Below, in pieces: positions 1 through 64,000 of a stretch of 64,000 nucleotides of DNA. The position numbers and the translations under genes were made by a program. Source of the stretch: Anthoceros angustus. Lineage: Eukaryota; Plantae; Anthocerotophyta. Location of the stretch: positions 1,240,001 to 1,304,000 of the forward strand of contig MU008160.1 of the NCBI GenBank assembly GCA_010909165.1. Reading direction: 5' to 3'. Every line of letters begins with the position of its first letter. The first letter of the stretch is position 1. The notes below the pieces were generated by a model. That model saw only the letters and a list, made by a program, of their open reading frames with translations. It was not told the DNA's origin and made no database searches.

Positions 1-420
1 ACCGTCCAGGTCAGTCCACCACCCCTGGCCTGGCTGCTGTGAAGGCTGTGGGTTAGGGCGCGAAGAGGGGACGCGTTTGTGACCGGCCTCGTCTTGTCCA
101 TGCACCTCCAAATTACCTATACGTCCGTATGGTGGTAATACACGGTATGTACCTGGGCATTCTGCCATATTCTGTTGTTAGACTCATCTTCCGACAGCGG
201 TCCGTAAACGATGGCCACATTATGGCAACCGGACCCGTTGTGGACCCAACAAATTGGTGTGTGTACAGGGATTCTACCAGGAGCTCCCGCTCACCTCATC
301 TCAGGGAGTCAACCCCTGGCAAACAAAGCCTCCAGGTGCAGCAGCGTAAGGAGCCCAACACTTCTACTTCTGAGAAATGGTGTGGGTAGGGATGGGTTTT
401 CCAGCGATGGTCGTTGCCAG

Positions 421-528
421 GAACAGGAGCACTTGTGGCAACATATTTTTCTGGACCCTACCATGTGGTGGGATAATAGACGAGAGAAGGAGAGCTCCCG
501 TTCGCCTGACTTCCGACTTCAGCATTAA
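421..528 (+). other. Isolated PDF-motif (OSB-type organellar ssDNA-binding motif) coding fragment
   Basis: The frame of ORF 211..528 reads EHLWQHIFLDPTMWWDNRREKESSRSPDFR, matching the W-x5-P-xx-WWDNR-xx-K-x5-PDF consensus. It ends at a stop and is out of frame with the transporter exon that follows. Confidence 0.6.
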
Positions 529-2266
529 CTCATGGCTCAACTGTGGGGCAGGGATTGTGGGGCTTGTGTGCTACGCCGTGGGTTGTGGCCTGCTCATTCT
601 GTTGCAGGGTTTCTTCGGCGCCCACATCACCAGGAGGCTGCCGAACGTCATGTCCTTCACAGACTTCGTTAGGAAGGTGAGTTAGCGGTGTTTGGTGCAC
701 TCGGAACTTGTTGTAGGATCCAATTCTTTACATGCTGGAGGATGCTGACTCCTGAACTGCTCTTCAGGGCTTTGGGGACGTGCTGATGTTGTGGGTCACC
801 CTCGTCATGATGCTCACCATAGGTATAGATCTTACTGCCGAGATGACAGCCGTAGGAGACCTTTTCAGCGATGTCATTGGGACTACCCGTGTACCCCTCG
901 TTGTCCTAATCGCCATGGTGTCTATGGTTTACACGGCTGGTGGAGGGCTTTACGTGAGCATGATCACAGATCAGCTGCAGGCTGGCCTCACCCTTGTACT
1001 CCTGGCAATTTTTATCGTGTTTGTGGCCGTCACCTTCAGGGAAGCACTTCCCACAAGTACCTCGGTGCCACCTACCCAGGTGAGTCACAATCTGTCTGTG
1101 TGTTTGCTGGCAAGGCTTGCTTCTTGGCAGGGAAGACTGTATAACCCATCACCTCGTGCTGATTGTGCAGGGTATGCCACGATTACCACTATGCCGATCT
1201 CCCTGATATCAACCTGGTTATTCAGTGAGGCGATATGGCAGCGCTGTTGGGCATCTGTCTGTGACCGAAAGTTGAAGCAGGGTGCTTTTTGGGGAGCTTG
1301 CCAGTTAATGTACATGTCCTCTGTATGTTAATCTGATGTTGGGGTTGAGAAAAGGCAATATGGTTAAGCAGGAGCTCTTAAAGGCTTATGCTCCGTGTAC
1401 TAGGTTATTCTTGTGTGCTTCCTTTCTGGATTGGGTGGGAACCTCGCAGCCTGGTCCGGGATTGTGCCTTCTGGACTAGATGACTACGGCAACACCATTT
1501 TCTTCTCTTCACATGGCTTACGAACAGTGAGGCAGTCCAGGTGTGGCACTGTCCCTGTCGTTACTATCTGATGTCTGTAGTCTCAACATATACCCTCTGT
1601 TTGTTTGCGTTGCACAACCCCAGCTTATTTGTGTTCTTCTTGCAGGTGGTATGGGTCACTATCCTCGTGGCTAATCTGACGGTGATCCTGAGCGAATCAG
1701 CTCAAGATTCTCTACAAAATGCTCTCACAAACTGCATTGCAGGTGTGTTTCTGCGAAACCAGTCTATTTGGTGCCGTCTGTTGATGGTTGTCCTAACGAT
1801 TCCATGCCTGGTGGTATCACTCGGGGCAGGCAAACAATGCCATCCCTTGTTGGATCTGTTTGTGAACTGATGACAAACACTGACTCCTATCGTGTTCATT
1901 TGCCCAGGGCTACAATATCAACAGCCTGTTCCTCATCAGCAACATCGTGCCAGCCACATCCGCACTCCCGACATGTCAGAGCTGTTCACCAGCTACTGGG
2001 CTGAGCGCATAGTGACACCCATCTCAAACCTTTGTGGTTGCTTGTCTGGACTCATATCTGTGATTGTGTATGCAGGCATCCGCAGCAACGGATGCCACAT
2101 TAGTGTGTCCAAATCCTTGCAGCCGAGTGCTCTTGCGAACGTAGAGGCAGAGCTTCTTGACATACGAGCTGGCATCTCTGACACGGAGCTCAAAAGGTTT
2201 GCTGAAAGAACAGCCATTTTCAAAGACGAGCCTATAAGAGGTCCTCACCCGTTCAAGCCAGCCTGA
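523..2266 (+). CDS. Sodium:solute symporter (SSS) family transporter, multi-exon; 5' exons unresolved
   Basis: Hydrophobic exons read GIVGLVCYAVGCGLLILLQGFFGAHITRRLPNVMSFTDFVRK, VYTAGGGLYVSMITDQLQAG, LFSEAIWQRCWAS and DMSELFTSYW. GT-AG boundaries are visible (e.g. AAG/gtgagt near 678). Stop at 2266. Confidence 0.75.
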
Positions 2267-5200
2267 TGTGACATTCGTGAAGCCCCGTCACAAGAATAAC
2301 AGGACTCGTGGTTCCAACTGGTCGCTTGCCTGCCGATGCAGAAACAGAGCTGTTCATCTCCCCACAGTTTCCACGCTGTCACAGTGTAAGTAGATGCAGA
2401 TGCCAGGTCTCCTGCAATCTGTCCGCCGTCCTTGGGGCACTTTTCCAGTGCAAGGCGGAGCATATCAATTGCCTGGCACCATTAAGGCCTTCACTTTAGA
2501 ATCATGTCTACATCCAAACTGATTGGTCAATCAGGATATAAGTCTGCCGCAACTTTGTGCAATAGGATACCTTCGAGAACATTGAGAGGGCCAATACGAT
2601 GGCCCCACTCTCCAGCACAGCGAAAAGAGGAGAACAGCTGTCCGGAGCCAGCAAAGCCTGTGAAACACGAACCATGTTAAGATCCCAAATAGCATGGACA
2701 CAAGGTGAACAACATGATTTCACTGGAGTAGTCAGAGCACCTTCAATGCAGCAGTCAACATTCCCATCTGCCGGTATGCTAAACCCAAGGCCTGGATATA
2801 AACAGGTATAGTGAAAGCACTTGTTCTACAAGCACCACGACAGTTCCCAAGTCAGGAGTGTGAACAGGTAGCCTGTAGTAGAATCACCTCCCAGGACTGT
2901 GCACCTCCCAGGACTGTGCACCTTCAGGATATCCTCTGAGAGCCAGTTGTAAACTCAATCCTTCACTACGTGATACGGAAAAGGTGGCACCTGCGATTCT
3001 CAAGTTCAACATTTGTTCGCCTCTATGAAATTGTGTAGGTCACAATGATCTGCCTTGACACTGATTACGGTGTCATTGTGTCATTACGATCTGGAATCGA
3101 TAGAACCGCAGAGCACAGTTTTGAAGCAACAAAATAGACCGGAAAGCTAGAACTTGTGCTCACTCACTCATGCTTGCACAATTGCAGCCACAAAAACTAC
3201 ATGTTCAAGTTTGCAGTCCCACCTCATGGTGGGAGGTCTGAAAACACCTGCCTACACAAACACCTACAACCCTCCTACAAACCCTGCTCCGCTCACTCTG
3301 GAAAGAGCCGTAGAGCAAGGCCTCCATCCTCTTGTGCCCCAGTGCGTGACCCCTCCGCTTCCGAGTTCGCAGGCTGCGTCGGCGCAGCCTGAGGGGGAGG
3401 AGCCCGCAACGGGGAAGAGGCAACTGCAGCCGGCTGTGGCATACCATGGCGAGGTGCCTCCGCCTACGCCTATGGAATTGGAGGTGGAGGTGGAGCAAAA
3501 GGCTTCCCCTGCATGAAATGGAAAGGTGGTGCGGGGAAAGGGAGAGGTGGGCGGTGGCGGGAGGGGGAGGGGGTCTCGGATGCGCAGCTCCTTGAGACAT
3601 GGATGCAATGTCGCTGCCGCTCATGATATCCATGAACATTGCCGCACTCGGGCTTCCACCGCATGTTAGGGGCACTTGGGGCATCCTCTCCATCATGCCC
3701 TCCACCTCCGCAAACAAGAACCTTAGGTCGCGCACCTTGTCCACGACCTCCAGTGTGGCCATGGCGCCACTCATGGTCGCATCGATAGCAACCGATGAGC
3801 GAGTGGACGCCATAATGCCCGAAACTCCCGGGCGCACGCTCAAGGCCGCCTTGAGATGTGCTCGCCATTCCTGCTGGTGCTCGCACTCACCGCCTCCTCG
3901 GCCGAGCACCGAGTTCGCACCTTCGGCCTCGCCCCCATCCATCTTCCCCGGCCAAGGCCCGCCCGGCTTGGTTTGCCGCCGCCTCCTCCCGCAATTGCGC
4001 CTCCTCTTCTTCTTCCGCCCACACACGCCTTGCCTCCAGCTCCACAATGAGCTCGGCCAACTCGCTCTTAGAGTGGCCGCCTCCTCCTCCCGCAATTGCG
4101 CCTCCCCAAACGACGCTCAATCTTTCACGGCGCTCTACATCGTACATGCGGACAAATTGCCATCCGAGTCATAGATGATTCGGTATGGCCTCGCCCACGC
4201 CTTCAACACCGCAACCCCAACTCATCAAGCGCTATTAGCATCGTTATCAATCCCATCTCGCAACCAAAGAGCAACCACAACTGCTATTACCATCGGAGTC
4301 GCCCGAGATTTCGCACCCTTGCCCTCCACACCTCGCCATTCAATTCCTCCACAGCCGCCTCCTCCCCTTTGCGGCCGTTGTGGCATCCACCTCCGGAGCG
4401 CCCGCCCGGCTTGGTTTGCCGCCGCCTCGCCACCTCCGCCTCCTCACCTCCTCCAACCACGATTGGCGGAGGCAGAGAGGAGCCGCCTCCTCCCAAGGCA
4501 TGTCCGCGAGCTTGTTGTGCTAGCGATCACCGCGCCCTATGCCCACGCAGCTCCTCTTCGCGGGCTGTCGCCGCATCCCGTGATTCCGCAGTGCGTGAAT
4601 GGGATCGTCCCACCGCCGGCGGGCTGCACCCAGTTCCACTATGGCGGTGTGTGAAAAGGAGTTCCACGCTCATGGCATGTGCGTGCCAATTGCAACCTCA
4701 TAGCCGCAATCGTGATTGCGAGCGCGGCAGCAAGCACGCCAACGCAGAACCGCAGCCCCCAAATTTGTTGCTTGCCACGAAGGTGGCCCTTGTGTTCCCG
4801 CCTATTCCATAATAGCACTTTTGGTTAGAATTGGCCGAGTCATTCGCTTCCGCGCATGGGTCCGCAACTCGCCATTACCCTTAGGCGGCGCGATGATGCC
4901 TCCTTGCGACACGGCATTCATGATGCTGAGCACGGATATCGTTCAAAAATAATCATGGATTCTGCGCCCTCGTACACGCCTCCTCTTCGCAGTGGTGTGC
5001 GCCTCGTCAAGTTATTGCGTCCACATTGCCTTCCAGAGCCAACTACATTAAAAAAATGGCACACCTTCAAACTCAACGCCACCACCATGAGAGTTGTCAC
5101 ACGTGCTGACTCTGCCTTGCCATCAGCGTCTGCATGTAGCTGGCAGAGATCTCTGTGACATAGTGGGCCGCACATTGCAGCTTTAAATGCAGTCGCATAG

Positions 5201-6779
5201 CTACAATGCAACCAGAAAACTGCAGCCACGTTGCAAATGCATTGGCGTAGCGGTGCAACCATGGAACAGTCGCAGTGCGTGAATGGATCGTCCCACCGCC
5301 GCCATCCTTTGCCCGGTGCGGGCCGTGATAACCGCGATCTTGGTGGTGGGGTTGCGCGACCTCTTTTAAAGGTATTAAATTGCAAGCGGCCCTTCACATC
5401 TAGGAAATGTTATATTGTTGCGAACACAACTCCTACCCCTACCACACACTCCCTCGCCTCAGCCCTCCCCTCGCCCGCCTGCCCCGCCTTTCTCCAACCC
5501 CTTCTCCACCCCTAAATCCTCCACCGCCACCACCGCCACACCCATCCATCGTCCCCCCGCTGCTCGACACACCCAACCCCATGGCCGCTTTTCACCCTTT
5601 TCCCATTCCCATCCCCTACATTCCCCACCCACCCCCACGAACACACAGCCCTTCCTAAAACCCCATCCACCACCGCCGCCCCCATCCCCGGCCCCGCGCC
5701 ACCCATGCACACACCCGCCTCCTAAACCACCCCGTCTCCCCGCCACACATTCCTTATTTCCTGCTGGCCCTCCGTCACCCGCCTGCCGTCACACCCAACC
5801 CCTAAAACTAGCACCTCTCCCCTGCCTCCCTCCCTCCCTCCCTCCCCACTCCCCAAATAATATTTTCTTCTTTATTTTTTAAGTTTTGCAGATTGCTGCA
5901 AACTGACCAAATACTGGTGCCTTAGACAAACTCGTATTTCAGTCTCCAATTACATGGGATGTGCATATATTCCTTATCCACATGATTACAAAAGCGTGGG
6001 AAATTGATGTCCTATTACACAAAAGGCAAGTGGAATTGCAGGGTTCGCCCTCACCCTTGTGCCCGCAACTATTTGCTGGGCGGTTCGGGTCACAGGTATA
6101 GGCATGGGAGGATCTGGGGTGGGTCGGGTCACATGTGTAGGCAAGGGAGGATTTGGTTCATAACATATTCCATTTTGAATGTAATAGGTTCATTAGAACC
6201 ACATAGTAACGTCTTACAACACTCCTAGGATATTTACGAGTGCACAAATTCACGTGCGATGTCATTATGGTTTACGCCAAACGTCAGAGCATTACAATGA
6301 ACAGCAGTAGTCTGTGGAATCTGGGAAAAGTCAGTTGTGCCGGCAAAGGCCCATGTACAACTGAGATGGGTGCGCGTGACAATAGGTTGGTAAAGACAAA
6401 GGAGGCAGCCACCGAGTTTAGTTCTGGAATACCAATGTCCTCAAGGGCCATCCAGTGTGACGGCATACACCATGGACCACATTAGCCCCAGTCGGGTCGT
6501 GCACGGGGCAAAAACTTTGTATGACACGATGATAGCCTGGTGTTTGGCATAGCGGGACCAAAAATAACAAAATTTTCAGGTAATGTTTGTAGAGCTTGAA
6601 GCGGGGAGCATGTGAGCAAGTTGAGAACTGTACTACCGGCTGATGATGGGCTTCACAGCTGTTCACCATTTGGTATACGACTATTTCTATGCCATGTATC
6701 GTTCGCATTTTTTGTACTGACAAACAAGTAGGAGTGGGCTGCAGCGGGAAGCAAGCACATTTGAGGACTCACTTTACTT

Positions 6780-7110
6780 CACCTGGTTGCGAATCATGGT
6801 CTAAAAGGAGAAATCTTGCACAATGTTCTTCTTTTACTTGCGAATCATGGCCTAGAAGAAAAAACCTCCCACATTGTACTTCATCTGGCTACGAATCATG
6901 GTCGACAAGGAGAAACCTCCTACAATGTGCTTCATCTGGATACGAATCATGGTGTAGAAGGAGAAACCAGCCAGAATGCTCAGCATCTGGCTGCGAATCA
7001 TGGCCTAGAAGGAGAAACATCCCACAATGTACTTCATCTAGCTACGAATCATGGTCTAGAAGGAGGAACATCCCATAATGTACTTCATCTGGCTACGAAT
7101 CATGGTCGGA
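6780..7110. repeat. 51-bp tandem repeat, about 7 copies
   Basis: The core cgaatcatgg recurs every 51 bp, starting near 6790 and ending near 7096. It is open in two + frames (NHGLEGETSHNVLHLAT / ESWSRRRNIPQCTSSGY). Confidence 0.95.
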
Positions 7111-8850
7111 AATGAGATACCACGCACACCTCCCATAGCATAAAGTGCAGTGGGGATGGAGAGAATTCGGTCATACCTAGGCTGAGCCCCTTGTTGTACC
7201 CACGAGAGCAAGAACGAAGCCGGCACGCGGGAGCGAGTCCGGCAAGGCGAGGGCAAACCCTGCAATTTCACATGCCGTTTTTCGAAGGCCACAACAGTCT
7301 TGGTTGCGGCCCCCTCGTGTACCGATGTCGTCTTGTTGATGATGCACAAGAACATTTCACGATGATGGACACAAAGGTTGTCCTCTCACCCACTTTGGCC
7401 TATGGTTTAGCGTTCCTTCATCTCATGGGCGTTTCCGTGCCAGTGCATCATGCATATGCTGGATGCTATATGTGAGCGGTTGCGTTTCAGAGGTGCAGGA
7501 GGCATTGGGGAGTGACGAGAAATGACATAAATGGACCCTAAACCCGTGCCTAGGCGAACACACCGCACCTCTGTATTTGCCCCTTGTACCATTGTTTGGG
7601 ATAGTCCCGGTATGATGCAATGCCATGTATCGGACTCATTTTGCATACTGACATATCCATTTGTTTCCAAAAATTTGCATGTGCACAAAAGCGAACATCG
7701 TCATCCATGTCAGGCAGAAGGGGTCACGAAATTGGCTGGCAAGGATAGCGTGGACTAGACGGTCAACACAAAGCAAATGAATTGGGTTTATGCAATGTTC
7801 CGCACCCGGCTGCGAATTGGAATGGAGTTCCCAATTCTTGAATAATACACATTTTGTTGGTCATACCTGAAAAAGGAAAGTTGACGCATAGAAGGGCACA
7901 TTGATGTGATGCATATACGCCATACGGAGAGGATGCAGGGTCGTGCAACTAACGATTTGCAAGAGGCAAGTACTTCATCGCTACGAATCATGGTCGGAAA
8001 TGAGATACCACGCACACCTCCCATAGCATAAAGTGCAGTGGGGATGGAGAGAATTCGGTCATACCTAGGCTGAGCCCCTTGTTGTACCCACGAGAGCAAG
8101 AACGAAGCCGGCACGCGGGAGCGAGTCCGGCAAGGCGAGGGCAAACCCTGCAATTTCACATGCCGTTTTTCGAAGGCCACAACAGTCTTGGTTGCGGCCC
8201 CCTCGTGTACCGATGTCGTCTTGTTGATGATGCACAAGAACATTTCACGATGATGGACACAAAGGTTGTCCTCTCACCCACTTTGGCCTATGGTTTAGCT
8301 GCCTTCATCTCATGGGCGTTTAGTGCGATGCATCATGCATATCTTTGGATGCTATATGTGAGCGGTTGCGTTTGAGGTGCAGAGGCATTGGGGAGTGACG
8401 AGAAATGACATAAATGGACCCTAAACCCGTGCCTAGGCGAACACACCGCACCTCTGTATTTGCCCCTTGTACCATTGTTTGGGATAGTCCCGGTATGATG
8501 CAATGCCATGTATCGGACTCATTTTGCATACTGACATATCCATTTGTTTCCAAAAATTTGCATGTGCACAAAAGCGAACATCGTCATCCATGTCGGGTCA
8601 CGAAATTGGTCAAGGATAGCGTGGACTAGACAGTCAACACAAAGCAAATGAATTGGGTTTATGCAATGTTCAAGACCGCTGAATTGGAATGGAGTTCCCA
8701 ATTCTTGAATAATACACATTTTGTTGGTCATACCTGAAAAAGGAAAGTTGACGCATAGAAGGGCACATTGATGTGATGCATATACGCCATACGGAGAGGA
8801 TGCAGGGTCGTGCAACTAACGTATTTGCAAGAGGCAAGTACTTCATCTGC
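7081..8850. repeat. Direct tandem duplication of a ~870-890 bp unit
   Basis: atcatggtcggaaatgagataccacg occurs at 7099 and 7987; gcaagaggcaagtacttcatc occurs at 7959 and 8827. The ORF track shows the same peptides twice. Confidence 0.95.
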
Positions 8851-10038
8851 TTGCGAATCTTAGTCGCAATTCTAGAAGGCCTTCAAGTTCATTGCAAAAT
8901 GTGTCGTGGGCATTTTTTATATATGTAAGGAAGAGGGATTTGTTTCCGATGAATCACCCGATTATACGACGATGGGCCATTTCGGTACAGAAGTTTTTTT
9001 TTTTTTACGAATGTTGTTTCTGCTGTGCACGCAGTACATAGCTAATTTGACGCACTAATACCGAGGTGCCATGAGGCCTGTTATGAAATGCCATATATTG
9101 AGATGATTGGACAGGGCAGAATGGACTAGATATTCGACAAAGAGCATAGAGACAGGTTGTCGAAGCAGAGAATAGTATAATTGCTTGAATGGTGTAATTG
9201 AACGCCAGTTTGTAAATGACAGTGAATAACACACGCAGGATACGTGCGTTCTGCACTGTCATTTGCAAACTGGCATTCAATTAGACTATGCACACAAAGA
9301 GCATGGGGAAAAAGGTTGCCCATGAGATGTGGGAAACACATAGACTGATGTACCAATAGACCAATTTCCATCCACTATTCTACATTTGTGGGATGTTGAT
9401 ACGGTGCACTTGTGAAAATAATGTGGCCTTAGGATGCACAATTATATGGAGGGCTAGTAGGAGAGGCATGTGTAGACAAAGCGTCCGCAACGGTTACCTA
9501 TTTCGATATACCACACTGAAGCATTTTGAAAAGAAAAGGGGGGTAGAATAATAGGAGGTATATAATAGTTCAACCAATCAAGGGAAGAATACAGTACATG
9601 GATGAATAATAGAATTGGTCATGGACCGGAGGGAGTCCCCTTCCGGCGGTGGATTTGGGCTATATATGTCGAAAGGGTCCGATAAAAACCAATAAAATCA
9701 GACCAAAAAACAATGTGATGCACACCTTTCGGCTGCCGTAAAGTGGCGCGCAAAAACGGTGTGAGGATAAGGGGGTGGCAGATAGATACAGCGAATAATG
9801 TATTCCCCGACAGCTGTAGCAGCTGCTATACACCCCGGTGTGAGGAGATGCCCTTTATTCGTATTGAGGCAAATAAGGGCCTGACAGTAGCCGGTGAACG
9901 CAGCAACGTGACAGGCAACATGCCAATGTGCGTCTTAAATTCGGCCTTGCAGCCCCCGTGATGCACGCTGGCGGGTGCCGTCCTCCTTCGGGAGGATGAC
10001 AAACGGGGGAATTTTCCGTGCCTAAGGTGGGGTGACGG

Positions 10039-10736
10039 ATGGGGGAGGGAGGGGAGCGGGGTCGGGGTTTCGGAGGCGTAAGAGGGTCAGGCAATAGTTT
10101 TGCACGCTGCAGATTGGGAAAGGCAAGTTCGGTGCAGCGGGTAGAGGGAACAAGCAAACGCGACCACCCTGTGCGCAGGATAAGGGCCGCGGACTGGGAC
10201 ATCCCCGGCCATGTGCCTGCAATAGCGTTCCAGGAAGAGGCTTGGCTCCAAGGGTGGGTGCAGCCACCCGCATATGGGACTGCGGAGGAAGATGGCAAGG
10301 AGTTCGATGTCTGTGGTCCTCAATATGCACAGAACGTGGCCCCCGAGATGCCACCGCTAGGCGTGATTGAGCTGCTGTCCGGGGTGAGTCCTCGGCTGCA
10401 GCACACTTGTCTTTCTGTGTGTACTTTGCAGCTGTTTTCCGTCATGTAAGGTTCCATCCCTTGAGCATTGCAGCTGCTCGATACTCAAACGTGTGTGCCA
10501 CTGCTGTGCGCCGTGCAGGAACTGTATGTCGTGAGGGACAATGCCTATGCGAAGGGCTTGGAGGGCATGGACTTCCTCCCCGATATGTACCGCCTGCACC
10601 TGGCACTGACGACATTGTGCAGGGAGTGCAGGAGCGGGGGGAGGGAATGCCCGAGTACCTCCAGCAGTGGACGCAGGCTGAAGCCACGCCATGGGCGTGG
10701 ACAGATGTCACCCTGCTGCGTTATATAGTCCAGTAG
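10039..10736 (+). CDS. Possible two-exon hypothetical protein
   Basis: ORF 10039..10449 has a GGG/gtgagt donor near 10384, and a ttgcag acceptor near 10473 joins in phase to LLDTQTCVPLLCAVQELYVVRDNAYAKG. No family recognised. Confidence 0.3.
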
Positions 10737-11229
10737 GCCCTTTGAAATGTACGCTTGTGCACTGCAGGCTTTTTTGGGTGCAAGCCTTCAATTTCAAACA
10801 GTTGGATCATAGTATGCTTACGGGCATGGAACAAATAGGCTTTTAGTTAGTTGTGCATTCGTCACAATGTTTCACAGCCTCACGACGGAAATCCGTCCTT
10901 AGTGGACTTAAATAAAATTCTTCTTCTTCTTCTCACATGAAGATATTGTCCAAGAGAGGCGTTTATTCCAATTAGACCTGCAGGTAATCTGTGGATCCCT
11001 TGGCTGGTTAACACATTGGCAGATAGTTGAAAAGGTCTCAATGAATCTGAAAGCATGTTCTTGTCATTGACAGTATGCAGCAGGAAAGGCTGGAGTACAG
11101 CCAACCTTTGCAAAGCTCCTGAAGAGGAGCCTGTGCAAACACGAAGAAGTTCGTGCCTGGTGCTCAGAGAGTCGAAGCTATCTTCAAGTACAGCAGGTCA
11201 GACAGGCTTCACTGTTGCCCTTCTATCGA

Positions 11230-12195
11230 TAGCTCCTCTTCACAAACCCTAGCAGGCTCCTCTTCACAAAATCCTATCAAGGCAAGGGAGGGAAGAAACC
11301 TCCAAGCTCCAGCTCCAGTCATGCAAGCTCCAGCACCACGCAGGTGTCGCAAATCAACAGCGACCACTAAGTTCAGCCCTCGCGCACGACATAGACCTGG
11401 TCATTGATCGACATGGCCCATACTGGATCGACCAGGCATGGAGCGCAGCTCCTTCCAGACCCGTCCCGAAAAATCGAGCCACACGGGGCTCAAAGTTAGT
11501 GCTCACCGGGCGGGCCACGCAAAGTAGCCAGTCCTACACACTGACGAGTCCGCAGCTAGAGACGGGGGGCAAACGTTCTCTGCGATGGCCATGGGAGCAC
11601 TTCTAACCTGGTTCAGCTGTCCCGCGTCAGCCTGGGGGAGTCGGAGCTTGTCGCCGCGAATCCGCTAGCACTGCGCAGGACAGGTGGACCACGTTGGAAG
11701 TACTCCCGTGGCTGTTGAAGGGGAAAAGGCTCGTCAGTGCATCCGAGTGAGCGCTAACATTGAGCCCCGTGTGGCTGCACATATGGGAGCTCGATCACAG
11801 CTCCATTCCCTGGTCGATCTATACTCGTTCTGGAGAGTATCAACCAGGCCGTCCTTAGTCGTTTTGGAGAGTTATATGGGCCGGGCCGTCCATAGTCGTT
11901 TTGGAGAGTATAGGCCAGGCCGTCCAAAAACAGATCAAAGTCCTGGCGGGGCAGGACGAGGTCCATGTCGTGCGCGAGGGGCTGAACTTTAGTGATCGCT
12001 GCCGATCTGCGACACCTGCCTGGAGTTGGAGACGGAGGGTTGCTTCCTCCAAGCCTTGGAGGTTGCTTCTCCTTGCCTTGGACTCGGAGGTTGCTTCCTC
12101 CTTGCCTTGGACTTGGAGGTTGCTTCCTCCTTGCCTTGGACTTGGAGGTGGCTTCCTCCTTACCCTACTAGGGTTTTGTGAAGAGGAGCCTGCGT
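11230..12195. mobile_element. Foldback/MITE-like element with long imperfect inverted repeats and internal 27-bp tandem repeats
   Basis: The left arm (gcaggctcctcttcacaaaa...gcaggtgtcgca...aagttcagccctcgcgcacgacat, ~11250-11400) is the reverse complement of the right arm (~11960-12195). ggaggttgcttcctccttgccttggact is repeated in the right arm. Confidence 0.6.
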
Positions 12196-12685
12196 CGCTT
12201 CTACCCTTCCTTGCAATTTGGCAGCTATGGATGTAGCAAATCACTCTGACTCTGTGGATCTGATGTGATATGTGATCCCAAGACGGAATCGAAGGTACAT
12301 ATCTCGAGGTGAAAGACAAACATATATTTCTTACGGAATTAACTCCTTTTGTGAGTAATATTATATTTATATTCTACTTAATTTATAGGACCCCGAAAGC
12401 CCTTGTAGCAGCGGAGATGACCGACCACTCTACCAGGAAAGCCTTATAATGATAGTACGGGCCATCGCGGGCAGGGATCTTGGAGAGCCTTACAACATGA
12501 GCCTATGGCGGACAGAGAGCCTTCCAACATGGGCTAGTCGATTGCGAGCAGAGATCGAGGAGAGCGTTACGGCGCGTGATGTGTCACATTTACGGGCGCG
12601 TTGGATTGCATAGAGAAAGTCCTGAGACGCGAGAGCAATCGTTCTACAGCGCTGGGCCTGCTTCGCCTCGCGTTGTTTGTGACGC

Positions 12686-13270
12686 TTATCGAAATGAATC
12701 AACCCGGTTGTTTTCCACATTGAAGTCGAAATCGAAGCGGACACCATACTTGGTGACAGCCAAATCCACGGCATTCGCAAGCTCCTCCGCGGTGTGCGTG
12801 GGAGGCAGCGTGCCTTGAGGGACGGGGATGCCGTCCACTCCCTCTGCCTTCCGGGCCACCTGCAAAAAGTAGTCTCCGAATTCGCCAGGGGAGAAGACGA
12901 TGAGCATTCTAGCATGGTCGCCGGAGTTAACCCTCCAGGAATGCGTGTGGAACCTCGGGAGGAAGAGGTAAGTCCCAGGCTTGGCATCCACGGCCTTGTC
13001 CCCCACGTACCAAGTCATCTCGCCCTCCAGCAGGAACCAGGTCTCGTCCGTCCTGGACTGGGCGTGGGGAGGGGGACCCTGCCCCGGCCATACCTGAGCT
13101 TCGAAGGCGGCGTACGAGCCTCCCGTGTCGTTCCCCAGCGCCTTCACAAGCATCAGCACTCCGAAGGCCCACAGAGCCGCGGTTCCTTCCCCTGCGCAGC
13201 GGAACAGGACACTAGGATTGTCAGAGCCGGGCAGGGCCGGGAAGGGGATGTTTGAGGGCGTGGTGAGATG
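12686..13270 (-). CDS. Cupin-domain protein, quercetin dioxygenase (QueD)-like; true start unresolved
   Basis: GEGTAALWAFGVLMLVKA...TGGSYAAFE...GPPPHAQSRTDETWFLLEGEMTWYVG...PGTYLFLPRFHTHSW...RMLIVFSPGEF contains both cupin motifs. The domain is uninterrupted. An in-frame stop lies upstream with no ATG, so a small 5' exon or an internal Met start is needed. Confidence 0.8.
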   Translation of the reverse strand, partial: HLTTPSNIPFPALPGSDNPSVLFRCAGEGTAALWAFGVLMLVKALGNDTGGSYAAFEAQVWPGQGPPPHAQSRTDETWFLLEGEMTWYVGDKAVDAKPGTYLFLPRFHTHSWRVNSGDHARMLIVFSPGEFGDYFLQVARKAEGVDGIPVPQGTLPPTHTAEELANAVDLAVTKYGVRFDFDFNVENNRVDSFR

Positions 13271-13890
13271 CCTGGGTTGTGATGGATATTGCGGGAGATG
13301 AGTCCGAAATTGTCAGGTCCGTCCTGAGCCAACATTGTGAGTGCTAGGCGAGGGACGAGTGAGACGCTGCTGGGAGAGATGGGGCGTCTGGTTATGTAGT
13401 TTGCCGCACGCTTGGGATCCCTGTCCATGGGCCGTGGCAGCATATCCGCCCGCGCCTCTCCAAATGGCGGGTCGGTCCCGCCCTTTGTGTGCCACGATGG
13501 TACCTACAACACATGGAGTTTCCGGTTACCCGGTATCTCTTCTCTCTACAAACCCTAGGTTTGCGTGTATGCCTCAGGCCTTTTGTAGGGGAATGGTTCG
13601 TAGAGAGAGCGAGCGGGTACCGGCAACCGGGACCGGCTCCCGATGGGTCAGAACCGCCATTTGCAGAGGCGGGGGCGGACGCGCTGGAGGGCTGGTTGCC
13701 TTGCGTTGAGCATCTTGTGGCAATGTACACAATTCCCCGGGTTGCATGTGGATGAGCGCCTGCCGGGGGCCTCGGGGTTGGAGCAGGCGGAATCAGGATT
13801 TCCGACGATGAGGTATTACAGTCTGGTTCCTTCGTGCTGGCTAATTGCAGGTCTGAAGTAGTGAAAATTGTGCACAGGAATGTCGGGCAT

Positions 13891-13904
13891 AAACCCTAAA
13901 CCCT
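13891..13904 (+). promoter_or_regulatory. Telo-box pair (AAACCCTA)
   Basis: aaaccctaaaccct lies ~70 bp upstream of the ATG at 13969. Telo-boxes are typical of plant translation-related genes. Confidence 0.55.
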
Positions 13905-13968
13905 GAGCTTTCCCTCTCCAGTTGCTGAGACTATTGATCAGGCTGCGTGTTGAGAAGACAGAGGCAAG

Positions 13969-14586
13969 ATGTTTGCTACAGCTGTGCGGTTTATGGCCAG
14001 CAAGTCAAAACCGAAGCGGAAGAAGGAGTCAGGGTACCTGATCAATCCTCATCTCATGGGCGAGGATGCGTTCAAACTGTCTGCGCAACTCCAAGCCATT
14101 ATCAAGCAGCATGGCCCGCTTTCCGTGAACGCGTGCTGGGAGTTTGCCAAGGTATGTCTACAGTCCGTGGTAGCCATGGCTTGCTGATGGAGCTACAGCT
14201 TGGTAGGTCTGAGCTTCAGTCGTTGGAATGATGACCTAGTCTTTGTAGGTCGGCAGGGCAGCAGGAGATGTAAGGTCTGTGTGCAAGCTGACCTCTGATG
14301 TGCACGTGGACAGGAAATAGAGGTTCTAAGGAACAAGCGAAGCATGAAGGTAATGCTGCACTGGATGACGAGCCGGCATCACTGCAGGATGATTTGTAAG
14401 CACCAGAATGACCACAAGCATGCTCCTGTGAAGGAGTTTTTGTACGCTGAATGGGTGCCGAGGCCTGGACAGAAGGGAGGCCCACCCCTAGAGCAATCGC
14501 CGCCCTCAGCAGAGCCGGCAGAAACAATCTCATCACAAACAGAGCACTCTGTGCCTTCAGTTGAGCAACCTGTACCCCCGATTTAG
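13969..14586 (+). CDS. Small mitochondrial protein, probably a plant-specific mitoribosomal protein (mL80-like, tentative); exons ~13969-14150 and 14314-14586
   Basis: MFATAVRFMASKSKPK...IIKQHGPLSVNACWEFAK, then a gt..ag intron, then EIEVLRNKRSMKVMLHWM...ICKH...KEFLYAEW. Resembles a conserved plant family with HGPL-x4-W and KxxLxWM motifs. Confidence 0.6.
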
Positions 14587-15572
14587 ATCGAAATTTGATG
14601 GCAACGTCTTGACAAAAAAGCAAGAGCTCGAATGCTTCACGCATTGCGACGACGGGATCCCATGAATCCTGCAGGACACGTCGAGCTGGCCTGAAGGGTT
14701 GGAGTGCGGACCATGGTTGCCGTGTGGTTGGCTCGTGCCGTCATGTGAAGGACATGCAGAGAGATGCTTCTGGACACGACAAGGGAGGAACAGCCCCTGC
14801 TCCCAGCAGTAGATCTCAAGGCTGTTTTAGGGTGAATTGGGGAAGCTCGGCCACTGTAGTATTGCACCCAAGTCCCTCCAAACTGTCGGCTTGCAAACAC
14901 CGTATCAAACACTGCGGCCATTTCCCGAATCCCAGTGTCAGAGTCAGTGGATAACAACCTACGGGTTTGCCCAACTGTAATCTCTGACAGGTCGCGAAAT
15001 GGCGGAAATGTCGTTGCTGCCGTCAGGGCTATCTTACAGCCGGTGTTCAGGGTTTGATGGAGAGAGACGGCAGGGAAGGAGAAAGAAAGGGGCCCGGGAG
15101 CCCGCAGATAGAAGCAGTGCGCGGATCCGGGTGCTGGATCCGCCGGGACCAGCTGCGTGAGCTCACTTGCAGATGGCAGAGTAATGTGGAAGGCGATCAG
15201 CCAGGTTTTAAAAAAATGATGCTAGTCAGACATATTTGTTTTGGAGTGGGATGGGCGGATCTGGGGAGGTCTGATCTGGACCGGAATTGAAATTCTGCTT
15301 GTACCAGGTACCAGGTGAATGTGCTTGGCAGAATGAAATTGGATGCTGCAGGCTTCGGCACATGAGGATGTGGTGAGGGTGGATGGGATGGAGCGGCGCT
15401 CGAGGGAAAGGGAGTCTGTGAAGCTGAGGGGGAGGAGCGTAGAGGGTGCTGTGTGGAGTGGATGTAGTCTAGGATGGAGGCTGGCAATGTCCGAAGACTG
15501 AGGGGGAACTGGACGCATGAAGGGAGTGGAGGAGCTGGGATTATGTGAAGGGCCCCTTCTGCGACGAGCTTC

Positions 15573-18500
15573 ATGGTCTCTCACAAGTATACCCGGTTTC
15601 AAGATGAGAGTGACGGGGACAGTCCCACGCTCTCCGCGTCCCCCCGCGCCCGCTGGTGGCCGTCAGCAAGCCCATTGAGAGAGGCCTTGGCATCTGTGTC
15701 GCGTATCGGCCGATCAGCTCGGCCCAGCCTGCTTGTGGAGGAGGGTGAACTCGATGATAATGCAGACTATAGTCCTGTTGTGCGGTTGAGGTAGGTGTTC
15801 GGTGTTTGTCTGGTTGATTCTCTTCTTATGAGGCATTGGTGGGAGTGAGGAACCTACGGTTGTTTATTCTGCTTCTGCTCGTGCAGGCCGAAACATGGGT
15901 GGCTGAAAGGACAATGGAAACGGTTGAAATGGAGGTGGTTGATGCCCATGCTGCAGCTGTCTGCAGAATCCTACGTTGGACTGGTTTTTTGGACCGCTTT
16001 GGTGGCCTTCATTCGGGATGTGTACTGGTTCCAGCTTCAGAAGGGAGGGATTGCTCCTGAAATTGGGTTCCTCGCTTACTTGTTCACTCCCGCCGTGGTG
16101 TTGGGACAGCCCACTTTGCGAGATTATCTGGATCTACACCCATGGACTCGGTCTCTGATGCTACTCTGTGGCCTGGTTGGTATTTGGGGTCAGTCTCGGA
16201 GGACTCCTCTGAGTCGGCTCTCCTTTTCTGCCAACTCGGTTGCCATCATGAGTTTGTACGTCTTCGAAGGTTTCTGGGCTGGAACAGCAGCACGCAGGAG
16301 ACGAACGGGCTTTGGAATGATTGGGGGAATCCTGCTGTTGCAAGTATGTTTACTTCACCCTTTTCAACGTGACTCTAGCACAGTTGCATTTCCGTTTCTG
16401 CAGGCCTGGTCTTGATGGTGCAACTAATTTAAGTTGTATATCAGGCACTGCGATGGGCTTATGCTGGTCCGAATCCGATAGTGGCTTCAACCTGGGGTTT
16501 TGTTTTGTTAGGAGTGTTCCCAGGGGTGTGCACGGCTTTCATAGTGCTTACAGAGGATGTAGCAGAGTGGGAAGGGGAGGATGTCGGTAAACATCAGACA
16601 AGTTTTACTGCAGCAGAAGTGACAGATTCTGCAGACACGCTTAGTGATGACTTTGATGGGGAAGGAGGAGACAGTGCTTCATACAGAAGGATTGCTGAGT
16701 TTGAGAGAAGATGTCGGCTGGGCTTGGCTGGTGATGATGATCTGGAGGATGTTGAAATGCAGTCAATTCAGATGTCGAGCAAGGGAATGCAAGCCCAAGA
16801 GGAGGTTCAAAGTGATTTACGCATGACTACTGTTCATGCTGAAGGTGAAGAGGAGGTGGCTGCTGTTGCTCAGATGCTGAGCTTTCCTTTCGATAGGGAG
16901 GATGCCCCATTGGTTACTCATAGTAGTCTTCAAGACCAGGAAGGAACAGAGATGGTTGAGATGGATTATGCACATTTACCCAATGGTTCCACAGTTGAGA
17001 TTCTGGAAGTAAAACTTCATGTCCAGCGCCCACCCTCAAGTAGTCAGGTTGCTGGAGTGTCTTTGCAGTGTTGGGAGGACGAAACCATTGGCAAGAGATG
17101 GGGGGAGGGTGAAGAAGTTCCGTGGCTAGATGAGATAGGAGGAGTGGAAGGTAGCTCAGACAGTGATTTCAACATGTATCGTAAACGCGGTTGGAAGTGG
17201 ACAAAAGCTGGATGCTCAAGGACAGTTCAAATGGGAGTTGGATTTGGGAGTCTTCTGTTCCTGACACACTGGCTGTTCACATCTCCAAACTGTCTGTATC
17301 GATGGTCTGGAGCATCGGTGTCCTGGGGTTGGCTTTCAATCTGCTTACTAGCCTTTGGGACCATATTCACTGCAGAAGTTGCCCGTAACCAACTGCCCAA
17401 GCAAGTGCAAGCACTTGTTGCCTGGTTGTGTGCTGCAACCGGAGCACTCTTGGTATTGCAAGGGGTTACTTCCACTGTGATAGGAAGTGCTTTGCTATCT
17501 TTTTCAGTTCCCTCGCTTTGGGTGATTATGCCAAGGAATATCTTCGGAGTGTACCCGGGATCAGGATTAGGAGTAGCCATGCTTCTGTATGTAGGACTGT
17601 TTGTCTGGAGTACAGCCCTGCTTGCCTATGAATTCGTGCCTGCAATGGGGTTTCTCCGAGGTACTCGAGCCTATCTCATGAGCACCACAATTGTCGGCAT
17701 AGGAGTAGGTCTCGCTCGAGGTCCTGATGTCTCGCCTCAAGAGAAGTGGGAGTTTGGTGCCAGAATGGGAGCATGGCGAACAGGAACACTCACGTGGGGA
17801 AGTGGGGTTCCTGGTCGGAAGGTGCTGTCTCTTCTCTCCCATTTTTATCCCTTTCTCGTGTTTCAGTGATGTTGTCACTGTAGGAAGAGCAGGAGCTTTT
17901 AAGCTTTCCAATCAACTGCTGATGGAATGCCCGTGCAGGCAGTGGGGACATTGATTGGGCTGGTCGGGGTCATCCTCGCAACTGCACTTGTGGTGCGGCT
18001 ACAGCATGCTAGCATCTGGAGGGGATGGAATTTGGAGGGAGATCTTAGAGTGATCAACTTAAATGTCCAACAGGGCTTCAGCAGATCAGGGAAACTTAAC
18101 TATGCTAGCTTATATGATGTGTTCACCAAGGAGCAGCCACATGTTATAATGTGAGTCTTCTCTTAACATTTCGAACTCCTTGTTTACATGATGTTGCAGT
18201 CTTGTTACTTATCTTTCTCGTGGTGTTGGTCCAGGCTGCAGGAAACGGACATGATGCACATTGTTCACGGCAACATGGACCTGGTATATGTGATTGTAAG
18301 AACTGTTTGCTGTCAAGGACATGGTATGTCAACGCTAGACTGATGCCCATCCTTCCCTCTGCAGGTTGATTACCTGGCAACTTGGTTGAAGATGCGAAGC
18401 TTGTACTCTCCTCCCACGAGATCAGATTCTTGGGGCTGCGCTCTGCTGTCCGTCGTCAGCTTCGAACATGCAGACTGGGAAGTACTTCCTTCGCCGACAG

Positions 18501-18943
18501 GAGAGAATGCTTGCTTCCAGCACGCCAACATTCTTTTCCAAGGAAAGTCTGTCGATCTGGTTAATGCACACTTCGGTGTTTTGGAAGACGAGATTGTGCT
18601 GCAAGCTGAACGAACGAAAGAGCTGTTGCTGGGATTTCTAGACAACATCACCGCAGCTGGATCGGAAAGCCAAACCAGAGGTGGTGTTCCCTTGATTTTC
18701 GGTGGCGACATCAACGCTGCCCCCCACAGCATTGCCTACTACAGCATCACTTCATCAGGGCTAATCGATGGTTATGTGGCTACCCATGGAGAGTGGAATG
18801 GCCCTGGCAGTCGAGATCCTGGAGCTGGCTACATCTTCTCCTCACCTGCCGCCACCTGTTCTTCCTGGAATGAGACTCAGTATGACCAGAAGGAAACAAC
18901 AGATGGATATCCAATTGTTGCTACATTCGCGCTTTCTTCGTGA
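15573..18943 (+). CDS. Cwh43/PGAP2IP-like multi-pass membrane protein with C-terminal EEP domain, multi-exon
   Basis: Many TM exons, followed by LRVINLNVQQGF, VDYLATWLKMRSLYSPP...SWGCALLS...LPSPTGE...VNAHFG and PLIFGGDINAAP (EEP GDxN motif). Confidence 0.8.
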
Positions 18944-19689
18944 ACTGGAGTTTTGTCTACCCGATTAAATTGGTGAAATGCCAAATTGGGAAGTTGCTGC
19001 GGATAGCACATTTCATGGATTTTGCCTGTCACTGCATCAGAGGTTGCTGTAGAGATCTCCTGCTTGCATGGCCCTGTTGGACACATTCACTATGCGAGAA
19101 TGTTTTGCAATCCTCATCAATGACAACACACACAAATCATCAATAACAACACAAACAAACAGACGAGAAGAAACGATCGCCACGCAGCATCAAGGAAGAA
19201 CTGGCGTTTATTACGTTTCCAAATCATTACAGGCGAGGACGCCACAGAAGAACACATTGCCTCTTGTATCCACAGTCCAAATTCGACTCGGACTTGAGCC
19301 TCAACCTCGCACACGACAGCGCCCGGCGTGCTGGTGCTGCAAGTCATTTCGGCTGCGAACCCTCCCTGCGACCACCAGGCTTCGTGGCCAAGAGCTCATC
19401 GGGAATCCATCACATTGCTGTCTCGCTTTACACCTCCGAGTACCTGTCTACAGACAGGGATACGGCTGACAGGCTACTGTGTCACCATGATCCCCAGAGC
19501 CAGGAAGCAACGATAGTCCGGTCCACACCAGCAGGGATGACAAGCAGCAGTTGATAGACAGACTATATCCATGCCGTCCTCCTCCATGCTCTACTGTGAA
19601 GGACCGCGAGCAGTCCATCCATGCCTTTCTTTACGTCTCCCACCTTCCGCGTAATCTCTTTGTTATTAGACCACCCGTCCACCCCGTGC

Positions 19690-20334
19690 TCAGCTCTGCC
19701 GCACGCGCCTGCTGCCATTCCCTTTCGTATGCTCGTTCACGAGCGCAGCCCGGGCCATCATCAGCCCGAGCGGCCTCAACCCCTCCTCCACCTCCTCCGT
19801 GTCGATCCACTCCAACAGATGCTGCTCCCCGGACCAGGTGTCCGGGATAGCAACATGCCCCGCTACTTGGAGCCGGTGGCGCTGAAGCCTGTCCCTGTTG
19901 GAAAGAATCGGCATCGGAACCACAGACACGGAACCAGTCTCCCATGCATCCCCGGCATGCAGAAACTGGTCTCCGGCCCAGGAGTCCGGGACGGAAGGCA
20001 CAGAAGCCCGTTCATCCTCCCTGCTCTCCTCCCGAGCCTCATGAAACTCCCCCGCAACCTCACCAGCCTGCATCTCCCCGCCAGCCCGGGACAGAGAAGT
20101 CGACCTCGTGTACTCTCCCATACCAACAAACTGAGCCTGCGAGAATTCAGCGAGACACGCGGCAGCCATACCAGGCTTCAACACAACCTCCCTCTCCTGC
20201 ACTCCGGCAGCTATCTTGCTCTTGGACAAGGCCCGGGTGCCTTCAACTTCAACCTCGACCTCAACCTCGACCTCGACCTCAACTTCCTTCCTTTTCTTCA
20301 CTCCGGGCACATCTTGGACTGGGCCCAAGGTCAT
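19690..20334 (-). CDS. BIC1: Blue-light inhibitor of cryptochromes (BIC) family protein
   Basis: C-terminal RDRLQRHRLQVAGHVAIPDTWSGEQHLLEWID...MARAALV matches the BIC domain. Single exon; first ATG at 20334. Confidence 0.85.
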   Translation of the reverse strand: MTLGPVQDVPGVKKRKEVEVEVEVEVEVEVEGTRALSKSKIAAGVQEREVVLKPGMAAACLAEFSQAQFVGMGEYTRSTSLSRAGGEMQAGEVAGEFHEAREESREDERASVPSVPDSWAGDQFLHAGDAWETGSVSVVPMPILSNRDRLQRHRLQVAGHVAIPDTWSGEQHLLEWIDTEEVEEGLRPLGLMMARAALVNEHTKGNGSRRVRQS

Positions 20335-22121
20335 CAAGCCACCACCAGCTGCTTCCTTCCTCCCTCCCACTCCGCACAAGCAAAAATTCCAACAACAGCG
20401 ACAATCAGCCTTCTACGTTGAGCCTTCACCTCCCAACACGCCCCAATTGCACATCAAACCACACCCCCACAACCGACATGGAACAACCGGCCCGCTCTCA
20501 GCATCCACACCCCATCAGGCTCCGGCGGGCATTAAATGGGGGAGGCCAGCGGGAAAATCTTTCGGGCCGTGGAAGACTCGAGCTTCCAGGAAGAGGCGGG
20601 GCGACAGGAGCAGGATGTGGACGAGAGGCAAAGCGAGGTAACCGACCCGAGGTGAAGGTTACCCGAGGCCACACAACCCACGTCGAAGCGGAAACGTGGG
20701 ACCGCGGCAGCCAAGTTACTGCGCGGCAGGGAATTGGCAGCTCGTACAGCAACAAGGAACCAATGGGCGCGGGCCACGGCCTCCGGGCGCCGACCAATGG
20801 GCGCCGCCTTAACCCGCGACTAACCATGGTCAGCCACGTTGTTTCTCAGACCGGGGAGCATGTATGTAGCACGCTGTACAGTAGCACCACGAAAAAGGAT
20901 TCCCAGCGATTAGGCCGGAGCCGCTGAGTGAATCTCGGACCACCACAGAAGGGAGACCGATTTTTTGTGGGCGGCCCGCGCTCCAACCACAGACCAGTCC
21001 AGCTTCCGATTTTTGCTTTCCGCGCGCTTCCACATCTTTCCCCACTTTCCATTCCAGCCTATGAGCGAGCAGGCATTGATTTAGCGTCTTTCCTTTTGCA
21101 GCTTCACTTCTTCATATCTTCCACCCAATTCGTTTTACACACCACGCAGCACTTTCAAATTGGCTGCAACTCCATTGCGCTTTTCAACTTGCCGAGGCAA
21201 AGCCGGGATTTGGATTACGTAAAACGATTCCTTTACTCACACTCGCGAAGGGAATCTTCGCCTCAGCCGTTGGAAACGAGGAAGGTCGGGAAGCGTTTTC
21301 TGGGCTTTGTTACCCAGCCGGGCTCCGGAGGATCGTAGAGCAACTGGAGATGATGTTTTGAGTGACGCTGTGACGACACTCAAATATCAGTGATTATAGT
21401 TATTATCTTTCTTGATTAGATATAGAAATTAATTTTTAGTAAAAAATAAAATTTGTCCAGAACCATGCTCCATTTCAACAATACCCTTCTATGGATGCTT
21501 AGGAATATGAGTTAAAATGATAAATATATATATAATATATTTTATTACCCTCCTTTAATCAAGCCAAAACTAGATTAACTTGACATAGGATAAGTGAATT
21601 AGGTAGATTGATTGATCCAAGCTTAGTGTGAACAAGTTGAAATTAATGCGTTAGTAAAAAAATAGTACAACTTTATATTATATTATTTATTAAATTATAA
21701 TTAATTTTATTTAATCTATTACTACTCAATTAATGAGTATAATATTTTCAATGTATGTTTACCATCTTGAAGAGAATCAATTGAGAAAGAAAAGGGAACT
21801 ACAACATCATCTTCTCTTCACTATGAAAATTAATATTTAGAGAAAAAAATGATCTTTTCACAATATGATAATAATGAATTACCTTTTATGAGAAGAGAAT
21901 TTTACTATGGTACATGATGGATTACCTTCGAGGATAATTATGAATTATCTCATAGTACCTAAAGTAGAGAAAGAATTCTTCTCATCCATCTTTTACTTCT
22001 ATGTCAATTCTGGTTTAAAAAACAACCAAAACAGAGTACATCAATTCATCATATTCAAGAAACACTTTATTATTATGCGATATGAACACTAAAGTGGTAC
22101 TTAAATTGATTTTGGTTGTCC

Positions 22122-23192
22122 TTACCTTTTAGGTGTCCTACAATATGGCTTGGGCTCAATGGGTTTTACAGGCTCCACAATAGTAGGCCTTGGAGTCCAA
22201 CCCATCCAGTTAAATTTGCGATCACCATTTATCTTTTTCTGCAGATAGATTGATCGCATTGCCTGCCTCCACCTACAAGATACAATGGATATATGTAAAG
22301 TCATAAACAAAGGCAAATATGCACAATATTTCTATAGGAGACATGTATATATCTTACTTGGTTGCCTTATCTTCATATGTCAATTTATCCCCTTCATATC
22401 CATCATGGTATTGCAAGGTTATAGGATTGTAGGCTGTGCTATTTTTATTAGAAATATTTCCGACATTTTTTCGCCTCTCTGCCTCCCGTTTTTCTTGTTT
22501 CAAGAATGACTCTTCCCTGCCTGTTCTTAAATCATATTCTCTACACATCTTAATATTGCGCCATTCTTGATACATAGCCTGGAATATATGGAAACATGAG
22601 CTGAAAGATTCGAAAAATGAGAAGTTTGATAGTATTTGTATGATTGTATCACAAATTTTCTCTTCTAGAACAAAATAATAATCTCAAGGTAAATTTAAAA
22701 ACCTGTATACCTCTTGTTTCCTTCTAGCATTATGACGCTCTGCTTTGAGCATTCCGGCAACATCTCGCCGAAAACGTTCATAGCGATCCCCTTCATAAGC
22801 TAGTGAGTCCTTTTTCTGATCAACCAAGTTGGGATACCAAGGATGTCTTTGAAAAGAGAAATCCCTTGCACACAATCTTTGTTTCTCAAAAAAATCCTGC
22901 AATGAATAATTAGACGATGAGAAGATATCTCTTCTTCAGATGCTCTTCAATCAAGCACCTTGATATACCATACAAATTTGATTCCAATTTGAGAAAAAAC
23001 TGTACTCACGGTATTTCCAGCACCATAATGTCTTTTCTCCTTTAACACATGATCTGGAGCATATCCCCATTTACGTGGAAACCTTGAAGGGTCTATGGGA
23101 GGTCTCTTCGTTTTACCCAAGGCGACCTTTTTTATCAAACCTTTTTGCGGAGGAGGATCAAATGCGACGGAGCCAAATAATCGGACAGGCAT
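22122..23192 (-). CDS. Four-exon hypothetical protein (~245 aa) in an AT-rich island
   Basis: Four ORF fragments join in frame at canonical sites: GNT/gtgagt..ttgcag/DFFEK, RKQE/gtatac..ttccag/AMYQEW, and ATK split AA/gtaaga..ttgtag/G TGG. Confidence 0.75.
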
Positions 23193-25339
23193 CTTGTCCA
23201 AAATTTGTGAGCAATCTATAGCTTGCTCATGTTTTAGATTGAAAAGAAAGTCACGAACGACCTCAAAAAGCTAGAGGCATAGAGTACCCATGATCACTAC
23301 CAATTCCACGACAACATACCAAAGCTAGACAACTCGTTGTTTGAGGTAGACAAAAATTCTCATCAAGTAGATGACAATTTTGGTACAATTCAGGAGCCAT
23401 ATATCTCAGAGACCTCCAATCACGCAGGTAAAAATCATGGATGCTAAGCCAATGTTAAGCACAAGCATAAGCTGATTGTCCAGAAGAACAGTGAACCATA
23501 TATGCCCAAGGGTTTTAAAACGACTGATGATATTAAGCACAACGTCACACCACTGCGGACAGGAGTCAACAGCGAAGAGTTGGTGAAGGCTCCAAATGCT
23601 TTCGGCGAGAAGGGATTCAGTTGCATTTGTCGTTAAGTAACGGAGTTAGTTGTAAGCTGATGGTCAAAGTGAGCGTTTTTGTCCGGGTGAGTCGTGACCC
23701 TTGGTTCGAAGTTCCAGCAAGTTCACAGTCGCGAAAAAGTCGATTCAACGATCAACAGACATGTCAGTGGTCACCGAAAGTTTTACAACTGAATTACCAT
23801 GTCTTTTGCTCCTTGTATCCATTTCTTTTGCTGCCCTGTCTTCGTTTCTCTTGCTCTCCTTTTATCAGGCAGCCTGTCTGCCAGGTGAAGCAGAGAGAGG
23901 CGTGCCACACACGTCTGGAAAGTGGCAGGAGCTGTACTGTACATGAGTGATGGTGAAAAAGCAAAAAGCGAGCTGGTTGGTACAGAAAGCTGCAGCAGTA
24001 ACTGGGTTGCATTCAGGCGGAAGTTCCGCTCAAGGATACCTTCATAGGTCCGTTGAATCCCCCAATGACACATGCGATCTTTGTTTGCTCGGGGATTGGT
24101 TTGGGTACCCTGTCCAATCAAGACACACAGACTCCATCTTGCTATGTTGGGCACATCCGCTTTGCCTGCAGCGTCTCAAAAGTGATCTCTAATAATTGAT
24201 CTTGTGTGTTTTAGCTTGTCAAGTTGCTGCAAGTTGCTGCAATTAGCGCTCCGTCTCTAATAGAAGGCAGGAACCAGCAGAACAGGGAACCGCGTGCCTA
24301 ATAAGAGGCCCTGAAACTCGGTGGTGGCAGGCCCCAGTTGATGCCAGGTGTGAACTACGTTTGTAGCTGCTGCCTGCAAGCTTACCAATTCAAGGAAGAG
24401 TGGATGCAATGACCTGGACTTGTCGGACTTGCCACTGCCATCCACTCTGGAGTCCAGAATGTACACTGTGCTTTGCGTGCAAGGCAGCCACGTCCAGAAA
24501 AGCAGACCAACCTCCACCAACAGCAACCTTGGAAAGGCGTGGATGCGGTCCCGAGGCAGTTGGCACAGCTGCAGTCCCGAGGCAGTTGGCACAGATGCAC
24601 GACATGATGTTCTTTAGCACCCTGGTACGGCTGCAAGCCTGCAAGTTCAACCTGCAAGGGTTGTCAAAACCTAATTCTGGCCCCAGAACAGATGATGCCA
24701 TGGCCATGCAGGCCTCAGCTCCAGCGGTCATAGGCTATGGCGGAGACCGACACCTGCAGGCCAACAACTTGCGAGAGGAATCTCCAGAGCCGCACATGCG
24801 TCAGACGGCCCTGCGCCCCTCATTGGAGCCGGCATGGCATTGACTCCAGGGTCTCAAAATGTGAAACCCTAGGCCCCGACGTCAGCTGTGAGCTCAGGGT
24901 ATAAAACTTGTGGTTTCCTGCTGGACGGAAGCGCAGGCAGCATGTGCTGCCGAGCCAGAGGCAGCGGCCCAGTGGAATGAGTGCACAGCACACTTCGCGG
25001 TTGCCACTCACCAGTTAGGAAAAGATATGGCGCGGGACGGGGAAGGCGAGCTGCACGAGTCCCGACTTCCCACGACCAGCATTAAGAACGACACGCATGC
25101 CAGTCACGGGCGAGGAAAAGATATGGCGCGCGTCGAGCGTGCCTGTCGATGGGGCTCACAAAATCTTCCTCCGGTGCGGCAGGCGGCATTGGGCTAGCGT
25201 ATCAAAACCAGGGCCGCCATTGGCGCGCCAGCAACAGCCCCAATCCCGTTGGCTTTCTGCCAAGCGTATGCGGATCCCGCCTGCTTTCTGTGTGCCGTTT
25301 GTTGCTGTCATCGCGCTCCGAAAAAGTGGAGAAAAACAA

Positions 25340-25470
25340 AATCACTGCGGACTTCCCAAAGTCCGTGTTCCGTGTTGGTTCATGTGTTTCGAGAGAGAAC
25401 CTGTTTCATGGCAACCACGGACTTTCGAAAGTCCGTGATGGTTCATGGGTTTCAAGAGAGAACCTGTTTC
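25340..25470. repeat. Two direct copies of a palindrome-plus-motif unit; perfect 22-bp palindrome at 25416-25437
   Basis: cacggactttcgaaagtccgtg is self-complementary. An imperfect copy (gcggacttcccaaagtccgtg) lies upstream. Each is followed by gttcatg...gagagaacctgtttcatgg. Confidence 0.85.
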
Positions 25471-26149
25471 ATGGATTTTGTTTCTTTTTGGTGAATAGAT
25501 CAACTACCTATTTATATTTCACTTTCAACGGACTTATGAAGGTATCCTTGAGGTTCCATCACCCGATAGCACGAATCCTCAACTCTCTCCAGCAAAAATC
25601 CTGAAGCCTTCCTCGGATAACTTCGGGTGAAAAATGATCGATCATGCAGGGAGATTAGGGCTTGGAACTCTGATCAGGGTTTCTACTTTTCATCAAAGTA
25701 GCAGTGTGTGGTGCCTGTGAGTTTGGCCTGTGAGTTTGGCAACAATGCAGGTGCCCTGAAGTATTTTAAAGGCTCAGCTGGCCGCTTGTACCTGGTGGAT
25801 AGTTGCCTTTACCAGGAATTTGGTTCAGGTGATGGCGGCAGCTGCAGAAACCCGAAGTGGGACAGCGGACATTTTGTGCTACAGTGCGAAACAAGCAGCC
25901 ATCGACTAAGACGCATTTCCACATTACAATTTCAAACTCGGCCCTTGGTCCCTGAGGTAGCCATTGCGAATGTCTGAAAAGATTAACACAGAACTAGAGT
26001 AAGAACAGTGTGTAATCAGAGCCTCCCCACAGCCTGCAAATGTGACCATGGACTGATCAGCCCTGGTACCTACCTCAATCACCATGCCCGATGTGCATGG
26101 TGATTGAGGTTTCAAGTGGATGTGGTGAGGGATGCGATGACTGCTGTAA

Positions 26150-26270
26150 TGGAGGCCTTAAAAAATGGTCAGCCCGGGAGGATGCTATAATAGAGGCCTT
26201 CAAAGATGGTCAGCCAGGGAGGATGCTATAATAGAGGCCTTCAAAGATGGTCAACCCGGGAGGATGTGGA
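26150..26270. repeat. 41-bp tandem repeat, ~2.5 copies
   Basis: atggtcagcc(c/a)gggaggatgctataatagaggccttcaaag is repeated. Confidence 0.9.
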
Positions 26271-26389
26271 GGATGCCGGAGGAAGCGGTTGCGGGAGGAC
26301 TACGAGGATGCTGGAGGGAAGGGATGGCACATGCACGAGTAGGAAACAGATCCGGAGGTCGTGGTGGCGGGGCCGACAGTAAACCGGTT

Positions 26390-26655
26390 CCAGGTTTAGG
26401 GGTTCACAAGTTTAGGGTTTCTTGCGGCAACTGATCTTCTAGGTTTAGGGTTTCACAAATCTTGGGTTCCACAAGTTTAGGGTTTCACAAGTTTAGGGTT
26501 TTGCAGCAGCTGATCTTCTAGGTTTAGGGTTTCACAAATTTAGGGTTCCACATGTTTAGGGTTTTACGGTAGCTGATCTTCTAGGTTTAGGGTTTCACGT
26601 GTATAGGGTTCTACAAGTTTAGGGTTTTACGGCAGCTGATCTTCCAGGTTCAGGG
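26390..26655. repeat. Telomere-motif satellite: 63-bp unit carrying plant telomere repeats TTTAGGG at ~16-bp spacing
   Basis: Ten exact TTTAGGG plus three variants. ctgatctt recurs at 26431, 26510, 26573 and 26636. Confidence 0.9.
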
Positions 26656-26729
26656 ACGGACACCGGCTATAGTTGACAAACAAATTGGAGAGTGGGGCAC
26701 CTAGTTTTGAATAAGGTTCCTTCATATTT

Positions 26730-27570
26730 CCATGTGGCCTCCTTCGTCCACATCTGGGAAGGAAACTCCTTGCCCCGTCTGCAGAATTTTATATAAGGGT
26801 ATTGTTGGTGCGAAGAGACACATGGGCTTGATGCACAAGGACTTTGACCGAAATGCATGGGAGGCTCATGTGAGGGCTACATCTTCTGGCATTGTTGCTC
26901 CTTCCTCCTCACATCCGTCTACTCCCCTAGAGCCTCCGCCAGAGTCTTGGCAATGGTTGCGGGCGCAATTTTAATCTTTTGGCTCTTTATGACACGAGTC
27001 TCCCGGGACTCCACCTTTTTCGGCGTCTCCCCATCGACTACAAGACGATGTCCGCTTGGCCTACATGCTTCCCTTGGAGGGCCTCGCGTAGAACTCACGA
27101 GATGAAGCAGGCTGGACTTTGCTCCTTTTTCTTCCCCGGTGGTGTCTCTGTCGCTCTAGAGGTAGGAATTAAGGTCACAAGGAGGTTGCCTCTCGGCTCC
27201 GCCGTTTCCGGGTCGGGGACCGGTAGGCTCCTCAGGAAGAGGGTGGCTGTGTTGCTCGATCCAGGTTGGAGTCGGCTAAGCTTGATCAGGTTTGTCAAGA
27301 CCCCGTGAAGGCGCGTCACAAAAGGTTCCTCTTCCTTGGTCACTTAGGCGAGTATGCTAGGGCTGCCCGGGCATTTTGACCAGAGCTGGTGGCTCCGGCG
27401 TCCGATGAGACTATTGCTGCTCTTCGGGTCCTTCACCCGGCTCCAGATGTCTACCGGATATCTTGGAGTTTATGGCTGAGGAGCCCTTCTGTCTGGACAA
27501 GGTGGTTTTTGGTCGCGCTCTAACTACCGCCCAGGCTCTCTTCTAGGGATCTTTCTGGAACTGCGTGGAA
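26730..27570 (+). mobile_element. Degenerate 5' part of a CRE-like (RLE-type) non-LTR retrotransposon
   Basis: C2H2 finger CPVCRILYKGIVGAKRHMGLMH, followed by LGEYARAARAF*PELVAPASDETIAALRVLHP, which resembles the pre-RT segment of CRE/SLACS-clade ORFs. Contains stops and frameshifts and is truncated before the RT core. Confidence 0.65.
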
Positions 27571-27997
27571 AGTTAGTCCTTCAAGGGAGGACAAAAAATA
27601 GAAGGGTGCTAAATTATGTAGTTTTTAACTATCCTTCCCTATGTCACTCGGAGGACAAAAAAACAAAGGACACAAACAGCAAATGCGAAATCACAAACGG
27701 CTGTGTGCATGTCACTCCTTCAAGGATAGCGAAAAGAGAAAAGGATGCATCCACTAAATGGTCATTGGAACATTAGAATGTAGAAAAGAATCCAAAGGAG
27801 GCATTGCAAGAATTGAACTCGCCCATCTCTTGTGGCCTAACTAAGGCATTATACCACTGAACTAAATGCTGTTCATTTTATTCTTGTCTCGGGATTACAG
27901 TTTGGTATCACAATAATTCAATTATACTCTTAATTGTGAAAGTCCTCTAGGCCTTTTGAAACAGCCTCCGAACAAAAGAAAAGAAATAATATTTTTG

Positions 27998-29113
27998 TTA
28001 CCGTAAATAAGAATACAATACAGCCAGCTCTCGTTGGAATGTGGGCGAAGCCTGGAGTTCAGCCAAATAGTATGTGAGGGGATGATTAAGCTGTTTTGTG
28101 TCATACAACCCCATCTTGATTACTTGGCGATCGTATGCTCGTCCAGCTGCCTCTGCCGTGTTCCAGCTGTTGCATCTCGACGTCCGACCAGATGCCACTC
28201 CCATGTTCTGAATTTGTCGAAACATACCTACTTGACCCTTATTGATATCGAATATGTAAGCCTCATACTTTGTTTGCCTGGAGTTTCGATCGGGCATATC
28301 TGCAGCTGTTCTGTATCGTCCTCGCATGTACACGCCGTGGGGCAGGCCTTTGCATAGATGGCGGGGAATGAAGTGACACCGTTCATGAACCTCCATCCTC
28401 ACGTAACCTATCACTTCGCGCCAGTCTGTGATGGCCACCCAGTGTGGACGTTGTAGGCGTTGCAGATATAGCTGTAAATCTTGAGGTTCTTTGAAATTCA
28501 GTTTCACTTTTCTATGGCCGGGATACCTGAAGCCACGTAGAAACAGCATGATCTGCACCATGTCGTGGAGTATAGCTGCCCCCATCGCACAATCACATTG
28601 TCCTAGATAAATCTGCCCCCTGCTGGAGCCTTTCGGCCAATTGCCAGGCAGAAAAATCTGCACTTGGTAGGTTTGGTTTCGAGCATTCCAGAACACTCCG
28701 TGATATTTGTCTCCTTTACCTGGATCCATGTTGTCCTCAGTTTGAGCATCCTCGGGATCGCCTGAACCACTGTGGATATCCCTACGCGCCTTTTTCCGAG
28801 GCCCTCCGTCCCGCGTTGCCACCACAGTCCTCAGCATCCTCTGTAAATCCTCCATGGTGGGCGGTTGTGGTGGTGGTATCTTTCGTTTCATTTCGTCAAT
28901 CAATTCCGCAATGTGTATCAGCTCCAATGTATGCCGAGTTGGGCTACAAGGGTTGTCTGATTGGATGAAGCTCCAGGGTAAGGAGGGAGTGGTGCCGGCT
29001 TCCACCTTGCTTGCTTCTTCGGGGTCGAGACAGAAATTATTCTGGACGAGCATTTTCAGGCCCTCATCCACCCACAGCCAGGGGACAGGGCTAGCAGGAG
29101 AAACTTCCTCCAT
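27998..29113 (-). CDS. Divergent double AP2-like domain protein, paralog 1 (371 aa)
   Basis: YHGVFW...YLGQCD...AAILHD...LNF and PHGVY...KYEAYIFD...WNTAEAAGRAYD...LNHPLTYYLAEL resemble two AP2 repeats. Single coding exon. Clear paralogs at 37440 and 62844. Confidence 0.75.
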   Translation of the reverse strand: MEEVSPASPVPWLWVDEGLKMLVQNNFCLDPEEASKVEAGTTPSLPWSFIQSDNPCSPTRHTLELIHIAELIDEMKRKIPPPQPPTMEDLQRMLRTVVATRDGGPRKKARRDIHSGSGDPEDAQTEDNMDPGKGDKYHGVFWNARNQTYQVQIFLPGNWPKGSSRGQIYLGQCDCAMGAAILHDMVQIMLFLRGFRYPGHRKVKLNFKEPQDLQLYLQRLQRPHWVAITDWREVIGYVRMEVHERCHFIPRHLCKGLPHGVYMRGRYRTAADMPDRNSRQTKYEAYIFDINKGQVGMFRQIQNMGVASGRTSRCNSWNTAEAAGRAYDRQVIKMGLYDTKQLNHPLTYYLAELQASPTFQRELAVLYSYLR

Positions 29114-29480
29114 AATTTACTGAGAGCAAATGCCGGTAGCACGAATTGCCCAAGCAGCGAGACAGGGAGGGTGGAACGCAGCAGTTCTGAGACAGTCCGT
29201 TTAAAGAAATAGCACGAAGTACAAAACTTTTGTGCTGTGGAATTCTGATGCTACCACTTTGAATTTGACTATCCTTCTCGCAAGCAGATGAGGCAAGTTG
29301 AAGCCACCACGCTGGGGAGGAGGATCACACACAGCCGGCGCTGAAAATGGGAAGCGGACAGCATTCCCTACGGCAGGCCAATCGTTGAATGAGATCTAGA
29401 ACTGGAAAGACATGCGGTGGGAATCTCAGGGCATGGAAGCGCAGATGCACAGGGTTTCAGGGATGTGGAATGCCATGAGT

Positions 29481-31354
29481 TCAGTCTACAATGTTGTTGA
29501 GCTCCCCAATGCCTTCAATTTGAATCCGGATTTCATCACCCGGCACCAGATGACGAGGAGGGTTGAAACCAGAACCAACACCAGCGGGTGTTCCTGTCGC
29601 GATGATGTCTCCGGGCTGTAGGGTGATACCTGCTGAGATGGTTTCAATCAGCTCTGGTATAGAAAAGATCATTTGTGAAGTCCGACCATCCTGCCACACC
29701 GCCGTAAAGTCAAGGTGGGAACATCATTGTAGCAAAGGAAACTGCCTCATCAGAACCTTGACTGGAGGTTCCGTCAAACCTGTCGCAACTCGTCGTTTAT
29801 CCAGCATTGGATTCGCAAGTCAAGGCCATTGACTGTAGATGCAGGTGCGATGGATGGGCCCATTGGACAGAATGTATCACAACTTTTCCCCAAGAACCAC
29901 TGGCAGTGAAGAAACATATCACATACTCAGTGTAAGAGCCATGTTCCTGTTGTAAATGACATGGGCGGAACGGTTAGAGTCACCTGCCTGTTGATGACGT
30001 TTCTGCAAGTCCCTCGCTGTTACATCATTCAGTATGGTGTACCTGGACGAAAGCAACGGAACGTGGTGATATCAGCAGTAGGCAACAGAGCTGAACCAGG
30101 GTATGCCAGGACAAGGTCCACCACTGACCCAAAGACGTGCGACATGGCTTCCTCTCTTGAAATATTGTGGCCACTTCTGCCTATGATCACTGCAAGCTCT
30201 GCAACATGGGAGAGCAACATAAGATCAAAGTCTGAAGTCAAAATTAAGGACGAATGAGGTAGACAGCGACAGGTGAGCTGTCTCTTCACAGTGTTACCTG
30301 CTTCATAGTCCACCTGTGAAGACACTCCATGAGGATACTTGATAGCAGCTCCAGGCCCCACAACTGACTGTGGTGCTTTTGTGAAGACGATCGGATGCTA
30401 CAAAGTGGGGCAGAAATGTGCAAGCTGTGAAGATCCCAGTTCCAGACTTGGAAGTTCAAACTTCTCCATAGGGGCGAGGCTAACCTTTGGCGCATCCGGA
30501 GTCGTTATACCTGGAGCAGATTTCCAGGTGTCCACTTCCTTCACGTGGTCCAGATAATTCTTCCCGATGCACATGATGACACCACGGGGCCTGGGAATTG
30601 GGGCCAGGACCTTCACTTCACTCAGCTTTTGTGAGCTCTTGTCCACCACATCCAATCTGCAACAAGACCGACGAACAGTGGGTTGTATAGTCAGGAATAC
30701 CATGCTAAGAGATGATTCATGGCAGCCACAACCTAATCAAGCCTGAACTCACCTGTCTTTTATATCACTCCAGTTCTGTATAACATCCATCATGTCATTG
30801 TACTCTGGAAAAACAGTGTCACCTGACGAGCTTAAAACCTCCTGCAAAGGCCTGTTGTCCCAGATCAGTCACTTCCCGGCATCAGCAATCAAATGCTCAG
30901 AAATTAGCGAAGCTACCGAGGAACTGCTCTCAAGTTACCAGAAGTCATCCCCACGCACAATCCCAACGGCGGTCCGCCCCTCCTTGGACTCGAATGTTAT
31001 AAGCTTGAAGCCACTGCCTAAAAGACAAGAGAGAGACAGTTGTGCTTGGTACTGAGCAGCTTGAGAGCAAAATCTGAGACAGCGTGAATCAAGTATTATG
31101 GAAGCAGCGCATTGCCCACCAGTGCCTCCTGAACCTTCAGCAAGGTCCTTCTCCAGAGGAGCAAACAGGGGTTTCCTAGCCGCCATGCTAGACAACCTGA
31201 ACCGCGCAACCTGCCTCGAATTGCCCGCTTGGAGCCAGCCTCCAGAAATGACAGAATGTCGCCTCCACGAAGCTACTGCATCCAACGACCCTGAACCGAC
31301 GAGTTCCGGGTAGTCCGTAACGGCTGGTAGTGGAAGGCACCGGACCCCAAGCAT
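29481..31354 (-). CDS. Fumarylacetoacetate hydrolase (FAHD2-like) family protein, multi-exon
   Basis: Exons read IMCIGKNYLDHVKE, VDYEAELAVIIG, LNDVTARDLQ, WFLGKSCDTFCPMGP and MIFSIPELIETISAGITLQPGDIIATGTPAGVG. Confidence 0.9.
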
Positions 31355-31890
31355 CACAATGTGACTGAGAGAGGCCAGATGTGCGACAGGAAGGTTCAAG
31401 TTCCCCAACCGGGACGGGGACACCATTGGTGCTCACAGACAGCATCCATGCATGTCCACATCCCGGGAATCCCCAATCCTAGAACAGATAACAATTAGCT
31501 TTAACTGTAAAGGCATTACCCGACCAGATTAGCCCTGACTGTGAAGCTTCCTTCTGCTGGAAGGTTTATGATAATATATAAATCATAAGTCTCCACATAC
31601 ATCAGAAAAAGCTCTAGATAATCTTGAATACGCTCGTCCGGATTCTTCAGACATTGCGTGCAGCTCACACAAGCCAGCTCTGCCACAGGGCACAAGCGTG
31701 GCTCTCGCTGCAGCCTCCTAACATCTCATATGGTCCTATGTACACAACTCTTCCAGTGGAGAAAAAAAGGAGGGGCCATCCTCCACACGCACTGAATCCT
31801 AAGCCAGTCCTAAGGAAATATTGAAGCAGCCGGATGGTCCAGCCGCCGAAGAATTCTCCTTTTTGTACAGTGCCAGACTCCATAAAGCAG

Positions 31891-33201
31891 CTACAGAGAT
31901 CTCAAAAGAGGGTAGTCCCGCAACAGCTCCTGCTCGCTCAAAGTGTCGTTCTCATTCTGGGGAGTCCACAGAACCTCGACAGCCTGAACAGAATCAGCAG
32001 GGATGGACCCCAGCTGTGACAAGGCAGTTCTGAGGTCAGCACTGCTATTGATGGAGGGCAACTTGAAGTCCCCTTCAGCGGCCACCAGCACAGTCACCAC
32101 GATATACTCGTTGTTGAATCGATCGCTCCGGTTCGCAGAAAAAGCACGCCTTCGCAAGGCATCCACATTCACCAGAGTCTCCTCATCAAACTTCCCTCTC
32201 TCGTCCAGCGAGAGCTGGTTGAACAGCGCCTCCCCCGCCTCCGGAGACTTCTTCACCTCGGAAGACGCGGTCCCGGAAATGCAAAAATCAGGATGCCGCA
32301 TCAAAGCCAGCACAGTCTCGGTGAGCACAAAATGCAGACCCTCGGGCGTAGAGGTATCCGCTCGGTCCGCCAGCCGGTCCAGGTCCCGCTGCAAATTCCT
32401 GGCGCTCCCGAGCAGCCCGACCTGCAGCTTCAGCACGCTGGTCTTCTCCGTGGCTCCCATCAGCCCCCCGTCCGTGCGGTCAGAGATGAACCCGGAGACC
32501 AGCACTGCAGCCACAACCAGGAAGAAGAACAAGCCAAATCCACCAAACCCCACGCCATAGGCAGGACCTACGTACACCGAGGGCCCGTATCCTCCAAACC
32601 AAGGCGACGGCACCGCATAGGGAGCCGAGTAGGAGAAGCTGGTCCCTCCGCTGTAAGTACTGGACGGCGCGGAGTACGTCTTGGAGGAGGAGAATGATCT
32701 ACCTCCGACCCGGCCGCCTCCCGCAGCCAGGGCATCGGCCGGGTTGTGCGTCATCAGCAGCCCCATCAGCAGGGCCACCATCACCGGCTTCTGCAGCATC
32801 TTCACGGCCTCCATCACAGCCTCCTTGGCAGCCCCGGCCAATTGCTCCACTCCTCCCTCCGCTGAAATTCTCTGCCATGCCTCAACAAGGAACCCTCGCT
32901 TTTGCTTCCCGTTCAGATCCAAGAATGCGCGGGCCGCGGCCCGGCCCTTGCGGCCTCCCAGCTGATCCGCCACCGCCTGCAGCACTTCCTGCCGGCAGTG
33001 CCTCAGCGCCTGCCCCGCCAACGCGTTCCTGCAGCCCCGCACATCCCTGCAGCCAAGGAACGAGGAGGCAGGCAGCAAGGAGGAGGAAGAACAGGATGCA
33101 ACGGAGCTGGAAGCCGGGCTCCCGGGCGCAGCCAAAGGATCCCAGGCGTACAGTCCCAGAGCCACCACCGGCTTGCCACAGCTCAGCACCGCGCTCGCCA
33201 T
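31891..33201 (-). CDS. FLAP1: FLUCTUATING-LIGHT-ACCLIMATION PROTEIN 1 (DUF1517)
   Basis: Transit peptide, GGRVGGRSFSS, a TM segment, KLQVGLLGSARNLQRDL, EYIVVTVLVAAEG and C-terminal AVEVLWTPQ...ELLRDYPLLRSL. Confidence 0.9.
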   Translation of the reverse strand: MASAVLSCGKPVVALGLYAWDPLAAPGSPASSSVASCSSSSLLPASSFLGCRDVRGCRNALAGQALRHCRQEVLQAVADQLGGRKGRAAARAFLDLNGKQKRGFLVEAWQRISAEGGVEQLAGAAKEAVMEAVKMLQKPVMVALLMGLLMTHNPADALAAGGGRVGGRSFSSSKTYSAPSSTYSGGTSFSYSAPYAVPSPWFGGYGPSVYVGPAYGVGFGGFGLFFFLVVAAVLVSGFISDRTDGGLMGATEKTSVLKLQVGLLGSARNLQRDLDRLADRADTSTPEGLHFVLTETVLALMRHPDFCISGTASSEVKKSPEAGEALFNQLSLDERGKFDEETLVNVDALRRRAFSANRSDRFNNEYIVVTVLVAAEGDFKLPSINSSADLRTALSQLGSIPADSVQAVEVLWTPQNENDTLSEQELLRDYPLLRSL

Positions 33202-33625
33202 CGCCGCTGCACGAATCCGGCTCTCCGCAATTGCCCGCGTCTCGACACACGATTCACGATTTACGGCCGCGTTGCCTGGTCCCCAGCGTCTGGAAGAAAA
33301 TATGGTCCTCGGCGTCCTGAAGAAAATCTGGTGAAGCTGCTAGAAGGTGGGAAGTGAGACGCCCCGAAACGTCGTCCTTCACCGCCCTATCCACTTCACT
33401 TGGGGCCTACCAAATGGCATTTTCTTGTGCGTCCCACGAGCCAGACGTTTTGAAAAATCTTCGTGATCAATTACACCTAATCACACGCATTGAACCTTGT
33501 GATCTCAGGATAACCTGGAGTCGCAACAGGGAGAGCTCTACAAGGTTCTCTGCGCGGCTCATTGAACCTAACCTTCCTTTTGTACAAGGGGGGGGCTACG
33601 AATTGAGGAAAACTAAAAAGGAAAA

Positions 33626-34727
33626 CTATTGCTTCGAAGAAGGCTCCTTTTTTGTGCTGGCATTCTCTTCAGCAGCTGCATCCTCAGAGCCGAAGGACAA
33701 GCTGGTGATGCTGCCAAATGTGTCTTTAATGCCCTCGGCGTTCTTTCCAAAGAATTCCTTCACCTTGTCAACCACTGACTTGAGCTCCTCCTTAGGAGGA
33801 ATCTGAAGAACAGGACCACACACGGATCACTTCTTCCGGCAAGAATGACAAACCTGAGGCACATGAAAAAATGCCACCAAGAGATCAAAGGCTAGCTAAC
33901 CTTGATGACATCTGTACCGAACATGGCAGACTTAGGGTTGTCCTTGTCCTGCAGAAGGTAACGCACCATCCGGATGGTCAAGGACAGGCAAGAAAGTTTG
34001 AAATGCCAGACTCAAATGAAGGTGCACTCACCCAAATCTTGTAGCCGAAATCGAATGCCGATGCGGCCTTCAAGACAGGGTACATTTTCAAAGCTCCGGC
34101 TCTCATGGCCCGCTCGTCCTGCTCTATAAAATGAAGCAGTTAGGAGCATGGCAGGAGGTGGATATGGCTATGGATAACCTAGCGGATGAGACTCATGTGC
34201 GTGAAAGCAGCCTCACCTTGTATATCACACCACCGATGTTGCGAGTGAGGGTGCCTTGATACAGCTTCTTGCCCCACTCATTCCCCATGGCTGCCACCAT
34301 CAATTTTGCCGTGGTTCCCCCTGTCACTACACTGAGCGGATACCATCTTGCAACCTGCCACCGTACGCATCAGGCTTGGCTTTCGGATCATCCTCTACCA
34401 CATCCACGACTGAAAATGCAATGCACCTACATTCCTGCTGCGCACGAAGAGCACGAACTTGGGATTGCCGTCGTCCTCCAGCTTGGGCATCGTGGGGGCG
34501 GGCTGCCGAGGGGGCCCCTGGCCTGGAATGCCTCGCCGGCCCTTGCCCTTGGCCTCCACCACCAGGCTCCATCTCCTGCCATCTGCACCTGCACCTGCCT
34601 CCCTGCCGCAGCTGCACCTCCAGCTGCGGGCACGCAGTGGAGCCAAATCGGAATACGAGCTGGAGGCAGGCCGCACCGCTGCTGCAGTTGCGGCTGCACC
34701 CGCACCCACAACCGTCATCGTCGCCAT
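33626..34727 (-). CDS. HHL1: HYPERSENSITIVE TO HIGH LIGHT 1 homolog, multi-exon
   Basis: MPKLEDDGNPKFVLFVR, WYPLSVVTGGTTAKLMVAA, YQGTLTRNIGGVIYK, FGYKI and IPPKEELKSVVDKVKEFFG. Confidence 0.9.
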
Positions 34728-35949
34728 CCACACACGCCTGAAATGCGTTGGGATGCAATGCGCTACCTGGTGCCTGGATCCCGAGCTTCCCTCGCTCAAG
34801 CACCCTGTCTAAGGCTACCCTACCGCTTCGACGCCCTGCCGGTCTCCCAAGGAGAGCTATAGCCCGGTCGCATGCTGCTCCTGGCCTCCCGTGCTCTATC
34901 CGTTTCCGGACGGGAAAGACTTTATTGATGACGTGGAAAGATGTGTGCATTCAAAATATTATTATTATAATCTCATAATTTAAGACCTTTCCCATAGAAA
35001 ATTTAAACTTGTAGGCTCCTATAGGTACCTTTACTTGCATACATAATCCAGATTTCCTCCAACGCCTAGGGATGTCAAGACAGAAAATTTGAGAACCCAT
35101 TCAAAGAGTTGAATGTTAATATGTATGGTTCCTCCATAAAGATGAGCTTATACCCGAACTTGTTGGCTAGATATACAATGAAGGATGTGTTGTGTAGTCA
35201 TGAGGCCAAAAACTATATAAAGAGATAAATGTTGATAGTTACTCTTATGTTTATTTGTTCACACTGTATTTGAGTAGACTTGATATATTCTGGTGATTCA
35301 TAACACAAGGCCAATGGTGCATTGAAGGAAATTCGCCTTCTGCTGTTTCCTAAATGTAGAGAGCTGCCAAGTTCTAGGGTAAAAGAGCTCATGGAATGAG
35401 ATTGGGAATTGGCCAAGGCTAGCAGCCCGAAGTGGGGAGCTACTTTCTTCGTAGAGAAAGCTCGAAAGCTTCTTTGAATCACTCCAAACTTTAGGGCTCT
35501 CCGAGTAGGATGCCACAAATTTTTGGGAGGCGATTTTGATCGCCATTGATCTAATTAAGAGGTCGGTATCCCCCTAAATTCATTTCGGCGGACGCTAATA
35601 GATCAAGCGCGTAGGAGTCCTGGATATTGGGGGTTTGTTGACGCCTGCCACTCAACGCGTATGATAAGTGCATGATTTGGTGGACGCGGATCCGTTGGTT
35701 AACTCATTGCAGTGAATAACCACTCAATTCTAGCGGAGAGTGCACCTTCTTAGGAAGGTTTTTGTCAGCACATGGGTCAAGGTTCTTGTCAAGGCAGCAA
35801 ACTTGGATTTTTAAGTTGTTTTTGTATAGCTTAATTCATTTGGTTTTTCTTATATGCAGGAGAACACTCCTTATGTGTTGTTTTATTCATTATATAAATC
35901 AGTATGGATTACACTAAAGAAGAGGATGTTACAAACTCCTGACAAAGAG

Positions 35950-36430
35950 GCATATGGATGCCTACTCGTCCTTAATGGCTAAACTCGCTTGAATGTAACT
36001 CATGTAGTTTCCATGGTATCACAGTTTCTCTCTAATCCAGGTTTGGCTCATTGGGTTGCGGTAAAACGCATCCATCGATATTCATCAAGGACTATGTATG
36101 TTGGCCTTCAATATAAGAGATCAAGAACAAGAAGAACAACAAGTAAGAAGGCAACAATTGGTAGGTCTTTGCTAGCGGAGATGGGTCAAACGCATGATTC
36201 ACCTATGTACTTTGTTACATTGCGATAACATGTGGGCGATAGCACTGACTAAGAATGCCAAGTGTCATGCATGAACTAAGCACACCAATCATCATTTTAT
36301 GAGACAACTAGTTGCTGAGAATCAAGTTATTATTGAATTTGTCCCAAGAGAGGAGAACCTTGCTGATATACTTATAAAAGGCTTATCAAAGTCTAAACAT
36401 GAGTATTTCTCTTCTGCTTTGGGTCTTGTG
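35950..36430 (+). mobile_element. Ty1/Copia RT-RNaseH remnant
   Basis: THVVSMVSQFLSNPGLAHWVAVKRI and HFMRQLVAENQVIIEFVPREENLADILIKGL. A purine-rich PPT-like gagtgggag lies near 36572. Degenerate. Confidence 0.85.
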
Positions 36431-36739
36431 GATTTATATGCTCACAAGTAATTTTCATAAGTAGGGGAATTCTTGTTCATCAAGTTAGCTTGCTATACAT
36501 CAAGTGTTTATAAATCAAGAGTGAATTGCACATATTAGCTGGTTAGCCCCATTTCACGTTGTTCTAAATGTGAGTGGGAGTGTAGAGGATATTATAATTA
36601 GGGCACATTTGAACAACCGCATTGTATAATATTACTTAGGGCACTTAGATATGACTAGACACTAGGATTTGGTTTTTATAACTACTTTTATAAAATTCTT
36701 AGTTTTGACACTTCCTTTCTTAGTTTCATATGCTCTTTG

Positions 36740-37150
36740 TGTGCTATTGCTTCCGCTGTGTGCTTTGTCATAATATTCAATATATTCAGCAGACAGGGAT
36801 CAACAAATCTCCGTTTCTTATGACAGAAAATACCAGACCCACCAGGCCTGCATTCCCACTGCCCCACAAGATGTCCCTTGGAGATTTTCCAGCAGCACCA
36901 CACCAAAGCTGTAGACATCACTTCTGGCCGTCAGCTGAGAGGTACGGAAGTATTCAGGATCCATGTAGCCGATGGTGCTCTGTATTCCCATAGTTGACAC
37001 ATGAGTGGCCCCCATTGCAGCCAGCTCGGAGATGCCAAAATCCACCACCTTGGCGTTCAAGTCTTCATCAGGAAGGATTTTTGAAGACTTGAAAGGATTC
37101 TGTGTGACAGATGGGAGGGTCAGTTGCAGAATGCAGGTAGGCCAGAGCAT
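36740..37150 (-). pseudogene. Receptor-like kinase catalytic-domain fragment
   Basis: KSSKILPDEDLNAKVVDFGIS...STIGYMDPEYFRTSQLTARSDVYSFGVVLLE. N-lobe absent, HRD motif degraded, frameshift after subdomain IX. Confidence 0.8.
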
Positions 37151-37439
37151 TGGAGGTCTGAACGGGTATGAGGAGGCGCCGTTTCCATCTGTTTAAAGCC
37201 CAGGTGGTATTTCTCCCGAAAAATTGTTTTTGCTGAGATCCAAGAGTTGAAGACCAGGAGGAAGCGTCCGCCGAGAGAGACGACTACCCGACAGCCAAAA
37301 TTCAGCCAAGACGAGCAAGTTCATTCCCCGTCATCACATCGTGTTTACGAAGTTCATCAAACACGATCTGAGCATCTTGCAAGCTACCACACTTTTGCAT
37401 AAACTAATCACTGAAGATACACATTCGGATCTGATCCTC

Positions 37440-38651
37440 TCACGAGGCCTTCTTCATCTCACGAGGCCTCGACGTCCACGAATACAGAATGGCTAGCTCT
37501 CGCTGAAATTTTCGTGACGCCTGAAGCTCAGGCAAGTAGTCTGTCAACGGATGGTTCAGGTCCTTGGTGTCATACAGTCCCAACCTGATTACTTCCCGAT
37601 CGTAAGCTCTTCCAGCTTCCTCTGCTGTATCCCACTGGAACCTCCGGAGCCTCGGCACAGTCGTGGATGGCATTTCCATGTTCGGAATCAATTGGTATCT
37701 GCCAAATCTGCCCGAATCGACATCGAACACATGAGCCTCATACTTATCAGTGCGTGGGGACTGTGGATCTGGCACGGCAGCTTTGGTCTTGCGCCGTCCT
37801 CTGATGTACACACCGTGTGGCAGTTTTTCGCATACATGACGGGGTACGATGGTTTTTGCAGGTTGCACTTCCCTCCTCACGTAGTCGATAACTTCTCGCC
37901 AATCCGTGAAAGCCACCCATTCTGGCCGCTGCAGGCGCAGCAAATACTCCTGCAAGTAGTGAGGCTCCGTGAAATTCAGCTGGTGCTTCCGGACTCCTGC
38001 GGGCAACCTGAACCCACACAGATAGAGCTTGATCAGCACGAGGTCCCTGAAGATGGCTGCCAATAATGGGTCATCAAAACTCCCAAGATGCACCTCCCTC
38101 CCAGTCGTGCTAGGATCACGCGAATCCCAAGGCGCCTGGATCTTCACTTCGTGTTTGTTTTTCGCCTTGTGCCATCGCACTCCGTAATATGAATTCGCCG
38201 CAGCATCCTGGTCTTGGCCATCAGCCTCTTCCTGGCCATCAGTCCCTTCCTGGCCCGCGGAGCTGCAACCCAGCTCACCACTGGTTCGCGCTCTTTTTCT
38301 CCGCTGTTTGTTGTCCGGCTGCGTTCTCTTCGCCTCCAAATCCCTCACCGCCCTTTGCAAATCCCTCATTGTGGGCGGGGCTGGCGGATCTCTGCTTCTC
38401 TGGAGCTTCATGATTGCGTTCGCTACGTCCTCCAGCGTAAAGAAACATGGCGTCTGTGATCCACCGAGTTTGAAGAATTTCCAAGGTAACTGTGGAGTAG
38501 TACCGGTCTCTCTGCTGCCCTCCTGAGTGCTCGCACGTGAAGATTCGTCACGAATATAATGCTTTCGGACGAAGAACTCCATCCACTCATGCACCCAAAA
38601 TCTGGGAAAAACCCGAGCACTGCGAGCGACGCTCACTTGGTTGCCAGCCAT
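37440..38651 (-). CDS. Divergent double AP2-like domain protein, paralog 2 (403 aa)
   Basis: YYGVRWHK...HLGSFDDPLLAAIFRD...LNF and PHGVYIRG...KYEAHVFD...WDTAEEAGRAYD...LNHPLTDYLPEL. A splice acceptor (ctacag) lies just upstream of the ATG. Confidence 0.8.
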   Translation of the reverse strand: MAGNQVSVARSARVFPRFWVHEWMEFFVRKHYIRDESSRASTQEGSRETGTTPQLPWKFFKLGGSQTPCFFTLEDVANAIMKLQRSRDPPAPPTMRDLQRAVRDLEAKRTQPDNKQRRKRARTSGELGCSSAGQEGTDGQEEADGQDQDAAANSYYGVRWHKAKNKHEVKIQAPWDSRDPSTTGREVHLGSFDDPLLAAIFRDLVLIKLYLCGFRLPAGVRKHQLNFTEPHYLQEYLLRLQRPEWVAFTDWREVIDYVRREVQPAKTIVPRHVCEKLPHGVYIRGRRKTKAAVPDPQSPRTDKYEAHVFDVDSGRFGRYQLIPNMEMPSTTVPRLRRFQWDTAEEAGRAYDREVIRLGLYDTKDLNHPLTDYLPELQASRKFQRELAILYSWTSRPREMKKAS

Positions 38652-39299
38652 CGAGCGTTACACAACCTGTAGAAAACTGGCAAGAGTGGGAAGTGGCACA
38701 ACCCAAGCCTTGAGATATCCTGGACGAGGGGCCCAGAGGTGGGGGCTCACAGCGCTGCTGCTGGCGAGTGGCTTAAGGTTGCCAAGCCAGCTGCTGATCA
38801 AGTGTTCTTCCTACCATGCCTACGCCTAAGTTTCATGTAACAAAAGCAAGACAACGAATTCCGCGTTGAACGTTTAGCGAGACCTAATTCAAGCGGACTG
38901 AGCGATCGGTGAACGTTCCTCTGCAGCAATGATAGCAGACAGAATGAGAAGGGTGATGTGTAGAAGAGCGAAAGCGAAGACGACACGAGCAGGATTAATG
39001 GTAACAATTCAAGCATCTGCTACTCCAATAAGTAGGCAGTCAAAAGATGAAGAAGGCCAAGGGCTAAGTGGGTAGAAGGCCAAGGGCCAAGGGCGAAGTA
39101 GGTGGAAGGCCTAGTGTAGTCTTCGCAATCTCCAGGAGGACTTGCTGCCACTGCGTCTCTTGGGGGTCATTGCTGTTTCCGGCTTCCGGAGACCGGAAGC
39201 TTACTTTGGTTGTATGCTTGCTTTACACAGAGTCACTTTGAGCGATCTCGGTGCAAACTTGCATCGATTGGGGACGCTTTCCGAGGCCGTCGGAGCCCT

Positions 39300-40860
39300 G
39301 GAATCCCTGGCGGAGACAGACTCTGCTAGTTCAGAATCTCTGTTTGGCGACGTGCTGGAACTGTGTACAGGTAAGAAGGATTTGGTTGTGGGGCCACGAG
39401 TTCATGGTTGCATATTTGCCAATATTTGGGGAACCATATCTTGCGCATGTATGCATGAGGATGTAGGCTAGAGGAGGTCATGAATGTGTTTACCAGGGTG
39501 GGCAAACCAGATGTTTTCAAGTGATCTTGCATTATCTCTGCACATGCTAAGCATGGGAGACCTAATGAGGCTGTACAACTGTACCATGAGATGCGTGATG
39601 GAGTGGAGGCGGATGCTCACGTCTTTGAAGCTGCCCTTCAAGCTTGTGCATTTGCCGCCGACTTGGAATATGGCGGAAAAGTGCACTATGATGTGGTGCA
39701 GAGTGGTATTCCACCTGACTTGTTTTTTGGCGCCAGCCTGGTGGACATGTATGCACAATAAGGTGAACTGAAAGATGCACGCCAGGTTTTGACAGCATGG
39801 CTACAAAAAATGTGGTGACATGGAATGCCCTGATATATGGGTATGCGAAATGTGGTGAACTGAAAGATGCACGCAGGTTTTCCATAGAATGAACATGAAG
39901 ACTGTGGTGACTGGAATGCGCTGATATCTGGGTATGCGAAATCGGGTGAACTGAAAGATGCACGCAGGTTTTCGACAGAACGAACACAAAGAATGAGGTG
40001 ACAATGTGGTGACTGGAATGCCCTGAACAGCTGAATGCCCTGATGGTTGGGTATTTCGAGCAAGGGCTTGGACATGAGGCACTTGTTCTGTCTGGACAAA
40101 TGGAGCAGGAGGGGCTGATTTTAGCTGACGATATTAAGTTTGCTTGCCTTCTGAAGGCCTGTCAAGCACTGGTGCCTTACAGAAGGGCAGGCACCTGCAC
40201 TTATGGATTGTGGCGAGAATTCTCGCCAATGAATCGTGAATCGAGATGTTCAGCCTAATGAATCATGATGCTACTTTTACTTGGCTTCTAGTAGCATGTA
40301 AGTTATGAGGGACTGGTCCACGAAGGGCGCAAGCACTTGCATTCCATGGCTGAAGAGCATGGCATCAAACCTACCATTGGGCATTACACTTGCATGATTG
40401 ATCTTCTTGGGCATGCTGGCCATTTCGATGAATCAGAGAAATGCTATTTTCATGGGGTCAAAGTGACGTTGTGGGATCATTGTCCTTTGCTGGAAGTCAC
40501 AAGGATAACGGAGAGGGTGAAATGTTGTTTTGAAAACATTGTCAGGTTGGACCCTCGGCCAACGGCTTCGCCAATGAGCGTAGGGGGGACCGATGTAGAC
40601 AGGATTGAAGCACAGAAAATGTCACCAAGAACTTACAAAAAAACCTGGAGTGGCGAGCATTGAAACGAAGAAGCAGGTACATGCATTTGCGGTGGGGGAA
40701 AGGACATGATATTGCTCTGAAGGTAGAGAGCATGAATTCACGTCTGAACCAGGAAGGAGGTCAGTTACCTCACACAAAATTGGTGCTGAAGCCAGTGAGT
40801 GAGAAGGACCTACTTCCTCCTTGCGTGCTGACGACTCCACAAAAAGCGTCTCCGCAGTGA
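39300..40860 (+). pseudogene. Degenerate PLS-class PPR gene with KP-type DYW start
   Basis: Fragments SLVDMYA...KNVVTWNALIYGYAKCGELKDAR, GIKPTIGHYTCMIDLLGHAG and KKPGVASIETKKQVHAFAVG. Many stops and frameshifts; gtgaactgaaagatgcacgc occurs three times. Confidence 0.8.
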
Positions 40861-41899
40861 GTTCGAAAGATTTTTTAGTCCAGACATCAGCTGGCATACA
40901 AGAAATTGAAGCACTGAAACCAGAATGAAGAGTCCCTTGACAAAGATTAATAATTATAGGCGAGGTTTCGCTCGGGTTGGTGGCTGGCTAACAGCGGGCT
41001 CCACTGGCACAGCAACAGCAGCTGTTTAATCAGATGGGGAGGCCGCAACCACTCCGGCCCGGTCACGTCGACAGTGTCAAGGCCGCAATCCCTGCCTTGC
41101 CGATACATGCCGTCGCCGGCTTCAAGCTCCCAGCCGCCAGCCGCCAGCCGCCATGGCTCATCTCTATAGGCGCCAGTCGCCATCTTCCACAGGGCCTGTG
41201 CTCGCTCCCTTTCAGTACGGCCTTCCTCCCGCTCCTTGTCTAGGGGGTTGGAGGCACATAGGGCAGACGACTGTAAATGGTTCTCCTGCAAGATCTGGAG
41301 GACCGTGACCTGGTGAGACTCTAGTTTTTCGTTTTCCTTTTCTGCACAACAACTATTCTGCAAGTAAGCAAGCAAGACACACAAAGAGAAGCCGGAGACA
41401 ACCTAGCTACCATGAGAGTTTGGGACTGAGAGAGTCTCATGGTAGCTAGGTTTGTATTTTGTACAGCTAATGAAGGCGGACGGCAGGGCAAACATGTTCA
41501 AATCCCATCAGGAATTTCTCAGGCCTGCAGATTGTTGCCACCATTCTCCAGTTTTTGAAGCCAGTACTACCAGGTAGCCTGCAAGGAATGCTCCCTCACA
41601 GGTTGCTGATGCACACACTGCCCTCGGTCCAACTTGCCAGGCTGATGAAAAGCTCGTCGGTTAAAGAGAAATAGGTGATTCCCTCGGTTGAATACGTTCA
41701 TTCCAGTCCTCCCTTCGTGAGTTCACTGGAACTCAATGGAATTCCCCAGTTAAGCGTGCGTCCAAAGGATGGATCAGTGCGAGGATGGGAGTGCCATCCG
41801 TCCCCCCCTTTCGATCTGCGGATTTTCCCACATTGGCAAGCGACGCTGCGTTCCATCTGAAACGGGAGTGTGCAGGGTTTATACCCGGCAGGCTGTTGG

Positions 41900-42074
41900 T
41901 GCTGGAGAGACTGGGGAGGAGCGGCTGTGGCACCGATTGTTTGAGGATCCCAGGCAGTGGTGGGACAGGAGGCCGGACAAGGACCTGGTTGTCACGATGG
42001 ATTGTGTTTGTGCGCCAATTCGAGTTCAGTTCGATGCTGACCGTCTTGGAACTGGACCAAACTGGTCCAACTGA
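41900..42074 (+). other. Second isolated, partially deleted PDF/OSB-motif fragment
   Basis: EERLWHRLFEDPRQWWDRRPDK followed by a CAP-containing tail. The PDFKH core is missing. Confidence 0.5.
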
Positions 42075-43372
42075 GCTACCGCACGAGTGGTGCAAGGTCC
42101 TACCACAAAAGCGGTATCGATTGTTTTTTAATTGAATTGAAAGCGGAAGAAACAGCCTTCAATAATAATGCTGGCTGGGTTCTAGAAGAATTGAGTCCCT
42201 GTGACAAACAGTAGTTTAGTATTTCTCTATGATGTGTTGGAGCCTATGTGTCGGACTTGGTGAGCTACCATTTATTAACTATGTCTTAAGGAAAGAGGCT
42301 GGTTAGAGACTATAAGAACCTGCCCATGTTATGTAATGCGAAGGCCACATAATAGTAGCACGCATTGCCCTATGGCTTTCTAACAACTTTCTCCTGTGTT
42401 ATGTATGTGTTGAGTACTGTTGGTTAATGGGGTGCAGGTTGGCTTTAAATTCTTGTTTTACTAGCTCACGGAATTTGGTGTAACCAATATTTTGAATATA
42501 TATACTTTTATCACGCATATTTTATGAGTTTATAATCTATTATATTATATATTTATATTTATAGATTTATTATGAAGCATATTATCAAGATTTATATATA
42601 ATATTTTTTAAAAATATTTCTACTTATGTCTTGTTCTAATTCTATTTGTCCAACTTGGCAAGTGTTGGTTGAAAGCTACATTATGTTACTTCATCTTAAA
42701 CTCTAAATGAAGTAAGTAGAAGAACGTGGAGTGGATAAATCGAGGCTATGGTGTACTGTACAAGAAGTAAAACCGACGTACATACCAAGTTTTCTGCCAA
42801 TTGAATATTTAGCCAACGAACAACTAGTGGAAACATACTTGTATTATCATGAGTTTGGAAATTATAGGTAGTAATATATATACTAGGTTACCAAATATTG
42901 AGGTAACCTGCTATTATCTATATGGTACTAATACTATATATGGTACTAGAGTGTTTCATTAAGATTGGAAAAGATTAGAAAGCCCTTGTATAGAGGAACA
43001 AAATATGAGAAAGTTTGGTATTGAAAATTTGATTGAATATAGTACATTCTAAAGATTTAACTGAATATAGGTGCATCCTAGTCTATAAACATTGTGTAAA
43101 AGTGTGTCAATTGTGATGTTATCACAAGACTTGGAGGATAAGAACATATAGGTTTGTGGAGCTCCTTAACAAATAAACAATATGACAATTCCCGATGTTG
43201 CCAAAGTAAGAATATTGTTAAGTACACAAATTTTGTGTATCATGATGAGTTCATGCGTATATTTGATCAAGAGTCATAGAAGATCTCTCGGTGAAAGAGA
43301 TGGTATCAATCACAACCACACGAAAGAAGAATATTTTGAAAAATATGAATATCGACCATTATTTTGGAGATC

Positions 43373-44130
43373 CTAATGATAATATATACTCCAAGTTTCC
43401 AAGTAATAAGGGTTGTAATCTAGAGTAGACGTTATTAATAGACGAGATGGGAAATCCCATCTAACCTTGAAGTCCGAGGAGGAACAACCCAAAAAAGGGC
43501 TAATGGTAAAAGGGGAAGTTGTAGCCCCCTCGAATGCCTTTCCCATAACTACTACTGCACCAATGATATTGTGATCAGGGATGAAGAAGAGCCTACCTAC
43601 CACCGGTGCTGAAGAAGCAGCTAGTCCTGCGCATGTAGCTGTCCTATAAACAGCGTTAGCCAACGCCTTCTGCAAAGCTATGGAAACCCGCTGGCGAAAG
43701 AAAGCCACTACAAAAAAAAGGAGAGGCCCCTTTCTTTTTCTTGTGGCTGTGATAGGCTTTTGCACACTCCTTAATTAACCTAGAGAAGCCCTTGCCCATA
43801 TCCCCATGAGTCTCGAGGGGGAGAGGGATGAAAACCTAGGCGTCTTGCTTGGGAGAGTACTTATGAGTCTTGCTGGTTGCGCATCCTTCCGCCGCCCAGC
43901 CCAGGGGGTTGACGATGACGTGCTCGGTATTTGGAGTCCTTCGTGGGATCCGTGACAACCACATCAGCAATGTAAATTTGTTCCCCCTGGTATAAAAAAG
44001 GTCCGTCATGAGTGACACGCGATTACACAATGTATTTGGGCGCTCCTGTAAGAGAAAAATCCGCTCTCCTTAGTTATCGAAAACATGACATTGCGAAAGG
44101 CATGCGTAGCAAGTAATAAGGTATTTGACC
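43373..44130 (-). mobile_element. Degenerate 3' part (restriction-like endonuclease) of a CRE-like non-LTR retrotransposon
   Basis: Across frameshifts: THAFRNVMFSITKESG, IADVVVTDP, ATSKTHKY, FIPLPLETHGDMG and FFRQRVSIALQKALANAVYR, the typical RLE C-terminal motif order. Confidence 0.75.
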
Positions 44131-44841
44131 AAAGACGAACATTTGGGAACATATATATTTTTAAAATATTATAATAATATTTGTACTGAGTTTCCAAATA
44201 TAATAATATTTTGATATCGAGATATACTGATCCTAAACCCTAAACAGGATATGAGGTGCTTGATAGAGTGTCGGTTTGACGTGGAGTGGGCAGAGTCGGA
44301 GCGTGATAGGCATTGAATGTAGGTAGGTAGTCAGTATCGCGATGAGAGTGTACGTCTTGCCGACCGGTCTAGAAAAGGCCAGGATTCCGGAAACGGGAGG
44401 TTGGCGTGTGAAAGAAAGAAGAGAACTCACGACTCTGGAAATGGGAGAGCGCAGGGAGGCCGGGACACGCGTCTGCGAGCATGGTCGAGTTGAGGGGGGC
44501 ATAATCTGCGACACCTGCTGAGAGAACGCCACCTCGCGCCCGTTCCGTGGCCGCCGCCACGGTCCCTGTCGATAGCGCGTGCCATCGGAACAGATGTTAC
44601 CACCGCCGTGACGGAACGGGGCGACGCCTCCCGTTCCTCTCTCCCCGCCGCGCCGCTGGGCGCTGGGCGGATGCTAATTGCGGTGGCAGCCCGAGATCCC
44701 CTCGCCTCCCCTCCCCTCCCCTCATGCACGCGCCCGGAATTGTGCTATAAGAGCTTGGGGCCGGGGGCCTCCTCTCGGGGCCTGCGTCTTGGTGCGTCTG
44801 GGACGCGAATTGGGGACGCGAATTGGGGACGCGAATCGAGC

Positions 44842-47046
44842 ATGGCGGCGTCTGGCCTGGGCCTGGGCCTGCTGGCGGTGCTGCTGGCGGTGTTGCTCGG
44901 GGGTGCGGGGTCGGGGGCGCGGGTGGCGGTGGAGCAGTGGCTCCAGCTGCCCCAGGAGGGTACAGGCCGGGAGGAGCTGGGCGCGGAGGGGCGCCGGAGG
45001 GAGGCCGGGTGGGGACCAGGTGGGCGGTGCTCATTGCGGGGTCGTCGGGGTACGGGAATTATCGGCATCAGGTGGGTGCGGGACGGGGAATTCGGTGGTG
45101 GGTTTGTTGAATTCGGTTGTGGGCGGTGCTGATTTGGAAGGGGCGGGTTGTGGGTTGTGGCAGGCGGACGTCTGCCATGCGTACCAGATTCTGAAGAACA
45201 ATGGGCTCAAGGACGAGAACATCGTGGTGTTCATGTACGATGATATCGCCTTCAGCCCGGATAATCCGCACAAGGGGACGATCATCAACAACCCGCGGGG
45301 GGGGGACGTGTACGCCGGCGTGCCCAAGGTGGGTGGAATGGAGCTTGTGGGTTGTCTGGAGAGGGGGCGTGGGGAGTTGGGTCGTGACGTGGTTGTGGTG
45401 GGGTGGTCTTGTTGGTGCAGGATTACACCGGGGCTGCTGTCACTGTGAACAACTTCTTTGCCGTGCTTCTTGGAGACAAGTCTGCGGTTCAGGGCGGGAG
45501 CGGGAAGGTTGTGGCGAGCGCGCCCGAGGACCATGTTTTCATCTACTACACCGACCATGGGGGTCCCGGAGTGCTGGGTGAGTTTTAGGGACTGGTGTTG
45601 GGGAGACTGTTGTTGCGCGGAAGAGCGGGATTGATGACGGTGCGTTTCTTCTTTGGTGTGGGCAGGAATGCCGAATGTGCCGAATTTGTTTGCTAATGAC
45701 TTCGTGGAGACTCTCAAGCTGAAGCATGCCCTGGGCACGTACACCGAGATGGTGATCTATCTGGAGGCTTGCGAGAGTGGGAGCATCTTCGAGGGGCTGC
45801 TTCCGGAGGGCCTCGACGTTTACGTCACCACAGCGTCTAATGCTCAGGAGAGTAGCTGGGGGACGTACTGCCCTGGGATGGAGAATCCTCCCCCTCCTGA
45901 GTACTGGACCTGTCTCGGGGACCTCTACAGTGTTGCTTGGATGGAGGACTGGTGAGTTGCTTACTTGTTATCCTTAAAGTAGGAGATTCCCCTTTTTGTG
46001 TATCTGACAGAAGAGGGGTCTGTTGGGTGCAGCGAGGTGGAGAACTTGGAGAAGGAGACACTGAAAGACCAGTACCTCATTGTGAGTGCAGAGACTTTTT
46101 ATCCCGTCCTTTTGTTCGTTTTGAGAGACACGATACTGTTCCTTCATTTGCAGGACTCATTTGTGCTCATCTCCTTGTCGGTGTTCTTCTTCTTTGACAG
46201 GTGAAGAAGAGGACCTCGAATGACAACACTTACAGATCTGGCTCACATGTGATGCAATACGGCGACATTAAGATAAACTCGGACAGATTATCTCTCTTCT
46301 TAGGCTATGACCCTCTGAATGCGAACGTCAGCAGGCCTGACTTGTCGGACATGGGCATTTCCGGGAACAATCTGCCTGCTGGGGAGTCACTGGCTGTGAA
46401 TCAACGTGATGCTGATTTGCTGCACTATTGGCACAAGGTACAAGCATCATTAGCCTTAATAATGTGGATTTGCAGTGAACTTTGGAAGGGACGAGGGTAA
46501 CTGGTTTTTGCATGTCTGACATCCTTCTCTTCCTTGTCCCCTTTGCGACTGATTTTCCAGTACAAGCATTCACCAGAAGGGTCGAGGAACAAAGTGGAAG
46601 CTGCTCAGGACATGGCAAGAATAATGTCTCAGCGTGCACACATCGACTCCAGTGTCAACTTGATGGGGAAGCTGCTCTTCGGATCCGAGTGGGGGCCTGA
46701 AATGTTGGCGGCAGTACGGAAGCCGGCCCTGCCTCTTGTCGACGACTGGCAGTGCCTCAAGGCCGTGGTAAGTGGGCAGCAGCTGAAGCTGGTCTTCGTA
46801 ATCTTTTCGACAAAGATTTGAGGTTAATCTGAGTGTCTGGATGCATGAATGCAGGTGCGGGCTTACGAGAGTGAGTGTGGCTCGCTGACCCAGTATGGCA
46901 TGAAGCACATGCGATCCTTCACAAACATGTGCAACTCTGGGTTCGGTCCCGAGAAGGTGGCAGAAGCTGCGGCAGAGGCATGTTCGATCGACATGATCGG
47001 CGGTGGTAGGGAATGGGCACCTCTTACAACAGGCTTCAGTGCTTAA
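44842..47046 (+). CDS. VPE: Vacuolar processing enzyme / legumain (peptidase C13), multi-exon; apparent frameshift in a G-run near 44990
   Basis: Signal peptide, [87 protein letters not shown] and [14 protein letters not shown]. Confidence 0.95.
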
Positions 47047-48227
47047 GTTTCCTCTCCGGGCTTGGAGGAGTTGCTGTACATAGTGCATGCGGGCATTGAT
47101 CCGAATTAGTACCTTTGGTTGAGGTAGGTCGGTTAAGGTCGGATTTAGCAAGGTAATTGGTAGACCAGTTCAGTAACAAGGGCGGGTAGCCTGAATGGAT
47201 CATATTCTTCAGGCTCTGTACATTCATCCTTTTATTAGGTCCTCCACAGTAAAGGAAAAGCCTTTACAGTTTGTGAGCATGCATCGTGTTTGCATGTTTC
47301 CATCCCTTGGATTTTTTAAAGGGCTGAAATTGATGGGTCACACAGGTCCGTGCAGTAAGTCAAAAAACTTTCTTGCATCAGCACTAGAGGGTAGCAAGTA
47401 GTTTGGATAGAAGGGAGTAGACCCATTTTCTGCACCATACCCGGAGAGAATCTTTGCCGTCCTGTTTTAGAGTTTTCTGTGTGAGATGCCTAGCTCCTGC
47501 GCTTCATCCACAGAGCCCTTGCAAGGCTGGCTGACGAGGCAGTTAGTAGCACAACGAGTGACACCTTCAGTTTCATCATGATTTGCATGCAACCAAAAAT
47601 ACCTACCCAAAACTCTGTTTGGTATCTTGGCAGTTCCCCAGAACTTCCAAACTCCTGTAGATTTCAAGACACTACCCTCTGTCTACTACTCGTTCAGGCC
47701 TGTCTGATTCCATGCTTTATATTATTGCCAACTTCTTTGTGTCTGTGGTTCCATACTGTTGGCGGAACTTACCAGAGAACCAACGCCACAGAAGGAGAAC
47801 AAAACGAATGATACCACACCAGAAGGTGTTGCCTGTGCCTTCACACCCTCTACAAACCCGCTTCCTGAAGGTTGGACGACGATGCCCTTGATCAGCTTCT
47901 CATTTGGTATAAAACTCAGGAACTCTCGGACAGCCTTCTGGATGTAAGAGGCACCCAACAATCGCTGGGCGCTATGTGGAATATGATGCTCCTCTTCCAC
48001 GCACAAAGCCTCGTCATGATCAATCTGCAGGTCAGTGCGAGACCTGTGGTTGGCGAATATTAGGACCTGGAGCAGCAGACTTTGTTCGACAGGAGCACTT
48101 TGCATGACTTCTATCAGAATCACGGTTGAAATGTGCGCAGTACCTGTAACACCTGATGCTGATGAGCCCCCGGTTCTTACAGATCGAGAGAGTTCCTAGA
48201 GCGGGAAAACTCTAGGACGTAGATCAG

Positions 48228-51146
48228 TTATAAGGAACAATCAGAGTTGTGAAAGGGTTTTTCACATGTGCAGACGCCGTCTACAAAATGGTGGACACGG
48301 TGAGCATCTCTAACTATGATGTCCCGCCTCTCAATTCTCGACATGACCTTGGTGCTACTGTGGCAGTCATTGCACATTCGGAGGTTTTTGGTGACCAACA
48401 AAGGAGTGCCGTCAGGAGTGTTCAAGAGCCCATATGCCAAAGCGAGCTTCTCAGCATGTCCACATAAGGCATCTTCTTTCTCTCGATCATGAGACTGCAG
48501 CTTCACAACAAGGCCAGGGAGGGGCATGACCCCACCGTCCTCCCGCAACCGCTGATTCACGCTTCTGAGCTTGGACGAGATGTCATCCCTTTCCTCTCCA
48601 ACAACAAATGTGTGGACCTTGCTACTTACCTCGATCCATGCCCGTGCAGGCTTCTTGCAAGCACCTGCTGACTTCCTCAGGCTCTCTACCCTCTCAACAG
48701 CACCCCACATGCCAGCATCTGCAAACGTGTTAGATAAAAGCACGTAAGCGGCAGTGTTTTGAGGTTCCAATCTGGTAATGTGGTCAAAACAGCGCCTGGC
48801 GCGCTGTGTGTCTCCATGGTTCTTGCAGGCACTCAAAAGAGACATCCATCCCACTGTGTCATTCTGAAACGGCATGGACAGCAACATTTGCTCTGCTGCT
48901 TCCAGGCGGCCGGCCCGCCCAAGAAGATCAACCATGGAATTATAGTGATCTGCGGTGGGCGTGATTCCATAGGCGTCCCCCATCATCCTGAAATACTGCT
49001 TGCCTGCATCCACCAACCCTGCATGACTGCATGCCACGAGTAGGGAAACGAAGGTAGCATCGTTGGGCTCCACCCCTTGCTCTTGCATCTCCTCAAAGCA
49101 GTTGAGGGCCTTCTGGCACTCATTGTGTTGGCCGTAGCCATTAAGTAAGGCATTCCATGTCACTACATTTCTAGAGTCCAAGTTGTTGAACACTCTACGA
49201 GCATCCCCTAAGCTGCCACATTTTGCATACATGTCAACCAGGCTGCTGCCAACTATCACATTGTTTTCGAGCCCTCGTTTCTTCAGCTGCGAATGCAGCT
49301 GTTTCCCCTCATGTAGTGCTCCAATGCTGGCACATGCCCTCAGAAGAGAAACATATGTTACTACATCTACTGGAGTCATACCCACTTTCTCCATACTTAC
49401 GTAGAGAGCCAGGGCTTCCTCACCAAACCCATGCTGGGCATATGCTGTGATCATGGCAGTCCATGCTACCACATGTTTTGCAGGCAGGCTGTCAAAGACT
49501 TTGCAAGCATCCTCCAAGCTCCCACATTTAGCATACATGTCCACCAAGCTGGTCCCAACACCCACATCGCCTGCTAGTCCTGCTTCCTGAATCTGTGCGT
49601 GCACCTGCTTCCCTTCATGCAATGCTCCAAGACTGGCGCAGGCTTTTAGAAGGCACAAAAATGTAACATGATCCGCTGGAATCAAGCCCTCCTCTTGCAT
49701 GGTTGTGTACAGAGCAAGGGCTGCTTCACCTAGTCCAAGCTCCGCATATCCTCTTATCATGGCAGTCCAGCTCACTACATCTCTTAAGGGCAGCCCGTCA
49801 AACACTTTGCGAGCATCTTCTAAGCTCCCACATTTTGCATACATGTCCACCAAACTGTTGCCAACAACCAAGTCAACTTCTAACCCTACTTCCTGGATGA
49901 GAGAATGAAGTTGCTTCCCCTCATGCAACGCTCCAACACTGGCACAAGCTTTGACGAGGCTCAGCAGTGTAACACGGTCAGCTGGGTTTATGCCCTCCTG
50001 TTGCATAGATACATAAAGTGTGAGGGCTTCTTGACCAAGCCCATGCTGAGCGTAACCCGAAATCATGGCCGTCCATGTCACAATATCTCTGGTGGTCAGA
50101 CTCTCAAACACCCTCCGAGCGTCCTCTAGGCTGCCACACTTTGCATACATGTCCACAAGGCCATTTGCCACAAATATGTTGGGTTCAACTGCAGAACCCA
50201 AAACATCAGCATGGACGAGCCTGCCAGATGCCAAGTCCACTGCACCAGCACACGCCTTGAGAGCGGCCACAAATATATGATTGTCCGGCCTCAGAGTTGA
50301 CTCTCGCATCCGTCCATACCAATGTATGGCCTTAGCAGGCTGTCCGTGTTCAACATGTGCCATGATTATGGAAGCCCACATAAAAGAGTCCGGTGCAACC
50401 AAATCGGCGAACACCTGCACCGCATCCAGTAACCTCCCATGTGCAGCATACATGCAAATGAGGTGGTTCGCCAAGAACGTGTTCCACTCGTACCCACTCC
50501 TGCGAGTAAAAGCATGAACGTTCGTACCAGCGACCAGATCTCTCTTCGCCATGCATTCTTTTAGGACAGAATAAAAGAGGGATGCAGGGACATAAGACTC
50601 TTGCTCGACAAGCAGATCCAACAGGGTAAAGGCTGCATCGGGCTGTCCCTCCTCGTGGACTGAGCCACAGGTTTCAATCTCCAAAGCTGCTTCACCCCTT
50701 GCCAACCTGCAATGTTGCCAAACTTCAGGAACAAACAAACTCGGACACCTCGAAAATGCGTAACTTACATCTGCCTGCTTAGAGTGCATCACCGGATGGC
50801 AAGGACCAGAAGTTACCTTCTCCCACTCTTTCCCCCACCACTCGAAGGGCTCCTTCCCCAATGACGCCAGCCATGCCCTTGGCTCCACTGCAAGTCAGCT
50901 GAACATAAGAATCTGAGAGCTTGCCAGCTGCAAGCCTGGTGCAAGAAGGTAGCACACCCAATAGCAGGCAGGTACACACTCACCAGGGGTACTTGCTGAT
51001 GTAGTCTGCTGCCGCAACGAGGAAAAACATCTGCAACCCTGGTCTGCAGCGCTGCGGAGACGAGGCTTGCTTTGAATCAGCCTCGACAAGACCGAAAGGT
51101 CACCCACTTTCTTCATCAGTGCCACGTCCCCCACAAGCCTCCGCAT
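48228..51146 (-). CDS. PLS-class PPR RNA-editing factor with complete DYW:KP deaminase domain; exons 51146-50984 and 50887-48228
   Basis: Exon 1 is transit-peptide-like (RCFSS) and joins in phase 1 (G/gtgagt..cttgcag/TG). It is followed by the PLS array, E domains, KKPARAWIE, CGHAEKLALAYGL, KNLRMCNDCH and RDAHRVHHFVDGVCTC. Confidence 0.95.
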
Positions 51147-51589
51147 GGATCATAGCACCGTGGTGCGGTAGAATCCCGGTCATTTGCGCAAACCCAGAAC
51201 CGAGATTTGATGACGGCGCACATTCAAGAGAGAGCCACGATGAGGCCGGAGCGACCGAAAGTCGACTCGAAAGTCTTAGAACGATTCCATTCTGAAGAAA
51301 TTCTGTCTGTAACATTGGTTACCCTGCATAACAATGCAAGTCATGTGAGACTGTTTCCACAAGTGTTAGAAGCTGATATCCGACGCACATCACTTCTTCA
51401 GTTTGCCGGTAATGCTTGTTATGATGCTTTGATCATGTGTTTCAGAAGAGCCCCCCATGATTCCCTGCTTTCGATCCCGAGGAAGACTCTCAACACTTGT
51501 GAATCCTTCTTAGCATCGGGTATCATCTACGGAGCACAAAAAGGCAGAGATGTTGGTCGCACTGTCAGCAGCCCAATGGACATGATATC

Positions 51590-53881
51590 GTGCTCTTCCG
51601 AGATATGGTTCTGGCAATCCAGTCACGCAAAGGACAGCAGGACCCGCTGGGAGAACAGGTTTTGTGGGCGAAACAAAGGGGTGGGTTGAGAGGTATTCAG
51701 GGAAGATCTCCCGCTCAGCTGACTTGTAGGAAGCGATCTTTGGCACACAATGCAGCCGCCAGGTGCAACATCTTTGCAAGAAAGCCAGCCAGTCCAAGAG
51801 AGTGTCTGGCATTTTCGAAGGAGAGTCTTGGACAGGAGCTCGTTTCCAAGCCACCTTGGGTGGATGGGCAGCTGGGTGCTCTGGGAATGCCGTTTGGCCG
51901 TCGTTCCCCTGCAACAAACTGGAGTCTGCTGGATGGTGCTGACTCTTGCAGGCCTGCAGGATACGAAAAGGGGATGACGGCTGAAACCGTGACCAAGCTG
52001 TGTCAGGAGGGGCAGGTCAAGGAGGCCGTTGAAGCTCTGGGAGTGATGGTGCAAGGCGACTATCATATTTCCAAATTCGTGTTTTACACGGTCCTTAAAG
52101 AATGTGTGGCTATGAGGGATCTGCCCCTGGGTCGTCGTGTTCATGCGGTTATGGTGAAGAAAGGGTATGAGTCGGACACGTTCTTGTGCAACCACATCCT
52201 GCGAATGTATTCTTCGCATGCCAGGTTGCAAGAAGCCATGGATGTGTTTGGCGTGGTTGCCAAACCAGATGTCTTCATGTGGTCTTCTATGATTTCTGCG
52301 TATGTGAAACTGGGGCAAGATAAGCAGGCCATAGACCTCTATCATAGGATGCGCAGGTCAGGTGTGAAGCCAGATGGCCATGTGCTTGTCGCAGCACTTC
52401 AGGCTTGTGCGAAGGGAGCGGATTTGAAATCTGGACAGCAAGTGCATGCTGATGTGCTGGTTGGTGGCGCTGAGCATGATGTGTTTGTATGTAGTTGCTT
52501 GGTGGACATGTATGCAAAGTGTGGCAGCTTGAAAGACGCTCAAAGGGTGTTTGACGGACTTGGTGAAAAAAATGCTGTGACCTGGAATGCCATGATAGCA
52601 GGGTATTCCCAGCAGGGCATGGGCGCAAAAGCCCTTCGCCTTTATAGTGCTATGGCAGAAGGAGGCATGGCTGCACCCACTTCTGTTACGTTTATTTGCC
52701 TTCTGCAGGCATGTGCAAGTATGGGCACGCCGGCATTGGAGAAGGGGAAGCACCTTCATGCACATATAAGACAGCAAGGACTTGAAGCTGATCTTGTTGT
52801 AGGTGGCAGCCTGGTAAACATGTATGCGAAGTGCGGAAGCTTAGAGGATGCTAGGGGCGTGTTCGACGGACTTGGTCATAAAAATGTGGTGGCGTGGAAT
52901 GCCATGATAGCAGGATACTCCCAGCAGGGCATGGGGCAGGAGGCTCTTGCTCTTTACAGGGCTATGCAAGAAGAAGAAGGCACTATTCCACCCAATTCTG
53001 TTACGTTTTTGTGCCTCCTTCAAGCATGTGGAAGTCTGGCAGCTCTGCATGTGGGAAGGCAGCTTCATGCACAGATCAAGGAGCAAGGTCTCCAAGGTGA
53101 CGTGCTTATAGCCGGCAGTTTGATAGACATGTATGGGAAGTGCGGTAGCATGTTTGAGGCACGGCATGTATTCGAGACATCAGTCGAAAGAGATGTTGTC
53201 GCATGGAGTGCATTGATTGCTGGATACACCCGTCAAGGAAACTGTGACGAGGTCTTCAATTTGATTTGCAGAATGCGACACAGTGGCATACAGCCAGACG
53301 GCATCACATTTCTCAGTGTACTGACAGTATGCAGTCATGCTGGCCTTGTGAACAAGGGGAGAGAGTACTTTGAATCTATGAGCAAACACTATGGCATCAC
53401 TCCTACGCTGGAGCACTACACATGCATGGTGGATCTTTTAGGTCGTGCAGGTCGACTGCATGAATCACTAGTCTTCATAAAGACAATGCCTCTGCAGCCT
53501 AATGCTGCAGTCTGGCACACTCTAATAGGTGCTTGTAGAAAGTGGAAAAACGTGGAGGTGGGATGCCATGCTTTCCATGAAGCAGTGAAGCTAAACAACG
53601 AAGATGCTGTAGCATACGTCTTGATGTCCAACGTGTACACCAGTGCCCAAATGTGGGATCAGGCAGATGAGTTGCAGTCAAGGAGACTAAGAATCAAAGC
53701 ATGGAAGAAGCCAGGTCAGAGCTGGTGGACAGACATGGGTGGACACGTTCATAGCTTTCTGGTTGGGTATAAGACGCACACTGGGCACGAAGAGAGCGAG
53801 TCTTTCCCAATAAGCGAAGAGGGATATGTGCCACATCTGGATTCCTGGTCAGGAGCACTATCTGAATCTGATGACGGGTGA
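51590..53881 (+). CDS. PLS-class PPR protein with truncated WW-type DYW domain (E+ like)
   Basis: PLS repeats, E domains, KKPGQSWWTDMGGHVHSFLVG...EGYVPHL, then a stop. No HxE or CxxC. Confidence 0.92.
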   Translation: MLFRDMVLAIQSRKGQQDPLGEQVLWAKQRGGLRGIQGRSPAQLTCRKRSLAHNAAARCNIFARKPASPRECLAFSKESLGQELVSKPPWVDGQLGALGMPFGRRSPATNWSLLDGADSCRPAGYEKGMTAETVTKLCQEGQVKEAVEALGVMVQGDYHISKFVFYTVLKECVAMRDLPLGRRVHAVMVKKGYESDTFLCNHILRMYSSHARLQEAMDVFGVVAKPDVFMWSSMISAYVKLGQDKQAIDLYHRMRRSGVKPDGHVLVAALQACAKGADLKSGQQVHADVLVGGAEHDVFVCSCLVDMYAKCGSLKDAQRVFDGLGEKNAVTWNAMIAGYSQQGMGAKALRLYSAMAEGGMAAPTSVTFICLLQACASMGTPALEKGKHLHAHIRQQGLEADLVVGGSLVNMYAKCGSLEDARGVFDGLGHKNVVAWNAMIAGYSQQGMGQEALALYRAMQEEEGTIPPNSVTFLCLLQACGSLAALHVGRQLHAQIKEQGLQGDVLIAGSLIDMYGKCGSMFEARHVFETSVERDVVAWSALIAGYTRQGNCDEVFNLICRMRHSGIQPDGITFLSVLTVCSHAGLVNKGREYFESMSKHYGITPTLEHYTCMVDLLGRAGRLHESLVFIKTMPLQPNAAVWHTLIGACRKWKNVEVGCHAFHEAVKLNNEDAVAYVLMSNVYTSAQMWDQADELQSRRLRIKAWKKPGQSWWTDMGGHVHSFLVGYKTHTGHEESESFPISEEGYVPHLDSWSGALSESDDG

Positions 53882-55581
53882 AGAACCATCTTGATCTTCC
53901 TGTTAAGAATGATCCGGGACTTTGGCATGGATCCCATATTCTCAGCTGGTTTCCAGGTACAGAGGAGTCTCCTTGTGAATCAAAGCTCTTTTGCAACAAA
54001 GGTGGTGCACGGCAGGAGAGGGATATGTGCCACATCCGGATTGCTGGTCAGGAGCACTACCTGAATCTGATAATGGGTGAAGAACCATCTTGATCTTCCC
54101 GTTAAGAATGATCGGGGACTTTGGAATGGATCCCATATTCTCAGGTGGTTTCCAGGTACAAAGGAATCTCCTTGTGAATCAAAGGTCTTTTGCGACAAAG
54201 GTGGTGCACGGCAGGAGAGGGATATGTGCCACATCCGGATTGCTGGTCAGGAGCACTACCTGAATCTGATGATGGGTGGAAAACCATCTTGATCTTCCCG
54301 TTAAGAATGATCGGGGACTTTGGAATGGATCCCATATTCTCAGGTGGTTTCCAGGTACAAAGGAATCTCCTTGTGAATCAAAGGTCTTTTGCGACAAAGG
54401 TGGTGCACGGCAGGAGAGGGATATGTGCCACATCCGGATTGCTGGTCAGGAGCAATAACTGAATCTGATGACGGGTGGAAAACCATCTTGATCTTCCCGT
54501 TAAGAATGATCAGGGACTTTGGAATGGATCCCATATTCTCAGGTGGTTTCCAGGTACAAAGGAATCTCCTTGTGAATCAAAGGTCTTTTGCGACAAAGGT
54601 GGTGCACGGCAGGAGAGGGATATGTGCCACATCCGGATTGCTGGTCAGGAGCAATAACTGAATCTGATGACGGGTGAAGAACCATCTTGATCTTCCTGTT
54701 AAGAATGATCCGGGACTTTGGCATGGATCCCATATTCTCAGCTGGTTTCCAGGTACAAACCTTGTGAATCAAAGCTCTTTTGCGACAAAGGTGGTGCACG
54801 GCAGCAGAGGATATGTGCCACATCTGGATTGCTGGTCAGAGCACTACTTGAATCTGATGATGGGTGAAGAACCATCTTGATCTTCCTGTTAAGAATGATC
54901 CGGGACTTTGGCATGGATCCCATATTCTCAGCTGGTTTCCAGGTACAAAGGAGTCTCCTTGTGAATCACACGCTCTTTTGCGACAAAGGTTGTGCACGGC
55001 AGGAGGGATATGTGCCACATCCGGATTGCTGGTCAGGAGCGCTACCTGAATCTGATGATGGGTGAAGAACGATTTTGATCTTCCTGTTAAGAATGATCCG
55101 GGACTTTGGCATGGATCCATATTCTCAGCTGGTTTCCAGGTACAAACCTTGTGAATCAAAGCTCTTTTGCGACAAAGGTGGTGCACGGCAGCAGAGGGAT
55201 ATGTGCCACATCTGGATTGCTGGTCAGGAGCACTACTTGAATCTGATGATGGGTGGAAAACCATCTTGATCTTCCTGTTAAGAATGATCCGGGACTTTGG
55301 CATGGATCCATATTCTCAGCTGGTTTCCAGGTACAAAGTCTCCTTGTGAATCACGCTCTTTTGCGACAAAGGTTGTACGGCAGGAGAGGGATATGTGCCA
55401 CATCCGGATTGCTGGTCAGGAGCGCTACCTGAATCTGATGATGGGTGAAGAACGATTTTGATCTTCCTGTTAAGAATGATCGGGGACTTTGACAATAATC
55501 CCATATTCTCAGCTGGTTTCCAGGTTCAAAGGAGTCTCCTTGTGAATCAAACGCTCTTTTGCGAAAAGGTTGTGCACGGCA
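53819..55581. repeat. ~199-bp tandem array, 9 copies, starting inside the PPR 3' end
   Basis: gag(g)gatatgtgccacatc occurs at 53819, 54018, 54217, 54416, 54615, ~54807, 55003, 55194 and 55386. Confidence 0.97.
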
Positions 55582-56053
55582 GAAAGCATCCGCAAGCCTG
55601 GGCAGCCTGGCCCTGGAGATGGGAAAATGAGCAAATTAGAGAACAAGGAATCCGCACGCGGTTATAGCCAGCACAATCAACTCTATTGGACATTAAATCT
55701 GGGAATACGGGGTGTTGGCTTCACACGGATGCCTTCCTAGATGTGCTTGCAAGGATACCACTAAGTGGCCCGATGTAGCATCCTTGCTACAGTTTTTGAA
55801 AAGAGCAAAATCAAACTGCTTGCTACAATAAAAACAAAATGGGCCTCGTGTCGAAACGTCATGCTTTTCAAGTTCATTCCACAAAGAGCTAGCTTTGTGT
55901 GATCTCTCTTGCCTCCAGCTCCTCTCGGACGTATCTGGCCTGGCCGGTGGCACCAGGGTCTGCATCCAGAGGCTTGTTCTTGCAAGCCATGGCTGGTAGC
56001 TTAATTGGGCTTCTGGGAAGATCTTCCCCTCGCCTGACTTCAAGCAAGAACTC

Positions 56054-59000
56054 GTGGTCGCACTGCCAAGTCGGGAAAGGCACCTCATTTGCAAGGCAAC
56101 CAGCCCGTCTGGGAGGATGCCTAGCTGGAGTAGGATTCTCTACAGAGTGTCGTCGCCAGCTCAACTTGTGGCGACAAATTTTTTGGGACCCCGGGGTAAG
56201 AGGCAAGATAAGAGGAGCCTCCAGTCTCCTCACTTCCGGCAAAAGCAGTCCCAGGAGGTCCTCTGGTTGAACAACTTCTGTAAGCCAGCTGTATTGGATG
56301 CACAGCTTGCTGTGATGGATGTAGGAATGAGTGGTCACTCGAGCAGGAGCTTACCGGATGATCGTTGCCCTCGCAGGTCTGTAGGTGATGGTAGGGATGT
56401 AACGGCTGAAACCGTGAGGAGACTGTGTCTGGAAGGCCATCTCGCTGTGTCGGTTGATGCTTTGGAAATTCTGGTGCAGACAGACTGTTCTATTTCAAAA
56501 TCGCTATTTTATACCGTCCTGAAGAAGTGTGTGGTCAACAAGAATCTTGTCCTTGGCAGTCGGGTCCATGCCTGCATGGTAAAGAAGGGGTACCAGTCAG
56601 ATACGTTCCTGTGCAACCACATTCTCCGAATGTATGCTTCTCATGGCAGGTTGCATGAGGCGATGGACGTGTTTGAAGGGGTTGTTAAACCAGATGCCTT
56701 CATGTGGTCGTCCATAATCTCTGCACATGTTAAACAGGGACAAGACAAGCAGGCTATACAACTCTATCATCGTATGCGGAGGTCCAGTGTGAAGCCAGAT
56801 AGTTATGTATTCGTGGCAGCCCTACAGGCTTGTGCAAGGGGCGGAGACCTGAAAGCTGGCCAGCAAGTCCATGCTGATGTGGTGGCCAGTGGTGATGTGA
56901 TGGCCGGTGGCACAGAGCCCGATTTGTTTGTTTCTAGTTGCCTGGTGGACATGTATGCAAAGTGTGGTAGATTGGAAGATGCCCAGCGTGTGTTTGATGG
57001 ACTTGGTAGAAAAGATGTTGTGACGTGGAATGCCATGATATCAGGATATTCTCAGAATGGCTTTGGGCAGGTAGCCCTTCGTCTCTACAGGGCTATGCAA
57101 AAGGACGGTATGGTTGTGCCCGATTCCGTGACATTTGTGTGTCTCCTGCAGGCATGTGCAGGTGTTGGCCCCCTTGCGTTGGAGAACGGGAAGGACCTTC
57201 ATGCACAAATTAGGGAACGGGGACATGAAGCTGATGTGTTGATAGCCAACAGTTTGGTAAATATGTATGCAAAGTGTGGGAGCTTAGAAGATGCGCAGAG
57301 AGTTTTTGATGGCCTTTCTCACAAAGATGTGGTAACGTGGACTGCCATGATAGCAGGATATTCCCAGCAGGGCATGGGGCATGAAGCCCTTCGTGTTTAC
57401 AGTGCCATGGAAGAAGAAGGCATGGCTGTTCCCAATTCCGTGACATTTGTGTGCCTGCTGCAAGCATGTACGAGTGTGGGTGCCCTGGCATTGGAGAAGG
57501 GTAAGCATGTGCATGCGCAAATTAGAAAACAAGGGTTCCAGGCTGATCTGTTTGTCGCCAACAGTTTGGTAAACATGTATGCAAAGTGTGGCAGCTTGGA
57601 GGATGCTTGGAGAGTGTTTGAAGCACTTGGTCACAAAGATGTGATCACGTGGAATGCCATGATAGCAGGATATTCACAGCAGGGCATGGGTCAGGAAGCC
57701 CTTAGTCTTTACAGTGGAATGCAAGCGGAGGGCATGGCTGTACCTGATTCAGTGACATTAGTTTGCCTCTTGCAGGCATGTGCAGCTGTGGGCACCCCGG
57801 CTCTGGAGCAGGGCAAGCAGCTCCATATGCAGATAAGTGAACAAGGTCACCAAGCTGATGTGTTTGTAGCTAGCAGTTTGTTGAACATGTATGCAAAGTG
57901 TGGCAGCTTGCAAGATGCAGAGAGAGTGTTTGAAGGACTTGGTCACAAAGATGTGGTGATATGGAATGCCATGATAGGAGCATATTCCCAGCAGGGGATG
58001 GGCCAGGAAGCCTTTCGCCTCTACAGCGCTATGCAAGATGAAGGCATTGCTGGACCTGATTCAATGACATTTGTGTACCTCTTGCAAGCATGTGCAAGTG
58101 TGGGTGCACTGGCTCTGGAGACGGGGAAGCAGCTTCATAGGCAGATTACAGAGCAAGAACTTGAAGCTGATGTGTTTGTAGCTAGCAGTGTGGTAAACAT
58201 GTATGCCAAGTGTGGCAGCCTGGAAGATGCGCAGAGAGTGTTTGAAGTTCTTGGCAACAAAGACGTGGTGACATGGAATGCCATGATAGCAGGATATTCC
58301 CATCAGGGCATGGGCCAAGAAGCCCTCCATCTCTACAGCGCTATGCAACAAGAAGGCATGGCTGTACCTGACCCTGTGACATTTGTGTGCCTCTTGCAGG
58401 CATGTGCAGGTGTAGGCACCCCGGCGTTGGAGATAGGGAAACAGCTTCATACACAGATCAGAGAACAAAGACACCAAGATGATGTGGTTGTGGCCAGCAG
58501 TTTGGTGAACATGTATGCAAAATGTGGCAGCTTGCAAGATGCACGGAAAGTGTTTGACAGCCTTGGTCAAAAAAATGAGGTGACCTGGACTGCCATGATA
58601 GCAGCATATTCCCAGCAGGGCATGGGCCAGGAAGCCCTTCATCTCTACAGGGCTATGCAAGATGAAGGCATGGCTGTACCTGACCCTGTGACATTTGTGT
58701 GCCTCTTGCAGGCATGTGCAGGTGTAGGCACCCCGGCGTTGGAGATAGGGAAACAGCTTCATACACAGATCAGAGAACAAAGACACCAAGATGATGTGGT
58801 TGTGGCCAGCAGTTTGGTGAACATGTATGCAAAATGTGGCAGCTTGCAAGATGCACGGAAAGTGTTTGACAGCCTTGGTCAAAAAAATGAGGTGACCTGG
58901 ACTGCCATGATAGCAGCATATTCCCAGCAGGGCATGGGCCAGGAAGCCCTTCATCTCTACAGGGCTATGCAAGATGAAGGCATGACCGTACCGGATTCCG

Positions 59001-59776
59001 TGACATTTGTGTGCATCCTGCAGGCATGTGCTAACGTGGCAGCTTTGCATCTGGGAAGGCAGCTACATGCCCACATTGTAGAACAAGGGCTTCAAACTGA
59101 TGAGTTTGTAGCCAGCAGTTTGATTAACATGTATGGGAAGTCGGGAAGCATGCTTGATGCACAGCGGGTGTTCGATGCGTTGCCCAAGAGAGACGTGGTC
59201 ACTTGGAACGCACTGATTGCAGGCTACACCTGTCAAGGAGACAGTGAAGGGGTCTTCAGCGCGTTCCGGAAGATGAGGGGAGATGGCATACTCCCAGATG
59301 GCATCACACTCCTGTGTGTACTAACGGTGTGCAGTCATGTGGGTCTAGGGAACAAAGGGTGGGAGCACTTTGAGGCTATGAGCAGATGCTATGGCATCAC
59401 CCCCACGGAGGACCACTACACATGCATGGTGGATGTCTTAGGTCGTGCAGGACAACTGGATGCGGCATTAGCCTTTGTGAGAACAATGCCTCTACAGCCT
59501 AAGGCTGCCGTCTGGCACACTTTGTTGGGTGCGTGTCGAAAGTGGAGGAACGTGGAGGTGGGACGCTATGCTTTTGAGGAAGCAGTGAAGCTAAACAAGA
59601 AAGATGCTGCAGCATATGTGTTGATGTCAAACATATACACCAGTGCCCAGATGTGGGAGCAAGCACAGAAGATGCAGGCAAAGAGAAAGAGAACGAGGGC
59701 ATGGAAGCAGCCAGGTCAAAGCTGGTGGACAGACAGAGAGGGACTGGTGCATGCTTTTTCGGTGGGGAATGAGTAA
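56054..59776 (+). CDS. Long PLS-class PPR protein with truncated WW-type DYW domain
   Basis: 1240-aa ORF with about seven to eight PLS triplets and E domains, ending KQPGQSWWTDREGLVHAFSVGNE*. The N-terminal TAETV...LC block is shared with the 51590 gene. Confidence 0.93.
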   Translation: MVALPSRERHLICKATSPSGRMPSWSRILYRVSSPAQLVATNFLGPRGKRQDKRSLQSPHFRQKQSQEVLWLNNFCKPAVLDAQLAVMDVGMSGHSSRSLPDDRCPRRSVGDGRDVTAETVRRLCLEGHLAVSVDALEILVQTDCSISKSLFYTVLKKCVVNKNLVLGSRVHACMVKKGYQSDTFLCNHILRMYASHGRLHEAMDVFEGVVKPDAFMWSSIISAHVKQGQDKQAIQLYHRMRRSSVKPDSYVFVAALQACARGGDLKAGQQVHADVVASGDVMAGGTEPDLFVSSCLVDMYAKCGRLEDAQRVFDGLGRKDVVTWNAMISGYSQNGFGQVALRLYRAMQKDGMVVPDSVTFVCLLQACAGVGPLALENGKDLHAQIRERGHEADVLIANSLVNMYAKCGSLEDAQRVFDGLSHKDVVTWTAMIAGYSQQGMGHEALRVYSAMEEEGMAVPNSVTFVCLLQACTSVGALALEKGKHVHAQIRKQGFQADLFVANSLVNMYAKCGSLEDAWRVFEALGHKDVITWNAMIAGYSQQGMGQEALSLYSGMQAEGMAVPDSVTLVCLLQACAAVGTPALEQGKQLHMQISEQGHQADVFVASSLLNMYAKCGSLQDAERVFEGLGHKDVVIWNAMIGAYSQQGMGQEAFRLYSAMQDEGIAGPDSMTFVYLLQACASVGALALETGKQLHRQITEQELEADVFVASSVVNMYAKCGSLEDAQRVFEVLGNKDVVTWNAMIAGYSHQGMGQEALHLYSAMQQEGMAVPDPVTFVCLLQACAGVGTPALEIGKQLHTQIREQRHQDDVVVASSLVNMYAKCGSLQDARKVFDSLGQKNEVTWTAMIAAYSQQGMGQEALHLYRAMQDEGMAVPDPVTFVCLLQACAGVGTPALEIGKQLHTQIREQRHQDDVVVASSLVNMYAKCGSLQDARKVFDSLGQKNEVTWTAMIAAYSQQGMGQEALHLYRAMQDEGMTVPDSVTFVCILQACANVAALHLGRQLHAHIVEQGLQTDEFVASSLINMYGKSGSMLDAQRVFDALPKRDVVTWNALIAGYTCQGDSEGVFSAFRKMRGDGILPDGITLLCVLTVCSHVGLGNKGWEHFEAMSRCYGITPTEDHYTCMVDVLGRAGQLDAALAFVRTMPLQPKAAVWHTLLGACRKWRNVEVGRYAFEEAVKLNKKDAAAYVLMSNIYTSAQMWEQAQKMQAKRKRTRAWKQPGQSWWTDREGLVHAFSVGNE
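58352..58983 (+). repeat. Identical in-frame 312-bp (one PLS triplet, 104 aa) duplication inside the PPR ORF
   Basis: gaaggcatggctgtacctgaccctgtgac occurs at 58352 and 58664. The translated 104-aa blocks are identical. Confidence 0.92.
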
Positions 59777-59990
59777 GCATCCCCAGGGTCAGGCAGGGCC
59801 GAAGAAGTTATCATCCAAAATGAAGAAAGGAGGACCCATCACCTGCAGATCTTCTGTGCAGGCCTAGCGAGAAGCTATCACACGCTCTAAATAGCACACC
59901 TGCATGGACCACTGTTATCATCGTGAAAGATTTGCGGCTCTGGCACCTGGGAATCTATTTATTATGAGCAGGGGTCGAAGTTGGAAAGTC
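59777..59990 (+). pseudogene. Decayed DYW deaminase sequence behind the stop codon
   Basis: A shifted frame reads PSEKLSHALNSTPAWTTVIIVKDLRLW, recognisable as HSEKLA...TP...IVKNLRxC with the Zn-ligand His and Cys lost. Confidence 0.7.
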
Positions 59991-62843
59991 CCCATGCAAG
60001 ATGGCTGCTCATGGATTTCTCTGTATGCGATACCTCATATCCCCAGGCACATTTACATGCCATGGAAAAATATCTGTATGTGTGTCACTTATTCTCAGGT
60101 GGACAAGTTCCCGTGCAACCAGATCCTGCGATGGCAGGTTTCCTCTAGATTGATGTTTTTACTCTGGTTGCCAAGGCCCGATCCCTTCCTGTGGTATTCC
60201 TTGATCTCTGAATATGTTGACCACAGGCAGGCTAAGTTAGGCATACGGGTGTATGATGACAAGCAGAGGGCAATTGTGGATCCAGAAGGACATGTACCTG
60301 TGGCAGCACTCAGACTGTAGATGGATGGCAATACAGCAATTGATGAATTCAAGATTGTTGCACACCGGTGTAGAAACGAAGGGTTTCTCGGCCCATGTCC
60401 TGGGCCTGCTGGGCATAAGTAGCCTCCCTCATATCATTGCATTCACGTGACCGATTGGGATTAGCAATCTTGCCATGGGGCAGTCTAGGACTCCAGGTCA
60501 CCCGTCGAACTTCCCCAAGCAGCCACTGAGAGCTCCCGCCCTTTGCATCCATATTTGTATACATAGATGTCCATCAAGCACCTGCTAACAAATCGGGCTC
60601 AGCAAAACTTTGTCCTTCGCGTCATCGTAGTAGTCTTAAAGCACCATTTGTACCCTGGGCCTCCTGGATCATGGCTGCCGCAAACTCTGTTGCATGCAAA
60701 CTTCTGGACGACAGCGTAATTGATCAATGTTACTTACTCTTCATCAAGAAGCTGGATATCAAAGCTGCACTGGATAGCAATTAAACAAAACTTGGCGTTG
60801 GCGTGCTGGCATTCTTGAATGCCCTCTAGACAGCACAAAACTTGGCACGAAACGGTGTGCAACTGTTTTCTAACTCCGTTCGCAGCCCTTCTGTGGCTCT
60901 CGACCTCCGGCCTCCCCCTGGCTTATTCTAAGCGATACAATATACATATTCCACCGAAGCAGCTCTCTCCCCGCACAGGTCACAGGTCGCCCGTGGAGAA
61001 GTGCTAAACTGCAGTATCCTGGGACGTGAACCAAATTCTTGAGTACATGGGACAAAAAACTTCCACTTCCATGGTGGAATTCGTGCTAGACTGGGCTGGG
61101 TGATTTCAAATTTTACAGTAGATCGATCGATCAAGAACATTAAGCAACGGTCAGACTAGGAAACTCAAGATTGATCAGTTGTCCCAGCAGTTGACGTGAT
61201 CACACTTGTACTTTAAGTACCAACTACTTATGATATCTGCTTCTTCTACAGGTATACATTAGCAAGGTCTACAGGTAATGTACCCCTCTTGCGAGCATCA
61301 GCGTTGCTAAACGGTAACTCTACAACCCAACTGCAGCTCCTCACCAGTAATGCAGTCCACCAACTAAGGCTTGCCTGGCAGTGCATTTTCATCTTGAAAA
61401 CGCAATGCAGGGATCAAAACATGGCTGCATTCAAAGAGCAGTGTACCTGCAGCGCTGTCGTCTGGAAGGAGTTTAGTCCATCTGCAAGGCACTTGGATAT
61501 GTATGCCGGCTTTCACCACTCACTCAAATGCTAGCGCTGTCCATGGGCGTATACCCTCCTGGGATGTATGTACATGTCACCACATCAAGTCTACACGATT
61601 CACGACTGTGCTGTGCAAGGTCGATCGAGCTAACCATTTCGATCCAAGTTTCCACCGAAGTCGCTTAAAGAGGAGAGCTCGAGTCCGCAGGTTTGCTATA
61701 TATGCTCTGCCCCAGCCCGCTCTACTGCTTTCTTGCTTGCGCAAAGAAAAAACTCTGCCTTGCCCCAAAAGCTTGCCCGGAATATCGTGGTCCACATATA
61801 GGGAGGTGTGGTACCTAGGGTACGGTCCGGCCCAAGCCTCCCCCGGCTGGGTGGGTTAAAGTTCCCGTCGCTGCCCTGGAGGTGTGGTATCTAGGATACG
61901 GTCCGGCCCGAGCCTCTAGCCTTCCTCGGTGGGTTGAAGTTCCCGCCACCCCAAGCACGTCATTTAAAACACTGTGAGGCTTGCAATCGATGCAAGTTTG
62001 CAGAGAGGTCAGTGAAAGCGGATAGCGCGATCGCAAGTTTGCTATGCTCTCTGCCCTCTGCTACTCCTTTCTTGCTTTTCTTGGATGCGCGGAGATTAAT
62101 CGGGTTGGTGTCTGTCCCCCGCGCGCTTTCTGATGAACAGCACATAAGCAGTCTGATCAGCAGCGTCTGATGCTCGTGTGGTGTTTTGTTCAGGTCTGAT
62201 GTGTTTCGCAGGACGTCGCAACCTTACATGGAGCGCCAGCTCGCAGGCCCTAGGCTAGGCCGGTCGTAGTCTCCGATCGCGACCGTCCATCGGCTCTGGA
62301 TTCAGCTGGCCGCAACAGACGCACAAGCTGCAGGTTAGTTCAATTCCTCCTTGCACGCCTGGGAGCGCAAGTAGTATCAGGTTTACGCCGGGAGTGTTCT
62401 GGATTCATTCTCTTCATGCTCTTCATTCTTCTAGTTTTGGAACTTGAGAGTCGGCGGGAAGGAGGAGGAGCCCTTGATCAGCAGAGCTCTGTGTCTCCTC
62501 CGAGATCGACTTGCAGGACGTGCTGTGCGAACGCCTGGATTCAGCTGGCAGCAACAAAAGCACAAGCTGCAGGCTAGGTTAGGTCAAATTCTTCCACGCC
62601 TGTCGTCGCTAGCGGTGATCTTGGATTCGTTGTCTTGCATCGAACTTAGGCGTAGGAATGATGGGAAAAACCCTTGATCAGCAGCTGTGCATGCGCAGGA
62701 CTTGGCAACCTTGTAGAAGCCACGGGCCAGCAGCAGCGCTGTGAGCCCGTAGCCCTTGGCCCCTCTTCCAGGATCTCGAGCCTTGGATCGTGTAACTTCC
62801 CACTGTTGCCAGTATTATTCTACTGCAGGTTTTCTAAAGTTCG

Positions 62844-64000
62844 ATGCCTAAAGGCAAAGCGAAGGGCAAAGCCTATCACAATGCTGAGGATGTTCATGAA
62901 GTCCCCTGGCTATGGGTAGACGAGTGGATGGAGCTGCTCATCCGGAACGACTATTATCTTCAAGTACCTCGAGATGCAGGGACACCGGAGGGCAGCACGG
63001 ACACCAGTAGTACTCCACCGTTACCTTGGCTGTTCTTCAAAGCCGATCAACATTGCTCAACTCCCTATTTGTTGTCAGTGGAGGAAATCGCGGAGACGAT
63101 CACGAGGATCAAGGGAAGGAGACCTCCGCCAGCCCCGCCCACCATGGAGGACTTGCAAATGACGGTGAGAGCTTTGGAGGCGAGCTCGACGTGGACCAAG
63201 CCGGTGAAGAAGCCGCGGAGAAAAAGAGCTCGAACTAGTGGTGAGGGCTGCAGCTTCGCGGGCCAGGAAGGGGCTGCTGATGTCCAGGCAGGGGCTGCTC
63301 ATGTCCAGGAAGGGGCTGCTCATGTCCAGGTAGGGGCTGCTGATGTCCAGGCAGGGGCTGCTCATGTCCAGGAAGGGGCTGCTGATGTCCAGGCAAGGGC
63401 TGCTCATGTCCAGGCAGGGGCTGCTGATGTCCAGGCAGGGGCTGCTCATGTCCAGGCAGGGGCTGCTCATGTCCAGGAAGGGGCTGATGTCCAGGAAGGG
63501 GCTGGTGACCAGGACTCGATTGCTAAGGAAACTTATTACGGAGTGCAATGGCATATTGGGAACCAGAGACACGAAGTGCAGATCCAGACGCCTTTGGACT
63601 CGCGTAATCCTAGAACGGGTTACAGGCAGACGTATGTGGGGAGTTTTGATACTCCAATAATGGCAGCCGTGTTCAGGGACCTAGTGCAGATCAAGCTCTA
63701 CCTATCTGGGCTCAGGATGCAAAAACGAGTTCGAGTGAAGGTGAATTTTACAGAGCGTCACATGTTACAGGAGTATTTGGAGCGCCTGCAACGGCCAGAA
63801 TGGGTGGCTCTTACGGATTGGCGAGAAGTTCTCCAATACGTCAAGAGGGAAGCGCAACCTGGACGCAGCATCGTACCCCGTCATTTATGCGGAGACCTGC
63901 CACACGGTGTGTACATCAGAGGAAGGTGCCAAACCATTGCTGACATACCTGATCGACAGTCCCGAGGCACTAAGTATGAGGCTCATGTGTTCGATACCAA
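62844..64000 (+). CDS. Divergent double AP2-like domain protein, paralog 3 (runs off window end; absent from ORF track)
   Basis: Manual translation: MPKGKAKGKAYHNAEDVHEVPWLWVDEWMELL...PPLPWLFF...PPPAPPTMEDLQ...YYGVQWH...YVGSFDTPIMAAVFRD...LQRPEWVALTDWREV...LPHGVYIRG...KYEAHVFD, open to 64000. Confidence 0.85.
   Translation, partial: MPKGKAKGKAYHNAEDVHEVPWLWVDEWMELLIRNDYYLQVPRDAGTPEGSTDTSSTPPLPWLFFKADQHCSTPYLLSVEEIAETITRIKGRRPPPAPPTMEDLQMTVRALEASSTWTKPVKKPRRKRARTSGEGCSFAGQEGAADVQAGAAHVQEGAAHVQVGAADVQAGAAHVQEGAADVQARAAHVQAGAADVQAGAAHVQAGAAHVQEGADVQEGAGDQDSIAKETYYGVQWHIGNQRHEVQIQTPLDSRNPRTGYRQTYVGSFDTPIMAAVFRDLVQIKLYLSGLRMQKRVRVKVNFTERHMLQEYLERLQRPEWVALTDWREVLQYVKREAQPGRSIVPRHLCGDLPHGVYIRGRCQTIADIPDRQSRGTKYEAHVFDT
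63270..63497 (+). repeat. Coding minisatellite: 10 x 21 bp plus one 18-bp unit (GAA[D/H]VQ[A/E/V])
   Basis: ggggctgct(g/c)atgtccagg(c/a/t)a units, in frame in paralog 3. Confidence 0.95.

Follow-up and report, generated by a model that had tools for sequence, protein, structure and literature searches.

The question raised by this locus is what kind of protein is encoded by three similar open reading frames (ORFs), and by which route these genes multiplied. The first-pass annotation of the window (the whole stretch of DNA analysed, 64,000 nucleotides long) had taken them for a lineage-specific, retroposed or mobile family with two AP2-like repeats. The AP2/ERF proteins are among the largest plant transcription-factor superfamilies, and their members are counted with PF00847-type profiles; in the AP2/ERF domain, one helix packs against an antiparallel sheet of three strands.

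Gene copies and their layout

The coding regions were compared by alignment and tblastn. The three paralogues claimed earlier are uninterrupted ORFs of one layout with 46-63% amino acid identity. Copy 1 (c1) has identities of 49% and 47% with the remaining copies in the three-way alignment and is the most divergent, and the identity between copy 2 (c2) and copy 3 (c3) was 54-63% by tblastn. Both orientations are represented within 36 kb, and no further copy or fragment of the family was detected by tblastn elsewhere in the 64-kb window. The following features were placed; the window stops within repeat B of c3, of which just the beginning is included.

27998..29113, minus strand: c1, complete single-exon CDS of 371 aa (ORF list, alignment, tblastn)
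28841..29113, minus strand: c1 N-terminal block, aa 1-91, ending PPQPPTMEDLQ (alignment)
28781-28798, minus strand: c1 basic motif RKKARR, 3' of the N-terminal block
28493..28705, minus strand: c1 repeat A, aa 137-207, predicted diverged AP2 fold (family-only AF2 model, hhalign 97.4%)
28343..28492, minus strand: c1 50-aa spacer with LQRPHWVAITDWREV (alignment)
28055..28342, minus strand: c1 repeat B, aa 258-353, diverged AP2 fold with two insertions (PDB profile search, hhalign 95.1%)
28001-28054, minus strand: c1 C-terminal tail QASPTFQRELAVLYS, directly after repeat B
37440..38651, minus strand: c2, complete single-exon CDS of 403 aa (ORF list, alignment, tblastn)
38355..38651, minus strand: c2 N-terminal block, aa 1-99, ending PPAPPTMRDLQ (alignment)
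38286-38303, minus strand: c2 basic motif RRKRAR (alignment)
37971..38189, minus strand: c2 repeat A, aa 155-227, predicted AP2 fold (AF2, 1gcc superposition, weak PHROG matches)
37821..37970, minus strand: c2 spacer, aa 228-277, with LQRPEWVAFTDWREV; two helices in the model (AF2)
37524..37820, minus strand: c2 repeat B, aa 278-376, AP2-derived (PDB profile search, hhalign, MAFFT, WRI1 structural match)
37443-37523, minus strand: c2 C-terminal tail
62844..64000, plus strand: c3, CDS running from 62844 past the window end, 385 codons without stop (ORF, alignment)
62844-63158, plus strand: c3 N-terminal block
63216-63233, plus strand: c3 basic motif RRKRAR
63263..63504, plus strand: in-frame 21-bp tandem repeat in c3, 11.7 copies, units like AADVQAG (repeat search, translation)
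63534-63749, plus strand: c3 repeat A
63750-63899, plus strand: c3 spacer
63900-63998, plus strand: start of c3 repeat B

All the blocks named in the first-pass annotation were present, namely PPxPPTMxDLQ, RKKARR/RRKRAR, repeat A, spacer and repeat B. The N-terminal block, ending PPxPPT[ML]xDL[QE], is probably helical. The basic motif retained in c1, c2 and c3 resembles a monopartite nuclear localisation signal, and a variable acidic or repetitive linker comes after it; in c3 this linker, which separates the motif from repeat A, is lengthened by the 21-bp tandem repeat. Repeat A follows the pattern Y[HY]GV ... [LV]G ... AA...D ... [LV]NF in all the copies, the spacer motif LQRPxWVAxTDWREV is invariant across them, and repeat B follows PHGVY ... 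KYEA ... AGRAYD ... LNHPLTxYLxEL, complete in c1 and c2. Of the two insertions in c2 repeat B, one follows strand 1 and the other separates strands 2 and 3.

The longest ATG-ORFs obtained after mononucleotide shuffling of the window were of 152-192 aa, compared to 371 to more than 385 codons for the real ones. Each coding region is one uninterrupted ORF, in agreement with the single coding exon described earlier. An in-frame TAA is present 9 nt 5' of the ATG in c2 and c3, and therefore the coding region is one exon; an intron may still lie within the 5'-UTR, where a CAG stands about 20 nt ahead of the ATG, the single-exon status being that of the coding region. The GC3 of the three copies is 0.52-0.60, like that of the PPR genes nearby.

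AP2 homology and types of the two repeats

The profile search proposed with the first-pass annotation gave a divided result: the scan with Pfam PF00847 found no match for whole proteins (E<=1) or isolated repeats (E<=10), its gathering threshold of 33.3 bits not being reached, and hhalign against 14 bona fide AP2 domains gave 97.4% (score 58.5) for repeat A and 95.1% (score 44.2) for repeat B. The 40 column shuffles used as control for hhalign reached a best score of 18.4 and a maximum probability of 7%. The NCBIfam scan also gave no match for the family proteins. The family profile run against 1.84 billion (1.84e9) cluster representatives revealed 8 matches at E<1e-3; five of these carry PF00847 at the matched place, with library-wide E-values of 2.6e-6 to 2.9e-4, and the full-length relative P0007 is among the eight. 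The repeat B profile retrieved only four matches from the PDB, which were WRI1, AtERF1 (two sequences) and ERF096, while the repeat A profile had no sequence match and the whole-family profile no meaningful match there. The ESM-atlas feature search for c2 reached AP2 clusters at 0.87 only and served as a lead only; the N-terminal block had no usable match in the same atlas. The word-index search of public protein collections gave no match for c2, and P0007 was the sole match for a four-sequence profile. The family could earlier not be matched to a described one, and the double-AP2 proteins are indeed nearly absent from the public protein sets searched; searches of Pfam, the PDB and the 1.84e9 representatives also gave no match for the N-terminal block and the spacer, which had been taken as unknown blocks.

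The structure of c2 was predicted using AF2. Repeat A has a pLDDT of 72-93 and the topology strand-strand-strand-helix in the better model, which is not fully independent because its input alignment contained true AP2 proteins. The strands of c2 repeat B have a pLDDT below 50, confidence being confined to the helix half. The initial AF2 prediction, built on three family sequences alone, had a mean pLDDT of 40 and was informative for repeat A topology only; this family-only model gave strand-strand-strand-helix for c1 repeat A with a block pLDDT up to 77, and WRI1 and AtERF1 were among its top three structural matches. Structure comparison, likewise proposed earlier, ranked AP2/ERF structures first. 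The top nine Foldseek matches of the c2 model were all AP2/ERF, with WRI1 first (E 5e-5) and covering both repeats. The top five in VIA-align were also all AP2/ERF (WRI1 Z 8.5, TEM1 Z 7.0, AtERF1 Z 6.2), and the best unrelated fold had Z 3. The AtERF1 structure 1gcc superposed on c2 repeat A with an rmsd of 2.7 A across all 63 residues (Z 6.2). The predicted models thus show an AP2 fold for repeat A. The view that both repeats are AP2-fold homologues is borne out by the profile matches, hhalign and structure comparison, sensitive methods being needed to see it. Within the AP2 superfamily, the double-AP2 family is a new and highly diverged variant; it is invisible to PF00847, and PF00847-type censuses would therefore miss it.

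The two repeats were compared with the known types of AP2 domain. Repeat A is of the GVxWH...V.I type and scored best with the AP2 domain attached to an HNH endonuclease and with a protist protein of eight AP2 domains. The per-domain scores were in favour of AP2 types other than AtERF1 and WRI1, with 27-35 bits compared to 17 for AtERF1 and 11 for WRI1. The closest to repeat A was the AP2 domain of P0005 (HNH_3+AP2, on a phage-like contig) at 35 bits per domain. The c2 repeat A also showed weak matches to PHROG HNH-endonuclease families, in the AP2 part of those profiles only, and no family match to the HNH nuclease domain was found in c1, c2 or c3. Repeat A of GVxW type is followed by the helical spacer of 50 residues and then by repeat B, which resembles ANT/WRI repeat 1. 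The first-pass annotation had likened both repeats to the first ANT-type repeat, which does not hold, as KYEAHVFD, AGRAYD and LNHPLTxYLxEL occur in repeat B only. A recent internal duplication of repeat A into repeat B was dropped because hhalign of A against B was not significant (E 0.38). Proteins of the plant AP2 subfamily have two AP2 repeats and a conserved linker of about 25-30 aa; compared with this linker, the 50-aa spacer of the family is unrelated and matches nothing.

Repeat A retains Y[HY]GV, [HY][LV]G and AA...D without RAYD, and repeat B retains HGV and AGRAYD without LG, the WLG motif being lost. AtERF1 reportedly contacts DNA through Arg, Trp and Glu positions. The alignments, read against these contacts, indicated that most of them are substituted in both repeats. 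Owing to these substitutions and the loss of WLG from repeat B, DNA binding may be altered or lost.

Selection, duplication and rival explanations

The coding status was analysed by neutral simulation: when each copy changed by 10-15%, the ORF survived in 0.25-0.55% of trials, and in none when the change was 25-30%. As the ORFs almost never survive, the c1, c2 and c3 genes are under selection. The indels among the copies are all in frame and the three frames are intact in the alignment. The dN/dS was about 0.32 for c1-c2, where dS is saturated, and 0.82 for the younger pair c2-c3, which agrees with the earlier description of the family as fast-evolving; relaxed constraint could be part of the cause of this value near 1. 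Conservation was highest, with 59-76% identity, in the spacer and at the beginning of repeat B (aa 277-310), and the repeat A sheet has just 31-52% identity among paralogues. The dN/dS of c2-c3 in this sheet was 1.54 (29.5 non-synonymous vs 5.5 synonymous changes), and positive selection on it is not claimable as too few changes lie behind the value.

The flanks of the genes revealed two matching segments.

38652..38859, minus strand: about 210 bp 5' of c2, conserved with the DNA 5' of c3 (blastn, alignment)
62625..62843, plus strand: c3 upstream segment matching the c2 upstream segment (blastn, alignment)

The blastn match joins 38222-38859 of the c2 region to 63297-62625 of the c3 region. 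The DNA similarity of c1 and c2 stops at the CDS and that of c2 and c3 extends about 210 bp upstream, the common piece being likely a 5'UTR or promoter. Because c2 and c3 share this piece, DNA-level duplication fits better than retroposition. The retroposed or mobile nature proposed earlier is not upheld by the window, in which the flanks were inspected, as had been suggested, for target-site duplications (TSDs) and terminal inverted repeats (TIRs): no inverted repeats, flanking direct repeats, TIR, LTR or TSD and no downstream poly(A) were found at c1 or c2, and no transposase, reverse transcriptase, integrase or HNH was found in or beside the ORFs. The ORFs nearby are fragments of kinase, PPR and FAA-hydrolase genes. 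A tRNA-looking stretch 3' of c1 is unconfirmed, since neither the tRNA scan nor the Rfam scan gave a match in the window.

The probable explanation is that these are functional single-exon genes of nuclear type, forming a very divergent small branch of the AP2 superfamily that was amplified locally by DNA-level duplication and evolves fast. The multi-copy arrangement in both orientations over 36 kb, the best match of repeat A to an HNH_3+AP2 protein, its weak PHROG matches and the gene fragments in the neighbourhood would also suit ORFs of a mobile element or virus, or domesticated ones, encoding an accessory DNA-binding protein which spreads with a repeat element and has its ancestor in HNH-AP2 or viral/protist AP2 and not in plant stock. 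Such an origin is unlikely, as c1 and c2 lack the ends and poly(A) of elements, the enzymes of mobile DNA are missing from the ORFs and their sides, the copies are 40-55% different in protein, unlike a young repeat family, the DNA similarity stops at the CDS or about 210 bp upstream, and the base composition is that of host genes. It is hardly credible that the genes are normal euAP2/ANT/WRI genes of the plant AP2 subfamily, retroposed and then diverged. The two AP2 repeats, the resemblance of KYEAHVFD and LNHPLTxYLxEL in repeat B to ANT/WRI repeat 1 motifs and WRI1 as best structural match speak for this derivation; however, the proteins have no Pfam match and no retrocopy hallmarks, none of the five AP2-bearing matches (E<1e-3, 1.84e9 representatives) is traceable to a known plant AP2/ANT/WRI gene, the 50-aa spacer is without any match, and repeat A is of a different type, A and B being mutually dissimilar.

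The dN/dS of 0.82 for c2-c3 and the absence of the ORFs as proteins from the public collections searched would be expected of silent decaying duplicates without function, pseudogenes in waiting. This is very improbable in view of three intact frames with in-frame indels only, ORF retention in at most 0.55% of neutral trials at 10-15% change and none at 25-30%, a long-term dN/dS of about 0.3, and P0007, a relative of the same layout that is 29% identical and intact in another genome. The AP2 folds might also no longer bind DNA, the proteins being decoys or adaptors acting via the N-terminal block and the conserved spacer. The mostly substituted canonical contact positions, which vary among paralogues, and the conservation of the spacer and early repeat B (59-76%) over the repeat A sheet (31-52%) point that way, but this is improbable. 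HNH-linked and protist-type AP2 domains, generally held to bind DNA, show the same GVxW pattern and carry PF00847; the NLS-like basic motif is in all the copies, and a changing DNA specificity would equally yield the variation of the sheet.

For functional nuclear-type genes, the explanation preferred here, we infer expression, nuclear localisation, DNA binding and a transcriptional role of the proteins. They would be imported into the nucleus, where both beta-sheets would occupy the major groove of DNA in the manner of WRI1, with the spacer setting the distance between them and the N-terminal block recruiting partners; the substitutions at ERF DNA-contact sheet positions would give each paralogue a different target. 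Tests of binding and localisation are straightforward, as the genes are short and without introns. The proteins bring together an N-terminal module and an inter-repeat spacer, both of them new, with two AP2 folds that differ in type, and the fast evolution in a local gene cluster, unusual for AP2 proteins, makes them candidate rapidly re-targeted DNA binders. As a long shot, the family may be a separate land-plant AP2 lineage and not an offshoot of canonical AP2/ERF, with repeat A derived from the HNH-endonuclease/protist type and clusters diversifying in an arms race, in which paralogues re-target their DNA-contact sheets against transposons, viruses or selfish repeats like animal KRAB zinc-finger genes. 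The resemblance between repeat A and the HNH-linked AP2 type touches the old question of plant AP2 origin; a mobile element has been proposed as the source, and the separate lineage, if true, would be a living intermediate of that derivation.

Comparison with known systems

The only full-length relative is P0007 (423 aa, Logan SRR33208241, L001:10001-11272). It shares with the family a helix plus PPPPTLADLE, the repeat A helix, the MTDWHEY spacer, repeat B and the ELRASPGF tail, and differs in having the canonical YRGV in repeat B, no W-rich extreme N terminus and a basic motif that precedes the proline block. It is also a single ORF, and the lack of introns therefore looks ancestral. Its contig also encodes a 902-aa P-type PPR gene. 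The term lineage-specific is to be softened because P0007 comes from another genome, which is plant-like and contains PPR genes.

Protist multi-AP2 and plant TcA3Bz1-type proteins are alike in their non-canonical tandem AP2 domains, each followed by LNFPL.DYL, and consecutive AP2 pairs of P0001, P0002 and P0006 align with MAFFT onto repeats A and B. Their AP2 domains exceed the Pfam threshold, whereas the repeats of the double-AP2 family do not, and the N-terminal block and TDWREV spacer are absent from them. The TcA3Bz1-type multi-AP2 family carries B3, zf-C3Hc3H or Agenet domains (PMC6781369).

HNH-AP2 homing endonucleases (Pfam HNH_3 + AP2), reportedly found in bacteria and phages, resemble the family in the repeat A strands GV.WH ... 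V.IQ.P ... HLG.FD, to which the AP2 domain of P0005 comes nearest. Unlike these, the double-AP2 family is without HNH and adds a second AP2 fold and the N-terminal block, and its genes, of host-like composition, belong to the nuclear genome of a eukaryote.

WRI1/ANT/euAP2 proteins (7wq5) likewise have two tandem AP2-fold domains and a structured linker; repeat B resembles them in KYEAH.[FW]D, A.RAYD and the [LI]N.PL..Y..EL tail, and WRI1 is the best structural match, spanning both repeats. In contrast to these proteins, the family is without PF00847 detection, has a different N-terminal block and a single-exon CDS, carries another type of repeat A and a repeat B with two long insertions and without WLG, and is fast-evolving and locally amplified.

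Three single-exon genes and their surroundings

The reading frames of the three paralogous genes claimed in the first-pass annotation were all found present and uninterrupted:

27998-29113, minus strand: gene c1, uninterrupted ORF of 371 aa
37440-38651, minus strand: gene c2, uninterrupted ORF of 403 aa
62844 to the window end, plus strand: gene c3, uninterrupted for 385 codons

The longest ATG-ORFs in shuffled windows were 152-192 aa. Amino-acid identity was 46-49% for c1 against c2 and c3 and 54-63% between c2 and c3, and no fourth copy or fragment was found by tblastn within the window. In c2 and c3 an in-frame TAA precedes the ATG by 9 nt, and the same kind of C-terminal tail ends c1, c2 and P0007, a relative on another contig; this makes the coding regions complete single exons, as had been proposed. 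In a neutral simulation 0.25-0.55% of copies kept the ORF at 10-15% change and none at 25-30%; the ORFs are maintained by selection. The c1-c2 pair showed a dN/dS of ~0.32 with saturated dS. The younger c2-c3 pair (dS 0.37) showed 0.82 overall, rising to 1.06 in repeat A and to 1.54 in the sheet of that repeat, on numbers of changes too low to reach significance. Conservation was highest in the spacer and at the start of repeat B, and the GC3 of the three genes was like that of the neighbouring PPR genes.

The window comes from the nuclear genome of a land plant and has a GC content of ~50%. It encodes three long PLS-type PPR genes, all carrying E motifs; a DYW deaminase domain occurs in one PLS-type PPR gene (886 aa), and a DUF1517 gene, a PGAP2IP-like ORF and a legumain (peptidase C13) fragment are also encoded. 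The neighbours of c1-c3 are the DUF1517 gene and fragments of FAA-hydrolase, kinase and PPR genes. The following features were also observed:

7080-8869: direct tandem duplication of ~900 bp, 95% identity (7080-7999 vs 7970-8869)
26386-26655: 63-bp tandem units with TTTAGGG telomere-type motifs, ~1.4 kb downstream of c1
27820-27880, minus strand: tRNA-looking stretch (GTTCAGTGGTATAATGCC ... GGGCGAGTTCAATTCTTGC), ~130 nt downstream of the c1 stop
30029-30361, minus strand: short ORF between c1 and the DUF1517 gene, fumarylacetoacetate-hydrolase domain fragment (E 3.6e-6)
36818-37401, minus strand: PPR-like fragment directly downstream of c2 (~80 bp), 79-81% identity to the PPR gene at 56-58 kb
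39426-40054: PPR-derived stretch of ~91-bp tandem units upstream of c2
53818-55582: array of ~199-bp tandem units, 91-93% identity, immediately after the PPR gene 51590-53881
56054-59776, plus strand: PLS-type PPR ORF of 1240 aa with a strong internal periodicity of ~312 bp

An LRR/kinase-domain fragment ORF (Pkinase E 1e-10) adjoins the PPR-like fragment downstream of c2, and the two fragments thus place c2 in a mosaic of gene pieces. The stretch upstream of c2 looks like a decayed PPR repeat array because it has stop codons inside. Two identical ~104-aa blocks in the 1240-aa ORF point to a recent internal duplication of PLS triplets. The tRNA-looking stretch, which received no call by ARAGORN or Rfam, may be a SINE or tRNA relic, and the ORF at 30029-30361 probably represents either a single exon of a gene with introns or a fragment.

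AP2 homology of the two repeats

Standard scans did not recover the AP2 domain. PF00847, the check proposed earlier, gave no match at E<=1 on whole proteins nor at E<=10 on the isolated repeats, the NCBIfam scan gave nothing, and neither the whole-family profile nor the repeat A profile had a meaningful match among PDB sequences. The sensitive tests, however, agree that repeats A and B are AP2 homologues. A HMMER search of 1.84 billion cluster representatives with the three-sequence family profile yielded no more than eight matches at E<1e-3 (P0001-P0008), five of which carry PF00847 at the matched region. Repeat A matched P0001, an 8xAP2 protein on a eukaryotic metagenome contig (E 2.6e-6), and P0005, an HNH_3+AP2 protein on a compact phage-like contig (E 1e-4), while the second half of repeat B matched the multi-AP2 proteins P0002, P0003 and P0006 (E 6e-6 to 3e-4). 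P0004 and P0008 matched mainly the proline-/lysine-rich N-terminal part of the profile, which is taken to be compositional; P0008 also has weak AP2-like stretches. The ORFs of P0006 and P0003 lie side by side on a Logan contig of 2.2 kb (SRR12193055, L002:180-1590) and together resemble a single multi-AP2 protein that a stop or frameshift has split.

The repeat B profile retrieved four distinct matches among 177,635 PDB sequences (E 0.02-0.4), and these were WRI1, AtERF1 (two sequences) and ERF096 only, with the RGV segment of AtERF1 also in register. Comparison by hhalign with 14 AP2 domains gave 97.4% for repeat A (score 58.5, 60 columns) and 95.1% for repeat B (score 44.2, 63 columns), against scores of <=18.4 for 40 column shuffles per profile and <=19.8 for reversed profiles; the 14 domains were cut from the large-search matches and, being picked by search, make this result supportive and not independent.

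The predicted structures are in accordance with the sequence results. The first AlphaFold model, with family sequences only as input, had a mean pLDDT of 40, and repeat A formed strand-strand-strand-helix (block pLDDT up to 77); its top three Foldseek matches among 350,542 chains were WRI1, WRI1 and AtERF1, with non-significant E-values. The second, better AF2 model depends on an alignment that included true AP2 proteins; in it MAFFT set successive AP2 domains, taken in pairs from P0001, P0002 and P0006, against repeats A and B. This model gave pLDDT 72-93 in repeat A, two helices in the spacer, and 60-70 in the helix half of repeat B with strands below 50. Its first nine Foldseek matches were all AP2/ERF, WRI1 being best (E 5.4e-5, 223 columns across both repeats). 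VIA-align ranked WRI1 (Z 8.5), TEM1 (Z 7.0), AtERF1 (Z 6.2; all 63 residues aligned at rmsd 2.7 A) and ERF96 (Z 4.2), followed by a drop to Z 3 for integrase arm-binding domains, which are known as classic distant relatives of this fold.

Repeat types, contact positions and flanking blocks

The repeats are of different AP2 types, and hhalign detected no similarity between them (E 0.38). Repeat A (GV.WH ... V.IQ.P ... [HY][LV]G.[FC]D ... AA...D) scored best per domain with the HNH-linked AP2 of P0005 (35 bits; P0001 domains 25 bits), and had weak PHROG matches to HNH-endonuclease families within the profile part after the nuclease. Repeat B (HGVY.RGR, insertion, KYEA[HY][IV]FD, insertion, W.TAE.AGRAYD ... 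LNHPLT.YL.EL) scored best with the LNFPL.DYL type of P0003 and P0006 (27-30 bits), compared with 17 bits for AtERF1 and 11 bits for WRI1. The earlier likening of both repeats to the first ANT/WRI repeat is apt for repeat B but not for repeat A.

Allen et al. (1998) reportedly found AtERF1 to contact DNA through R147, R150, R152, W154, E160, R162, R170 and W172. Read against these positions, the PDB-search and hhalign alignments revealed that most are replaced in both repeats, as anticipated, and that several vary among the paralogues. The WLG turn is also lost in repeat B, so DNA binding is to be regarded as putative and not as given.

All blocks listed in the first-pass annotation are present, LQRPxWVAxTDWREV and PPxPPTMxDLQ being nearly invariant. 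Nothing in Pfam, the PDB sequences, the large search or the atlas matched the N block, the basic motif or the spacer, in line with the claim of unmatched N-terminal and spacer blocks. RRKRAR / RKKARR would fit, by pattern, a putative monopartite nuclear localisation signal. A 21-bp repeat (11.7 copies, in frame) makes the linker of c3 longer.

Relatives, origin and place among AP2 families

A single full-length relative turned up in the public data searched, P0007 (423 aa, single ORF; 26.7-kb Logan contig, run SRR33208241). Its identity to c2 is 29% (tblastn E 4e-10). Features in common are the helix with PPPPTLADLE, the repeat A helix, a spacer with MTDWHEY, the ELRASPGF tail and repeat B, in which P0007 has a canonical YRGV. 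The same contig bears a P-type PPR gene of 902 aa and eukaryotic genes split by introns, hence the host is plant-like; it is probably a different species. The family, described earlier as lineage-specific, is therefore rare and restricted, yet older than one species. No near-identical copies of c1-c3 were found in the protein collection searched, and the absence of introns looks ancestral.

The family had also been suspected of being retroposed or mobile. The proposed inspection of the flanks revealed, within the window, neither terminal inverted repeats nor flanking direct repeats; a poly(A) tail was likewise absent, and no transposase or reverse transcriptase lies beside the three genes there. 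The c1-c2 DNA similarity ends at the CDS; that of c2-c3 extends ~210 bp upstream, a pattern that fits segmental duplication carrying a promoter or 5'UTR and not retroposition. The reading of the ORFs as part of, or domesticated from, a mobile element or virus keeps some weight.

The family is filed as a new, highly divergent form within the AP2 superfamily. Unlike HNH-AP2 endonucleases, it has no HNH domain. A non-canonical plant multi-AP2 family is known from Taxus, Ginkgo, Physcomitrium and Marchantia (PMC6781369), but its B3, zf-C3Hc3H and Agenet modules are all absent from the present family. Pfam score, linker and type of repeat A place c1-c3 outside the WRI1/ANT subfamily, although in their putative mode of working they are likened to the WRI1/ANT double-AP2 factors.

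Follow-up and report, generated by a model that had tools for sequence, protein, structure and literature searches.

In hornworts, ferns and lycophytes, U-to-C editing is presumed to be the work of natural PPR proteins with a DYW:KP domain. KP domains have been linked to U-to-C editing and to a lysine, Lys88 (PMC9478123, PMC11332814, PMC11845758), and when the PPR code is applied to the KP class as a whole, its members fit U-to-C sites (PMC9478123). Lys88-dependent U-to-C activity has been proven only for three designer proteins, KP2, KP3 and KP6 (PMC11845758, PMC9478123). These three edited in E. coli; KP1, whose design draws mostly on DRH proteins, did not belong to this active set (PMC9478123). 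DRH and GRP are two hornwort subgroups of DYW:KP (PMC9478123), and for the proteins of the DRH subgroup the latter paper cites Gerke et al. 2020 and Gutmann et al. 2020. The assembly of the hornwort Anthoceros angustus has already been mined for DYW proteins (PMC9478123). Since hornworts possess more than 1,400 PPR proteins (PMC10030945), the gene described here counts as a new instance of a known family.

This gene lies in a 64,000-nt stretch of A. angustus DNA (assembly GCA_010909165.1, contig MU008160.1, positions 1,240,001 to 1,304,000 of the forward strand), hereafter the window, whose own numbering we use throughout. Its product is most like the hornwort DRH KP proteins, with which it has in common the PLS-E1-E2-DYW architecture, a KPAxA-type box, a missing xHP, HAE, CxDCH and a Lys at CxxCH+4. 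It is 61–67% identical to them over E2-DYW and falls in the same tree clade. It differs from the DRH subgroup, whose proteins end in Asp-Arg-His directly after CxCG, in that EKPFHNSDCSL replaces the terminal GDRH, a change that substitutes Lys for Asp and adds seven residues, and at domain position 6, which is Trp in our protein and Cys in most DRH-subgroup relatives. The designer proteins KP2 and KP3 (GRP type) and KP6 (fern type) belong to the same domain class and share Lys88, M92 and HAE with it, and KP6 also shares F133. However, the designer proteins are synthetic, consensus-built and of demonstrated activity, whereas ours is encoded by a natural gene and has a longer tail. The DYW:PG C-to-U domains of OTP86 (7o4e/7o4f), DYW1 (7w86) and a synthetic PPR-DYW protein (9kfx) have the same fold and zinc ligands, but they carry a PG box, xHP, HSE and a GDYW terminus, and they lie on the opposite side of a 99-supported split.

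An intact PPR gene with a DYW:KP domain

The main ORF occupies positions 48228–50888 on the minus strand and is uninterrupted over 886 codons. It contains Pfam PPR/PPR_2 repeats, an E_motif (residues 691–753) and a DYW_deaminase match at residues 799–877 (model positions 13–91 of 93, E = 5e-32). An open frame of 886 codons with the PPR-E-DYW domain order cannot have arisen by chance. The sequence-only reading had described the locus as an intact DYW:KP PPR gene, and the open frame and the Pfam matches bear this out; the strings KKPARAWIE, HAEKLA and CNDCH that it had named are all present, at 48630–48656 and 48360–48458. The main coding body has the following features.

48228–50887, minus strand: exon 2, the main coding body, with a TAA stop at 48228–48230 (ORF and sequence)
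48858–50690, minus strand: PPR array, ORF residues 67–677 (Pfam, manual segmentation, 306-nt period)
48657–48857, minus strand: E1 and E2 motifs, ORF residues 678–744 (Pfam, manual segmentation)
48231–48656, minus strand: DYW:KP deaminase domain, ORF residues 745–886 (Pfam, tree, phmmer, AlphaFold2/Foldseek)
48630–48656, minus strand: KP box KKPARAWIE, replacing the PG box (sequence)
48360–48458, minus strand: catalytic core, from HAE through the Lys88 equivalent in TKNLRM to CNDCH (sequence, alignment A2)
48264–48293, minus strand: HHFVDGVCTC, whose His and two Cys are, with the His of CNDCH, predicted structural second zinc ligands (H155, C162 and C164 invariant in alignment A2)
48231–48263, minus strand: atypical tail EKPFHNSDCSL, then TAA (sequence, AlphaFold2, tail comparison)

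Two other PLS-PPR ORFs lie head-to-head with or downstream of this gene, at 51590–53881 (plus strand, 763 aa) and 56054–59776 (plus strand, 1240 aa). They are 45–47% identical to the KP protein and carry the PG/WW-type boxes KKPGQSWWT and KQPGQSWWT; a search of the window in every frame found no HxE...CxxCH deaminase core for them. A tandem array of nine copies of a 199-bp unit (92% matches) occupies 53818–55582. It starts within the last codons of the 763-aa ORF, so the C-terminus of that ORF enters the first repeat.

The PPR array and its predicted target

Manual segmentation yielded, from the N-terminus on, one degenerate P-L-S triplet, four triplets of the P1-L1-S1 kind, P2-L2-S2, E1, E2 and a 142-residue remainder. 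The 18 PPR motifs form six regular PLS triplets, with a triplet period of 306 nt in the DNA. The segmentation, the Pfam E_motif match and the 306-nt period all agree with the PLS-class order, (P1-L1-S1)n-P2-L2-S2-E1-E2-DYW. The P1 motifs are 36 residues long, compared with the usual 35, and end in PAD or PVD; a triplet measures 102 residues (306 nt; window positions 49100–50200, minus strand). A word search with the PPR array found no relative above 52% identity.

The residues at position 5 and at the last position of the motifs, counted from the N-terminus, are I/P, Y/N, N/D, A/D, V/N, N/D, T/D, L/D and N/D for motifs 1–9, and T/D, L/D, T/H, T/D, V/N and S/N for motifs 10–15. The remaining pairs are N/N (P2), V/T (L2), N/D (S2), M/N (E1) and V/C (E2). 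In the established PPR code, as reported by Barkan 2012, Takenaka 2013 and Yagi 2013, ND specifies U, TD specifies G, SN specifies A, and NN specifies C or U. The edited base lies four nucleotides past the last PLS triplet (PMC9478123). With S2 set at position -4 and the L-motif positions left as n, the predicted site would read 5ʹ-U n n U G n U G n (R) G n A Y n U n n n [edited base]-3ʹ, that is, U(-19), U(-16), G(-15), U(-13), G(-12), a doubtful R(-10), G(-9), A(-7), Y(-6) and U(-4).

The deaminase domain is of the KP class

Judged by every sequence feature and by phylogeny, the domain is of KP type. Lys-Pro replaces the Pro-Gly of the PG box, Ala replaces the Ser of HxE, and phmmer alignments to the PG domains 9kfx and 7o4e place a 4-residue gap exactly at their xHP. 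The deletion past the box that characterizes the KP class spans 3–4 residues and removes xHP, the loss of which is listed as a KP mark (PMC11332814). Whichever frame of the window is read, HAEKLA...CNDCH is its sole HxE...CxxCH core. The catalytic and zinc residues are intact: the H, E, C, C, H, H, C and C columns are all invariant in alignment A2 (among them H100, E102, C128 and C131), and K123, the equivalent of Lys88, stands in a column conserved at 90% or above. Domain numbering follows the KP literature with one extra linker residue allowed, which puts Lys88 and Met92 on TKNLRM. In this numbering the second zinc would be held by H97 (of CNDCH), H120, C127 and C129, a role for these His and Cys residues that we take from PMC7611903. 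Starting at the K of the KP pair, the domain runs for 141 residues, compared with 133 in the usual KP domain; seven of the extra residues are in the tail and one is in a variable linker.

The best relatives over E2-DYW are unnamed proteins from Logan assemblies (55–67% identity), each with a KKPAxA-type box, HAE and a GDRH or GGRP ending; no relative above 67% identity was found in the E2-DYW word search. The endings DRH and GRP are those that PMC9478123 calls hornwort variants, and such relatives are consistent with a hornwort source. We built a tree of 105 DYW domains (42 with HAE, HCE or HVE and 63 with HSE) in IQ-TREE under LG+C20 with a quick search. The split between KP and PG domains has an SH-aLRT support of 99, and our domain is on the KP side. 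There it falls inside a clade of 21 rows, all KP (SH-aLRT 97), that holds both DRH and GRP sequences; the tree places it no more finely than this clade. Phylogeny had been named beforehand as one possible refuting test, and the assignment withstood it, since the domain groups with KP (99) and not with the PG/WW types.

Structural comparison points to the same fold. An AlphaFold2 model of E2-DYW, made from 53 aligned sequences, has a mean pLDDT of 83.7, and its top Foldseek matches are the solved DYW domains 9kfx, 7o4e/f and 7w86 (E from 8e-17 to 2e-7). The phmmer E-values against the solved DYW:PG domains range from 3e-46 to 3e-27.

The 5ʹ end of the gene

An ATG-initiated ORF at 50895–51146 (minus strand) is in frame with the main ORF, and a single TGA (50895–50897) stands between the two. 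We propose that the TGA lies in an intron.

50984–51146, minus strand: proposed exon 1, ATG, 54 codons and 1 nt (model)
50888–50983, minus strand: proposed 96-nt intron, GTGAGT...CTGAC...TTGCAG, holding the sole in-frame stop (splice consensus and frame preservation)

The intron begins with GTGAGT directly after a G, has CTGAC near its end and finishes with TTGCAG; its removal deletes the TGA and keeps the frame, and the spliced model has 940 codons. A separate upstream presequence exon is thus plausible. The exon 1 peptide of 54 residues is basic and rich in Ser and Thr (10 R/K, 3 D/E, 11 S/T), a composition that looks typical of an organelle targeting peptide. It has no homologue by BLAST among 188 relatives and no family match in Pfam or NCBIfam, and on the same searches we rejected an extra N-terminal domain, such as one with an OSB-type PDF motif. 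Since 96 nt is divisible by three, retention of the proposed intron would give a truncated upstream peptide instead of a frameshift.

A different gene model has no exon 1. PLS-PPR genes are usually intronless, and the lack of a homologue for the exon 1 peptide among the 188 relatives fits this model, as does the arrangement of two ORFs in one frame with a single TGA between them, which a point mutation could also cause. The program-made ORF begins with GTG at 50888, and the alternative ATG at 50789 is Met34 of this ORF. Were translation to start at Met34, the upstream ATG ORF would be a 5ʹ leader or an N-terminus severed by a nonsense mutation. However, only ~33 residues would then remain ahead of the first repeat. 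Moreover, the donor, the branch-like CTGAC and the acceptor are near consensus, the 96 nt keep the frame, and exon 1 is basic and hydroxyl-rich in the manner of a targeting peptide (10 R/K versus 3 D/E). We regard the model without exon 1 as possible, with a likelihood clearly below even.

An atypical C-terminal tail

The tail had been singled out as unusual in the sequence-only reading, and both its existence and its rarity were confirmed. Of 41 KP relatives, 37 have a tail of exactly four residues past CxC. The second residue past CxC is Asp in 32 of these 41 relatives and Lys in our protein. E130, K131, P132 and F133 occupy the place of the relatives' G-D-R-H (GDRH/GDYW) and are followed by a 7-residue extension, HNSDCSL. 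The last seven residues have a pLDDT below 50, and the extension is modelled as disordered. Longer natural KP tails do occur among the Logan/EukProt relatives, in P0010 (extended by 2 residues), P0021 (by 12) and P0029 (by 10); the tail of P0021 likewise begins with Glu and is without the Asp.

Other origins of the tail were considered and rejected. Other frames past CTC give VKNPFTTLIVPYN and a stop, or an immediate stop, and a one-base error in the A5 run would yield ENPFTT... or EKTLSQL and a stop. GDRH is restored in none of these cases, which argues against a frameshift or sequencing artefact. No repeats besides the PLS triplet periodicity were found in 46000–52000, and an insertion of a transposon or repeat at the 3ʹ end of the gene was rejected on this ground.

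What does the change of the terminal motif mean for the protein? In OTP86, D958 hydrogen-bonds K928, a D958A mutant is impaired, and the terminal Trp stacks on a zinc-binding His (PMC7611903). A covariation between the Asp and the Lys at CxxCH+4 has been described for GRP proteins (PMC9478123). Consistent with this, the four GGRP relatives that are without the Asp have also swapped the partner Lys at CxxCH+4 (for T, E, Q and E), whereas our protein keeps that Lys (CHSSTK) although its Asp has become Lys. F133 could, by analogy, fill the aromatic role of the terminal motif; KP6 also has F133 (PMC11845758). Because Lys stands in place of the conserved terminal-motif Asp, we consider it likelier that the tail is a handicap than that it is an innovation.

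The frame might therefore be intact in a copy that is catalytically weakened or decaying. The altered terminal motif would destabilize the structural zinc site, and the protein would be inactive or would serve as an RNA-binding specificity factor only. Mutations of the Asp and Trp of the DYW motif lower editing (PMC7611903, PMC9478123). The state seen here is exceptional, as Lys at the Asp position occurs in one of 42 KP-type domains (our own) and a tail of more than four residues in five of 42. When the last 49 residues were used in a word search, which covered proteins of 0.55–1.75x the query length that share exact words, it found three DRH-type proteins only, none with this tail, and no close relative was found for the PPR array (none above 52% identity). 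Against decay, the rest of the 886 codons hold no stop, and all catalytic and zinc ligands are kept. F133 can take the aromatic position as it does in KP6 (PMC11845758), CTCEKPF is still modelled at moderate confidence by AlphaFold2, and GRP-type proteins are also without the Asp, yet their designer versions are active (PMC9478123). On balance, we judge a weakened copy to be rather unlikely.

Discussion

Every residue known to be required is present, and hence the likeliest reading, which we hold at somewhat better than even, is that the gene encodes a site-specific organellar U-to-C editing factor. On this reading, the gene belongs to the nuclear part of a hornwort-type genome, and its product, a PLS-class PPR protein that ends in a DYW:KP domain, would be targeted to an organelle; the integrity of the gene, the order of its domains, the KP class and the intact zinc and catalytic residues are shown by the analysis. 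The PPR array would bind one organellar RNA stretch that matches the predicted motif, and the KP domain would then change the targeted uridine into cytidine. The mechanism would be the one that has been proposed for designer KP proteins: a lysine in the active site attacks C4 of the uridine, assisted by zinc and glutamate. The terminal motif would have shifted from the DRH type to EKPF with a floppy 7-residue extension, and with the loss of the conserved Asp, activity may be reduced. Two points call for caution. Among natural KP proteins, none is known to be active (PMC11845758), which counts against the U-to-C reading, and the protein most resembles the DRH subgroup, the basis of KP1.

An alternative is that the KP-type domain in practice edits C-to-U, or in both directions, at its site. 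Designer KP6 is bidirectional in human cells, and a few substitutions suffice to switch its direction (PMC9478123, PMC11845758). By our own numbering, the protein has G64 and V113, as does the C-to-U-only variant KP6c, into which they were introduced (E64G, L113V). However, it also has A116 and V119 of the U-to-C-only KP6u, and it keeps F133 and Lys88. G64, V113, A116, V119 and F133 form a mixed set of KP consensus states, and so they do not discriminate between the directions. The PPR-code match of the KP class to U-to-C sites (PMC9478123) also speaks against this alternative, and we consider C-to-U or dual editing improbable. It is more improbable still that the tail, with EKPF and the His, Asp and Cys of HNSDCSL, is a functional remodelling of the terminal zinc motif rather than damage, one that alters how the lysine-linked RNA intermediate is held or released, or the preference for neighbouring nucleotides; if it were, the gene would be a natural variant informative on the mechanism of U-to-C editing.

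We thus favour the reading of the gene as a U-to-C factor, and as a further member of the already known hornwort KP family. Its sole individual feature is a private C-terminal variant that is probably mildly deleterious. Because all activity data for KP domains come from consensus-designed proteins, any intact native KP gene is a possible test object. The genome holds hundreds of genes of this family, however, and the altered terminal motif of this one makes it less suitable as the first candidate for demonstrating native activity. It could still serve as a natural test of how important the terminal Asp and the length of the tail are in KP domains.
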